From: Eledone cirrhosa
Lineage: Eukaryota
Reading direction: 5' to 3'
NCBI GenBank assembly: GCA_964016885.1
Contig: OZ024742.1
Coordinates: forward strand, 225,122,001-225,186,000
Length of the DNA stretch: 64,000 nt
The number at the start of each line of letters is the position of its first letter. Positions within the stretch are counted from its first letter, which is position 1. This document shows positions 1 through 64,000 of this stretch, one piece after another. The position numbers were made by a program, and so were the translations under genes. The notes under the pieces are model-generated. The model was not told where the DNA came from. It worked only from the letters and a program-made list of their open reading frames with translations, and did not search any database.

Positions 1-37
1 TGTTTTCATGATGGGGGTTATAGTCCCACTGCGTAAG

Positions 38-2345
<2,308 letters not shown>

Positions 2346-2407
<62 letters not shown>

Positions 2408-2453
2408 ATATATATATAAAATATATATATATAAAATATATATATATATAAAT

Positions 2454-2486
<33 letters not shown>

Positions 2487-2736
2487 AAATATATATATAT
2501 AAAATATATATATATATAATATATATATATATATAAAATATATATATATAAAATATATATATAAAATATATATATATATAATATATATATAATATATAAA
2601 ATATATATATATAAAATATATATATATAAAATATATATATATAAAATATATATATATAAAATATATATATATATAATATATATATATATATAAAATATAT
2701 ATATATAAAATATATATATAAAATATATATATATAT

Positions 2737-2780
<44 letters not shown>

Positions 2781-2844
2781 ATATATATATATAATATATA
2801 ATATATATATATGTGTATATATATAATATATATATATGTGTATA

Positions 2845-2912
<68 letters not shown>
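2346..2912. repeat. (TA)n / (TATATAAAA)-type AT-only tract
   Basis: Direct inspection. Confidence 0.95.
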
Positions 2913-2916
<4 letters not shown>

Positions 2917-2957
2917 AGAAAAAAGAGAATCAGTGTTGCGACGAAAAGAATTTATTG

Positions 2958-3052
2958 GACATATTACAATTGTTTCTCGGGTGACCAGCTCGTGGCACGA
3001 TCGATGTGGTGATCAAACCTGACTCTGAAATCGCGCGGTCCTCGGATACGTC
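2958..3052 (-). ncRNA. Hammerhead-like motif with variant core CCGAGGA
   Basis: Minus strand: gacgtat-CCGAGGA-(long, poorly paired stem II region)-GAAA-CAATTG-TA-atatgtc. 7-bp stem I with one GU pair; palindromic stem III. Confidence 0.45.
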
Positions 3053-4060
3053 TCGATTCTACGAAGCACATTTTCCTATTGTCCTTTAACATCGAATTCC
3101 TTCGTTTGTTGATTTAGATCCTGTTGTCATTACATGAGTGGTCAAGAATTGTACACGTCACCGGTATTTCTAGCCACTCATGGTTGCCCACTGTTTGATT
3201 CTACTTCTCCACCTGTCAATCAAAAATGTTCCATGTATCAGAATTACTACTGTGGTGGGAGAGGGGCTGTTATCTTGAACGGTAGGCATCACTTCGACGT
3301 CTTCATTGTCCCTCGGCGCCCTCGTCCACAGCGGTCAGGTACACACGCGCAATTATGTTGTATGCGGCAATCATTGTAAATGTTTGGCGGGAATTTAAAA
3401 TAAAAAAAATCATAGGGATATTTAGCATAACATTTCTAGGACACAGCCCTAGAATACCCTCCACCATACATATTTCAAAAAGAAAAAGAAAAAACCTGTA
3501 TTAAGAACGTTTTTAAATGAAAGCTTTCAACAGCCTTTCAAACAGAAAGGCTGTATCAAAGGTGTTTTCAACAAATACACCCAATTCTACACTCACACAC
3601 TGGACTCAGGGAAGCGCGCATAGCCAAGACACCACATATATAGACAGATGAAAAAAGAAAAAAGAAAAATCCATAGTCATCCATACCCCCACGCAGACAT
3701 GCTCAGACAAATACATCGATCCAGGCATGCGCATACATGTGCGCATTCATATCTGTGTGGACACACATACTACATGCACCCGCGTGCGCCCACACCGGAG
3801 GCATATACTTGATGAGTACCCTCGCATCCGTCTTCACACGCGCAGCTGTGTAGATGGTGCACACAGTATTGTATGAGACAACGCTTTTGAGGCTTTGACC
3901 CAACCCGATCACGTGCCGGTATGAGTCCGAAGGTGCCTGCACTATATGCCTAAATGTTAAGGCAGCACAATATCTCTGCAATAATCGCATTTAGCGTGGG
4001 TGGCACATATATTTAAAAAAAGCCTGTACGTATATAACATAAAATTATGAAATAATATAC

Positions 4061-4253
4061 AATAATTGTTTCTACTTTAGGCACAAGGCCAGCAATTACC
4101 CAGTGCATTACTGGTACTTTATTTTATCGACCCCGTAAGGATGAAAGGCAAAGTCAACCTCGGCGGGATTTGAACTCAGATCATAAAGGGACGTAACTCT
4201 ATGCTTCAAAGCATGGTGTCCGACTCTCTACCGATACTGCCAATCCACCGCCC
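4061..4253 (-). mobile_element. tRNA-derived SINE (family A; Meta-domain-like core, (ATT)n tail)
   Basis: A box TGGCAGTATCGG, B box GAGTTCAAATCC, core GCCTTTCATCCTTACGGGGTCGATAAAATAAAGTACC, tail GGCCTTGTGCC...AGAAACAATTATT. About 13 copies in the window. Confidence 0.9.
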
Positions 4254-4961
4254 TATTATAATAAAATAAAATAAGATAAAATACAATAAAATAAAATGCT
4301 GGAAAAAGAGAATGTATACATAACAAGGATGCAGAGGGGGACCGGGCATTATCGGGGTGTGCGTAAAGTTGCATACGATAGTTGTGGGCTGTGGTGCAAA
4401 TGTTTATATGATATACAAAGGGGCTGGTGATCTAAGGCACTGGGTAGGAGCCTGCGCATGATGCAGGTATCGTTGCTTGTGGATAGGTGTAGGCCGTGCG
4501 TGCGTGCACAAACAAGTTATATATATTGTGGTTATGTGTAACATCCATTTCATAAAAGTATATATGAGATGTGCATGGGTTTGATGTATACATGGAATAT
4601 AAAGGGTATGTGTTTCATAACAATATATATGGAATGCACGTGGAGTGTATGTATGATTGTAATGTGCCAGCGGCATGCGTTGTGTGCGTGTGTATATCAG
4701 CGGCATGGAACGACAAAATTAAAACTTGAAATTGAAACTAGAATTAAAATTAAAACTAAAATTAACATCAACATTACAATTAACTGCGACATTAACCTTA
4801 AGACCAGCATCATCTCCATCATCCAAGTAGCAAATTAAACGCCACGAATCGAATATCGGAAATCAACAATTTAAAAATTTTTAAATTTAGAAATTTGAAA
4901 ATTTAAAACCACACATATGGTTGTAGGCCCAATCCTACTTGTATATATATATATATATATA

Positions 4962-5149
4962 TATTTGTTTGACCCGAATTGCTTGATCGTTTCTTTTGGC
5001 TGTGCGGATGATTAGTTTAACCACCATCTCAGTGTGTTTGGCCTTTAACGTATGTTGTAGCTCTAATTCATATGAATTATCGAGCGCTTGCCACACATAA
5101 CTCGGAAGTATTTTTCGTTCATTCCTGAGCTGAAATTCGATTCTCGCTA

Positions 5150-5155
<6 letters not shown>
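4962..5155 (+). repeat. Dispersed repeat ending in (TA)n (probable PLE 3' tail)
   Basis: Homologous to ~59685-59877 and ~60291-60500. Confidence 0.6.
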
Positions 5156-5226
<71 letters not shown>

Positions 5227-5249
5227 GTGATTTTACATACATACATACA

Positions 5250-6805
5250 GGCTGTGCCTGTCTTAACGCCAACGTTTCGAATACTCGATTGACGAAATTC
5301 GAGCAATTGATGTTAAAGCTCGAAAAGTTCTAAACAACATCGGAAACTTCCACATCAACCGTGACATAGACCACCTCTACGTAAGCAGGGAGGTAGAGGC
5401 CTAACGTCAGTCCAGACAGCATTTCAGTGTCGCATCATATACATTGTTACCAATAGAGAGAGTCGGTTTCTAACATAGACACAAGACTCTCTCATTGGGA
5501 GTTACACAACGTCAACTAGGTAGATATGTCTGCATGCATGGATATGTGTGCAGGTATGGATGTTATTGTATGTGTGGATGTGGATGTTTTGAGGTATATG
5601 TGTATATGTGCATATGCTTTTCATCTGTACAACATTTACGAACCTCGTAGCGTAGGAGCCCCTCCTTTGAGCAAGAATGTCTGTATGAGACAGATAAGAT
5701 CGTGAGAGTTGGGAAGGAACTCTTTGAAAGATACTCCCTGCATGGTAATCAAAATCTCACACCCAGGGAAGCTGCCCAGCAATACTGCAATGAATCCATG
5801 GATGAAAAACTACATGCTTATCAGCAAAAAGTCATGCATAGATATGTTGCCAGGAGGCTCCAGAGTGAGAGTAATATAGATAAGGAAAGTAGTCTATCTT
5901 GGACCAACAACCGCTATAGTGGCTCCCACTTTGAAGGATACGCTTTTGCAATCCAAGAACAGAAAATCAACACAAAATACCTCATTCACAAAAGAGATAG
6001 GGATGCAGGCAAAACACCTAGATGTGATAACAAGTGTAGACTCTGCAGAATTAAGATCGATGATATCACCCATGTCATAAGCAGCTGTCCAAAAATGTCA
6101 TCGCGGTACTATCTACCTATGAGGCTTGATTTGGTGGCCAAAACACTGTACAATGCAATCCGTAGAAAAGGTAGCCCCGATAATAAACACATTAAAAGCT
6201 ACAGCAATGTGAAAGACATACACATACATGATATGAAAGAGTACTGGTGGAATATTCCAATAAAAAAAAACAATAAAATACAGGCATAACAGACCAGATA
6301 TAATTACATGGGACAGGGAAAAGAAGGCATGCACAGTAGTGGAAGTTAGCTGCCCAGCAGATGCCAATATAATATCAAAGATTAGTGAAAAGGAAAATAT
6401 CTATCCAGAACTAATTATAAATCTGCAGATACTCCACCCTGACTATACCTTCAGATTTATGCCTGTGATTATTGGGGTATGTTAGTAACTGCCTCAATAC
6501 AAATCTTGAGATGGTGGGCTTCACAGGAACAGAAAGAACACAACTAGTTAGGAAATTACAAGTACAATCCATTAATGGAACAGTAAAAAAAATGTAAAAC
6601 ATTCCAGAAATTCTGCATCTAATAACTGCATATGCACATGTACAGATGCAAAGCATATGCACATGCACACACATGCATGCAGACATGCATACATATCTAC
6701 CTAGGCGATGTTGTGTAAATCCCAATGAGAGAGACTTGTATCTCTATTAGAAACCGACTCTCTCTCTATTGGTAAAAATTTATAAAATTATAAAACCAGA
6801 AGAAC
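5250..6805 (+). pseudogene. 5'-truncated, decayed R4/Dong-like RLE non-LTR retrotransposon flanked by (CATA)n
   Basis: Translatable pieces: AVPVLTPTF, IDHLYVSR..GRGL (RT thumb), FAIQEQKI, CRLC..DDITHVISSC (zinc knuckle), RPDIITWD..VEVSCP (RLE). Stops and frameshifts present. (TACA)n on both sides. Confidence 0.85.
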
Positions 6806-7630
6806 ATACATACATACATACATACATACATACATACATACATACATACATACATACATACATACCTACATACATACATACATACATACCTACATACCTA
6901 CATACCTACATACATACATACATACATACATACATACGTACGTACATACATACATACATACGTACGTACGTACATACATACATACATACATACATACATA
7001 CATACATACGTACATACATACATACATACATACATACATACATACATACATACATACATACATACATACATACATACGTACGTACATACATACATACATG
7101 GTGGCTGCCAACTCGTTTTCGAGTACGGCCACTACTTTATATCCATGTAGGAGAACCCCTACTGATGCATACATACATACATACATACATACATACGTAC
7201 GTACATACATACATACATACATACATACATAGATACATACATACATACATACATACATACATACATACATACATACATGATGGCTGCCCCCTCGTTATCG
7301 AGTATGGATGGCCATTGCACGATATACCATTATTAATACTTATTAATTAATTCTATCGTGCCATGGCTGTGCATGAAGATATTTTTTAAAGTGAGGAAAG
7401 ACTGTGCACTGAGCCAATCCCACTCTCTGAGCGACAATAGCTATAACCCGAAAAGAAGAAAAGATCAACATCACCAGCAACTAGTGAGCCGCAGGTTTTA
7501 TATCGGAGTTATCCCAGTTTCCTGAGTTGCCTTCTCCTAGAAGAATGCCCTGACAAAGGCTAGAGGTCCTTCACTCCATACATACATACATACATACATA
7601 CATACATACATACATACATACATACATACG
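6806..7630. repeat. (CATA)n microsatellite with two short embedded retroposon fragments (7099-7166, 7278-7577)
   Basis: Both inserts begin with a similar TGGCTGCC..CTCGTT.TCGAGTA segment and are bracketed by (CATA)n. Confidence 0.75.
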
Positions 7631-7710
7631 GTTTCGACGATGAGCACCCAGTTGGTCGATCAACTGAATGTCCAACTTGTGAATTAACATATAAGTGGTT
7701 GAGTATTCCA

Positions 7711-7905
7711 TGATTTAGGCACAAAGCCAACAAATTTGGGGGAAAAGGGAAGTCGATTATATCGACTCCAGTGTATTACTGGTACTTATTTTATCGACAC
7801 CGTAAGGATAAAAGGCAAAGCGGGATTTGAACTCAAATCGTAAAGGGGCGTAACCCTCTACCGCAAAGCACGTAGTTCAACGCTCTACCGATACTGCTAA
7901 TTCTC
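7711..7905 (-). mobile_element. SINE family A copy
   Basis: Same A/B boxes, core and tail as 4061-4253. Confidence 0.85.
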
Positions 7906-8543
7906 AAGCCGATTCAACATGATTCGATATGTGACAAAACTGAACCTTGGAATTTCCGATTCAGTCAACCTCGACAAGCTTCCACACATCTACACAATTC
8001 CATTTACAAAACTAGCGTCGACCTGAAATACTGGCCAAGGAACTTGTCCAAGAAACCACTCATTGGGACCGAAGCCGGAACCTCATTATAATGCCTCAAC
8101 AATGCCTGTATCCTGAAAAAGAAACCAGTATAATATTAGTCAACAACTAAACATTTCTTGGGTGGTTTTTTTCTCCACACCACATTTTATTTCTAACTTA
8201 TTTTATTTCTAGCTAATCTATTGATTTTCCCAGCAATAACAATATTAATAACAATAAATTATAATTGCTATGGTTTACAACATCGACAATATTAGACTAT
8301 GTACCATTGAAACATTTGTACATACATGTTTATAAATATGTATATAGATATTTTTTTCGTACATTTACACTAACGAGGTCTGGTATGACAGAAACATCTC
8401 CGTAATCGCCTCGTACTTGTCGTAATAATAGATATAATATAAGTCACCGACTTACAATGTTTCCCCTATACCATTTTTCAATTTAGTTTATTGATCTACT
8501 CAGTAATAAATATAATGATTTCTTTTATTAGCTACAAGAGCCA

Positions 8544-8973
8544 AATAATAATGGTTTCTGATTTAGGCATAAAGCCAACAAATTTAGGGGAAAGGGGAAG
8601 TCTATTAAATCGACTCCAGTGCATTACTGGTACTTATTTTATCGACTCCGTAAGGATAAAAGGCAAAGCGGGATTTGAACTCAAATCGTAAAGGGGCGTA
8701 ACCTTGTACCTCAAAGCACATAGTTCGACGCTCTACCGATACTGCTAATCCAATAATGATAATGATTTCTAGTATAGGCACAAGGCCAGTAATTTTGAAG
8801 GAGGAGAAAGTCGATTAAATCGATCACAGTACGTTACTGGTACTTTATTTTATCAAACCCGTAAGGATGAAAGGCAAAGTTAACCTCGGCAGGATTTGAA
8901 CTCAGAATGTAAAAATGTCATAGCTCTATGTCGCTAAGAATATTGTCCGACGTTTTTCCGATACGGCCAATCC
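8544..8973 (-). mobile_element. Two tandem SINE family A copies (8544-8752, 8753-8973) linked by short (AAT)n
   Basis: Each has core, B box, A box and AAT tail. They are preceded at 8514-8542 by a ~30-bp Tx1-like 3' terminus. Confidence 0.88.
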
Positions 8974-9020
<47 letters not shown>

Positions 9021-9281
9021 TTTCTTTATTAACCACAAGGGTTTACATAAAGTAGACATTAAGGACAGTGCAGGACAATGCAGGACGGTACAAATGGGCA
9101 TTTCTGCGTGTAAAAAAAACAAAAACAGAGGATGTAACAAAAATAACAATGAAAATAACAATGAAAAATTCCCCAATAGGGGGGAGACTTCGGAGGGACA
9201 TTTGTGGAGAAAGCCCAGTAAAAAGCCACAATGACCCTGACCACCAAGGCAAGTGCCCTCTCCCAGTTTTCCACCTTTAAT

Positions 9282-12200
9282 TTACAGATATATGCTCAGA
9301 GTAGGCCCATTCACTCGGGCCATTCTTGCTTCTCTCACCCATCTTTCAACAAAATGCTGGGAAGAGAGCACTTCCCTCTCTACTCTGATTTTCCTTTTCA
9401 AATGAAATTTGAAAAAGTCAATCAGAGCATCACCGAAGAGGTAAGTGCTCGTCTTCAGCCCTTTCAAACGTGTCCACCATACTATCTCTTTCGCCATGGC
9501 CACCAGGCAGATAAAAACTGCCTGCCCTTCCCGGCTAAAGGAGGAGGGCGGGGCAATCCTCACGATGGACTCAGATGATAGCCGGATCCGTCCTAAACGC
9601 GACAGCAGGTGTTCGACATAAACCCACAAGTCAGCAATTTTCGGACACTGGACGAGTGCGTGCAGGACGGTTTCGTCGCCCTGCGCGCATCTCGGACATG
9701 CCCGGCTGACGGCACCTCCATGCCTGTAGAGTTTATCCCGAACTGGCAAGGCTCCTCGGTAGCACTGCCAGGCCAGAGATTTCTGGAAGTTGTCCATAGG
9801 CCCTGGCCCGAAAGTTCTTCCGAAGAGATTGGCTAGTTGATTTTCGTCGACGCCTAGAGTTTCCCCAAGTACGTCGTCGCTCTTCCCCTCCACTAATCCT
9901 CTATAGAACGCCGAGGTGGAGTTTCCACCGATCACATTGCCCGATTGGTCGAGGGCTGTGAGCGCCTGAAGACATTCCAGTCTCCAGGCGCTCCCTCTCG
10001 GTCTTCGCTTGACCCAGGACTGCAGCTCCGTCAAGGAAACGAGCTGGGGAAAAACGCGTCTAGCAAACGGCGACCACACCTGATCACCGTCGAGGAAGAG
10101 GTGGAGATGTCGTAGCCTGAGCGCGTGCCTGCGCATCATCAGCCACGGCATGCCCAGCCCTCCACGTAGCGGGTGTTGACAACAGATGGACCGCCTGACC
10201 ATCGGAGCACGTCCCTTCCACAAAAAGCGAAAGAGCAAACGCTCCAGCGCAGTCAGGCGAGGCTTAGGACAAGGTACGACGGTTAGGCGGTAGCAGATGA
10301 CAGACGCGATGTACGCGTTAGCCACCTCCGCTCGACCTTTCAGGGATAGCTTCCTCTCCGCCCATTTCTGGGTGAGAGAAGCCACCCTGCTCGTCACCTC
10401 GTCCCAGTTTTTGTCCGTCTGGAGGTCCGGACCGAACCAGACCCCTAGCAATTTAACCGGTCCGTCCGTCCAGCGCCCGACGACGCTGTTGGACGGCATG
10501 GACCTGCCTCTCCAGGTGCCGAGCTGCAGGCCCACTGACTTTTCCTGGTTGATCATTGCTCCTGTCACCGCTTCGTATTCTCTTAGTGTAGTGCCGATCG
10601 CCTCGATGTGTTTGGCGTTCGACACCACTACGGTGACATCGTCCGCATATGCTGACACGGATCTTCCGCATCCTAGTTCGCGCGGGACTCCCCTCAACGT
10701 CTCCAGTTTGTGCAGTAATGGCTCGAGAGTCAATACGTACAAGAGGGACGAGAGGGGACATCCTTGGCGGACCGAGCGCATGATGTTGAACGGTTCCGAC
10801 AGGTGACCGTTCACTCTCACCACAGAGCAGATGTCGCTGTGCATGGCAGCGATCCAGCCTCTGAAGACGGGCCCAAAGCCAGCCGCCCTCAGGACTGCCG
10901 CTAGGTAACGATGGTCGACCCTATCGAAAGCTTTCGACTGATCTAAATTGATCAAGGACCCACCCGTGCCAGGTTCCCTAGCTACCCTCTCTACGATGTA
11001 TCGCATGAGGTGGAGGTTGTCGTGGATGGATCTGTCGGGAATGGCGCATGTCTGCGCCTCTCCCACCAGACCACCAACGACAAGCGCCAACCTCTTTGCT
11101 AGCACCTTGGCCAAAATCTTAAACTCTGTGTTTAGCAGAGTTATGGGCCGGAAATTGTCTATGTTATCCCCCTTGTTCGGATCCTTTCTCAGCAGTGCCA
11201 CCGCTCCTCGGCTCACAGAACTGGGAATTCTCCCGTTCTGTTGCCAGTTGCAGTAGACGTCCGCCAAGAGGCCTCCGAACAAGTCTGGCATCTGTACGTA
11301 AAGTTCATAGGGCAGACCATCCAAACCAGGCGATTTACCCCTTGTGCAGCCAGTCATTGCCTCCCGTACTTCAGCGGCTGTTATCGGCTTTTCGCAACAC
11401 TTCGCCTCAGTGGCCGAGAGCCGCGGCAGTCCGTCGAGGTAGACACTAAAGTCCATCCCTCTACCCGGCCCCCCGCTGCCCCCGAACAGCTGAGCGAAGT
11501 GTCGCTGAAAAGCTTCACACATTTGCCCGGGATCGAGTAGCATGCGCCCGTCGTGGTCCACCAAAGACCGGATCGTGGCTTTGTTGCCACGACGCGCCTC
11601 CGCCACTCGGGCCCATTGAACGGCTTTCGTCCCCTCGTGTCTGAGAGCACGCACCCTAGCTCTGACAACGCAGCCTTCGTGCTTTGCATTGAAGAATTGG
11701 TCAAGGGCCAATTTCGCCGCAAGCACGTCGGTCGCAATGCCTTTGCTAAGCGCCTCGTCTAATTTTCTAACTAGTTCTCCCTCTGCTCTATTTTTCTCTA
11801 TTGCTAAAGCCTTACTAAACCTAATCGATTCTATTCTAATCGCTCTTTTCAGAGCAAACCACCACTTGTTGTTGACGATGGCCCCCGTCAACGCCCGCTT
11901 AACTAGTTCGCTAATCCGGTCTCTGTAGGCCTTGCGCGCTGGTAAGGACGCGTTTAGCTTCCAGTAGCCGGGTCCTCGTCTATGAAGCCTATCTAAGTCA
12001 AGCACACAGATCACGAATTTGTGGTCCGTGTAGCTGACTATCTTGAATTGTGGACAGCCTATGCTAGACCTATCTATTTCCCTACAAAATACTCTATCTA
12101 GATATGATCTGGATGACCCTATGCGGTTTGTCCAAGTCCACATTGGCACATTCGGGAAATCCAATCGGTACCTGTCAGACAGTTCAAAACGCCTGAGCAG

Positions 12201-12701
12201 GTTGGTGAGGCTCTTGCACCCTCCACCCCTATCCGCTAATCCCACACAGTCCCAGCGTGCATCTAAGATCCCGTTCCAGTCGCCCACTAACACTAAAGAG
12301 CGGGACGTTCCAAGAAAGGTCTCCAGACGCCGGAAGAAATCAGGCCGCCCTGCTCCTGTCGGGGCATAGACGGCCACTAGCCTGAAAGCTTGCCCGTCTC
12401 CGCTGGTCACGTCCAGCACCACCAGCTTACCCTCTGGGTCCAGGAAGATGGCCCGTATGGCGAGATCCAAACCTCTCCGAAAAAGCACAGCAACTCCTCC
12501 ACCGGATCCAGGACGGCTGGGAGATGCGTACACATCGAAGCCGCCGAAGATCGGTGCGAAGGCCCGTGCTTCGGAGATTCTGGTCTCGCTGATGGCCACT
12601 ACATCTATGTTTAGTGACCTGAGGTCGTTGAGCAGGTGACCCTGCTTCCATGACGACCCCAAGCCACGCGCATTTATGCTGCCTATTCTGAGTGAGGTCA
12701 T
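9282..12701 (-). CDS. LINE ORF2p: APE endonuclease, reverse transcriptase and C-terminal CCHC finger (1139 aa)
   Basis: SINARGL, ISET, VYAP, GDWN, YLDRVF, TDH, PGYWKLN; KSPGLDGL, FRPITLLN, LDQSKAFDRV, VRQGCPLS, AYADD, GGLGMP; CPRC..ETVLHALVQC. Confidence 0.97.
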   Translation of the reverse strand: MTSLRIGSINARGLGSSWKQGHLLNDLRSLNIDVVAISETRISEARAFAPIFGGFDVYASPSRPGSGGGVAVLFRRGLDLAIRAIFLDPEGKLVVLDVTSGDGQAFRLVAVYAPTGAGRPDFFRRLETFLGTSRSLVLVGDWNGILDARWDCVGLADRGGGCKSLTNLLRRFELSDRYRLDFPNVPMWTWTNRIGSSRSYLDRVFCREIDRSSIGCPQFKIVSYTDHKFVICVLDLDRLHRRGPGYWKLNASLPARKAYRDRISELVKRALTGAIVNNKWWFALKRAIRIESIRFSKALAIEKNRAEGELVRKLDEALSKGIATDVLAAKLALDQFFNAKHEGCVVRARVRALRHEGTKAVQWARVAEARRGNKATIRSLVDHDGRMLLDPGQMCEAFQRHFAQLFGGSGGPGRGMDFSVYLDGLPRLSATEAKCCEKPITAAEVREAMTGCTRGKSPGLDGLPYELYVQMPDLFGGLLADVYCNWQQNGRIPSSVSRGAVALLRKDPNKGDNIDNFRPITLLNTEFKILAKVLAKRLALVVGGLVGEAQTCAIPDRSIHDNLHLMRYIVERVAREPGTGGSLINLDQSKAFDRVDHRYLAAVLRAAGFGPVFRGWIAAMHSDICSVVRVNGHLSEPFNIMRSVRQGCPLSSLLYVLTLEPLLHKLETLRGVPRELGCGRSVSAYADDVTVVVSNAKHIEAIGTTLREYEAVTGAMINQEKSVGLQLGTWRGRSMPSNSVVGRWTDGPVKLLGVWFGPDLQTDKNWDEVTSRVASLTQKWAERKLSLKGRAEVANAYIASVICYRLTVVPCPKPRLTALERLLFRFLWKGRAPMVRRSICCQHPLRGGLGMPWLMMRRHALRLRHLHLFLDGDQVWSPFARRVFPQLVSLTELQSWVKRRPRGSAWRLECLQALTALDQSGNVIGGNSTSAFYRGLVEGKSDDVLGETLGVDENQLANLFGRTFGPGPMDNFQKSLAWQCYRGALPVRDKLYRHGGAVSRACPRCAQGDETVLHALVQCPKIADLWVYVEHLLSRLGRIRLSSESIVRIAPPSSFSREGQAVFICLVAMAKEIVWWTRLKGLKTSTYLFGDALIDFFKFHLKRKIRVEREVLSSQHFVERWVREARMARVNGPTLSIYL

Positions 12702-12736
12702 GTTTAAAATAGAGTGGAAAAGATGGGAAAGACCAC

Positions 12737-14833
12737 TTACCGTACTTTTGGTAGAGGAGGGATGGTTTTTACATCCCTTTTCACTTGATCGTCTGGTGAA
12801 GGGACCGTTGAATCGTCCCTTCGGCTGGTCGTCGGCTCTTCTAAGAGAATGTCTGAGTATACTCTTCGATTGATGGTTCCTCCTAGGTCCCTGAAATCAC
12901 CAACTGCGTTGGGGAATTTCGTTTTAATATTTGTGTATTGTTTCTGTGCTATTTTTAGCAGTCTTATGTTAGTTGGCGTTTTGATTGGTGCTGGTATTAT
13001 GTAGTCCTGTTGTGAAATGTCTGTGTGTTCAATTATGTAAGTCATTAGTTTCTTGTTGTGTGTATTTATTGCCGTGCATTTGTTTTTCTGGGGGTGGGGT
13101 GTGGTTCTGCTATTTTCTTGTCGTTGTTGCTGGGTGTGTGTGTTTTGTTGTTGTGTTTGCGATGTTGGTGCTTGTGGTGGTGGTGTTGAAGGTGTTGTTG
13201 GCGGTGGGGTTGTCGCCGGTGGTGATGGTGGCGCTAGTGTGGGTGGTGATGGTGTTGGTGTTGTTGCTGCTGTGGGTCTCTTTGCAGTAGACTTTACCCT
13301 TTTCTCATTTCTTTCCTCACTTTTCAAAGGCGACGATGCGCTGCTTCTGCGTTTGTGCCTTCTTACGACCTTTTGCCATCTCTCTCCCACCTCACACTCC
13401 ATGTCTGATTCTGTGAGGTCGGGGAGGGGTACCAACTCCACTCTTTCACTTGTTGTTGTTGGTGATGTTTGCACTGGAGTCTCTGTTGCAGCTGCATTTG
13501 GTATTGCTGTTGTTGTTGTTAGTATTTCCACTGCTGCTGCTGTTTTTGATTTCCGTGGAGTGGGTATGGGTGCCACGGGCCTATCGTTCCTGGTTGCCGC
13601 TTGTCCTGTTGCTGGTAGCCGTGGAGCCGGATTCGGAAGGAGGGGGGTTTTCTCCTTTCTCAGGGTCTTCTCGTTGCAGAAGGCCCTGAGGTGAGTCTTC
13701 GATCCACAGCGAAAGCATTTCGGGCGTTTGCCCTCAACACTTATGGGCAGTTGAGTGCCGTTATCGAAGTCTATCACATCCGGGATAGCTTCGATGCACT
13801 CCTGGTTGGTTTGGATTAGCATCTCAATGGAGGAGCCGACCCAATCTTCTCTTACTTTTTTCTGTACTTGCAGTACAGTTGTTTTGTCCTCGATTCCGAC
13901 GAGGACAGACGCGGCCAGCCAAGAAGGGGTCATTCCGGGGGGGACGTGGGTCAGTTTGACCCTCACAATTTTTTGCCCACAGTAGGAGGGCACCAACACC
14001 ATTTCCTCGCTCCTTAGGGTCACTACTGATTGGGCCTTTGCCTCCTGGGGTGTGGCAAAAAGTACGTCTACGGTGGCATATTTTTTGCCTCGGGTGATGT
14101 GCGTTTTCCGCTGCCACACAGACCCCAAGGCTTTTTGTATTTGGGCCTCTGTGGCTCTTTCCACCCTACGGGATTTTGTACTTACTGTACGGTACGTGAC
14201 CGTACAGTGCTCTTGGGTTTCGAAAAATTTTTCCGCTGCCTTGCAGATTGCTCGGTGTCCGTTCTTTGTCACCATCTTCTTCGCTTCCTCTAATTCCTCA
14301 TTTGTTATGAGGATTGTTTCCAGGTTTTTCGCAATACCTGCAAATGAGATTGGTTTTTCTCTGCTGTTGTTGTTGTCGTCAGAGCTGCTGGTACTTTTGT
14401 TGTTGCTGCAGGTACTACGACTACTGCCTCCGCCGCTGTTGCTGTGGTTGTTGTTGGTGTTGCTGCTGCTAATGCTGTTGTTGTTTATGCTGCTGGTGAT
14501 GCTGTTGCGGCTGCTACTGTTGTTTTCATTGTCACTGTTGCTGTTGTTATTACGGCTGCTACTGCTATTATTCCTGACGTCAGACGAATGAACTGGGTTT
14601 TCGTATTTCCCGCACACCTGTTTCGTCGCTGTCGTCGTCGTCGTGGAGAAACCTTGCACGCTTTGCACGAGACTTTTCTTTTCTTTCGTCACTTGCGAAA
14701 GAGAAGGGAGGGAGAGAGACACATTTAAAGAAGGGAGGGAGAGAGACAATCTTCTCTCTGCTGTAGTGATGATTGAGGAAGAAGAAGACGGAATGAGTGG
14801 GAGTGACGTATGAAATTTCTTTTTGGTAGCCAT
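12737..14833 (-). CDS. LINE ORF1p (nucleic-acid chaperone with one CCHC knuckle and N/S- and P/T-rich regions)
   Basis: First ATG at 14833 (AAAACATGG); the track starts upstream at a TTG. CFRCGSKTHLRAFC knuckle; WQKVVRR motif; lies 35 nt upstream of ORF2. Confidence 0.9.
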   Translation of the reverse strand: MATKKKFHTSLPLIPSSSSSIITTAERRLSLSLPSLNVSLSLPSLSQVTKEKKSLVQSVQGFSTTTTTATKQVCGKYENPVHSSDVRNNSSSSRNNNSNSDNENNSSSRNSITSSINNNSISSSNTNNNHSNSGGGSSRSTCSNNKSTSSSDDNNNSREKPISFAGIAKNLETILITNEELEEAKKMVTKNGHRAICKAAEKFFETQEHCTVTYRTVSTKSRRVERATEAQIQKALGSVWQRKTHITRGKKYATVDVLFATPQEAKAQSVVTLRSEEMVLVPSYCGQKIVRVKLTHVPPGMTPSWLAASVLVGIEDKTTVLQVQKKVREDWVGSSIEMLIQTNQECIEAIPDVIDFDNGTQLPISVEGKRPKCFRCGSKTHLRAFCNEKTLRKEKTPLLPNPAPRLPATGQAATRNDRPVAPIPTPRKSKTAAAVEILTTTTAIPNAAATETPVQTSPTTTSERVELVPLPDLTESDMECEVGERWQKVVRRHKRRSSASSPLKSEERNEKRVKSTAKRPTAATTPTPSPPTLAPPSPPATTPPPTTPSTPPPQAPTSQTQQQNTHTQQQRQENSRTTPHPQKNKCTAINTHNKKLMTYIIEHTDISQQDYIIPAPIKTPTNIRLLKIAQKQYTNIKTKFPNAVGDFRDLGGTINRRVYSDILLEEPTTSRRDDSTVPSPDDQVKRDVKTIPPLPKVR

Positions 14834-15070
14834 GTTTTTTTGTTTAAAATGAAATTTTGGGTACAAAACCCCAATAACTGGTTATTTAACCCCGAAGGGC
14901 CAAATAACGGACAGAAAGACCCCTCTCACGAGGAGGAGGGTGTCTTTATCAACAATTTGGTTCAAGTTTTAAACAATTTACAATTGTTTTAACGGTTAAA
15001 AATTACTATACCTTACAGAGCCGAGCCTCCGTCAACCATGGCATTCAATAATAATAATAATAATAATAAT

Positions 15071-15315
15071 GATTACTTATCGCAAATCCCAGGAAACCCG
15101 CGTATAGGAGAAATACAAAAGATAGTACTAATGGGAACTGCCCATATACTAAGGAAGATTCTGTCAATATAAGTACATCACAAGTCTAAACACTAAAGAT
15201 GCATGTGTGAATATGTATGTTCTTTCTTGAACATGGCGGACCTTGTTGTCTCTTGAGGTCACTGGTTGTGACTTGGTGATTACTCGTATGAACATAAAGC
15301 AAGATAAATGCAACT

Positions 15316-15316
<1 letters not shown>
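15071..15316 (+). mobile_element. 246-bp 3' fragment of an R4/Dong-like RLE LINE (cassette D1)
   Basis: Encodes DYLSQIPGNPRIGEIQKIVLMGTAHILRKILSI*, homologous to LQKACLMGTARTLRYVLNI* at the end of the 21731 ORF. Followed by a 3'UTR and (TAA)n. Confidence 0.85.
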
Positions 15317-15367
<51 letters not shown>

Positions 15368-15627
15368 TTTCTTTATTAACCACAAGGGTTTACATAAAGT
15401 AGACATTAAGGACAGTGCAGGACAATGCAGGACGGTACAAATGGGCATTTCTGCGTGTAAAAAAACAAAAACAGAGGATGTAACAAAAATAACAATGAAA
15501 ATAACAATGAAAAATTCCCCAATAGGGGGGAGACTTCGGAGGGACATTTGTGGAGAAAGCCCAGTAAAAAGCCACAATGACCCTGACCACCAAGGCAAGT
15601 GCCCTCTCCCAGTTTTCCACCTTTAGT

Positions 15628-18600
15628 TTACAGATATATACTCAGAGTCGGCCCATTCACTCGGGCCATTCTTGCTTCTCTCACCCATCTTTCAACAAAA
15701 TGCTGGGAAGAGAGCACTTCCTTCTCTACTCTGATTTTCCTTTTCAAATGAAATTTGAAAAAGTCAATCAGAGCATCACCGAAGAGGTAAGTGCTCGTCT
15801 TCAGCCCTTTCAAACGTGTCCACCATACTATCTCTTTCGCCATGGCCACCAGACAGATAAAAACTGCCTGCCCTTCCCGGCTAAAGGAGGAGGGCGGGGC
15901 AATCCTCACGATAGACTCAGATGATAGCTGGATCCGTCCTAAACGCGACAGCAGGTGTTCGACATAAACCCACAAGTCAGCAATTTTCGGACACTGGACG
16001 AGTGCGTGCAGGACGGTTTCGTCGCCCTGCGCGCATCTCGGACATGCCCGGCTGACGGCACCTCCATGCCTGTAGAGTTTATCCCGAACTGGCAAGGCTC
16101 CTCGGTAGCACTGCCAGGCCAGAGATTTCTGGAAGTTGTCCATAGGCCCTGGCCCGAAAGTTCTTCCGAAGAGATTGGCTAGTTGATTTTCGTCGACGCC
16201 TAGAGTTTCCCCAAGTACGTCGTCGCTCTTCCCCTCCACTAATCCTCTATAGAACGCCGAGGTGGAGTTTCCACCGATCACATTGCCCGATTGGTCGAGG
16301 GCTGTGAGCGCCTGAAGACATTCCAGTCTCCAGGCGCTCCCTCTCGGTCTTCGCTTGACCCAGGACTGCAGCTCCGTCAAGGAAACGAGCTGGGGAAAAA
16401 CGCGTCTAGCAAACGGCGACCACACCTGATCACCGTCGAGGAAGAGGTGGAGATGTCGTAGCCTGAGCGCGTGCCTGCGCATCATCAGCCACGGCATGCC
16501 CAGCCCTCCACGTAGCGGGTGTTGACAACAGATGGACCGCCTGACCATCGGAGCACGTCCCTTCCACAAAAAGCGAAAGAGCAAACGCTCCAGCGCAGTC
16601 AGGCGAGGTTTAGGACAAGGTACGACGGTTAGGCGGTAGCAGATGACAGACGCGATGTACGCGTTAGCCACCTCCGCTCGACCTTTCAGGGATAGCTTCC
16701 TCTCCGCCCATTTCTGGGTGAGAGAAGCCACCCTGCTCGTCACCTCGTCCCAGTTTTTGTCCGTCTGGAGGTCCGGACCGAACCAGACCCCTAGCAATTT
16801 AACCGGTCCGTCCGTCCAGCGCCCGACGACGCTGTTGGACGGCATGGACCTGCCTCTCCAGGTGCCGAGCTGCAGGCCCACTGACTTTTCCTGGTTGATC
16901 ATTGCTCCTGTCACCGCTTCGTATTCTCTTAGTGTAGTGCCGATCGCCTCGATGTGTTTGGCGTTCGACACCACTACGGTGACATCGTCCGCATATGCTG
17001 ACACGGATCTTCCGCATCCTAGTTCGCGCGGGACTCCCCTCAACGTCTCCAGTTTGTGCAGTAATGGCTCGAGAGTCAATACGTACAAGAGGGACGAGAG
17101 GGGACATCCTTGGCGGACCGAGCGCATGATGTTGAACGGTTCCGACAGGTGACCGTTCACTCTCACCACAGAGCAGATGTCGCTGTGCATGGCAGCGATC
17201 CAGCCTCTGAAGACGGGCCCAAAGCCAGCCGCCCTCAGGACTGCCGCTAGGTAACGATGGTCGACCCTATCGAAAGCTTTCGACTGATCTAAATTGATCA
17301 AGGACCCACCCGTGCCAGGTTCCCTAGCTACCCTCTCTACGATGTATCGCATGAGGTGGAGGTTGTCGTGGATGGATCTGTCGGGAATGGCGCATGTCTG
17401 CGCCTCTCCCACCAGACCACCAACGACAAGCGCCAACCTCTTTGCTAGCACCTTGGCCAAAATCTTAAACTCTGTGTTTAGCAGAGTTATGGGCCGGAAA
17501 TTGTCTATGTTATCCCCCTTGTTCGGATCCTTTCTCAGCAGTGCCACCGCTCCTCGGCTCACAGAACTGGGAATTCTCCCGTTCTGTTGCCAGTTGCAGT
17601 AGACGTCCGCCAAGAGGCCTCCGAACAAGTCTGGCATCTGTACGTAAAGTTCATAGGGCAGACCATCCAAACCAGGCGATTTACCCCTTGTGCAGCCAGT
17701 CATTGCCTCCCGTACTTCAGCGGCTGTTATCGGCTTTTCGCAACACTTCGCCTCAGTGGCCGAGAGCCGCGGCAGTCCGTCGAGGTAGACACTAAAGTCC
17801 ATCCCTCTACCCGGCCCCCCGCTGCCCCCGAACAGCTGAGCGAAGTGTCGCTGAAAAGCTTCACACATTTGCCCGGGATCGAGTAGCATGCGCCCGTCGT
17901 GGTCCACCAAAGACCGGATCGTGGCTTTGTTGCCACGACGCGCCTCCGCCACTCGGGCCCATTGAACGGCTTTCGTCCCCTCGTGTCTGAGAGCACGCAC
18001 CCTAGCTCTGACAACGCAGCCTTCGTGCTTTGCATTGAAGAATTGGTCAAGGGCCAATTTCGCCGCAAGCACGTCGGTCGCAATGCCTTTGCTAAGCGCC
18101 TCGTCTAATTTTCTAACTAGTTCTCCCTCTGCTCTATTTTTCTCTATTGCTAAAGCCTTACTAAACCTAATCGATTCTATTCTAATCGCTCTTTTCAGAG
18201 CAAACCACCACTTGTTGTTGACGATGGCCCCCGTCAACGCCCGCTTAACTAGTTCGCTAATCCGGTCTCTGTAGGCCTTGCGCGCTGGTAAGGACGCGTT
18301 TAGCTTCCAGTAGCCGGGTCCTCGTCTATGAAGCCTATCTAAGTCAAGCACACAGATCACGAATTTGTGGTCCGTGTAGCTGACTATCTTGAATTGTGGA
18401 CAGCCTATGCTAGACCTATCTATTTCCCTACAAAATACTCTATCTAGATATGATCTGGATGACCCTATGCGGTTTGTCCAAGTCCACATTGGCACATTCG
18501 GGAAATCCAATCGGTACCTGTCAGACAGTTCAAAACGCCTGAGCAGGTTGGTGAGGCTCTTGCACCCTCCACCCCTATCCGCTAATCCCACACAGTCCCA

Positions 18601-19047
18601 GCGTGCATCTAAGATCCCGTTCCAGTCGCCCACTAACACTAAAGAGCGGGACGTTCCAAGAAAGGTCTCCAGACGCCGGAAGAAATCAGGCCGCCCTGCT
18701 CCTGTCGGGGCATAGACGGCCACTAGCCTGAAAGCTTGCCCGTCTCCGCTGGTCACGTCCAGCACCACCAGCTTACCCTCTGGGTCCAGGAAGATGGCCC
18801 GTATGGCGAGATCCAAACCTCTCCGAAAAAGCACAGCAACTCCTCCACCGGATCCAGGACGGCTGGGAGATGCGTACACATCGAAGCCGCCGAAGATCGG
18901 TGCGAAGGCCCGTGCTTCGGAGATTCTGGTCTCGCTGATGGCCACTACATCTATGTTTAGTGACCTGAGGTCGTTGAGCAGGTGACCCTGCTTCCATGAC
19001 GACCCCAAGCCACGCGCATTTATGCTGCCTATTCTGAGTGAGGTCAT
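15628..19047 (-). CDS. LINE ORF2p (APE-RT-CCHC, 1139 aa)
   Basis: Same motifs as 9282-12701; intact. Confidence 0.97.
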   Translation of the reverse strand: MTSLRIGSINARGLGSSWKQGHLLNDLRSLNIDVVAISETRISEARAFAPIFGGFDVYASPSRPGSGGGVAVLFRRGLDLAIRAIFLDPEGKLVVLDVTSGDGQAFRLVAVYAPTGAGRPDFFRRLETFLGTSRSLVLVGDWNGILDARWDCVGLADRGGGCKSLTNLLRRFELSDRYRLDFPNVPMWTWTNRIGSSRSYLDRVFCREIDRSSIGCPQFKIVSYTDHKFVICVLDLDRLHRRGPGYWKLNASLPARKAYRDRISELVKRALTGAIVNNKWWFALKRAIRIESIRFSKALAIEKNRAEGELVRKLDEALSKGIATDVLAAKLALDQFFNAKHEGCVVRARVRALRHEGTKAVQWARVAEARRGNKATIRSLVDHDGRMLLDPGQMCEAFQRHFAQLFGGSGGPGRGMDFSVYLDGLPRLSATEAKCCEKPITAAEVREAMTGCTRGKSPGLDGLPYELYVQMPDLFGGLLADVYCNWQQNGRIPSSVSRGAVALLRKDPNKGDNIDNFRPITLLNTEFKILAKVLAKRLALVVGGLVGEAQTCAIPDRSIHDNLHLMRYIVERVAREPGTGGSLINLDQSKAFDRVDHRYLAAVLRAAGFGPVFRGWIAAMHSDICSVVRVNGHLSEPFNIMRSVRQGCPLSSLLYVLTLEPLLHKLETLRGVPRELGCGRSVSAYADDVTVVVSNAKHIEAIGTTLREYEAVTGAMINQEKSVGLQLGTWRGRSMPSNSVVGRWTDGPVKLLGVWFGPDLQTDKNWDEVTSRVASLTQKWAERKLSLKGRAEVANAYIASVICYRLTVVPCPKPRLTALERLLFRFLWKGRAPMVRRSICCQHPLRGGLGMPWLMMRRHALRLRHLHLFLDGDQVWSPFARRVFPQLVSLTELQSWVKRRPRGSAWRLECLQALTALDQSGNVIGGNSTSAFYRGLVEGKSDDVLGETLGVDENQLANLFGRTFGPGPMDNFQKSLAWQCYRGALPVRDKLYRHGGAVSRACPRCAQGDETVLHALVQCPKIADLWVYVEHLLSRLGRIQLSSESIVRIAPPSSFSREGQAVFICLVAMAKEIVWWTRLKGLKTSTYLFGDALIDFFKFHLKRKIRVEKEVLSSQHFVERWVREARMARVNGPTLSIYL

Positions 19048-19082
19048 GTTTAAAATAGAGTGGAAAAGATGGGAAAGACCAC

Positions 19083-21179
19083 TTACCGTACTTTTGGTAG
19101 AGGAGGGATGGTTTTTACATCCCTTTTCACTTGATCGTCTGGTGAAGGGACCGTTGAATCGTCCCTTCGGCTGGTCGTCGGCTCTTCTAAGAGAATGTCT
19201 GAGTATACTCTTCGATTGATGGTTCCTCCTAGGTCCCTGAAATCACCAACTGCGTTGGGGAATTTCGTTTTAATATTTGTGTATTGTTTCTGTGCTATTT
19301 TTAGCAGTCTTATGTTAGTTGGCGTTTTGATTGGTGCTGGTATTATGTAGTCCTGTTGTGAAATGTCTGTGTGTTCAATTATGTAAGTCATTAGTTTCTT
19401 GTTGTGTGTATTTATTGCCGTGCATTTGTTTTTCTGGGGGTGGGGTGTGGTTCTGCTATTTTCTTGTCGTTGTTGCTGGGTGTGTGTGTTTTGTTGTTGT
19501 GTTTGCGATGTTGGTGCTTGTGGTGGTGGTGTTGAAGGTGTTGTTGGCGGTGGGGTTGTCGCCGGTGGTGATGGTGGCGCTAGTGTGGGTGGTGATGGTG
19601 TTGGTGTTGTTGCTGCTGTGGGTCTCTTTGCAGTAGACTTTACCCTTTTCTCATTTCTTTCCTCACTTTTCAAAGGCGACGATGCGCTGCTTCTGCGTTT
19701 GTGCCTTCTTACGACCTTTTGCCATCTCTCTCCCACCTCACACTCCATGTCTGATTCTGTGAGGTCGGGGAGGGGTACCAACTCCACTCTTTCACTTGTT
19801 GTTGTTGGTGATGTTTGCACTGGAGTCTCTGTTGCAGCTGCATTTGGTATTGCTGTTGTTGTTGTTAGTATTTCCACTGCTGCTGCTGTTTTTGATTTCC
19901 GTGGAGTGGGTATGGGTGCCACGGGCCTATCGTTCCTGGTTGCCGCTTGTCCTGTTGCTGGTAGCCGTGGAGCCGGATTCGGAAGGAGGGGGGTTTTCTC
20001 CTTTCTCAGGGTCTTCTCGTTGCAGAAGGCCCTGAGGTGAGTCTTCGATCCACAGCGAAAGCATTTCGGGCGTTTGCCCTCAACACTTATGGGCAGTTGA
20101 GTGCCGTTATCGAAGTCTATCACATCCGGGATAGCTTCGATGCACTCCTGGTTGGTTTGGATTAGCATCTCAATGGAGGAGCCGACCCAATCTTCTCTTA
20201 CTTTTTTCTGTACTTGCAGTACAGTTGTTTTGTCCTCGATTCCGACGAGGACAGACGCGGCCAGCCAAGAAGGGGTCATTCCGGGGGGGACGTGGGTCAG
20301 TTTGACCCTCACAATTTTTTGCCCACAGTAGGAGGGCACCAACACCATTTCCTCGCTCCTTAGGGTCACTACTGATTGGGCCTTTGCCTCCTGGGGTGTG
20401 GCAAAAAGTACGTCTACGGTGGCATATTTTTTGCCTCGGGTGATGTGCGTTTTCCGCTGCCACACAGACCCCAAGGCTTTTTGTATTTGGGCCTCTGTGG
20501 CTCTTTCCACCCTACGGGATTTTGTACTTACTGTACGGTACGTGACCGTACAGTGCTCTTGGGTTTCGAAAAATTTTTCCGCTGCCTTGCAGATTGCTCG
20601 GTGTCCGTTCTTTGTCACCATCTTCTTCGCTTCCTCTAATTCCTCATTTGTTATGAGGATTGTTTCCAGGTTTTTCGCAATACCTGCAAATGAGATTGGT
20701 TTTTCTCTGCTGTTGTTGTTGTCGTCAGAGCTGCTGGTACTTTTGTTGTTGCTGCAGGTACTACGACTACTGCCTCCGCCGCTGTTGCTGTGGTTGTTGT
20801 TGGTGTTGCTGCTGCTAATGCTGTTGTTGTTTATGCTGCTGGTGATGCTGTTGCGGCTGCTACTGTTGTTTTCATTGTCACTGTTGCTGTTGTTATTACG
20901 GCTGCTACTGCTATTATTCCTGACGTCAGACGAATGAACTGGGTTTTCGTATTTCCCGCACACCTGTTTCGTCGCTGTCGTCGTCGTCGTGGAGAAACCT
21001 TGCACGCTTTGCACGAGACTTTTCTTTTCTTTCGTCACTTGCGAAAGAGAAGGGAGGGAGAGAGACACATTTAAAGAAGGGAGGGAGAGAGACAATCTTC
21101 TCTCTGCTGTAGTGATGATTGAGGAAGAAGAAGACGGAATGAGTGGGAGTGACGTATGAAATTTCTTTTTGGTAGCCAT
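19083..21179 (-). CDS. LINE ORF1p
   Basis: Identical translation to A1 ORF1. Confidence 0.9.
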   Translation of the reverse strand: MATKKKFHTSLPLIPSSSSSIITTAERRLSLSLPSLNVSLSLPSLSQVTKEKKSLVQSVQGFSTTTTTATKQVCGKYENPVHSSDVRNNSSSSRNNNSNSDNENNSSSRNSITSSINNNSISSSNTNNNHSNSGGGSSRSTCSNNKSTSSSDDNNNSREKPISFAGIAKNLETILITNEELEEAKKMVTKNGHRAICKAAEKFFETQEHCTVTYRTVSTKSRRVERATEAQIQKALGSVWQRKTHITRGKKYATVDVLFATPQEAKAQSVVTLRSEEMVLVPSYCGQKIVRVKLTHVPPGMTPSWLAASVLVGIEDKTTVLQVQKKVREDWVGSSIEMLIQTNQECIEAIPDVIDFDNGTQLPISVEGKRPKCFRCGSKTHLRAFCNEKTLRKEKTPLLPNPAPRLPATGQAATRNDRPVAPIPTPRKSKTAAAVEILTTTTAIPNAAATETPVQTSPTTTSERVELVPLPDLTESDMECEVGERWQKVVRRHKRRSSASSPLKSEERNEKRVKSTAKRPTAATTPTPSPPTLAPPSPPATTPPPTTPSTPPPQAPTSQTQQQNTHTQQQRQENSRTTPHPQKNKCTAINTHNKKLMTYIIEHTDISQQDYIIPAPIKTPTNIRLLKIAQKQYTNIKTKFPNAVGDFRDLGGTINRRVYSDILLEEPTTSRRDDSTVPSPDDQVKRDVKTIPPLPKVR

Positions 21180-21416
21180 GTTTTTTTGTTTAAAATGAAA
21201 TTTTGGGTACAAAACCCCAATAACTGGTTATTTAACCCCGAAGGGCCAAATAACGGACAGAAAGACCCCTCTCACGAGGAGGAGGGTGTCTTTATCAACA
21301 ATTTGGTTCAAGTTTTAAACAATTTACAATTGTTTTAACGGTTAAAAATTACTATACCTTACAGAGCCGAGCCTCCGTCAACCATGGCATTCAATAATAA
21401 TAATAATAATAATAAT

Positions 21417-21661
21417 GATTACTTATCGCAAATCCCAGGAAACCCGCGTATAGGAGAAATACAAAAGATAGTACTAATGGGAACTGCCCATATACTAAGG
21501 AAGATTCTGTCAATATAAGTACATCACAAGTCTAAACACTAAAGATGCATGTGTGAATATGTATGTTCTTTCTTGAACATGGCGGACCTTGTTGTCTCTT
21601 GAGGTCACTGGTTGTGACTTGGTGATTACTCGTATGAACATAAAGCAAGATAAATGCAACT

Positions 21662-21662
<1 letters not shown>
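21417..21662 (+). mobile_element. R4/Dong-like 3' cassette D2
   Basis: Appears identical to 15071-15316, with the same (AAT)8 linker upstream. Confidence 0.87.
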
Positions 21663-21732
<70 letters not shown>

Positions 21733-21734
<2 letters not shown>

Positions 21735-22988
21735 AGGAATTGTTAAGAACTCAATACATTCGGAGAGTACGGAGCGTATTGAAGTCACATCTGAACAGCA
21801 GAAATGCCATAAGCGCAGTAAATTCCCGAGCTGTGTCTATTATTAGGTACAGTGCGGGAATTCTGAGATGGAATGTTGCTGAACAAAAAGAAATGGATAG
21901 GAAGACTAGGAAGCTATTGACTATCTACAACATGTTCCACAAGAGGAGTGATGTCGATAGACTCTACTTAAGGAGATCTGAGGGTGGAAGAGGTCTTATC
22001 AGCATAGAGGACTGTGTTCAGATGGAGAAAAACAACCTACACAAATACGTGACTGATAGTAAGGAGCCAATGCTCAGAACTGTACTGAAGGAGGGGATAA
22101 TAGGCCAGGGGATGTCCAAGGAGGAAATAACAACAAGGAGAAAGAGCAGCCTTCAGGAAAAATCCCTTCATAGTACCTTCTTTGAGAAAACTGAATTTAG
22201 AGATCCACAGACATGGAACTGGTTGAAAAGAGGAGACCTTAAAAAGGCTACAGAAGGAATGTTAATGGCTGCGCAGGAGCAGGCCCTCAAAACGAAGTGG
22301 TTGAAACACCATATTTACAGGGAGGAGGCTAGCCCACTGTGCAGGATCTGTGGAGAGAGAGAGGAGACTGTGGCTCACATTGTATCCGAGTGTAAACACC
22401 TAGCCCAGGCCCACTATAAGGGCTGGAGACATGATATGATGGGCAGGGTGATCCACTGGCACCTATGCAAAGTAAACAATTTACCACATTCTGAGAAATG
22501 GTATGAGCATAGGCCAGAGGCGGTGATACAGAACGATCAGGTGAAGGTGCTGTGGGATTTTAGGATACAGACGGACAAGAAACTGGAACACAATAGATCT
22601 GACCTGGTGGTTGTGGACAAAGAAAAAAGATCGTGCTTGATTGTGGATGTGGCCTGCCCATTCGACACGAGAGTGCAAGAGAAGGAGAGGGAGAAAATTA
22701 ACCGATACCAGGACTTAAAGTGGGAGGTAAAAAGGATTTGGAACTGCCATGAAGTCAAAGTGATCCCGATTGTCATAGGCGCACTAGGGACTATCTCCGA
22801 AAGTTTCCAGGGATGGTTAAAGAAAATCGGCCCCTTCACGCTTTTTGGAACGCTTCAAAAGGCATGCTTGATGGGAACAGCAAGAACCCTCCGATACGTC
22901 CTGAATATCTGAGGCTGCAGGTAGTGGCTTGATATTCATTCCAACAAACTTTCCAGTTAACTAACATCAATGACAGAGACTCAATGAG
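21733..22988 (+). mobile_element. 5'-truncated R4/Dong-like RLE LINE in (TAA)n (393-aa open C-terminal ORF 21731-22912)
   Basis: LYLRRSEGGRGL, LMAAQEQAL, CRIC..ETVAHIVSEC, RHD, SDLVVVD..VDVACP, IVIGALG. (TAA)n on both sides. The ATG is formed by the junction with the repeat. Confidence 0.92.
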
Positions 22989-23260
22989 TAATAACAATAA
23001 TAATAATAATAATAATGTTTTCTTTATTAACCACAAGGGTTTACATAAAGTAGACATTAAGGACAGTACAGGACAATACAGGACGGTACAAATGGGCATT
23101 TCTGTGTGTAAAAAAAACAGAGGATGAAATAAAATAACAAAGAAAAATTCCCCAATAGGGGGGAGACTTCCGAGGGACATTTGTGGAGAAAGCCCATTAA
23201 AAGACCACAGTGGCCCTGACCACCAGCGCAAGTTCCCTCTCCCAGTTTTCCACCTTTAAT

Positions 23261-26200
23261 TTACAGACACATACTCAGAGAAGGCCCATTCATTCGGGCC
23301 ATACTTGCTTCTCTCACCCATCTTTCAACAAAATGCTGGGAAGAGAGCACTTCCCTCTCTACCCTGATTTTCCTTTTCAGATGAAATTTGAAAAAGTTAA
23401 TCAGGGCATCACCGAAGAGGTAAGTGCTCGTCTTCAGCCCTTTCAAACGTGTCCACCATACTATCTCTTTCGCCATGGCCACCAGACAGATAAAAACTGC
23501 CTGCCCTTCCCGGCTAAAGGAAGGAGGCGGGGAAATCCTCACGATGGACTCAGCTGATAGCTGGATCCGTCCTACACGTGACAGCAGGCGTTCGACATAA
23601 ACCCACAAGTCAGCAATGCTCGGACACTGGACGAGTGCGTGCAGGACGGTTTCGTCGCCCTGCGCGCATCTCGGACATGCCCGGATGACGGCACCTCCAT
23701 GCCTGTAGAGTTTATCCCGAACTGGCAAAGCTCCTCGGTAGCACTGCCAGGCCAGGGATTTCTGGAAGTTGTCCATAGGCCCCGGCCCTAAAGTCCTTCC
23801 GAAGAGATTGGCTAGTTGATTTTCGTCGACGCCTAGAGTTTCTCCAAGTACGTCGTCGCTCTTCCCCTCCACTAATCCCCTATAGAACGCCAAGGTGGAG
23901 TTTCCACCGATCACATTTCCCGATTGGTCGAGGGCTGTGAGCGCCTGAAGACATTCCAGTCTCCAAGCGCTCCCTCTCGGTCTTCGCTTGACCCAGGACT
24001 GCAGCTCCGTCAAGGAGATGAGCTGGGGAAAAACGTGTCTAGCAAACGGCGACCACACCTGATCACCGTCGAGGAAGAGGTGGAGATGTCGTAGCCTGAG
24101 CGCGTGTCTGCGCATCATCAGCCACGGCATGCCCAGCCCTCCACGTAGCGGGGGTTGACAGCAGATGGACCGCCTGACCATCGGAGGCGCTCCGGCCTCC
24201 CTTCCACAAAAAGCGAAAGAGCAAACGCTTCAGCGCAGTCAGGCGGGGCTTAGGAGAAGGTACGACGGTCAGGTGGTAGTAGATGACGGATGCGATGTAC
24301 GCATTCGCCACCTCCGCTCGACCTTTCAGGGATAGCTTCCTCTCGGCCCATTTCTGGGTGAGAGAAGCCACCCTGCTCGTCACCTCGTCCCAGTTTTTGT
24401 CCGTCTGGAGGTCTGCACCGAACCAGACCCCTAGCAATTTAACCGGTCCGTCCGTCCAGCGCCCGACGACGCTGTTGGACGGCATGGGCCTGCCTCTCCA
24501 GGTGCCGAGCTGCAGGCCAACTGACTTTTCCTGGTTGATCATTGCTCCTGTCACCGCTTCGTATTCTCTTAGTGTAGTGCCGATCGCCTCGATGTGTTTG
24601 GCGCTCGACACCACTACGGTGACATCGTCGGCATATGCTGACACGGATCTTCCGCATCCTAGTTCGCGCGGGACCCCCCTCAACGTCTCCAGTTTGTGCA
24701 GTAATGGCTCTAGAGTCAATACGTACAATAGGGACGAGAGGGGACATCCTTGGCGGACCGAGCGCATGATGTTGAACGGTTCCGAAAGGTGACCGTTCAC
24801 TCTCACTACAGAGCAGATGTCGCTATGCATGGCAGCGATCCAGCCTCTGAAGACGGGCCCAAAGCCAGCCGCCCTCAGGACTGCCGCTAGGTAACGATGG
24901 TCGACCCTATCGAAGGCTTTCGACTGATCTAAATTGATCAAAGACCCACCCGTGCCAGGTTCCCTAGCTACCCTCTCTACGATGTATCGCATGAGGTGGA
25001 GGTTGTCGTGGATGGATCTGTCGGGAATGGCGCATGTCTGTGCCTCTCCCACCAGACCACCAACGACAAGCGCCAACCTCTTTGCTAGCACCTTGGCCAA
25101 AATCTTGAACTCTGTGTTTAGCAGAGTTATGGGCCTGAAATTATCTATGTTATCCCCCTTGTTCGGATCCTTTCTCAGCAGCGCCACCGCTCCTCGGCTC
25201 ACAGAGCTGGGAATTCTCCCGTTCTGTTGCCAGTTGCAGTAGACGTCCGCCAAGAGGCCTCCGAACAAGTTTGGCATTTGTACGTAAAGTTCATAGGGCA
25301 GACCATCCAAACCAGGCGATTTACCCCTTGTGCAACTAGTCATTGCATCCCGTACTTCAGCGGTTGTTATCGGCTTTTCGCAACACTCCGCCTCAGTGGC
25401 CGAAAGCCGCGGCAGTCCGTCGAGGTAGACACTAAAGTCCATCCCTCGATCCGGCCCGCCACTGCCCCCGAACAGTTGAGCGAAGTGTCGCTGTAAAGCT
25501 TCACACATTTGCCCGGGATCGAGTAGCATGCGCCCGTCGTGGTCCACCAAAGACCGGATCGTGGCTTTGTTGCCACGACGCGCCTCCGCCACTCGGGCCC
25601 ATTGAACGGCTTTCGTCCCCTCGTGTCTGAGAGCACGCACCCTAGCTCTGACAACGCAGCCTTCGTGCTTTGCATTGAAGAATTGGTCAAGGGCCAATTT
25701 CGCCGCAAGTACGTCGGTCGCGATGCCTTTGCTAAGCGCCTCATCTAATTTTCTAACTAATTCTCCCTCTGCTCTATTTTTCTCTATTGCTAAAGTCTTA
25801 CTAAACCTAATGGACTCTATTCTAATTGCTCTTTTCAGAGCAAACCACCACTTGTTGTTGACGATGGCCCCCGTCAACGCCCGCTTAACTAGTTCGCTAA
25901 TCCGGTCTCTGTAGGCCTTGCGCGCTGGTAAGGACGCGTTTAGCTTCCAGTAGCCGGGTCCTCGTCTATGAAGCCTATCTAAGTCAAGCACACAGATCAC
26001 GAATTTGTGGTCCGTGTAGCTGACTATCTTGAATTGTGGACAGCCTATGCTAGACCTATCTATTTCCCTACAAAATACTCTATCTAGATATGATCTGGAT
26101 GACCCTATGCGATTTGTCCAAGTCCACATTGGTACATTCGGGAAATCCATTCGGTACCTGTCAGACAGTTCAAAACGTCTGAGCAGGTTGGTGAGACTCT

Positions 26201-26688
26201 TGCACCCTCCTTCCCTATCCACTAATCCCACACAATCCCAGCGTGCATCTAAGATCCCGTTCCAGTCGCCCACTAACACTAAAGAGCGGGACGTTCCAAG
26301 AAAGGTCTCCAGACGCCGGAAGAAATCAGGCCGCCCTGCTCCTGTCGGGGCATAGACGGCCACTAACCTGAAAGCTTGCCCGTCTCTGCTGGTCACGTCC
26401 AGCACCACCAACTTACCTTCTGGGTCCAGGAAGATGGCCCGTATGGCAAGATCCAAACCTCTCCGAAAAAGCACAGCAACTCTTTCCCCCCGAACCCGGA
26501 CGGCTGGGAGATGCGTACACATCGTAGCCGCCGAAGATCGGTGCGAAAGCCTGTGCTTCGGAGATTCTGGTCTCGCTGATGGCCACTACATCTATGTTTA
26601 GTGACCTGAGGTCGTTGAGCAGGTGGCCCTGCTTCCATGACGACCCCAAGCCACGCGCATTTATGCTGCCTATTCTGAGTGAGGTCAT
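23261..26688 (-). pseudogene. ORF2 of LINE B, with two frameshifts
   Basis: Split across ORFs 26413-26715, 24063-26522 and 23261-24181; +1 nt near 26485 and +7 nt near 24190 relative to A. Confidence 0.92.
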
Positions 26689-26722
26689 GTTGAAAAGGAG
26701 TGGAAAAGATGGCAAAGACCAC

Positions 26723-28721
26723 TTACCTTACTTCTCGTAGGGGAAGGACGGTTTTTCCATCCTTTTCACTGCTTGTGGCCTCCTCAGGAAGGATTTCCTT
26801 ATAAATCCTCCTGGAGAGTGCTTGTCGGAAGTCTGCGATGTCTTTGGGGAATTTTTGTTTTAGTGTCATGTACGTTTTCTGTGTGATGCGAGTGATTTGT
26901 ATGTGTGGAGGTGGTGTGAATTTTGGGGTTGTTGTGTAGTCTTTTTCTGTGATGCTGGTGTTGTGTTGGATGTAGTGTAATAATTGCTTGTTGTTCAAAT
27001 TTAATGCTGTGTAGTGTGTATCGTTTTGGTTGTTTTGTTTTGTTTGCGTTTGTTGTGGGTTTGTTTCTGTTTCGCATTTTGGTGACTTTTGTGGTGTAGG
27101 TGATGGTGGTGCTGGGGTTAATGATGGTGATGGTGTTGGTGTTTGGGTTGATGGGGTTGGTGATGCTGGTGTGGATGGTGGCATATCTGTCCTAACTTTT
27201 TTGTTTCTTAATTTATTTGTTTCCCTCTGTATTTTGTTTTTGGAGGGGGAAGGAAGAGAATTTTTTCTTTTTTGGTTTCTTTTTTTTTTCCGGATATCGT
27301 TTCTCACTCCTCGTCGTCACAATCTGTCTCCAGTTGTGATAGGCCGGGGAGTGGAAAATCCTCCACAGCCGTTAGTTTTGGTTGTGGTGTGGTGGATGGT
27401 GTAGGCGCTGGTGCTAGTTCTGAAGCGTTGGGTGGTGGTGGTGTTGGTTTTGCTGGTGGTGCTAGTGGTGTTGGTTTTGCTACTGTTGCTGGGGTTGTTG
27501 CTGTTATAGTTGCTTCTGTTGTTACTGCTACAGTTGTTGCTGCCATCTCTGCTACTGGTGGTGTTGATGGTTGTGTCACTGGGGTGGGTAGGAGAGGTGG
27601 CCTCAACCTTTTAGCCTGAGGGCAGAAAGCCCTTAGGTGGGTTCCTTCACCACAAACGACACACCTAGGTCTTCTGCCCTCGACAATTACCGTGCGGTGG
27701 CTGCCGTCAGTGAGGTCTATTACCTCTGGGATCTCCTCAATGCTTTTTTGGTCCGCTTGGATCAGGAGCTCCATCCCAGATCCGGACCAGTTCTCCTGCT
27801 TTTCTTTTGCTATTGCTATTATTTTCGTGTTGGCTTCGATGCCGGCGAGGACGGCCGCTATTAGCCAGGGAATTTCGATGGCCGGTGGAACGTGGGTCAC
27901 CCTGATCTTTACGAGTCTCTGGCCACAATAGCTTGGGACGAGTGTGAAGTCGTCACTTCTTAATGGGGCCATGGAGTGTTCTCTAGCCTCCTCTGGTGTT
28001 TCAAAGAACACATCCACGGTTCCATACTTTTGCCCACGTCTGATGTGGGTTTTTCTTGCCCACACATGTCCCAAAGCTTTTTGGATTTGGGACTCGGATG
28101 CCCGTTCCACTCGGCGCGATTTTAAATTTATTGTTCTATACGACACGGTGCATAGGCGCCGATGCTCCATTTTATTAGGTGGGGGGGTGAGGCTGACCCT
28201 GTACCCATCTTTCTTTACCATTTGTTTTGCATTTTCTAAATCCTCCTGAGTTACCGTAAATGCTTCGAACTGTTTTGCTACTCTGGCGAAACTGAGGGTC
28301 GGTTTTATAATGTCATTGTTGTTGTTGTTGCTATCGTTATTTGTGTTAATATTAATTTTAGTTTCAGTTGTGGTGGTGGTGACGTCAGTCGTCTTTGGTG
28401 GGGAAGAGTCCATTTTGCTTGATTTCATTTCGATATCACGAGTTAATTTATTTTTTTCTTCTTTTGTTTCTGTTGTCGCGGTGGTGGTGGGGTGGTGGTT
28501 GTCGCCGTGGTGGTGGTGGTGGTGGAGGCTTTAACACCTGCAGTCATTGGTAATGGCGGGAAATGAATGTCTGCCTGAGACAAATTTAAAATATTGCTAC
28601 TGCTTATATTTTTTTTTTTTGTGTTGGCAAACGTAGTAACATTTACAATGGTGGTGTCGGTGTGAGGTGTTAATTTGTGAGGAAGGCTTTCAGCTGTTTG
28701 GTGCAGAGGTGAATTAGCCAT
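26723..28721 (-). pseudogene. ORF1 of LINE B, frameshifted
   Basis: Pieces 28443-28721, 27304-28428 (CVVCGEGTHLRAFC knuckle; KSRRVERA, QIQKALG and LVPSYCGQ shared with A) and 26723-27307. Confidence 0.88.
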
Positions 28722-28930
28722 TTTTTTCAAAGAAATTTTTTTTGATAATAATAAAAATTTAAATTTTGGGCACAAGGCCCCAATCTTTTTGGGTGTCCTT
28801 TTCGGAAAACAATGTATGTGCGCTTATAAACAGTTAACAATAAAATTTTCCATAAATGACAATTTTTAACAAACGGAAATAACAAACCTTTGCGGAGCTC
28901 ACGATGATACGATTTACTACGTAGGTCGCC

Positions 28931-28972
<42 letters not shown>

Positions 28973-28974
<2 letters not shown>

Positions 28975-29218
28975 TTACTTATCGCAAATCCCAGGAAACC
29001 CGCGTATAGGAGAAATACAAAAGATAGTACTAATGGGAACTGCCCATATACTAAGGAAGATTCTGTCAATATAAGTACATCACAAGTCTAAACACTAAAG
29101 ATGCATGTGTGAGTATGTATGTTCTTTCTTGAACATGGCGGACCTTGTTGTCTCTTGAGGTCACTGGTTGTGACTTGGTGATAACTTGTATGAACATAAA
29201 GCAAGATAAATGCAACTG
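28973..29218 (+). mobile_element. R4/Dong-like 3' cassette D3
   Basis: Same boundaries as D1/D2; about 3 substitutions seen. Confidence 0.87.
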
Positions 29219-29237
29219 TAATAATAATAATAATAAT

Positions 29238-29619
29238 GATTTCATTTATTAGCCACAAGGGCCGACATGTAGGGGACAATACAAAGACAGGGACAGTGGG
29301 GGTTTACAATAAGGTCGAGTAAAAGTGCACAATGGCAAGACTAATTTAACAATGAAAATATAAAAATATAAAATAATCTATGCATAAATATAACAAAATA
29401 AATTCCCCGATAGGGGGTGGACGACCCTGGGGTGATTCGGGTACCCCACCAATCCTGAACCACCCTGTGCTTCTAGGGCACCCAGGAGAGCACCCCTCTC
29501 CTCAAGTAGCCAGCCTGTAGGCGCATGGTCAGAGTAGGCCCATTCACACGAGCCATTCTCGCCACATTCACCCACCTTTTAGCAAATGTACTGGGGGGGG
29601 CAGCACTTCTCTCTCCACT
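29238..29619 (-). mobile_element. 5'-truncated 3' end of another Tx1 subfamily (C)
   Basis: Encodes ..PSTFAKRWVNVARMARVNGPTLTMRL (compare ERWVREARMARVNGPTLSIYL in A). Different 3'UTR but the same terminal motif; (AAT)n on both sides. Confidence 0.85.
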
Positions 29620-29808
29620 AATAATAATTGTTTCTACTTTTTGGCACAAGGCCAGCAAATATTCAGTGCATTACTGGTACTTTATTTTATCGACCCCGTA
29701 AGGATGAAAGGCAAAGCTAACTTTTGCGGGATTTGAACTCAGAACGTAAAGGGCCGTAACTCTGTGCTGAAAAGCATGGCGTCCGAGCCTCTACCGATAC
29801 TACCAATG
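29620..29808 (-). mobile_element. SINE family A copy
   Basis: Core, boxes and AAT tail present. Confidence 0.88.
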
Positions 29809-30120
29809 CAATAATGATAATAATAATTCTCTCAAAAAACCAAAAGCAACTAACCACTTCAAGCAAATACTACCTTAACCCCATAGGGTCGTTGCCCCAA
29901 CACCTACCCCACCACACATACAAAAGATCAACTGGCATATGTCAACACCCCTGCTACATCCCCTACAGATATAATTTACCCACCATTTATAAACTTAATT
30001 CATTTTATTAATTACTTTTTATATTTTTTGTTATTTTATTTGGTCAAAACTATAATTTTTTCATTTTTCTCTTACGCTTTCCCTCTTCCTTTCTCTCCAT
30101 ATATATGTGTTGGCGTGCGT

Positions 30121-30197
<77 letters not shown>

Positions 30198-30287
30198 TAA
30201 TATATATATAAATATATATATATATGTATATATGTGTGTGTATTTGATTTGTGTGTGTGTATAAATGTATATATATATATATATATG

Positions 30288-30349
<62 letters not shown>

Positions 30350-30357
30350 TTTTCCTT

Positions 30358-30408
<51 letters not shown>

Positions 30409-30484
30409 ATGTGTACATATATATATGTATATATATATATATGTGTGTGTGTGTGTCTGTGTGTATATATATACATTTTTCCTT

Positions 30485-30535
<51 letters not shown>

Positions 30536-30988
30536 GTGTACATATATATATGTATATATATGTGTGTGTGTCTGTATATATATATATATATATATTTATA
30601 TTTATAAATATACATATTTAGAAAGAGAGAGTGAGTGAGTGAGAGTGTGAGAGAGAGAGATTTTCTTTAAAGTTTCACACCAGACCACTACACCATGCTA
30701 CACTACACCGTCACCCATTCTGCATGAAAAGAGTTAATTAGTGATAATAAAAATTGACACTTTTGAAATTCCTCTTCCTTTTCAACGTTCCAACTAAACT
30801 ACCCAAATAAACAACATTTTAAAGGATAGAATCACGCATTTCAAGCGAAAATAGTTCATTTTAGTCACTGGCTTTTCCAATTTCATTAAATCTCATCGGC
30901 TCTTTGTATTTAAATACAGAAAACACGCAAATACATACAAACACTACATATATAATTATACATAGAGATGTGCGTGCGCACGTATGTT

Positions 30989-31073
<85 letters not shown>

Positions 31074-31402
31074 GTATGCGTGTGTATGCGTGTGTGTGCG
31101 TGTGTGTGCGTGTGTATGCGTGTGTATGCGTGTGTGTTTGTGTATGTATATATATATATATATACATACACAAACATACATATATATATATACATATATA
31201 CATATTTATATGAATGTATATGGATATATATCTATGTATATATGTATATATATATATTTATATATATATATGTAATATTCATATAAATGTATATGGGTAT
31301 ATATATATATATATATGCATATACATATTTGTTTGTATATACATATATGTATGTATATGTATATGTGTGTGTGTGTGTATGTACATACATATTCATATGA
31401 AT

Positions 31403-31467
<65 letters not shown>

Positions 31468-31537
31468 TATACATATTTGTATGTATATACATATATGTAT
31501 GTAAATGTAATATATATATATATATATATGTAAATGG

Positions 31538-31571
<34 letters not shown>

Positions 31572-31578
31572 ATGTATG

Positions 31579-31656
<78 letters not shown>

Positions 31657-31860
31657 GTGTGTGTGTGCGTGAGTCTTTATCCCACAGATGTCAACCCAAA
31701 TATATTTTCACCACAACAGATATATATACATATATATAACTTTATCCCTTTATTTGTTTTTCCCATATATTCGTATTATTTTTTAACTTTCACTTTTTCA
31801 CATCTATTTCTTTAGTTATATATTTATTTACATTTCGTTTAGACCTTTTCATCCAGAACC

Positions 31861-31948
<88 letters not shown>
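30121..31948. repeat. Clustered (TA)n/(CA)n/(TG)n microsatellites
   Basis: Direct inspection. Confidence 0.9.
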
Positions 31949-31952
<4 letters not shown>

Positions 31953-32068
31953 GGAGGTGAGTTTTATTGTAGTACAATAAAGCAATGCAGATATCGGATA
32001 AGAAGCACTCTACAGTTTGTAGGACTGGAGTATACATAATATATAAGATCAAAAGATGGTTAAAAGAG

Positions 32069-32133
32069 TTTATCTGATGAAAACATAAATGTTATTGCAT
32101 GATGATATTTGTTTTTGAAATGCGCATAATAAA
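32069..32133 (+). ncRNA. Type I hammerhead ribozyme motif
   Basis: tttat-CTGATGA(32074)-long stem II-GAAA(32117)-TGCGCA-TA-ataaa; palindromic stem III. Confidence 0.75.
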
Positions 32134-32240
32134 ATACATGGAACTCTTTTAACCATCTTTTGATTTTATATATTATATATATATATATTTTTTTTTTGCT
32201 TTTCTTGATGAGACTTTCCAAGTATTTACCCATGTTTTAT

Positions 32241-32314
32241 ATTGCCTCGTCTGACGAACGAATGAAGACGTTTCTTATTCGCCTCATTCGGGAAACCTCT
32301 GGTAATGAGGTAAT
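32241..32314 (+). ncRNA. Type I hammerhead ribozyme motif
   Basis: attgcctcgt-CTGACGA-a-cgaatga...tcattcg-g-GAAA-cc tct gg-TA-atgaggtaat. 10-bp stem I (2 GU); 7-bp stem II with a mismatch at its base. Confidence 0.75.
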
Positions 32315-32413
32315 TATATTGTATTGATTTTTATACATTAATTTTGCTCTGGTACTTACATAGAGCACTCTTCACTTCTATGACCTTTTCTGTTTTCAAC
32401 GGAAATTTCAATA

Positions 32414-32492
<79 letters not shown>

Positions 32493-32638
32493 CCAAAAGG
32501 TTCATTGATTAATCAATGAATATAGTTTTACAATAGATTAGAAGCACTCAACAAACAAGTTTTCTGGAGTTATTAATTAATACTGCCAAGACTGGAATTG
32601 AACCATCAGCACAGTTGAGGTATGTCATACATCAATTT

Positions 32639-32710
32639 ATATATTTTATCTGATGAGGACGTACTGAGGAAACCACACAGTACCTCCGAAATATATATAA
32701 TAAAATATAT
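32639..32710 (+). ncRNA. Type I hammerhead ribozyme motif
   Basis: atatattttat-CTGATGA(32650)-ggacgtactg...cagtacctcc-GAAA-TATATA-TA-ataaaatatat. Confidence 0.8.
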
Positions 32711-32727
32711 TTGATTACATGAATGTC

Positions 32728-32761
<34 letters not shown>

Positions 32762-33098
32762 GTAGAATAATCGAGTATCGAAAAATCGGCGCACGAGTTC
32801 ACGATAAACAAAATTCGAAATGAGCGGCAGAGGGCTCAATAATTCAGATAAATCAGAGCTATAACTATCGTTAAAATACCGACACACATAGAACTTGTCT
32901 AAAATCAACCATACGACCGAAAAAATACGATCTGGAAGATTCGGGTCACTCAGATAAAATATCAATAAATCAATAAATCAAATGAATGTAAAAAGCTTAC
33001 CCGGACCCGCTAGAAAGATGGTAAATCTAGCTTCTTGGGTTTCTGTAAATCCTTAAATCGCCCTCTATCAGCCTACATAAAAATATATAAGACTTCTA

Positions 33099-33168
<70 letters not shown>

Positions 33169-33485
33169 TAATAAAAACAATGAATAAAAACAATGAATAA
33201 AAACAAAGAAACATTTCCTTATATTAAAAAAATTCATCATTTTACGATCGTTTCTAGGATATATATGTGTGTGTTGGTATGTATATCATATAGATCTATG
33301 TAAACTATCAGAGGGAATATACATACCTACATATATATGCTGTCTGTATGTATATATATTGTGTTGTATATCAACGCGCTCTATACACTTTTCACTGTAA
33401 CGATGTATTGAGCACGATTTTTATAAACAAACTGACGGGTATGTGTGTATTTACGTATGCTGTTATATATTGTGTGTGGTGGTCC

Positions 33486-33830
33486 TCCGTCGGTTCCAAC
33501 GATGAGTGTTCCATGTGTTCAACGAACAGAAACAGCCCGCTCGTGAAATTTGTGCGAAGTGACTGGACATTCCACAAACACGTGTAACCTTTACGGAGTT
33601 CTCTAGGAGATTCGTCGATGTGTGTTCCATATATTACATTAACATGTACGAGGTCGAGCTTTACACAGACACGTGTACCTTTAAAATAGTTCTCAGGGAG
33701 ATTCGGTGGTGAGTTTTTAAGTTGTTCGAGCAACCATCAGCCTACTCGAAGTGGCTGAGCATTCCACAAATACGCGTACATTTTAATGTAGTTCGGGGAG
33801 ACAATGAGCATCACATGTAGTATGACAACT
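33486..33830 (-). mobile_element. Decayed 3' parts of a second SINE family (B)
   Basis: Reverse-complement similarity to 58130-58280; further fragments at ~7630-7710 and ~59185-59225. Confidence 0.6.
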
Positions 33831-34047
33831 GAATTATGAGTACAATCCATCGGACGGGCTTTCAGTTTCCGTCCTCGCAGCTATACGGCCAAATGATGGA
33901 TCAACTTGAAGTTATAGTTATGGTTTATGGTTAACCACTTGAATTACATATACATACATACCATGTCGTTGCCGAACCGTGTCAATATAAGCATGTCGTA
34001 CTGTCCTAAAAAGTCTATTGTTCTAATATTGGGTCGTCAAGTATGAA

Positions 34048-34165
34048 GGCGTGTGGCTGAGTGTTTAGAGAATTGGATTCGCAATCGTGAGGTTGTGAGT
34101 TCGATTCCTGGACCAGGCGATGCGTTATGTCCTTGAGCAAGACACTTTATTTCACGTTGCTCCTT
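34048..34165 (+). mobile_element. tRNA-derived SINE head plus CORE-like domain
   Basis: TGGCTGAGTG A box, GAGTTCGATTCC B box, then GTCCTTGAGCAAGACACTTTATTTCAC. Confidence 0.7.
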
Positions 34166-34673
34166 CTACCTGGAGTTGCGACCGATAGATAGTATTAGCA
34201 TTTGGAAAGACCAACGGAAACACTGTTTCCTCGGTCCGATTTGACGAAAGTCGATCGTTCCTTAAGTATGAAATTTGTAAAAATTTCTGAAAAAAAAAAA
34301 AAAAAAATTTTACAAATGTCCTACTTGACGACCCAATACCTGGTATGTATGATATGTATGCAACTTCTCTTCTTGTTCCAAAGAAATCTCCCCCAGATGA
34401 AGGAATTGTAACTCTTCCAATATTGGTTATTCCAATGTCATTGAATAATTAATGTTGTTTCTTGAATTTCAGAAACCACGGCTGGTTTAAGTAAAGCCGA
34501 CTTATTTTACTCGGTCTAGCTTGTATCCCTTCAAATGGAGATTTAAGGCGAAGTTTAATATATTTTTTACTTCTCTGAGTAAATAATTTATTAATTAATA
34601 TATCTTATCCTTTCATTGAGATATCTAAGTATGAGAGACAATTAACTTTATTAATTGATTTATATATATGTGT

Positions 34674-34745
<72 letters not shown>

Positions 34746-34801
34746 AATATGTATAATAGAATAAATATGGTTTTATAAATATAGTTTCCATTTGTTAATA
34801 T

Positions 34802-34860
<59 letters not shown>

Positions 34861-34866
<6 letters not shown>

Positions 34867-35043
34867 GTTTTTACTTTTGGCACAAGGCCAGCAATTAACC
34901 AGTACATTACTGGTACTTTATTTTATCGACCTCGTAAAGATGAAAAGCAAAGTTAACCTCGGCGGGTTTTGAACTCAGATCGTAAAGGGAAGTAACTATG
35001 CTGGAAAGCATGGCCGACTCTCTCCCGATACTGCCAATTCACC
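34861..35043 (-). mobile_element. SINE family A copy
   Basis: Core, boxes and tail present. Confidence 0.87.
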
Positions 35044-36012
35044 TGATTTCCAGAGATTTACTAATAAGATGGGACTGTCAGTTTTTCTGTTATTTTTCCG
35101 TTCTCTTTATCCTGTGCGCCTCCCCTTCCCTGTTCTGGATTTAGATTTGAAAGTCTTAGCCACGCGAGATTTTTTAAAACATCACCCGATCTGTCTTCCT
35201 CTATTCTCCCTGCCCACCTTTTCTATGCCTCAGTGTCATTCTTCTTTGTATGCATGTTGACCTGCAGTCCATATTTTTCTTTTCTATTTTTCTATTTCTC
35301 TCCTTTCTATATTTTTCTCTTTTCGCTAAGTTCTCGTGCACTGGTCTCCTTTCTTTTTCGGTTGACGCACTTTGGTTTGTAGCATTTTTCTTTTCTTTTT
35401 GTCATCTTTTTTCGTCTTTGTGTCATTCCCTGAAAGGAATAACTTGTCCTGTTTTTGCTTCTACCTGTTTTGTTACCATCCAATATGCGCTGGAATGAAG
35501 AGTATCAACCAAAATAACCGAAACTGTAGTGGTTTCCAGAGGTTGGCTGTATAGTATAGATGGGACTGCCTTTTTTCCATTACAATTCGTTGTCTTTGTT
35601 CTGTTATATATATAGATAGATATAGATATAGATATAGATATACATATCGCCAATAATATATAATGGGTTCAAGGCCTGTAAATTATGCAATGATGAAAAG
35701 TGGTGGATATTGTAACAATAACAACCCGCTTAAGCTCAACTCACGTAGCGAGTTTTTTTCGAGAGGTTCTGATATTTCTAAGTACCTTTGGAAGAAATGG
35801 CTTCCTTTAATATCAATCTATATCATTCTAAACCAATCGATTTCTTTCTACCCACGCCTGCCTCCATAATTTTTAGTCATAATTTTAAACTATTATTTCA
35901 GCGTTTACTCGCCCTAAAAATGATTATCTGCCCTTGTTTCGACTCTTTTCTCTTGTTTTTTTCTTTTTTTAGCCCCTATGAATAAACACTTTCCGTTTCT
36001 TTTTCATCGGCA

Positions 36013-36060
36013 CAGGTTGACAAGTTGGTCGTCATACGATAAACGAAACGTACGTACATG
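36013..36060 (+). ncRNA. Decayed hammerhead motif
   Basis: cagg-TTGACAA-gttggtcgt cat acgataaac-GAAA-CGTACG-TA-catg; core mutated, probably inactive. Confidence 0.45.
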
Positions 36061-36108
36061 GGATGGCGTCGTTGCAGTACTGACCTAAATATTTACACAC
36101 ACATACAC

Positions 36109-36166
<58 letters not shown>

Positions 36167-36389
36167 GGAGCGGACATAGGCTATGAAAACATCCGGTCCC
36201 TTGTCCGTTCCCTTGTCTTCGGATTTGATTGCTCCGAAAACGTAAACTTTTACATAATGATGCTGTCTGGTGAGGTCGCGTGACCGGTTACCTGTTTGAA
36301 AAATCACGTAGCCACGATCGTCATTGAAATATGTATCAGAGATTTGTTAATAAAGGACTCTTTAACATCTACACTGCACTTCGCATTTT

Positions 36390-36530
<141 letters not shown>

Positions 36531-36535
36531 CTCTT

Positions 36536-36568
<33 letters not shown>

Positions 36569-36659
36569 TGTTATACTTGGGGACGGTCATATTGTTGTAA
36601 TAATATTGCCAAAAATAATAACAGAACACACTCACTGTTTGGTTGGTTTTTCGCTTCTG

Positions 36660-36767
<108 letters not shown>

Positions 36768-37343
36768 ATCAAAATATTATGTATATTATGTATACTCCAG
36801 TCCTACAAACTGTAGAGTGCTTCTTATCCGATATCTGCATTGCTTTATTGTACTACAATAAAACTCACCTCCTACATATATATATATATATATATATATA
36901 TACAAAAGGTTTAGGATAGTGGTTAGGGCGGAACAGGAGGAGAAAGGAAGAAAGGAGTTTCCATCGTCAGCTGTAAATGTTTCCCGATCCGATGTTTCGG
37001 CGCTGAATTACAGGACATCGGTGTAGTTCGGGTGCACCCGAGGCCTTTTATTAATCAAAAGGCCAGGTGGGAAAAGGAGAGAGAAAGAGAGAAAAGGAAA
37101 GGGAGGGAAAGGAGGAAGAACAGGGGTGGGGAGACGATGAGAGAGAGAAAGGGGGAACGGATCAGGGGGAAAAATAGGAAAGGAATAGGAGAAAAAAAGT
37201 GTACAGGTCTCATATATATATGTACGTATGGGTTTACCGAACATTTATTATAATGTTCGGTTTGTTTGTAAACAAACAGCTCGAATTACGCCATACAGTG
37301 CTCGGCAACGGTCGTCGCCCTTTTGTTCAACACTGACACAGGA

Positions 37344-37386
37344 ACGATGTACTAGTTTCAAGCTTATTAGCTATCGTCAGCATCGT
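37344..37386 (-). ncRNA. Minimal type I hammerhead ribozyme
   Basis: Reverse complement of 37920-37962. Confidence 0.82.
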
Positions 37387-37919
37387 ATACCTTTCTGTCA
37401 GATGATTGAATGTCTGAAAGTATATACTTTCCTTATGCATATTAACGGCTGAGCAGCCTAATTTGCATATCAAGTGAATCACTCGGCTGGGCATACCGAA
37501 AACGATAAATGGAAAAGAATGAAACGAAATTTCATTTCTCACTCTTAGTGCGATGATCGTTGCCGAGCACTGTACGGCGTAATTCGGGCTGTTTGTTTGT
37601 TTACAAACAAACCGAACATTATAATAAATGTTCGGTAAACCCATACGTATATATATATATATATGTGTGTGCATGTATGTATATATATACATACTACTGT
37701 GCGTCTGTACACATATATGTATGTACGTATACATACTTATATTTAGGTATCAGCCATACTAAGAGTGAGAAATAAAATTTCGTTTCATTTTTTCCATTTA
37801 TCGTTTTCGGTATGCCCGGCCGACTAACTCACTCGATATGCAAATTAGGCTGCTCAGCCGTTAATATGCATAAGGAAAGTATATACTTTCAGACGTTCAA
37901 TCATCTGACAGAAAGATAT

Positions 37920-37962
37920 ACGATGCTGACGATAGCTAATAAGCTTGAAACTAGTACATCGT
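37920..37962 (+). ncRNA. Minimal type I hammerhead ribozyme
   Basis: acgatg-CTGACGA-t-agct aata agct-t-GAAA-CTAG-TA-catcgt. Confidence 0.82.
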
Positions 37963-38176
37963 TCCTGTGTCAGTGTTGAACAAAAGGACGACGATCGTTG
38001 CCGAGCACTGTACGGCGTAATTCGAGCTGTTTGTTTACAAACAAACCAAACATTATAATAAATGTTCGGTAAAACCATACGTACATATATATATATGTGC
38101 ATGTATGTATATATATACATACTACTGTGCGTCTGTACACATATACGTATGTACGTATACATATATATATATATAT

Positions 38177-40134
38177 CTTTAAGTCGTTTGGAAGCCTCGA
38201 CAATGTAGATGGGTAAATCTCCGGGTAACAAGATCTGGTGTGGAGAGAGAGATGTAAGTGGGTGTACGTTGAGATGCGTGGCGTGTATAAGACTGTAGCG
38301 TGTAGAGGAATGAAGGACAGAGCGTAAAGGATAAAAATAAAAATAACAACACGAGAAAGAGTTACCTTGGGAGAGATTTAATTGTCCCTATATATTTCGG
38401 ATTCACATCCATCAACTGGGGGATTTTTCCGGGGGTGTGCTAGCGATCTCTTACATGGACAGCCTCGAACGCAAGGCACTCAACGCCTGCCACCCAAACG
38501 CCGTCGCCTTTTTCTCAAGGTACGTGGACGATATCCTCATCCTCACATCTTCCCAAGACATGGCGAACAGAATCTATGAGACGTTCAACAACACGGACGA
38601 GAACATTGACTTCAGTGTTGAACACCCCAACGACGACGGGTCACTTGCCCTCCTCGACTTCCGAATCAACATCACGGAACATGGAGGAATCCACTGCAAC
38701 TTCTACCGAAAGGCAGCCTGCAGGGACCTGTTCGTCCACTACAAGTCCGCCCTCCCTAACAGTGCCAAAAGAGGATACATCACGAACGAGATCGCGCGAA
38801 TCAAAAATAGATGCAGCGATCCCGCGCGTGGTGTCACTCATACCAAGCGATTCCTCGAGGTGCTGGAGACGAACGGGTACCCTACCTCACTCACAGACAG
38901 AGTAGGAAACACCAGACACAAGAGACAGAGAGGCACCCAAGGCAAGTGCTTCCTTAAAATGCCACACCTGGGCGAGAATAACACCAACGCTATCCGCAAG
39001 GCTATACGGAGGGAGGGCCTCGACATCCACCTGGCCCACTCGGGCCCCTCCCTGCAAAGATGCCTCTCCAGGAAACCCGGGAAATTAACTGACGCGTGCT
39101 CCCTCAGAGACTGCCCGATGCGCCATGCAAACTGTTGCCTACGCACATACGCCGTGTATAAGATAGAATGTAACAAGTGCAACCAATACTATATAGGTAG
39201 CATAATCCGACCGTTGCACATCCGGATCAAGGAGCACACTAAAACCAGGGCCTCGTCTTTCCGGAAACACATAGCCAAATGCGGAAACAAAGACGGAAGG
39301 CCCATTGTCACAATTCTAGCGACAGAAAGAAACGTCGGCACGTTACGTATCAAGGAAGCACTTTGGATCAAACGCCTAGGGCCACAATTAAACAACCGAT
39401 CCGAAAGAAGCGAAATGAGGTGGTTGGTTTAAGTTAACAAACGATGCAGCAGCACACGCACACACACAAGCGGGACAACAACACACGCACACACACACAC
39501 ACAGTAGCATTCCACCATACGAACATACTACACTGCCAATACAGAGGAACAAGGCAACAACACACGCGCGCACACACACACACACTCAAGCGAGACAACA
39601 CACGCACACACACACACACAGTAACATTCACCAAACAGGCAGAGAATACTATGGACTGACAGCTAGCTCCACCCCACCCCCACAATTGAAAGAACTACTT
39701 CGGCCGCTGACCTCTGCCTGACCGACCCCGTTTCACGCGCACGCGCGCTCTGCTAAATACCTCAGATATTCAAAACAATGAACAGCGGAGGACACGTTTC
39801 ACACCTTTCCGACAAACAAACCCCACCCCCCCGGAAAAAACCCCAGTTGATGGATGTGAATCCGAAATATATAGGGACAATTAAATCTCTCCCAAGGTAA
39901 CTCTTTCTCGTGTTGTTATTTTTATTTTTATCCTTTACGCTCTGTCCTTCATTCCTCTACACGCTACAGTCTTATACACGCCACGCATCTCAACGTACAC
40001 CCACTTACATTTCTCTCTCCACCACCGGATCTTGTTACCCGGAGATTTACCCATCTGCATTGTCGAGGCTTCCAAACGACTTAAAGAAATTTACCTTATT
40101 ATTCCACAATGCTTCAAGCAAACTTCAATACTCT

Positions 40135-40137
<3 letters not shown>
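38177..40137 (+). mobile_element. 5'-truncated Penelope-like element 1 with inverted pseudo-LTR
   Basis: 38177-38435 is the reverse complement of ~39828-40087; (TA)n on both sides; contains an RT-GIY-YIG ORF. Confidence 0.92.
38437..39432 (+). CDS. Truncated PLE polyprotein: RT C-terminus, thumb, Cys-rich linker and GIY-YIG endonuclease
   Basis: RYVDDILI, LALLDFRI, FYRK, CSLRDCP..C, AVYKIECNKCNQYYIGS, RIKEH, IKEALWI..PQLN. No true start codon (5'-truncated). Confidence 0.9.
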   Translation: MLAISYMDSLERKALNACHPNAVAFFSRYVDDILILTSSQDMANRIYETFNNTDENIDFSVEHPNDDGSLALLDFRINITEHGGIHCNFYRKAACRDLFVHYKSALPNSAKRGYITNEIARIKNRCSDPARGVTHTKRFLEVLETNGYPTSLTDRVGNTRHKRQRGTQGKCFLKMPHLGENNTNAIRKAIRREGLDIHLAHSGPSLQRCLSRKPGKLTDACSLRDCPMRHANCCLRTYAVYKIECNKCNQYYIGSIIRPLHIRIKEHTKTRASSFRKHIAKCGNKDGRPIVTILATERNVGTLRIKEALWIKRLGPQLNNRSERSEMRWLV

Positions 40138-40221
<84 letters not shown>

Positions 40222-40386
40222 ATAATAATAAATTTGAAGACTAAAATCCAAAGAGGGCTCGATAAGGATAAATATATTTCAAATATATAAGAACTTTGCT
40301 TAAACTTTAATCTGTTATTTTAATAAATATATATATATATATGACTTTGCAAGCTATTTAGAACACTAGTTTAACCGCTTTACTTC

Positions 40387-40421
40387 CCTCCGAAGAAGAG
40401 ATATTATCTCGAAAATTAAGG
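40387..40421 (+). ncRNA. Minimal hammerhead-like motif with CCGAAGA core, in a PLE tail remnant (~40340-40583)
   Basis: cct-CCGAAGA-a-gagat att atctc-GAAA-AT-TA-agg. The tail shares CACAATGCTTCAAG with the PLE-1 end. Confidence 0.5.
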
Positions 40422-40580
40422 ACATTTAAATAAATCTAAGGTAAAAGACTAATTGTCAACAATATCTTTTGCATTTGCATTCTTTATTCTATGTCCATAC
40501 CTGCATTGTTTTGGCTTTATTATACATATACAAACGTTTATACCTCATTACACAATGCTTCAAGTGAACTATAACCTCCT

Positions 40581-40704
<124 letters not shown>

Positions 40705-40735
40705 CATGAAACAAAGTTCTGTTTAAATCATTTAT

Positions 40736-40784
40736 CTGCTTACAATTGTTTCTTCCAAACCGAGGTTTGGAGTCTTCGGAGCAA
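40736..40784 (-). ncRNA. Hammerhead-like motif, CCGAAGA core (inverted pLTR copy)
   Basis: Reverse complement of 42961-43009, with one difference. Confidence 0.6.
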
Positions 40785-41022
40785 TTATTCAGTGATTTTT
40801 AACATACTTGACCTCCTTTTCAACACAAGAGACATATAGAAACATATGTATATATTGACCCACAGAAAGAAACGTCGGCACGTTACGTATCAAGGAAGCA
40901 CTTTGGATCGAACGCCTAGGGCCACAATTAAACAACCGATCCGAGAGAAGCGAAATGAGGTGGTTGGTTTAAGTTAACAAACGATGCAGCAACACACGCA
41001 CACACACAAGCGGGACAACAAC

Positions 41023-41060
<38 letters not shown>

Positions 41061-41067
41061 GTTAACA

Positions 41068-41480
41068 AACTGTAGATCAAATAGAACCTGCCCTTTAGAT
41101 AAAAAATGCTTAACCAAGGATATCATATACTCATGCACAGTCACAACTAGCAACTCTTCTGAAACCTATATAGGCTCTACTTCAAACTGCTTCAAAACCA
41201 GATACAATTCGCACCTCCACTCATTCAAAAAACACAGTCTAGCCAACTGCACTTCTCTATCTAGCTACATACACTATCTAAAAACTAAAAATAAACCATA
41301 TACACTTAAATGGGAAGTGATAGGTAACGCGTCATCGTACCAACCACCTAATAAATTTTGTAATCTCTCTACTAGAGACCCATACTATCATCTTCTCAAA
41401 CCATAACCTCCTTAATAAAAAAAATCAGAAGTGTTCGCGTCTTGCCAACACCGCTTCCGACACTCCTTCCAAAACTTTAA
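41068..41480 (+). pseudogene. PLE GIY-YIG endonuclease remnant (absent from the ORF track)
   Basis: Manual translation: NCRSNRTCPLDKKCLTKDIIYSCTV..ETYIGSTSNCFKTRYNSHLHSF..TSLSSYIHYLK..LKWEVI..YQPPNKFCNL, then frameshifts and LLNKK. Confidence 0.85.
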
Positions 41481-42960
41481 ACCCAATATATAACAATGTC
41501 AGACTTGAACCCGTCACCACCTCTAGCAGCAATCATCAGGGGCACACCTTACACCTTATCTCCACACCCATTAATCCTCTTTAACCCAAATAGTGGCATC
41601 CTCCTAGTACCTTTTACCTTGGAGATATCCCCATGTACTTCTACTTTTGGTATATTGGCCTTCAATTGCTTAGACTACATTACACCAATGTAAACTTTAA
41701 GCACGGAATTGGTTGTGCTAACATTGTCCTGTGTATGTAGTGCCATCATTGGATAAATGGAAGATTAAGTAATTAATTTATTAACATAAAAAAGCTATAT
41801 AATCTATATGCTGAGTGCAATGAATTATGTACAGGTGATGTATGAGTTATAAATACATGTATGACTTGATGGTCAGATCAGTGTCTTTATAAGTGAGAAT
41901 TGATCTCTGGACTACCCTAGTGATATTTAACTTTGCCATGCAATCAGTCATGCAATGACCCAGAACTTACCAGGAGTCATATATAGAAGTGATTCTAATA
42001 AGACCCTGCCAGGTCCTGCGGGTGGACTACACTTACAAAGATCATTGATTTGGAGATCTGACTCTTCATGTAGAATGTTCGGTGGGGGCACTCTATGATA
42101 AAAGGTATTCATCCTAATATGAACACCTTTAGTACTTCTCGATAGACTACACTGTAATTTATAGATAAGATACTTAAATTTAGAAATTGTTTATAACCTT
42201 ATATGATGGGAACTCATTTGAGACACCATTAATGTACTTTAGGATAATCAATTTAACTATAGAAATCAGCTAGTTACCTCCCCTTACGCATTAACTCCCC
42301 TTAATCACACACACACTTCCGGAATATAATACGATGTCATCTCTCACAACAAAAACAACCTGATCTATGAATCGAATTAAAGAACGACAAACTGATGTTC
42401 TAGCATGGTTCACCAGGCACCCAATGTTGAATCATCGTGGATTGTGAGATGGGCATGTAGTCTATAAATTGCGTTTCCTGGATTGTGAGAGTGGTGGTGT
42501 GTACGAGGACAGTGGTGCTGTTTTGCTTCTCATTTGTAATATTTTTGATATTTTTGGTGTTTCTCCACACACGGGCTTCTATATCGTACAGGTGTGTGTA
42601 AATAATGCTTAACCAGTTCACCCCCATGATGCTCTTGATTGCCTGCTTTGACTGCTTGTTTTACTTGTAACAATCTGCCGCACTATAATCTTGTATAAAT
42701 AGGACACGCGTGCATGCCTCACGTGTGACTGTTGCATACACTGGCTACTCCAAACTTTCCTTTTGCTTTATCTTAGTAGACTGCCAATGTTTTATTTTAA
42801 TTTTAATTTTGTCCTTTAATATGACTGTAATATTTGTATGTAAATTACCATGCTATATTATTATAATGGATGTCAACCCACTGTGGGTAATATATACATA
42901 TGTTTCTATATGTCTCTTGTGTTGAAAAGGAGGTCAAGTATGTTAAAAATCACTGAATAA

Positions 42961-43009
42961 TTGCTCCGAAGAATCCAAACCTCGGTTTGGAAGAAACAAT
43001 TGTAAGCAG
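42961..43009 (+). ncRNA. Hammerhead-like motif, CCGAAGA core
   Basis: ttgct-CCGAAGA-a-tccaaac ctcg gtttgga-a-GAAA-CAATTG-TA-agcag. Confidence 0.62.
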
Positions 43010-43311
43010 ATAAATGATTTAAACAGAACTTTGTTTCATGTAATCTCTATATAACTGCTCTGTAAAACAACTGATGTTGTTACATTGAGCTATTTATCTT
43101 ACTGGTAATAAGATAGTAATAAATTACTGTCTTTCACTATTTAGGGTATAATATATATATAACTATAAAAGGTTTTAGTATATACATAACCATAAATAGT
43201 ATCCTTAATACTATATATATACATATATATATATATATACATATATATATACATATATTTATATACCTATATATATACACATATACATACATATATATAT
43301 ACATATATATA

Positions 43312-43402
<91 letters not shown>

Positions 43403-43697
43403 CCCGGGTTCAATCGGGGGTAACCACAGTAAGTAAGTAAGGTACTCAATACATAGCAGAGTATAAATATTGATTTCCTTCGAATGAAACAGTTCTAGTC
43501 CCGTAGAAGCCAGTTCCAGTCCTATATCGAATTGGCGACGGAACGTTTTGGGCGCTGACATCCATTAGATGACTATCGTTTCCAGTATATTAAGAATAGT
43601 AACCTTACCATATTCTAATAAAAAACACAATTTTGAGAATAATCAGAAATTCAAATGTATTTAGTAAGATATATAACTTTATTATTATGAAGCTAAA

Positions 43698-43889
43698 GGC
43701 GGTGGATTGGCAGTATCGGTAGAGGGTCGGACGCCATGCTTTCCAGCATAGTTACGTCCCTTTACGATCTGAGTTCAAATGCCGCCGGGGTTGACTTTGC
43801 CTTTCATCCTTACGGGGTCGATAAAATAAAGTACCAGTAATGCACTGGATAATTGCTGGCCTTGTGCCTAAAGTAGAAACAATTATTAT
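43698..43889 (+). mobile_element. SINE family A, full length, with 16-bp TSD
   Basis: ATTATTATGAAGCTAA at 43681-43696 and 43882-43897. Confidence 0.93.
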
Positions 43890-44410
43890 GAAGCTAATGT
43901 TTGGAACATAACTTAACAAAGATTCTTACATGAAATTATATTGGAAGGCAATTTATTTTTAGAACCGTTGAGCAGATAGGAAGATAGAATTCAAATTTAG
44001 TAGCTTTTACGTTCTTAATATGAACGATAGTCTAATAAGTTGGGCATATAAGCCCCTAGGGACGGAAAAAATCCACATGGCAGCTCTGTACACATTTTTT
44101 CCGTCACCAGGGTCTTACGTGCGCAACTTAGATTATTTTTTATAGTAAAAAACGTTGACGCTACTAACTTTGAATTATATGGAAGGGTTTTAAATAAATA
44201 TATACATTTTGATCACTTTCCTTACCATATTTCTAATGGACGACTGCCTCTAGTTTTGAAATATCTTTTAACATAATCAGAAATTTGAAGGTATTTAGTA
44301 ACTTTCTCATTAGTAAGTTGATATTTGGTACTTCTCTTTTTTCTCTATATTTTCTTTTTTTTCTTTTGTTTCCTTTTCTTTTTTTATTATTGTTGTTATT
44401 ATTATTATCA

Positions 44411-44766
44411 TTCCCGCCGAGGTTAACTTTGCCTTTCATCCTTACGGGGTCGATAAAATAAAGTACCAGTAATGCACTGGGAAATTGCTGACCTTGCGCC
44501 TAAAGTAGAAACAATTATTATTATTACTGTAATAAGGGCGGTGAATTGGCAGAACTGGTAGAGCGTCGGACAGCATGCTTTGCGTCATTGAATTACGGCT
44601 CTTTCCGTTCTGAGTTCAAATCCCGCCGAGGTTAACTTTGCCTTTCATCCTTACGGGATCGATAAATAAAGTACCAGTAATGCCCTGGGGTTGACTTAAT
44701 CGACTTTCCCTCACCCCCCCCCAAAAAATTACTGGCCTTGTGCGTATAGTAGAAATCATTATTATT
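44411..44766 (+). mobile_element. Truncated SINE A (44411-44525) followed by a full SINE A (44537-44766) with 19-bp TSD
   Basis: ATTATTATTACTGTAATAA at 44517-44535 and 44758-44776. Confidence 0.92.
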
Positions 44767-45788
44767 ACTGTAATAAAGTTCAGTACATATCTATAATTAA
44801 ACTATATAAACTGCCCCTTGTTCTATGATACAAAAAAAAACTTAATAAAGATTCTTATATAAAATCATTATGGATAAATAAAAACACTTTAAAATAAACA
44901 AGTTGGCATCTTAGAACTAAGGGTGGCTTCAGCAGGTTTGGTATCAAATGGGTTAAAGAATCATTGCGTTCATGACATAAGTGTTTGTGACATACAGGGT
45001 TGGGAGAATGGAAAGATGTAAGAGGTGTGAGGAAGATGAAGATGAAGTTGAGGTGGAGGGGAACTAAGATGAAAAAGTAAGGGCGTGAGATGTAAATAAA
45101 CAGTGTAGTAACAAAAAAAAGGGTTCAAACAGAATTTAAGGGTTTGGGAGACAAACTAAACAACAATAAAAACAACAGCAACTCTATAGTATAAAGGGGA
45201 CCCGACCGAGTAAGGAGAGAGGGAGGAAATAAATAAAAAAACAGATAAGATTTCTCCGGGAAAGTAAATAGGAAAGGAGGAGAGAAAGATGGGAACTGTC
45301 ATTAAAAACAATTAGGGGCTAGTGATAAAGATAAACAGGTCGGTGTTGGGGTTAGGGTGGTGGATGTGGAGTGGTTCTCAGGGGTGAGGTAGGAGGGGGA
45401 TTTTAGAGTCTGGTTGAGGTCGTGAGTGGGGAGAGAAGATCGGATTGGGGAGGTGTTGGTGGTGGAGTAAGAGTTGTGGTGGTGGGGGAGAGGCATGGGT
45501 GGGGAAAATGGATGGGGGGAGGAGGAGGGCGGACGGACAAGGGTTGCAGTGGTGAGGCAAGTGTGGTGGTGGTGATGGTAGGACGAGGGTGAAATGAGCG
45601 GCGAGTGTGGAGGTGGAAGCGGAGTGGGGTCACCATCAAGGGAGGGAGGGGTGAGGTGATCGGGGGGGGGGGGGGGATAATAAGAGTCAAAGAGAGAGAA
45701 AGAAAGAAAGAAACGCCAATGTATAATGAGACAAAGAATAACATCGATAAGTAAACTATAGTAATGGAGTGGAACGTTAGAAAGAAAA

Positions 45789-47864
45789 TGGTGGATTAGT
45801 GGGTGGTAGTGGTAGTAGTGGTGGTGGTGGTGGGGTAGTGGTGGAATGGTGGTAGAGGTAGTGGTGGAATAGTGGGTCGTAGTGGTAGTAGTTGTGGTGG
45901 TGGGGTAGTGGTGGAATGGTGGTGGAGGTAGTGGTGGAATGATGGTGGAGGTAGTGGTGGAATGATAGTGGGGGTAGTGGTGGAATGGTGGTGGAGGTAG
46001 TGGTGGAGGTAGTGGTGGAGGTAGTGGTGGAGGTAGTGGTAGAATGATGGTGGAGGTAGTGGTGGAATAGTGGGTGGTAGTGGTAGTAGTTGTGGTGGTG
46101 GGGTAGTGGTGGAATGGTGGTGGAGGTAGTGGTGAAATGGTGGCTGGTAATGGTGGTGGGGGTAGTGGTAGAATGGTGGAGGAGGTAGTGGTGGAATGAT
46201 GGTGGAGGTAGTGGTGGAATGCTGGTGGGGGTAGTGGTGGAATGGTGGTGGAGGTAGTGGTGGAGGTAGTGGTGGAATGATGGTGGAGGTAGTGGTACAA
46301 TGGTGGTGGAGGTAGTGGTGGAGGTAGTGGTGGAATGATGGTAGAGGTAGTGGTGGAATGATGGTGGAGGTAGTGGTGGAGGTAGTGGTGGAATGGTGGT
46401 GGAGGTAGTGGTGGAGGTAGTGGTGGAATGATGGTGGAGGTAGTAGTGGAGGTAGTGGTGGAGGTAGTGGTGGAGGTAGTGGTGGAGGTAGTGGTGGAAT
46501 GATGGTAGAGGTAGTGGTGGAATGATGGTGGAGGTAGTGGTGGAGGTAGTGGTGGAATGGTGGTGGAGGTAGTGGTGGAGGTAGTGGTGGAATGATGGTG
46601 GAGGTAGTGGTGGAATGATGGTGGAGGTAGTGGTGGAATGATGGTGGAGGTAGTGGTGGAGGTAGTGGTGGAGGTAGTGGTGGAGGTAGTGGTGGAGGTA
46701 GTGGTGGAGGTAGTGGTGGAATGATGGTGGAGGTAGTGGTGGAATGGTGGTGGAGGTAGTGGTACAATGGTGGTGGAGGTAGTGGTGGAATGGTGGTGGA
46801 GGTAGTGGTGGAGGTAGTGGTGGAATGGTGGTGGAGGTAGTGGTGGAGGTAGTGGTGGAATGGTGGTGGAGGTAGTGGAACAATGGTAGTGGAGGTAGTG
46901 GTGGAATGGTCGGTGGTAATGATGGTGGAGGTAGTGGTGGAATGGTGGTAGTGGTAGTGGTGGAATGGTGGTGGAGGTAGTGGTGGAATGGTGGTGGAGG
47001 TAGTGGTGGAGGTAGTGGTGGAATGGTGGTGGAGGTAGTGGTGGAATGGTGGTGGAGGTAGTGGTGGAGGTAGTGGTGGAATGATGGTGGAGGTAGTGGT
47101 GGAATGGTGGTGGAGGTAGTGGTGGAATGGTGGTGGAGGTAGTGGTGGAATGGTGGTGGAGGTAGTGGTGGAGGTAGTCGTGGAGGTAGTCGTGGTAATG
47201 GTGGTGGAGGTAGTGGTGGAGGTAGTCGTGGAGGTAGTCGTGGTAATGGTGGTGGAGGTAGTGGTGGAGGTAGTGGTGGAGGTAGTGGAGGTAGTGGTGG
47301 AGTGGTGGTGGAGGTAGTTGAGGTAATGGTGGAGGTATTGGTGGATTGGTGGTAGAGGTAGTGGTGGAGATAGTGGTGGAATGGTGGTGAGGTAGTGGTG
47401 GAATGGTGGTGAAGGTAATGGTGGAGGTAGTTGTGGAATGGTAGTGGAGGTAGTGGAGGTAGTGGTGGAATGGTGGTGGAGGTAATTGTGGAATGGTGGT
47501 GGACGTAGTGGTGGAATGGTGGTGGAGGTAGTGGTGGAATGGTGATGGAATGGTGTTAGAGGTAGTGGTGGAATAGTGGGTGGTAGTGGTAGTAGTTGTG
47601 GTGGTGGGGTAGTGGTGGAATGATGGTGGAGGTAGTGGTGAGGTATTGATGGTAATGGTGGTGGGGTAGTGGTGAAATGGCGGTGGAGATAGTGGTGGAA
47701 TGGCGGTGGAGATAGTGGTGGAATGGTGGTGGAGGTAGTGGTGGAGGTAGTGGTGGAATGGTGGTGGAGGTAGTGGTGGAATAGTGGGTGGTAATAGTGG
47801 TGGAGGTAGTGGTGGAATGGTGGTGGAGGTAGTGGTGGAATAGTGGGTGGTAATGGTGGTGGAA
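45789..47864. repeat. ~2.1-kb G-rich compound minisatellite (GGTGGAGGTAGT / GGTGGAATGGT units)
   Basis: Direct inspection; it accounts for the long H/P/T-rich minus-strand ORFs in all frames. Confidence 0.93.
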
Positions 47865-48585
47865 TGAGATGAGATGAAAGGGAAATTTGAGAAGTTCGGA
47901 AACGCGACACAAACATGTATTGCTTTATCAATTTTAAGGATAAGTATATATATATAAACGGAAATATATACATATATATATATATATATATACATAAGCA
48001 CACACACACACATATATATTATCCGGTTAAGAGCTTTGAAATGTGGTTGCCCCAACGCAAATGATTTTTATAATAGTCGAGGTGTACGATAAATGTATAT
48101 ATATATATGTATACGGCTCAGAAATATCTCTTTCTTTGAGCTATTTAATTGTAAAAGACTGTTTGAGTTTATAACTCTATATATAGTATATATATTTATA
48201 TATATTTATATGGTATTTATTTGGTATCTATATGGTATAGAGGTAACCGAAATTTAGGCTTGATAAGAAGAAAGACAGACAGAAAGAAAGAAAGATATGA
48301 AGAAAGAATCGAAGAAAGAAAGCAAGGAAGAAAGAAAGAATGGAAAGATAGAAGAGATTGAGAGAGAACAATAAACAAGAAATGGGTAAAAGTAAGTTTA
48401 AGGTAATTGAAACTGTAAAAGTGAGATAAAGAGAGAGAATGTAAAGAGTACTGGTCACTGCGACTGCACGATGTCAGTATTAATGTCCACAATAAGGTTG
48501 GGCTGGATTAGATAATGTACCAGTCAAATCCAAAGACTGACGTTTCTATAATCGACCTTCCTTTTTCTCAAAGATTAGAAGCCAT

Positions 48586-48975
48586 TTGGCAGTAATCGGT
48601 AAAGCGTCGTACACCATGCTTCACGGCATAGAGTTACGGCTCTTTAGGTTCTGAGTTCAAATCCCGCCGAGGTTAGCATTGACTTTCATCCTTCCGGGGT
48701 TGATAAAATAAAGTACCAGTAATGCACTGGGGTCGATTTAATCGAATTTCCCCTCCCCTCCCCTCTTCCAATTGTTGGCCTTGTGCCTGAACCTGAAACC
48801 AACAGTAAGGTTAATTCATCATTTTCCCTAATAACTGTTTCTACTTTTGGTACAAGGCCAGCAATCACCCAGTACATTACTGGTACTTTATTTTATCGAT
48901 CCCGTAAGGATGAAAGGCAAAGGTAACCTCGGCGGGATTTGAACTCAGACCGTAAAGGGACGTAACTATGCTGGA
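48586..48975. mobile_element. Two SINE A copies tail-to-tail (+ 48586-48800; - 48829-48975)
   Basis: Core and B box present in opposite orientations. Confidence 0.85.
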
Positions 48976-49877
48976 CTTGAGTGCTACTGGTAACATGTAA
49001 ACCAGTATAACCTGTCACATGGTCGGGTCGTCGGCAACCCCCCCCCCTCCCGAAAACAGTTTGCTTGGTGATGAAGGTGGCTTTGGACACCCTGCAGGAT
49101 GAAAAACAAAACCTGGCAAAGGGCGAAGGAACTCATGTGAGTTACCGGCGATCCAATACTGTGTACACATGTATATATATCGTATGGGTGTGTAAATATG
49201 TATATGTAAATTTAAGTGTGCAGAGCTGCAGTAGATCTCACAGGTTGACACTGGAAGGTCTTTTGTGGTGTCCCCGTGTATCTCAGTGTCTGTTCAGCAA
49301 GCCACTCAGCGAACTGATGACGCGCAATACATACTCGTTTAAGCTGAGCAGCTAGCCTCTCTCAGCTCGAATATTGATCTGCGAGGTGAAAAGCCTCATC
49401 TACACGAGGTGCCTCTGTAAAGGCTATCATGGGATAGTCTAGCAGAACAGGTCGAATCTAGGGGAGGCAACCTCGATTAAAAAAAAACCCTGCTTATCTC
49501 ATAGTAAGCAGTACCTTATGCGACGATCATCAATTTAATAGATGACCTCAACATCGTGAACACCAGTAGCTTCGCCAGTAATTGACTATTAGTTCAACAA
49601 TGGGTTGGCACAAATGCTCTAGTTAGCGGAGAAATATATGAGTATGTAGGTGTGGTGAGCCGCGTATATTCTAGCCATTAGAAAATGCAAAATGAATGCT
49701 TCACCTTCGATGGAGGGATGACTCAAGAAGAAGAAAAGCAGAGAATTTAAGTACAAGGCTAACCATCTGGGAATAAGGGGAACAGTCAAGTGATTACACC
49801 TACCCCAGTATTTGACTGGTATTTCCTTTTAGATAGATGAATAGATAGATAGATAGATAGGTAGATAGAGAGAGAGG

Positions 49878-49910
<33 letters not shown>

Positions 49911-49921
49911 TGAGAGAGAGG

Positions 49922-49965
<44 letters not shown>

Positions 49966-50267
49966 ACAAAGTCGCCGTAATTTCGAGGATACGTGTTTGA
50001 TAATGATTAAAGAAAGTGGAATAAATTCTTGTAATTGATTAAAATTAATGTAGATGGGGAAGGTCAAAGAAAATCAAGGTTTAAAGTACCTTTATATAGA
50101 GAATTGTAATCAAAGAATTATTAGATCAAGTATTTTTACTATAAACTCCGTCATTGTTGACGGGTACTATGCCACTAAATATATATATATATACAGACAC
50201 GCATACACACACACACACACATACACATACACATATATATATATATGTGTGTGTGCGTGTGTATGTA

Positions 50268-50307
<40 letters not shown>

Positions 50308-50602
50308 AACACAGACATTATGGTGTCTTATGATTTCTGTTTTTGGTGTGAATCTGATAGTTTCTGTGGTGGCTGCCACCATTGTCGCCGTCACTGTTGT
50401 TTAAGCAAACCACACCACACTACACCACACCGCACTACACCACACCGCACTACACCACACCACCCAGGCTGGATCAATCTCACAACACAGTAGGCTGGTT
50501 GGTAAATCTATCAAAGTGTGAGATGTGACGATGAGAAGAGGTATTTAGTTATGGCTTATATTCCGTTCTGTAAACACACCAAAACACTGGCTAACAAGCC
50601 TA

Positions 50603-50633
<31 letters not shown>

Positions 50634-50921
50634 AACACATATATATACACACATATACACATACACACATATAACTGAGACATTAAACAATGGACTATTG
50701 TGATGAAGTATCTCTCTTCTTACACACTCTTGCATACATATACACACGCAGACATGATACATGCATACACATATATATATATATATGTGTATGCATATGT
50801 ATTTCTATATATGTATGCATCTATATATGTATGTGTGGGTATATATATATATTTATATTTATGTGTGTGTATACATATATATATACATCTATATATATAT
50901 ATATATACATATATATATACA

Positions 50922-51005
<84 letters not shown>

Positions 51006-51061
51006 GAAACACATACTTATGCATACATATATACATCTATACGCACACACACGCACACACT

Positions 51062-51098
<37 letters not shown>

Positions 51099-51254
51099 AT
51101 ACATATATGTGTGTATGTGTGTATGTGTTTCTCTCTCTCTCTCTCTCTCTCTATGTGTGTGTGTGCCTGTGAATGTGCCTGTATATATCCATGTGTCTCC
51201 ATGTGTGTAATATGTGTGTGTGTATTTGTTTGTGTGTATGTGCCTGAATGTTTA

Positions 51255-51335
<81 letters not shown>

Positions 51336-51581
51336 CATGTGTCTTCGATTTCTTCAGTTTCCTCTGTTATTACTAGGAACGCCTACATTTCACTGTGTAA
51401 ACATACCTCACCTCCAACACCCACATCTTTGGACACCTTCAGCTATTATGCTTTACGCTACACCACCGATATATATATATATACGTATATATATATATGT
51501 GTGTGTTGTGTGTGTTGTGTGTGTTGTGTGTGTTGTGTGTGTGTTGTGTGTGTGTCTCAGTGTGTGTGTGTGTGTGTATTA

Positions 51582-51993
51582 TTGGATTGGCAGTATAGGT
51601 AGAGCATCGGACAACATACTTTATGGCATAGAGTTGCGGCCCTTTACATTCTGCGTTCAAATCCTGCCGAGGTTAACTTTGCCTTTCATCCTTACGGGGG
51701 TCGATAAAATAAAGTACCAGTAATGTACTGGGGTCGATTTAATCGACTTTCCCCCTCTCCCAAAAAATTGTTGGCCTTGTGCCAAAATCTGGAACCATTA
51801 TTGGATTGGCAGTATCGGTAGAGCGTCAGATCAGACACCATGCTTTGCAGCATAGAGTTATGGCCCTTTACGGTCTGAGTTCAAATCCCGCCGAGGTTAA
51901 CTTTGCCTTTCATCCTTACGGGGTCGATAAAATAAAGTACCAGTAATGCAGTGGGGAAATTGCTGGCCTTGTACCAAAAGTAGAAACAATTAT
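51582..51993 (+). mobile_element. Tandem SINE A dimer (51582-51801, 51802-51993)
   Basis: Two head-to-tail copies joined by ATTATT. Confidence 0.9.
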
Positions 51994-52099
51994 TTAGAGG
52001 GTTTTCCCGAAGGTGATCGGGAAGAAACCACAGTTAATAAGGTACTTAATACATTATTAGAGAAGGTAGATATTTATTTTATATAGAAATGACTTCTAC

Positions 52100-52140
52100 A
52101 TGACTAGAACTGTTTCACTCTTTTGAAATCATCAGATCAT
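52100..52140 (-). ncRNA. Type I hammerhead-like motif in a PLE tail remnant
   Basis: Minus strand: atgat-CTGATGA-tttcaaaagagt-GAAA-cagttc-TA-gtcat. Confidence 0.5.
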
Positions 52141-52317
52141 TCCTGGTGATTTTAAACGAATGAGACAGTTCTTATCCGGTAAAAGTCATTTCTATATGAT
52201 ATAAATATGTATGCCTGTGTGTGTGTGTGTCTGTCTGTGTGTGTATATTTGTGTGCGTGCGTGTGTGCGCACGCGCGCGCGCATATAAACAATGAAAGGC
52301 TTACGAAGCGTGTAGTG

Positions 52318-54500
52318 CAGTGGCAGCGCGTAGCTAAAATTAGTGGCGGTGTTACTTCAGAAATTTTGAGCCATTGTTTTAATATTGTGTGAAACGAAAC
52401 AAACATAAAATGATAATTTATACATAAACTTGATAAAATCCTAAACGAAAAAAAATATTTTTTACTTACTAATAAATTGTTACAGTTCAAGCTTGATCCA
52501 TTCATTTAAAAATAAAATCCATTCTTGTTTTACTTTGAGCAAGAAGGTTAATAATTTTTCTCCTTGATCCATGGATGACTGTTGAGAAAAATTGTTCTCC
52601 ATTGAAAGCACTTGCGAATGCATTTAGTCTTTCAGGATTCATAGTGTTCCTTAGAAAAGATTTTTTTTTTTTTTCAGTATTGAAAAGCAGCATTCTGGCT
52701 CTGATGTAGTCATGGGAATTGTCAGGAGGATTTTTATCAGTTTCGTAATTTCACTAAGAACACCATCTAGATTATTTTCTAAGATAAATTTCAGCAGCTC
52801 GATTAATTTGCAATATTCATGAATATTGGATCTACAATAGAATACTTTTAGTTCAGTTTCAAGCTTTTCTTTGTTTCAAGCTTTGCTTCAGTAGTCAGTA
52901 CTATATCTTCTGCAGGGGCTCCATTCTTAAAACTAGTGAAGCTTTTCTTGTTGAAAAATTTAGCAGCTATTAAGTGTTTAGCGGAAGAATATATGTCTAT
53001 TATATCAACACATATGCAGTCACACACACACTTCCTGTGCTTCTGCCATGAGTGTCTTTGAAGGATTCTCACAGTACTTCGAGTTTCTTATTTCTAAAAT
53101 AGAAGTTTTGAAATCTGTTATATATTCATTGACTTTAAACACACCCATTTCTCGAGATTGCGTTTGGTTGTAAATTACTTCAACATGAGGCATAATATCA
53201 TGAAAAAACTCTAACTAAAATATAAAATATTCATCATTCAGGTATTTCAAAATTCATGTTGCTTTTGCAGTGGTTTAATCTGCATTTGATATTGACTGAA
53301 TTTCAGTAAGGCAGCTTTTTAAAGGTTGCAAATTTTCATGGACTACGTTCACGGCCCGTGTGTTGAAGTTCCACCTTGTAGAGGATGGACGTGAAATGCT
53401 GACCACAACATGTATCCATTCTTAAGAATGGATACATGTTGTGGTGATCTTGAGAAAAATTTTGGAATAGCCAAAATGTTAGAGAAAAATATTCTTGCGT
53501 TCTTTGCAATACTTGCTGCATTTCTCATTATTAAATTAATTTAATGTGCGTAACAGTGAATGAAATGTGCATTACTATAAACTGCTTTTATTTTTGCTTG
53601 AACTTCTGCGTTTTAGCACCACCATCAAATGTCTGAGCCATCAGTTTTTGTCCATTTCCTTGAAGGATTGTGTATAATTGTTCTAGTATATGTTTGATAT
53701 GCCATCTACAGTTTGATTTTCTGGAATAAATAATTCCCCAAAACGCGCAAATACTTCTTCATTCAACTCGTACCATAGATCAATGACTATTTCAGTATGT
53801 TCTGAAACATCTGTTGTGTCATCAGCCATGACGGCTACAAACGAAGCTTTTCTAATTTCTGTCCTTATCTCCTCGAGATAAATTTGTAGCAGGGAGTCAA
53901 GTATCTCATTCTGAATTGTCTCAAAAATACCTTTGAAGACCTTACCGGTTTCTAAGTGATTCTTCAAATCTGGATCTAATTTAGATGCAAAATTAATTAT
54001 CTTCTAAATACCGAATCATCTTTTTCATCATGTCCACGTAAGGGAATTTCAAAGTTTCCACAAAATAAAATTCAGTCTATTATTTGAGATAAAATTTCAC
54101 GGTTCTTTTTAATTTTCATGTTATTGGGGCAAACTCTGTATGCATCAACAAGTTCCTCCTTAATATTTACATTTCCTAAAAGTGACTGTGAAATCGCATT
54201 TTCAACATGCTTCTTTGACTTCTCGTGTTTTCAGTTTGTTTCTTTCATTTTGTTTATATTCCTAAAACCGTCTTTTGTCCAAACAGCAAACACAATGCAT
54301 TTTTCACTTCACAGCCGCAGAGCCAACATTTCCATTGGTTCCATTCAGAATCAAAGCTACGAATAACTCTCCTTTATTCTATCTTTTGTGTATAGGACAG
54401 AACAAAGGGGAGACACAACATAACAAATTAGTCACTGAGGAGCTCGCAGAATGTGTGACGAAAGAGCTTTGACAATAAATAAACAACCATCCGGTTATTA
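52318..54500 (-). pseudogene. Decayed hAT-superfamily DNA transposon (ZMYM1/DUF4371-like transposase)
   Basis: IQNEILD..SFVAVMADDTTDVSEHTE (53683-53967); LTIPMTTSEPE..FLRNTMNPERLNA dimerisation-domain motif (~52610-52730); CAGTGGC end at 52318. Many stops; the other TIR was not found. Confidence 0.82.
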
Positions 54501-54710
54501 AACCAACCAATTGGAAATTTGTTATAAATTGAAGTGAAAACCAACAGGTGCGTGTGTTTTTATTAGCAGCAATGACCCTCCCAAAGTATAACAATATCTG
54601 TTTCAACACAGTTTTCAGATAAGAAATCTTTCAGCAAAAGAAATACAAAAATTATATATATACATGGGGGGGGGGTATGTGTGCGGGTGTGTCTGTGTGT
54701 GTGTGTGTTG

Positions 54711-54797
54711 GAGAAGAAGAAGAAGAAGAAGAAGAAGAAGAAGAAGAAGAAGAAGAAGAAGAAGAAGAAGAAGAAGAAGAAGAAGAAGAAGAAGAAG
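54711..54797. repeat. (GAA)n microsatellite; similar tracts at ~56350-56437 and (TTC)n at ~61231-61316
   Basis: Direct inspection. Confidence 0.95.
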
Positions 54798-55417
54798 GGG
54801 AGCAACAATAACAATAACAACAATAACAACCATGTGACAACAGAACTTTAAAAACCGTATGGAAATATCATCCCATAAATCACTAGAAATATTTGAGAAG
54901 TAAAATAAAAAGATAAACGAGGAAAAAGTCCTTCTCCGTGGCTTGTGGGGTTTAGCTACAGACGCTGGTTTATTTATTTTGAAAATCATTCAACGGTTGT
55001 TTTGGTTAACTTACTTGATGCCTATCTATGGCTGTCGTCGTCGTCGTCGTAGTAGTAGTAGTAGTAGTAGGTGGTGGTGGTGGTGGTACTGTTGGTATTG
55101 GTGATGGTGTTGGTGTTGTTGGTGATGGTGTTGGTGCTGCTGTTGTTGTTGGTGGTGGTGGTGGTGATGGTGTTGCTGTTACTGTTAGTAGTTAGTAGTG
55201 GTGGTGGTGTTGTTGTTGTTGTTACTGTTGATAGTGTTGGTGGGAGTAGTCATCATCATTATTGTTGTTGTAGGTGGCGGTGGTGGGGATAGTAGTGGTG
55301 GTAGTTGTAGTGTCTTCACTGTTATTGTTATTGTTGTTGTTGATGGTTGTTTGTTTTATTATTTCCATCACATTTTATCTTACTGTTTAAATTATTTTCT
55401 TAGAAAATTCTCTCTCC

Positions 55418-55472
<55 letters not shown>

Positions 55473-55565
55473 TTTCTCCCCTCTCTCTCCCCTCTTTTTC
55501 CGCCCTCTCTCTCCCCTCTCTCCCTCTCTCCCCTCTCTGTCTACCTAACTATCTATCTATCTATT

Positions 55566-55635
<70 letters not shown>

Positions 55636-55636
55636 C

Positions 55637-55672
<36 letters not shown>

Positions 55673-55822
55673 AATTTACAGGGGAATTCGTATTTTCTGG
55701 CATGTTTACATTATTAGATATTAGATATGGTATATTTCTATACACGCTGGTGCAGTCTTGGTTTCACACTCTGTATTTATATGGATACAACTTTATCGTA
55801 CATTTTGGTTGCTAGCGCACTT

Positions 55823-55889
<67 letters not shown>

Positions 55890-55893
<4 letters not shown>

Positions 55894-56250
55894 GAGTTAA
55901 ACAAGATTCAATGAGTACATCAAAGAATGAGTTTTACAGTAGATTGGAAGCACTCTACAGTAAAATATTTTCCAGAGTTATTAATATAATATTAAATTCA
56001 AATATTAATTAAACATTTTCATATATATATATATGAAAATGTTTAATCCCGACGATTTAATCCAGAGCTCAAGCTGTTTCGACGGCTATTTCTGGACCGA
56101 AATAGCCGTCGAAACAGCTTGAGCGCTGCTGTCGGGGTTAAACATTTTCCTATTACCCACTCTACTACCCTAAGTATTGAGTACTCTGGTGCGTTATGGG
56201 TCCATCTGGTTCCTTACCACACCTCCTTCGTTATATTGTATATATATAAA
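55890..56250. mobile_element. PLE-like tail remnants with nested palindromes
   Basis: Perfect 26-bp inverted repeat 56067-56092/56099-56124; 55905-55985 resembles 32510-32580. Confidence 0.6.
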
Positions 56251-56308
56251 CAGATACCAAAAAGTAAGAGGGTGAGACAGAAAGAAAAAAGAATAAATTA
56301 ATGATGGA

Positions 56309-56352
<44 letters not shown>

Positions 56353-56907
56353 AGAAGAAGAAGAAGAAGAAGAAGAAGAAGAAGAAGAAGAAGAAGAAGA
56401 AGAAGAAGAAGAAGAAGAAGAAGAAGAAGAAGAAGAAATGAAGTGTTTTCATAGCGGATTGAAACGCCTAATAGCCACTTATCGTGTTGGGATATTTGCG
56501 ACAGATATTGTTAAAACAAACAATTTAAGTTCTTTCTTGTTCGTGTTGTTGTTGGAAGGGAGGCCATTTTGACGGAGGGTTGTGTGGAGAAATTCGCTGA
56601 CTAAACACACATTATATAAAGTTGTTACTGCTGTCATTATTGCTATTTCGACCTATTTGTCATTTTTTGTCTATTTGTTTGTTGTTGTTTTGTTTCTTTG
56701 CCAGTATTTACGCCATTTTGTTTGGTTTGCTGTGGTCGTTTTTTTGTTGAGTTAAATTTTCGTTTTGTTTTTCATTACGTCTTTAAGTGGTATCATAACT
56801 TGTGGATATAACCCCCAAGTGGTTTGTTTGTTAGCTTCCATGTTGCCATAATATCACTTCTGTATCGTTTAGACTTAAAGACGTACATTTTTGTTACTAT
56901 TTTCTAC

Positions 56908-56986
<79 letters not shown>

Positions 56987-57030
56987 ACTCTCTCTCTCTC
57001 TCTCTCTACATATATATATAAATATATATA

Positions 57031-57072
<42 letters not shown>

Positions 57073-57144
57073 AATCTGTTAAACAAGACTTCGCGACTTC
57101 AGCCAGCTTATTCTTAAGAATGATGAAATAATGTAATTATTCCA

Positions 57145-57285
57145 TGGTCGTGTGGTTAATGAGTTCGCTTCCTAACCACATGTGTCAGGGATACAGTCAC
57201 GCTGCTTGAGACAATAGGCAAATGTCTTCTATTATAACCTTGGGTCGACGTATGCCTGTGGATTGTGATAGACGAAAACTGCAGT
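57145..57285 (+). mobile_element. Decayed tRNA-derived SINE (third family)
   Basis: GTGTGGTTAA..CTTCCTAACCACATG..CAGTC..GGCAAATGTCTTCTATTATA head; a related minus-strand fragment is at ~33850-33925. Confidence 0.5.
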
Positions 57286-58064
57286 AAAACAAACCGCAAA
57301 ACAAAAGCACCGCAAAATCTTATATGACGTTACAAGTTTATTTTGTTCTCGCGTCACGAAATAAATTTTACATTTCAATTTTTTTGTACGAAAATAAAAT
57401 TTATTGTTTGATTTTTAAATAATTCAAGTGTCTTTTGTGGTTATGCAAACGGATAAGGAAGGGAAAGGCAAGGCTCTAGGGTCACATAAGAATGGGGAAG
57501 AGGAAGGGGTGATGGGCTCTAGGCCTAGGGCGCTGCAGTATTGGGGCTGCGCCCCGCAGACAAGACCGCAAAAGTATTCCCGTGGACAATGGCCAGCGAC
57601 AAACGCTGCAACAGCCACCCCACCTGGCGAGGCTCCTTCCTCATATTTCGAATCTCATAGAAGTTGCCGTGCTGTCCTGTTTCAATCATACATCTGCTTA
57701 TTACTTATTCATATACCATCTTTGTTTAAGTTGGCGTGGACTGCTCAATATTTTGTAAAACGTCGGTGTATTAAATAAAATAAACCGTTCTACGAAATAT
57801 GTTGGAGAGAGTTTGTATCTATTGCAAGTTAAAATTGTAACGTTCCCTTTTAATATATCTGGAGAGCGGTATTTCTGCTAGTGTGTGTGGGGGGGGGGGG
57901 GGGCGTGTGTGTGTACGCGCACGCCTGTGTGTGTCCGTATCTATGGTTGTTTGTATCCTGTAATCTAGCGGCTAATAACAGTATATAAAATTGATAATAT
58001 TTAAGGGATTTTTGTGTATTTTCAACTATTCTAACCTCCAACAAGCTCGCTTATTTTCCGACAA

Positions 58065-58280
58065 CATTGCTCCAGTCCACTCAGCTGGAAAAAATGAGTT
58101 GTACCTATAATTCGAAGAGTGAGCATTGTTACATTGTGTGTCACGCTGAATCTCCCTGAGAACTACGTTAAGGGTATGTGTATCTGTGGAATGTTCAGCC
58201 ACTTGCACGTTAATTTCAATAGCAGGCTGTTCCATTGATCGGATCAACTGGAACACTCATCGTCGTAACTGACGGGGTAC
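58065..58280 (+). mobile_element. 3' body of SINE family B; another decayed head at ~58755-58865
   Basis: TTGCTCCAGTCCACTCAGCTG continues the CORE-like segment seen at 34130-34163; its end is shared with several fragments in the window. Confidence 0.65.
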
Positions 58281-59467
58281 CTTCCATGTATTTATACATG
58301 TGCATATGTATACAAATTAATTTACACTTCAGCACTACTGATTCTGTTTGATTCGGGTTATTTCTGCTTTTCTCTAGTATTATTTCTTTCGATTTATTTT
58401 TATTCTCGAGGGAAGTTTTTGGTTCACTGTCTTATTTTTTATTTGATTTTTTAGAATTTGTTTTGTATCTTTGAGGCTTCAAATATGTTCATGGATCCCG
58501 AAAATATTACCGTTCCCACCCCAATTGCTACTTTTTGTATATACCCCCCCCCCCCCAGTCTTATATGGTCCCGGAGAGGCCGTATTGAATCCAGTTGAGA
58601 ACCACTGTGTTAATCAAACAATTGGAACATACATTCATCATCAAAATGAAACCGACGGAGTTCCATTCTATTCCATTCCAATCTTCTACTCAATTTTAAA
58701 TCTCCACGCATCTGTAGAATGTTCTGTCACTTACGTGCACGTTACTTTCACGAAGATGCGCGCCCTATGGTTAGAATGATCATATGGTCGTGGGCTCGAT
58801 TGCTGAGCCGGGCAGAGCGAACGTCATGCTCTTAAGCAAAATACATTATTTCATGTTGCTAGTTCTGCTACGAGTTGCGACCAGCAGACAGTACTTGTAT
58901 CAGCAATGGAAAGCAGACCTACCAACCCCTAAAATCCCAAACGGAGAGTACCATGAAAAAAAGTGCCTCAAAACGGGGAGAAATGATGCAAAATGTGGAG
59001 ATCTTACATAATGAAAGGTATAACCATTTTCACTAGAGAAGACATCTCTCACCCACCTCAAGTGGGTGGGAGATCTCTCCGGCAGACGAGAAGAGTTGAC
59101 AGGTCTGGGAAAGACTAATGGAAACATTGTTTCTTTCGTCCAACCTAACGATAAGTTGATTTCGTTTCATGAGCAAACTTCTTCTATTGATCAAACAACT
59201 GGAACACTCATCGCCGTAACCGACACTAACCAAGGTCCATTCAATTATTCTACCGAATTTGTTTCCGTACGGCTTTGTTCTAACTTTTTATTAATACAAT
59301 TCATTTTACTTTCTATTGGCCGAATCTGAAAAAAATATATCACTTGTACCACTACACCATCATCACAACATAAAACACACCAGCCCAACCACTAAACACT
59401 ACCATTCTCAGATAACCGTGTCATCCATCAAAACAACACATACCTACCTAGCTATCAAACCATTTAG

Positions 59468-59518
<51 letters not shown>

Positions 59519-59662
59519 TAGATAACTAAATGGTTTGAATTATTTTCCCACATCTTACGTTAACTATTTTTCCATGTTGACGCTATAGTCACTTATATAT
59601 TATGGAATACTGTTGGCTTCTTGCTACAATAATTTCTATACTTTTCATTTATATATATATAA

Positions 59663-60497
59663 ATTTTCAATCACATATATTTTTATTTGTTTGACCCGAA
59701 TTACTTGGTCGTTTTGGGGGGCCGTGCGGATGATTGTTTAACCATCGTTTCAGTGTGTTTGTCCTTTAACGTATGTAGTAGCTCTGGTTCATCTGAATCA
59801 TTGAGCGCTTGCCACACATCTCGGAGGTTGTTTTTCGGTAATTCCTAAGCCGAAATACGATTCTCGCTAATTTATATTTGTAATAATCTCCAGAGTCTAG
59901 CTATTGACCAGTTAATTTTCTTGATTTTTTTAGTTGATTCTATTGACTGATGAATAGCTTATGTTAACTTATAACCATTCTGTTGAGAGCTTTATTCGAT
60001 TTGTGATGTTTTGCATTCTCGCAATAATATACACAACTGAATTCATTCGCCTAAAATAAGGGTTGCCTCCCTTGCCGAGCTCCACGTGGGGTCGGTAACG
60101 GTCATTCCCTAAATTAGCACTCGAACTAAAACCTGTTGAAAAAGTGGCTTCCTTATTCAATCACCTTACCAGAAGCCTAACATTATTTATGTAAGCGGAC
60201 AGTACTTGATTTAGGAGTCTCAGAAACCCAAATGCTGAATTTCACCAACCTTCCAGGGGTCCGGGTAAATTTTCAATCACATATATTTTTATTTGTTTGA
60301 CCCGAATTACTTGGTCGTTTTATTTTTTTTTTTTGGGGGGGGGGCTGTGTGGATGATTGTTTAACCATCGTCTCAGTGTGTTTGGCCTTTAACGTATGTT
60401 GTAGCTCTGGTTCATCTGAATCATTGAGCGCTTGCCACACATCTCGGAAGTTGTTTTTCGTTAATTCCTAAGCCGAAATACGATTCTCGCTAATTTA

Positions 60498-60503
<6 letters not shown>
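59663..60503 (+). repeat. ~215-230-bp direct repeats (59663-59877, 60270-60500) around a ~390-bp spacer, ending in (TA)n
   Basis: Direct alignment by eye; partial-tandem layout typical of PLE pseudo-LTRs. Confidence 0.7.
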
Positions 60504-60582
<79 letters not shown>

Positions 60583-60639
60583 CTACCTGTCTATTTATCT
60601 TCATACCTACCAAACTATCTATCCCTATATTCATCTGCA

Positions 60640-60719
<80 letters not shown>

Positions 60720-60826
60720 CATCTATCCAGCACAACCGATGAAGCACTTTATTTCCAATACATCAACCGTTTCTAGTTGGAACGACAGGAAGAGACATTA
60801 TCTTTAAAACAACCACGGCAACGCAC

Positions 60827-60892
<66 letters not shown>

Positions 60893-61029
60893 TCAGTTTT
60901 TTCCACTTGTCTCATGTGCTCTTCTCTGCCATCCTTATCTATCTCAACAACTCTTTCTCTATCCTTTGCTCTTTCCTAATTTTACTCAATCCATCTCTCA
61001 CCCTCTGTAGTAATGTCTCTCTCTCTCAC

Positions 61030-61127
<98 letters not shown>

Positions 61128-61151
61128 AATTTATAAATTTATCTCTCTTTC

Positions 61152-61190
<39 letters not shown>

Positions 61191-61692
61191 AGCCATTGTT
61201 TGTCTCTCTTTTTTCGTTTTCTTAGTAGAATCTTCTTCTTCTTCTTCTTCTTCTTCTTCTTCTTCTTCTTCTTCTTCTTCTTCTTCTTCTTCTTCTTCTT
61301 CTTCTTCTTCTTCTTCCTCTTTTTATTCGTCTGTCTTCTTTTTATCAGTATTATTATCACCATTATCATCATCATCATCACCGTCATCATCAACATCACC
61401 ATCATCATCGCCACCACCACCATCATCATCATCATCATCATCATCATCATTATTATTACTGTTATTATTTATCATTTATTATTGTTTTTATCCTCCATCG
61501 ATGTCAACGTCACACAGATCAATCTAGAACGATGACCCAGGCAGGAGTTAATTAGAAACGCCGGATTTCGTAGTCTTTTTAACCATGTCTGAACTCTCGC
61601 GTAATCCCATGAGACTTTGACATATGTCGCTTTATTTGACGTTCGTTGTCTTTAAATGGGCGGGCCAACTGTCATTGTCATCACAAACCACA

Positions 61693-61748
<56 letters not shown>

Positions 61749-63169
61749 GCGACATACGTTTTTATCTCTCAACAACAATCACCAATATCATCAACTACAC
61801 TACTACCACAGCCTCTATTACACTCTTCTCTTACTCACCTAATCCAATCTTTCTATATCACTCTCTCTTTCCCTCCCTCATTCTCTCTCTCTATCTATCT
61901 ATCTATCTATCTTTCTATCTATCTTTCTCTCTCTATATATATATATACTCTTTTACTCTTTTACTCTTTTATATATATATATATATATACACTATATATA
62001 TGGTTTGTCTTTCTATCTATCTTCCATATTACGATTCCCATCTCTCATTCATCTCTTCGACCCACCCCTGTTGTCAACACTATCATGTTTTTCCTGGCCA
62101 GGAGGTGGTTGGCAGACTGTATAGTTAGTTAGCGCATTGACCAAGATGGCAGAGGAAGGCAATATAACTCATCGTTTCATTTAACTCTAAGGTATGTGAT
62201 CTAATATGCAGGCAATAAAAACTGTTGAACAAGTACACATAGAAAATTATGAAATACAACAAAAAGGAATAATATCCCAACTCTACAGATTTTCCCATTT
62301 TTTGTATTTCTTGTAATGGTTCTCAGAGATGCCGGTCAATTTTTTCCCTTTGCAATCTCAGTTTTCCTCAATTCCTTCCCCAATTTGGAATTATCAAGCA
62401 AGTTTTGTTTTCTTTTTTCTATGCGGGCACCATATTAATATGATCAAGCTTTTCAAAGCTCTGTAACTGTATAGTCCCAAACTAGGTTAAATCTAAAGTA
62501 ACAGTTAATTCGTGATCATCCTTATAGTTGGGTATATTGGTACTTCATTTGATACATAATGCACATTATGCTTTCCCGGTTTGGATTCCTTCCATATATC
62601 CTTTGAGATGGCTCTTCCAGCGCGTCTCCCTAATCCTCCTCCAGGGAAACGCCTTCTCTATTCTGTCCGCCGGGGCCTCGGGGCGGCCAGCGCGTGAGCT
62701 TCTATTTGCTCATAATAGTGAGAGTTGGGGAGAGCGAGAGAGACGGATGCAGTGACAGTGGCAGTTTCGTTCCTTTGTGTTCGGACCTGGTGTATATTTA
62801 TTTACCGCACCACATATTAGGACAGTACAATCAACAGTAATAATTTTTATAACGCACCAATAAAACTGCACAACTTCCTTGGTTAAAATCCCTCTATTTG
62901 GAATTGAAATTGTTCACCTTGGAGTCAATTGCCTCTCATTGTATAATCACAGACCTAGAGAATAGACGCAGGCGTAGGTATATGGTTAATTAGTTCGATA
63001 AAATAAAGTACCAGCTATGGTGGCTTCTAGTGACAGTAGGCCTTATCCACTACAATAAAAGTAACTAATCGGTAAACAAAAAGAAATAACAGAAATTTAA
63101 CATTACATCAAGTTTCACGTATGCGGTGAATTGGCTGTCGTTAGAACATCGGCTTTTCGAGATTTCACT

Positions 63170-63978
63170 GAAATACATCTATATTTCAGTGTTCTCCTCT
63201 CCTTTGCTGCCATCACCTCTGCCATGGCGTTTAAGTTGGCCCAGGTCTTTTCTCTAGTTATAATTTATTCCGCCTGGGCCAAACGTTCATTTTTTTTCTG
63301 TTAAGTCGAAATTGTATAGCGTTTGAATCTTTTCCGCTGTGGCCGCGAAAGTACTCCTGTTGTTGCTGCTGTTGTTGTTGCTGTTGTTGTAGACGTTCTT
63401 TTTGGTACTGCTGTTTTGCTGCTTTTCATTGTTGCTGATAGTGCTGTCGTTGTTCATGGTGTTGTTGTTGTCGCTGTTGCCGTTGTTCTTGGTACAGTTG
63501 TAGTTGTTCCTTTCGTTGTTGCAGTTGGTGTTAGTGTTGTTATTTTTACTTTCTGTTGGATCTCTTGCTGCCGTTGCTCTCTTCACCTGTTTCATTGTTG
63601 CTGTTGTTGCTGTCGTTATTCAGGTTCTTAGTGGTGATGCTGCTAATTTCATGTTTGCATGTTTGTGTTTGTGTGTCCATAATTGTGTCCATTTTTGTGT
63701 GTCCATAATTGTGCTTGAGTCCTTCCTCTCAACTTTCAAGTCGCTACCCTGAGACGGCAGACTTAATGTGTGGGGGTGTCTCGTCCATGTTTTTTTTTGT
63801 TGTTTTTTTAATGAGAAAAATATATAATGTTCAAATATTATAACGTCTCCCCTTCACAGGGCAAAGACACTCGTCTTACGAACTTTTCCAAATCAATATA
63901 ACAATTAATACAGATGGAAAAAAAAATGAAAATATACCACTTTGCGGAGCTCAAATAAACACGTCTTCCCTGTCTGAC
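63170..63978 (-). pseudogene. 5' UTR and N-terminal ORF1 stub of a further Tx1-like LINE (3' part lost)
   Basis: TGAGCTCCGCAAAG is shared with the 5' end of LINE B (~28888-28901); AAAAAAACATGG start at 63788; Asn-rich run followed by STFAATAEK (compare ISFAGIAKN, LSFARVAKQ). Confidence 0.6.
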
Positions 63979-64000
63979 AGCCAATGGTTTCTCATATAGG

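What the first reader, a model, noticed from the sequence alone, without database searches (positions are those of the whole stretch)
8514..29830. 21-kb chain of retroelements joined by (AAT)n: Tx1 LINEs and SINEs on one strand, Dong-like LINEs on the other
Seen: about 12 consecutive elements are separated only by (AAT)n linkers. All Tx1 copies (A1, A2, B, C) and the SINEs are on minus with (ATT)n tails. All RLE/Dong-like pieces are on plus with (TAA)n tails. Full-length Tx1 copies have (AAT)n at the 5' end as well, so it is a target and not only a tail. Known: Dong/R4 elements target (TAA)n, and Tx1-clade members can be microsatellite-specific (Kibi, Koshi). Inference: an (ATT)n-specific APE LINE with intact ORFs shares one target with an unrelated RLE LINE in the opposite orientation, and each insertion lays down new target, giving a self-extending landing pad.
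Basis: partly seen in the sequence, partly recalled or inferred. Interest (0 to 1): 0.8.

Follow-up and report, generated by a model that had tools for sequence, protein, structure and literature searches.

The report
AAT-targeting LINE and its SINE passenger
A young jumping gene with thousands of copies sits mostly in AAT repeats and nearly always faces the opposite way to an unrelated jumping gene in the same repeats; it likely cuts DNA at the short word ATAAT and likely also spreads a short repeat found over 100,000 times in this animal's genome.

Summary
Confirmed: 12 retroelement pieces lie in a chain joined by AAT repeats, with L1/Tx1-type LINEs and SINEs on minus and Dong-like LINEs on plus. 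Genome-wide, 1,607 of 1,649 full-length Tx1-A 5' ends and 7,376 of 9,671 3' ends abut (AAT)3 on the same strand. Better proof: no unique-sequence target duplication beside 58 arrays, so the arrays pre-existed. New: a SINE (at least 120,217 copies) shares the LINE's 3' hairpin (loop CUUGU, covarying stem) and its insertion signature (~16-bp duplication ending ATAAT, next base G in 21/27). It is probably this LINE's passenger. Yet at most 18.5% of SINEs sit in arrays, about what site availability gives, against 76% of LINEs. So the nicked word is short, and array-seeking needs something extra. A1/A2 here is a recombination-type duplicate, not two insertions; most tandem pairs checked elsewhere look independent. 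Verdict: new variant of target-specific Tx1-type LINEs, with a target and SINE partner I did not find in print; clade tree and biochemistry untested.

The parts
8517..8545 (-). Tx1-type 3' end stub (hairpin with CUUGU loop, then AATAAA)
8553..8752 (-). SINE with B-box-like GAGTTCAAATCC and a degenerate 3' hairpin
8764..8974 (-). SINE with 3' hairpin GGC-CTTGT-GCC
8977..9018 (+). (AAT)14 array
9019..15046 (-). Tx1-A1, full length (6,028 bp); chimera: the 3' ~0.6 kb carries alleles of another A sublineage, the 5' ~4.8 kb is identical to A2
9031..9043 (-). 3' hairpin AACC-CTTGT-GGTT, followed by AATAAA (9025-9030)
9282..12698 (-). A1 ORF2, 1,138 aa from the first Met: APE endonuclease, RT (YADD), C-terminal zinc motif
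12737..14833 (-). A1 ORF1, 698 aa from the first Met: RRM-like core and CCHC knuckle within low-complexity arms
15047..15070 (+). (AAT)8 array at the A1 5' end
15071..15317 (+). Dong-like family D2, 247-bp 5'-truncated 3' end
15318..15365 (+). (AAT)16 array
15366..21392 (-). Tx1-A2, full length, both frames open (ORF2 15628-19044, ORF1 19083-21179)
21393..21416 (+). (AAT)8 array at the A2 5' end
21417..21663 (+). Dong-like D2 247-bp piece, identical to 15071-15317 including a private variant
21664..21732 (+). (AAT)23 array
21733..22988 (+). Dong-like family D1, 5'-truncated; CCHC motif and restriction-like endonuclease region
22989..23016 (+). AAT array with one AAC unit; (AAT)7 perfect from 22996
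23017..28930 (-). Tx1-B, full length; ORF2 region 95.5% identical to A but frameshifted; own ORF1 (53% aa identity to A in the core) and own 5' end
28931..28972 (+). (AAT)14 array at the B 5' end
28973..29219 (+). Dong-like D2 247-bp piece, same truncation point, 3 differences from the other two
29220..29237 (+). (AAT)6 array
29238..29619 (-). Tx1-C, 382-bp 3' piece of a diverged subfamily, hairpin GGCC-CTTGT-GGCT
29629..29810 (-). SINE of the abundant subfamily, hairpin TGGC-CTTGT-GCCA, flanked by (AAT)3 and an imperfect AAT run to 29827

Best explanation
The stretch is a chain of 12 retroelement pieces joined by AAT repeats, built around a young L1/Tx1-type LINE whose endonuclease likely nicks the AAT-reading strand at ATAAT|purine and which likely also copies the genome's abundant SINE, while Dong-like LINEs occupy the same repeats facing the other way. 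Shown: fixed orientation, array enrichment, ~16-bp target duplications ending in ATAAT, a G/purine bias just after the cut, and a 3' hairpin shared by LINE and SINE. Inferred steps: (1) ORF2p binds the hairpin (loop CUUGU) about 12 nt from the RNA 3' end. (2) APE nicks 5'-WATAAT|R-3', and the freed ...ATAAT-OH pairs with AUU carried on the RNA and primes reverse transcription. (3) A second nick ~16 nt away duplicates about five AAT units. (4) LINE copies lying in arrays would be transcribed with (AUU)n at both ends, so their RNA and cDNA pair best with long arrays and full-length insertions are completed there. SINE RNA from dispersed copies carries only a few AUU bases and goes to any ATAAT. 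(5) Each insertion leaves arrays on both sides, and the LINE's own 3' end begins with G, recreating AAT|G, so chains grow. Dong would nick the other strand. Recombination adds to chains, as in A1/A2.
For: Array flanks: 1,607 of 1,649 A 5' ends followed by (AAT)3; 30 of 30 sampled B 5' ends, of 1,672; 7,376 of 9,671 3' ends. Orientation at the ends where it is not forced by a tail, among 229 arrays in chromosome-C1 loci: Tx1 5' ends 102 of 103, Dong truncated 5' ends 30 of 30, SINE 5' ends 9 of 9 as in the window. Arrays pre-existed: of 58 copies with (AAT)3 at the 3' end, 4 matched a duplication test; two were array variants, one the element's own 5' end and one a tandem repeat, and none was unique flank (P about 1e-9 against the SINE rate). 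Off-array LINE copies: 12 of 40 have 10-19-bp duplications ending ATAAT, with a purine next in 10 of the 11 readable. SINEs, flank not preselected: 27 clean duplications among 104 3' ends, median 16 bp, 27/27 end TAAT, next base G in 21 against 25% background, P 1.6e-8. Hairpin: 4 of 4 stem pairs change on both sides across 13 ends, and 0 of 500 shuffles reach the covariation score. Of 388 ends with this motif, 201 were classed SINE and 156 Tx1; 28 were unclassed and 3 were called Dong but show SINE or Tx1 stems; no other LINE family was recognised. Head-to-tail chains: 29 of 85 arrays at full-length 5' ends run into another Tx1 3' end; 10 of 13 adjacent A-A pairs elsewhere show no long identical block. 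APE and RT are L1-type by sequence and fold.
Against: No nicking or transposition assay and no RNA data. Only 15 of 33 truncated copies have AAT at the 5' junction, and 28 of 40 off-array copies show no duplication of 10 bp or more. The off-array LINE set was selected with AAT fixed in the pattern, so only the SINE set is unbiased. The hairpin is only 4 bp, the 13 rows were hand-picked and are related, and the tool warns that shuffles overstate significance. SINEs are older (about 85-90% identical to one another) than Tx1-A, so an older subfamily may have moved them. Samples come mostly from the start of one chromosome. Step 4 is not tested, and selection could give the same pattern.
Confidence: 0.72

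Rival explanations
1. Specificity comes from RNA-DNA pairing alone: a loose AT-rich nuclease nicks widely, and only nicks whose 3' end pairs with the RNA's AUU repeats are extended.
For: 27 of 27 SINE duplications end in TAAT, the complement of the RNA's flank. Such pairing is proposed for RTE, I, R1Bm and SART1. It would explain why LINEs prefer longer arrays than SINEs (76% against at most 18.5%).
Against: The base after the cut is G in 21 of 27 SINE sites although the SINE end has T at that position, so pairing cannot select it. For TRAS1/SART1 the paper read names the endonuclease as the primary determinant.
Confidence: 0.2
2. The machinery sees only ATAAT|R; 6-kb LINEs are concentrated in arrays because copies elsewhere are purged by selection, or because the older SINEs were moved by a laxer ancestor.
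For: SINEs lie in (AAT)3 at the rate of site availability (18/104 against 177/1,036; at most 22,237/120,217). Off-array LINE copies are mostly short (7 of 41 full-length against 39 of 72 overall, P 1e-4). Pieces under 400 bp are in arrays 11/18 against 14/15 for longer truncated ones.
Against: Even short pieces are in arrays far more often than SINEs of similar size. Tx1-A is very young (unlinked copies differ by a median 57 substitutions in 6 kb), leaving little time for purging.
Confidence: 0.25
3. The SINE is moved by another LINE (RTE, CR1 or L2), and the resemblance of its 3' end to Tx1 is convergence or an old relic.
For: The shared segment is only about 25 nt. RTE and CR1 are abundant and active in Octopus vulgaris. 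The part of a published table of SINE/LINE tail pairs that I read lists no animal L1/Tx1 partner.
Against: Same hairpin loop, spacing, strand, duplication length and ATAAT end as Tx1. No other LINE family with this end was recognised among 388 occurrences. The published RTE signature differs (duplication starts with T about 10 nt after a T stretch).
Confidence: 0.12
4. There is no targeting: the arrays are tails and leaders made by the elements, and chains arise by tandem duplication or misassembly.
For: A1/A2 is a duplicate sharing a private Dong variant. Three of 13 adjacent pairs elsewhere share identical 5' blocks of 1.4-3.1 kb. 5' arrays are tied to full length.
Against: No unique-flank duplication at 58 arrays. 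Duplications at off-array sites include the AAT. Most adjacent pairs differ like unlinked copies, and different subfamilies stand side by side.
Confidence: 0.04

Closest known systems
Kibi, Koshi and crocodilian microsatellite-preferring Tx1 families
   Same: APE-encoding L1/Tx1-group LINEs inserted into a microsatellite.
   Different: Their targets are (TC)n, (TTC)n, (TTCC)n or (TTTC)n; here it is (AAT)n, with a short core word read from dispersed sites. Kinship was not tested by a tree.
TRAS1 and SART1 of the silkworm
   Same: Two LINEs enter one repeat, (TTAGG)n, in opposite directions; about 10-12 bp are recognised; RNA-target pairing helps priming.
   Different: Both are APE elements at telomeres. 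Here an APE LINE and a restriction-like-endonuclease LINE share dispersed microsatellites, and a SINE uses the same site.
Dong (R4 clade, recalled)
   Same: The plus-strand pieces end in (TAA)n, follow (AAT)n at their truncated 5' ends (30 of 30) and carry a C-terminal CCHC and nuclease region; Dong targets TAA microsatellites.
   Different: Nothing new found in the Dong-like pieces; two families, D1 and D2, are present.
Tx1-Mar and SINEU in crocodilians
   Same: A target-preferring Tx1 is inferred to mobilise a SINE that shares its target.
   Different: There the evidence is shared target, age and U1/U2 heads, and the target is a Mariner element. Here a tRNA-type SINE shares a structured 3' end and the duplication signature.
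Monocot L1 (LINE1-1_ZM) and ZmSINE2/3, stringent-type 3' recognition
   Same: An L1-clade LINE and SINEs share a 3' hairpin with compensatory changes and a conserved loop.
   Different: Plant lineage, loop UCU, poly(A)/T ends, no microsatellite target.

Membership tests
L1 group / Tx1 clade | APE endonuclease at the N-terminus of ORF2 with catalytic residues | tested here: met
   PF03372 E 5.6e-14; INARG, SET, VYAP, GDWN, YLDR and TDH align with L1 EN; the model matches L1 EN, TMt about 0.8.
L1 group / Tx1 clade | L1-type reverse transcriptase and C-terminal zinc motif | tested here: met
   Best solved relative is L1 ORF2p, E 3e-52, against 1e-21 for R2; zf-RVT E 8e-8; top fold hits are L1 ORF2p.
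L1 group / Tx1 clade | ORF1 with RRM and CCHC knuckle rather than the mammalian Transposase_22 type | tested here: met
   C-x2-C-x4-H-x4-C in A and B; Atlas look-alikes carry zf-CCHC and ZCCHC3/RRM-type domains, scores 0.88-0.93, a lead only; no Pfam hit for A's ORF1; PMC5203782 links this type to Tx1.
L1 group / Tx1 clade | Target preference (more than 20% of flanks of one kind, Kojima's criterion) | tested here: met
   76% of 3' ends and 97.5% of A 5' ends abut (AAT)3.
Tx1 clade | RT groups with named Tx1, Keno, Kibi or Koshi in a tree | not testable with these tools
   No named Tx1 reference among 93 hits; close relatives (38-45%) are unnamed; the one named animal hit is a Ciona pol-like protein at 27%.
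Kibi / Koshi | (TC)n or (TTC)n target | tested here: not met
   The target is (AAT)n; a few truncated copies (3 of 33) abut (GAA)n at the 5' junction.
Dong / R4 | C-terminal CCHC plus restriction-like endonuclease, single ORF without APE | tested here: met
   Motifs; weak matches to the R2 C-terminus (E 0.03-0.17); full-length relatives are mostly 1,050-1,200 aa with RT, and none of the 120 listed has PF03372.
Dong / R4 | (TAA)n target and tail | tested here: met
   71 3' ends and 30 truncated 5' ends at arrays, all in one orientation.
Dong / R4 | RT phylogeny with named Dong or R4 | not tested
tRNA-derived SINE | Pol III boxes, short length, high copy number, target duplication | tested here: met
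   B-box-like GAGTTCAAATCC in four copies, about 180-210 bp; 120,217 exact 29-mer hits; duplications. ARAGORN and Rfam found no tRNA, so the tRNA origin itself is inferred.
Octopus OK / OR1 / OR2 SINEs | Sequence identity to the published families | not testable with these tools
   Ohshima and Okada 1994 was not read; it is only cited.

The most novel reading that the evidence does not exclude
A currently expanding, sequence-specific Tx1-type LINE with stringent 3'-hairpin recognition is the engine of the main SINE family of this (probably octopod) genome. One endonuclease word, ATAAT|R, gives two landscapes: SINEs scatter over millions of single sites, while the LINE breeds inside arrays because its own RNA carries the array at both ends. 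That heritable, RNA-borne feedback builds mixed chains with Dong on the opposite strand.
Probability: 0.4. Interest if true: 0.72.

Novelty: new variant of a known kind. Interest (0 to 1): 0.58.

Why it matters
SINEs make up about 11.6% of the Octopus vulgaris genome, and most active ones are unclassified; active L1-Tx1 and Dong-R4 families are listed there, and the word 'target' does not occur in that paper's main text. If this holds, it names the driver of a major SINE family and gives an animal case of an L1/Tx1-type LINE with hairpin-dependent RNA recognition. It adds AAT to the known Tx1 targets and shows two unrelated endonucleases sharing one microsatellite by strand. It also supplies a young family with many open ORF2 frames as a concrete candidate for germline and somatic insertion assays, with a predictable site that makes new insertions easy to recognise.

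Tried and rejected
DNA similarity search of the own genome with the A 5' end returned nothing because common words are skipped; exact patterns were used instead. Idea that the 247-bp Dong piece is a SINE-like family or travels with Tx1: rejected, since 30 of 30 sampled copies run on upstream as longer Dong and only 17 places genome-wide have this truncation, against 2,485 matches of the start word. Whether the third piece in the window is an independent insertion is unresolved. High A1/A2 identity alone does not prove duplication, as an unlinked copy is as close over the 3' 3.6 kb; the proof is the identical 5' 4.8 kb plus the private Dong variant. Sequencing runs: no RNA holder listed; no reads were laid. 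Metagenome relatives (80 loci, at most 37% identity) showed no CTTGT hairpin end, and two had a TAA/TTA run of unknown relevance. Rfam and ARAGORN gave nothing useful. Earlier-findings look-ups were empty. A search for ZCCHC3+Tx1+ORF1 found no paper. Alignment A2 held one row in the wrong orientation and was redone. The second half used a poor motif and was replaced. In one search the printed row for L080 disagreed with the tally; the rerun confirms 15 of 33. Rows dropped: of 76 3' ends, L061 and L071 (ran past the DNA held) and L090 and L196 (tandem repeats of a neighbour); of 40 SINE duplications, 9 pure-array and 4 tandem cases.
Full report
Observation. The window is G000:C3:225,122,001-225,186,000 of a 3.0-Gb animal genome. 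No call names the organism; I take it for an octopus-type cephalopod from memory of its SINEs and simple repeats, and the presence of active Dong-R4 and L1-Tx1 families in O. vulgaris fits. The chain is as described: 12 pieces, Tx1-type LINEs and SINEs on minus, Dong-like pieces on plus, with all seven perfect (AAT)>=6 runs of the window inside it. A1 and A2 have open ORF1 and ORF2. ORF2 has an APE domain with its catalytic motifs, an RT and a zinc motif; its closest solved relative by sequence and by predicted fold (mean pLDDT 67.7) is human L1 ORF2p. ORF1 has a CCHC knuckle and an RRM-like core. B shares ORF2 (95.5% DNA identity, frameshifted) but has its own ORF1 and 5' end. The plus-strand pieces belong to two families of APE-less RT elements with a C-terminal CCHC and nuclease region.

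Genome-wide flanks. An exact 22-mer of the A 5' end occurs 1,649 times, and 1,607 of these are followed within 4 bases by (AAT)3. The B 5' end occurs 1,672 times, and 30 of 30 sampled are followed by (AAT)3. The shared 3' 21-mer occurs 9,671 times, 7,376 of them after (AAT)3. In 229 arrays from chromosome-C1 loci, the ends whose orientation is not fixed by a tail agreed with the window in 102 of 103 Tx1 5' ends, 30 of 30 truncated Dong 5' ends and 9 of 9 SINE 5' ends; one SINE 3' end was also reversed.

Tail or target. The 5' array is not proof by itself: among the first 76 listed 3' ends (72 kept), 39 of 39 full-length but 15 of 33 truncated copies have two AAT units at the 5' junction (P 2.5e-8). 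The 5' arrays are also longer (median 9 units for A, 16 for B) than a 16-bp duplication. Part of that array probably travels with the full-length RNA; this is inferred. The better test: if arrays were tails laid at unique sites, unique flank would reappear at the other end. Of 58 copies it did so in none; the 4 matches were two array variants, the element's own end and a tandem repeat. Away from arrays (47 sites genome-wide by a restrictive pattern, 40 fetched whole), 12 copies show 10-19-bp duplications that run up to the element and end in ATAAT, with a purine next in 10 of the 11 readable. There the AAT beside the 3' end is target and no tail was added. That pattern fixed the AAT, so this set shows existence, not frequency.

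The SINE. All minus-strand elements end alike: a 3-4-bp stem, loop CUUGU, about 12 nt, then ATT. Stems are ACC/GGT in A and B, GCC/GGC in C-type LINEs, GCT/AGC in the stub and GGC/GCC in SINEs. All 4 pairs change on both sides, and slid controls fall to 13-56% paired; the rows were hand-picked and related. Among 388 such ends in the loci held, 201 were classed SINE, 156 Tx1, 28 unclassed (mostly short pieces or another Tx1 subfamily) and 3 were called Dong but show SINE or Tx1 stems. A 29-mer of the SINE end occurs 120,217 times. With flanks not preselected, 91 of 104 SINE 3' ends follow ATAAT. Twenty-seven clean duplications have median length 16 bp, all end TAAT, and the next base is G in 21 and a purine in 26 (background G 25%, P 1.6e-8). 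The SINE itself has T at that position, so RNA pairing cannot explain the G; I read it as the endonuclease's signature. Shared hairpin, strand, duplication length and site make the SINE a likely passenger of this LINE group.

A contrast to explain. Only 18 of 104 SINEs, and at most 22,237 of 120,217 genome-wide, follow (AAT)3, close to the share of ATAAT-purine sites that lie in arrays (177 of 1,036 in 395 kb). LINEs do so in 76%. Off-array LINE copies are mostly short (7 of 41 full-length against 39 of 72). My preferred reading is that LINE RNA from array-embedded copies carries (AUU)n at both ends, since the AATAAA signal lies only a few bases before the array, and so primes and completes best in arrays. 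Selection against long dispersed copies, or a laxer ancestor for the older SINEs, remains open.

How chains grow. Of 85 arrays at full-length 5' ends, 29 run straight into another Tx1 3' end, 13 into truncated Dong and 10 into a SINE 3' end. By rough arithmetic from about 7.9 million ATAAT-purine sites, a few percent would be expected without array preference. Of 13 adjacent A-A pairs elsewhere (chosen from the listed tandem spacings, plus one from the earlier sample), differences were 22-247 substitutions against a median of 57 for unlinked pairs. Three pairs share identical 5' blocks of 1.4-3.1 kb, and two more share an array variant with low divergence. So both insertion and recombination contribute. 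In the window, A1 is identical to A2 over its 5' 4.8 kb, the (AAT)8 and the Dong piece with a private variant, but carries another sublineage's alleles in its 3' 0.6 kb. This fits repair of an older copy from A2 that ran through the Dong piece into the next array, or a haplotype misassembly.

Comparison and novelty. Microsatellite-specific Tx1 families are known for TC, TTC, TTCC and TTTC, and Dong for TAA (PMC4494074, passages and sections 15-16; PMC3812793, passages). Opposite use of one repeat is known for TRAS1/SART1 (PMC7265360, passages). Hairpin sharing between an L1-clade LINE and SINEs is known in monocots, and the table I read lists no animal L1/Tx1 pair (PMC3747384, passages and part 1 of 2 of section 21). 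Also seen: PMC13282606 (part 1 of 3 and passages), PMC6007223 (abstract and discussion), and passages of PMC4758252, PMC4824008, PMC5203782, PMC4640811 and PMC9115989. Searches showed no paper on an AAT-targeting Tx1 or on the partner LINE of octopus SINEs. Kojima and Fujiwara 2004, Ohshima and Okada 1994, Repbase Reports, the figure listing Tx1 targets in PMC4494074 and all supplements were not seen and could hold an earlier description. Tx1-clade membership rests on domain layout and behaviour, not on a tree.

Verdict. A real, genome-wide system: new variant of a known kind, interest 0.58, confidence in the mechanism 0.72.

Noticed in passing
window 38347-39432 (+): Open frame with weak RT and GIY-YIG matches (E 6e-4 and 2e-3, below the curated cut-offs), likely a Penelope-like element fragment.
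   Followed up: partly
window 5651-6289 (+): Open frame with a CCHC-like motif resembling the Dong-like pieces; no Pfam hit.
   Followed up: partly
window 7711-7901 (-): SINE 93.7% identical to the one at 8559-8749, 850 bp to its left and outside the chain, without an AAT run at its 3' end.
   Followed up: no
window 45300-48070: GGT-rich low-complexity tract that gives long meaningless open frames.
   Followed up: no
window 15071, 21417, 28973 and L091-L107: The same Dong truncation point, at an internal TAAT, recurs at 17 places in the genome, suggesting microhomology joining to the array; one other (L100, same chromosome) also follows a Tx1-B 5' end.
   Followed up: partly
window 12737-15046 versus 26770-28930: Subfamilies A and B share ORF2 but differ in ORF1 and 5' end, each with about 1,650 full-length ends: a 5'-module swap.
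   Followed up: partly
L343-L346 (G000:C1:114.79-114.81 Mb): Four tandem A copies all have one AAC at the sixth unit of their 5' array, although L343 differs from the others by 66-76 substitutions.
   Followed up: partly
L161 (G000:C1:34,774,639-34,781,339): A truncated Tx1 copy is joined at its 5' break to a few TTAGGG telomere-like repeats.
   Followed up: no
L009, L010: Two loci show the same inverted SINE-SINE junction followed by an inverted Tx1 3' part.
   Followed up: no

Follow-up and report, generated by a model that had tools for sequence, protein, structure and literature searches.

The Hydra clade of C-terminal EN+ PLEs, which includes Hydra-1_Obim of Octopus bimaculoides, was described by Craig et al. 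2021 (PMC8557442). The accessible text of that paper defines the clade by an RWK-type motif, DKT rather than DKG, a CxCX5C motif, CxxC and CxH motifs around E and N, and no CCHH motif, and the supplement lists a (TA)n-targeting Hydra family of O. bimaculoides with a 3' hammerhead. In the literature searched, the initiation of RT in PLEs is known from an in vitro study of one Poseidon element, PAc of Anolis carolinensis (Frangieh et al. 2024, PMC11167929). According to the accessible text, two internal RT start sites flank a 'tail' in PAc and both DNA strands are cut and extended, while the PAc ribozyme required protein and was dispensable for insertion in vitro. Hammerheads of animal PLEs are the subject of Cervera and de la Pena 2014 (PMC4209133), which, in the text available, proposes dimer action, a low activity in vitro and a circular template. 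Non-LTR retrozymes, as far as the available texts go, consist of a single unit repeated head to tail (PMC7229834; Li et al. preprint 10.64898/2026.07.22.740005).

Here, we analysed a stretch of 64,000 nucleotides of the Eledone cirrhosa genome (contig OZ024742.1, positions 225,122,001 to 225,186,000 of the forward strand), which we call the window. An earlier note on this DNA had claimed three complete type I hammerhead ribozymes on the plus strand of 31949-32730. The interval was scanned with a type I hammerhead descriptor (stem I, CTGANGA, stem II, GAAA, stem III, UH), which returned exactly three motifs, all on the plus strand and with the helix coordinates of the earlier note; the cores start at 32074, 32251 and 32650. 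Any motif appeared in none of 300 dinucleotide shuffles of the region and in none of 20 shuffles of the window. All three have the CUGANGA/GAAA/UH core and three helices and are open at helix I, as in type I.

32069-32133, plus strand: HHR1, predicted cut after 32128 (AUA), A10.1-U11.1, C.U at stem II position 4, palindromic stem III
32241-32314, plus strand: HHR2, predicted cut after 32304 (GUA), 10-bp stem I, A10.1.G11.1 mismatch
32639-32710, plus strand: HHR3, predicted cut after 32699 (AUA), 11-bp AU-rich stem I, G10.1-C11.1, C.C at stem II position 4, palindromic stem III

As the earlier note had said, TGCGCA and TATATA, the inserts in stem III, do read as palindromes and the interval is without an ORF (no stop-free frame of at least 150 aa). 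Its label 'canonical' does not hold. The G10.1-C11.1 pair, called highly conserved in the accessible text of PMC4209133, is absent from two of the three motifs, with A-U in HHR1 and an A.G mismatch in HHR2, and Rfam at gathering thresholds gave 0 matches in the whole window. A G-C at the foot of stem II was found in 9 of 56 motifs sampled from the genome. The Hydra hammerheads in File S2 of PMC8557442 resemble HHR2 in having an unpaired base on either side at the stem II foot; the Hydra-1_Obim hammerhead listed there has stems that differ from those seen here, and the likeness to the Hydra families is one of description. The type I fold in pLTRs, the palindromic helix III and opposite-strand pairs 100-700 bp apart are as described in the available part of PMC4209133, unlike the long stem II (31-36 nt between the core halves). 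Nor are the stems unrelated, as had been proposed, since HHR1 and HHR3 have in common a TTTAT/ATAAA stem I, the AUA triplet and the mismatch at stem II position 4, and a hairpin motif is common to the tails of their units. Stem I of HHR1 is reduced to 5 A-U pairs by an arm junction, compared to an 8-bp stem I in other family 1 copies, and the distal stem II of HHR2 carries a 4-nt deletion private to the window copy (1/30).

The genome was searched with each of the three units around these motifs, which gave 330 (unit 1), 2295 (unit 2) and 1868 (unit 3) first-look candidates, and 40 candidates per search were scored. In other copies, all three units run on into 3' UTRs and RT-endonuclease ORFs. 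Long copies were found by protein searches of the genome, the loci being chosen for long frames or best score. In the direct copies, which have partial tandem pLTRs (loci L133, L134, L146 and L148), the full element consists of the hammerhead, the tail, the rest of the 5' UTR, the ORF, a 3' UTR of ~0.7-1.2 kb and a hammerhead, with a hammerhead-to-hammerhead unit length of 3.7-3.9 kb. Frames were open over 815-884 codons in 8/8 fetched family 1 loci, among them one of 821 codons, and over 715-719 codons in 8/8 fetched family 2 loci; two of the three families still keep full open frames. Broken frames adjoin 90-94% hammerhead matches in family 3 (L151-L156), and no intact ORF for family 3 itself was found among the fetched loci; a 750-codon frame in L160 belongs to a family 3 relative that is ~80% alike at the hammerhead. 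The proteins of family 1 and of the family 3 relative are 37% and 34% identical to that of family 2. The RT in L018 was at first considered a possible member of family 2 or 3 but comes from an additional family.

The protein motifs are RWK/RWT, DKT, YRDD, CxCX5C, CxxC before E and CxH after N. RWK and DKT occur in family 2, RWT and DKT in family 1, and DKT in the family 3 relative, where RWH was read by eye from the DNA. The CxCX5C linker and the CxxC/CxH motifs flanking E and N were found in families 1 and 2 and in the family 3 copies L098 and L159, and in these same proteins a CCHH motif is absent as judged by eye. An AlphaFold model of the family 2 protein (pLDDT 91) had telomerase RT as its top Foldseek match (E 2e-9). 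For the GIY-YIG nuclease, the YxG, R and H/E/N positions are kept in a 58-row alignment, and there was a weak profile match (57% probability) to a GIY-YIG-bearing ORF in the window but no Pfam match. Pfam named no relevant family in four ORF fragments and three long ORFs, the same 58-row profile had 0 matches among PDB sequences, and a protein database search with 1248 relatives gave no informative name among the 120 matches listed. The families are ORF-bearing PLEs with a telomerase-like RT, as modelled for family 2, and the ORF is linked to the hammerhead end in all three cases. The earlier proposal of PLE-type hammerheads from several families sitting in (TA)n is therefore borne out by matches to the ends of ORF-bearing PLEs.

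The motifs would place the three families in the Hydra clade. As in the available description of that clade (PMC8557442), there is a single ORF, an RWK-type, DKT and CxCX5C motif set, insertion in (TA)n and a hammerhead near the 3' end. In contrast, the elements are 3.7-3.9 kb long, where that text calls Hydra elements 'generally short (<3 kb)', and their tails measure 75-95 nt, unlike the 30-40 bp it gives for PLE tails. The three families may be undescribed.

Copies were aligned to establish which parts of the elements are present at the locus, with positions counted from the hammerhead cut site. Two recurrent ends are referred to below, site A (~+51, ~+39 and ~+56 in families 1, 2 and 3) and site B (~+134, ~+116 and ~+150).

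31869-31949, no strand: (TA)40 tract, into which the family 1 element likely inserted
31948-32070, minus strand: unit 1 left arm, family 1, +14 to +134 past the hammerhead cut, 96.7% to the natural full-length copy L133
32005-32031, minus strand: tail hairpin RCTCY...GAGYRC at the start of the family 1 tail, a conserved motif
32048-32164, no strand: 23-bp perfect inverted repeat (32048-32070 with 32142-32164), formed by the overlap of the unit 1 arms
32069-32181, plus strand: unit 1 right arm, inverted family 1 pLTR piece, -59 to ~+51, 93-94% to L133
32186-32419, plus strand: unit 2, 5'-truncated 3' end of family 2 (-122 to +116), hammerhead and tail, site B end in (TA)38
32346-32368, plus strand: tail hairpin at the start of the family 2 tail, a conserved motif
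32416-32491, no strand: (TA)38 tract between units 2 and 3
32492-32577, minus strand: unit 3 left arm, family 3 tail, site B end, 96% to L151
32574-32727, plus strand: unit 3 right arm, family 3 pLTR piece

The three motifs had been assigned each to its own (TA)n-bounded unit on the plus strand. This does not fit units 1 and 3, which consist of two arms on opposite strands. In alignments of unit 1 to other copies, its first 122 nt and its hammerhead part match on opposite strands. Its left arm has a ~82-nt tail, ends at site B and has lost its own hammerhead by truncation, while its right arm stops at site A without a tail. The left arm of unit 3 has a small deletion close to the end and the hairpin motif at 32544-32570, and the right arm falls short of site A, with other copies extending ~25 nt more. 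Many family 1 copies are near-perfect fold-backs with one hammerhead on each strand, and unit 3 shows the same two-arm construction as unit 1. Judged by these alignments, units 1 and 3 read as fold-back stumps, each a minus-strand tail arm joined to a plus-strand hammerhead arm, and unit 2 reads as a lone B end, a 5'-truncated 3' end. Unit 2 is 94% identical to the full-length copy L148 and 97-98% identical to 39 other copies among the matches listed. Separately, the loop of the family 3 tail hairpin (window 32550-32560; L001-L028) varies in nearly every copy, with the flanking stem letters kept.

Collectively, these results suggest that the three motifs are very probably the hammerhead-bearing ends (pLTR pieces) of three ORF-bearing PLE families with Hydra-clade motifs, truncated and likely inserted successively in a TA microsatellite. 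The right end of unit 1 and the truncated 5' end of unit 2 are only ~seven TA units apart, a proximity that would also suit a single chimeric insertion of units 1 and 2 made by template switching between RNAs of two families. However, both kinds of end, A and B, are already present in unit 1, truncation at the same place beside TA also occurs in other family 2 copies, none of the other 89 loci obtained in the unit searches showed this join, and family 2 looks younger (median 0.7% vs 6% between copies), all of which makes a chimera highly improbable. In public contigs (four sequencing runs, one study), no piece spans the locus, and 32174-32205 is without cover. A search of sequencing runs gave no RNA dataset among the matches listed, a result that says nothing about expression.

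The fixed ends recur across the copies. In family 1, the alignment stops at +46-52 or +133-136 for 45 of the 52 distinct end contexts; in family 2 this is so at +36-40 or +111-116 for 37 of 41, and in family 3 at +55-58 or +147-150 for 60 of 69, all three counts being biased by the queries. Most A and B ends are then followed by TA repeats, and because element and target have TA-like letters in common, end positions are uncertain by several bases. An earlier tally of A plus B ends (27/28, 7/7, 32/34) was set aside because families 1 and 3 had been fetched with A+B queries and some pairs were self-hits; loci picked by ORF were used instead. In these (L133-L164), 31 of 34 free ends lay at A (18) or B (13), one of the A calls being loose (L155, +42). 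Every ORF-picked inverted insertion with both ends seen (8/8) had one A and one B end, with the tail at one end only. The spacing between the two sites, which is the tail length, is 75-95 nt.

The hairpin pattern RCTCY...GAGYRC was checked in five natural copies of four families. It starts at +51, +43 and +62 in families 1, 2 and 3, which is at or barely beyond site A. Family 1 has a second hairpin starting at +141, and the corresponding starts are +147 for the relative of family 3 and +149 for one more family, barely beyond site B where B was mapped; no second hairpin was found in family 2 by this pattern. The first pair of the hairpin alternates between A-U and G-C, and the folds are weak (-2.6 to -7.2 kcal/mol). 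From its position, the hairpin probably places RT at sites A and B. We give an even chance to the reading that in Hydra-clade PLEs a duplicated RNA hairpin signals two internal RT start sites, one for each end of a double-strand cut. If true, this would explain the one tailed and one tailless end of inverted insertions and the 75-95-nt tails. Under this two-hairpin reading, a full-length copy would require an RNA template that is tandem or has been circularised by the hammerhead, because the hammerhead lies upstream of both hairpins, which are part of the 5' UTR. No such hairpin in Hydra elements came up among the papers listed in a narrow search of open-access literature. The two-site end rule and the hairpin together form a precise, testable model of how RT starts in Hydra-clade PLEs.

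The arrangement resembles that of PAc (PMC11167929, as far as its accessible text goes) in having two sites with a tail between them, AT-rich targets and a hammerhead at the pLTR-ORF junction, read here from sequence. Unlike the families studied here, PAc belongs to another clade, and its sites lie within the ORF, with an AC-rich stem-loop that has no target homology. The sites here, in contrast, lie in the 5' UTR, have TA-like letters in common with the target and stand ahead of the RCTCY...GAGYRC hairpin. On successive insertion of PLE ends, the putative GIY-YIG nuclease of the element would cut both strands within (TA)n. Both DNA ends may then act as primers for reverse transcription within the element RNA, with site A serving one end and site B the other, and the enzyme is probably positioned by a small hairpin that follows each site after a few bases. 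Two cDNAs that halt early and are joined back to back would give stumps like units 1 and 3, and a single truncated cDNA would give unit 2; both priming at A and B and the joining steps are reconstructed from the end positions and by analogy. Since TA would remain on both sides of each insertion, more insertions could accumulate there. The role of the hammerheads would be to process element RNA in tandem or circular form, HHR1 and HHR3 probably acting as dimers within their own family, and here the earlier note was right to read a palindromic stem III as a hint of dimers.

The earlier note had also proposed families of tiny non-autonomous elements. Stated in full, this would make the units dedicated mini-elements of 200-280 nt, similar to SINEs or retrozymes, which are transcribed as such and for which PLE proteins provide the copying in trans. 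A short layout of two arms, 246-287 nt in length and with fixed outer ends, is indeed common to many family 3 copies, but this layout was selected for by the queries. Junction strings of 35-60 nt were distinct in 23 of the 24 scored family 3 loci (6 of 30 loci were unscored), and the sole identical pair is two copies 1 kb apart. The number of distinct junctions indicates that short forms arise repeatedly and not from a master. In the unit 1 part, the public contigs, which show the families to be abundant (four runs, one study), hold 14 differently placed joints among the 15 listed, although the same palindromic centre is seen in several fold-backs of family 1 (L047, L051, L056, L057). Short family 2 copies begin close to the same poly-T tract in L061, L063 and L075. 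Across the 25 resolved of 29 other family 2 copies, 5' ends are continuous from 58 to >1555 nt upstream of the core, with at least 400 nt in 18 of the 25, and the 3' end is fixed.

The two arms of one insertion can also be compared with those of other insertions, after removal of 15 redundant loci. Hammerhead regions differed by 1.6% within an insertion (15 pairs, 31 of ~1950 positions) vs 5.5% between loci (435 pairs) in family 1, and by 2.2% (4 pairs, 13/579) vs 6.3% (946 pairs) in family 3. In family 2 the values were 0.7% within and a median of 0.7% between, this family being too young to discriminate. The arms match better within copies than between them, suggesting that both arms come from one source and that each stump was likely made afresh from one source RNA. 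No unit at the locus shows a head-to-tail repeat. Together, these results make dedicated mini-elements very unlikely; a master is largely refuted by the lack of a common 5' end in family 2 or of a common internal junction in family 3. The units continue into ORF elements, their 5' ends are continuous and their junctions varied. The earlier note had named, as the outcome that would speak against it, that all copies are random truncations of long PLEs. Truncation largely holds; randomness does not, the 3' ends being fixed. A retrozyme array was likewise rejected, as there is no head-to-tail repeat at the locus and three different families are present. As in retrozymes (Cervera and de la Pena 2020, PMC7229834, as far as its text is accessible), type I hammerheads occur in non-coding units of a few hundred bases; unlike in retrozymes, three different families stand side by side, each the end of an ORF-bearing element.

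We sampled the 3.0-Gb genome systematically (80 stretches, 799,600 bases) and found 56 motifs, compared to 0 after shuffling, or 70 per Mb (95% bootstrap 45-101). This extrapolates to about 200,000-210,000 hammerhead motifs in the genome. Within 200 nt of (TA)6+ lay 44 of the 56 motifs, vs 28% of random positions, and the sample held two different-family neighbours within 650 bp. A uniform model expects ~166 triples within 576 bp, including 42 with all motifs on one strand (range 11-127). The density is inflated by pairs from the same family, and TA targeting acts the opposite way. Motifs this dense should by chance yield dozens of triples on the same strand, and the three-motif cluster is thus ordinary for this genome. 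The cluster itself is of little weight, and the general points on motif load and the end rule are the useful ones. The load of PLE hammerheads is very high, and in this window the motifs were missed by Rfam and the proteins by Pfam.

This density also bears on the idea that the locus is a retained cassette, in which the three ribozymes would cut a read-through RNA into functional RNAs or circles of 176 and 395 nt. The earlier note had predicted ~175- and ~395-nt pieces from a read-through transcript, and its arithmetic is right. The three cores are intact and on one strand, and ends left by hammerheads are in principle ligatable, as in the retrozyme circles of PMC7229834 (accessible text). However, intact cores are usual in these families (29/29 and 25/29), and so intactness is no sign of selection. 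Folding models, which disregard co-transcriptional folding and proteins, gave innermost stem I pair probabilities of 0.0, 0.0 and 0.24 in the whole-interval fold, leaving the cutting cassette without support, and placed the hammerhead fold of the isolated motifs 3.2-7.4 kcal/mol above the best fold. HHR1 lacks the distal stem I, and the 23-bp inverted repeat (fold z = -7.9; pair probability 1.0) is predicted to form a fold-back that displaces its stem I. Stem III self-pairing was -10.5, -5.1 and -3.2 kcal/mol, whereas cross-pairing between families was 0.0 to +2.4 kcal/mol, i.e. none. Since stem III strands of different families do not pair, the three motifs could not complement each other as dimers. 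A functional cassette was rejected on chance density, the predicted misfold of HHR1 and the absence of cross-dimer pairing, and we give it a very small probability; the hammerheads at the locus are most likely passengers.

Several neighbouring features were observed. The pile of repeat ends goes on beyond unit 3 at 32762-33100 and 33166-33346. The first is another repeat with a fixed end in (TA)n and no hammerhead by the descriptor, of which L176 has five tandem copies ~609 bp apart. The second (minus strand) belongs to a fourth hammerhead family, of which it retains the 3' half (GAAA, palindromic CGATCG, UA), the CTGA half being truncated; in complete copies such as L222, the two halves of the core are ~105 nt apart. 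A solo family 1 tail lies at 36782-36877 (plus strand; 99% to L133, site B end in TA), and a family 3-like tail fragment at 55895-56012 is 80% to L151. A frequent family whose stem III insert measures 14 nt is represented by hammerhead-like cores at 2215-2253 (plus strand), which passed the descriptor, and at 52097-52135 (minus strand), which did not. An inverted pair of small hammerheads with the stem III insert CTAG (37342-37964) is followed by a 361-codon frame at 38347-39432, with weak RVT_1 and GIY-YIG Pfam matches, which is a PLE of another family. A Hydra-type endonuclease fragment lies at 41068-41484 (plus strand). Elsewhere in the genome, L123-L132 represent another abundant family of Hydra type, in which open frames reach ~750 codons and a related hammerhead occurs together with both hairpins, and L206 2348-4711 holds a 485-bp repeat with a hammerhead per unit (four plus, two minus), a retrozyme-like array. 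LINE copies with AP endonuclease and RT occupy 9282-28530 (minus strand), where two frames of 1204 codons, spaced 6346 bp apart and with matching layouts around them, suggest a tandem duplication. At 45802-47866, the window holds a 2-kb GGT-rich tandem array with extreme GC skew.
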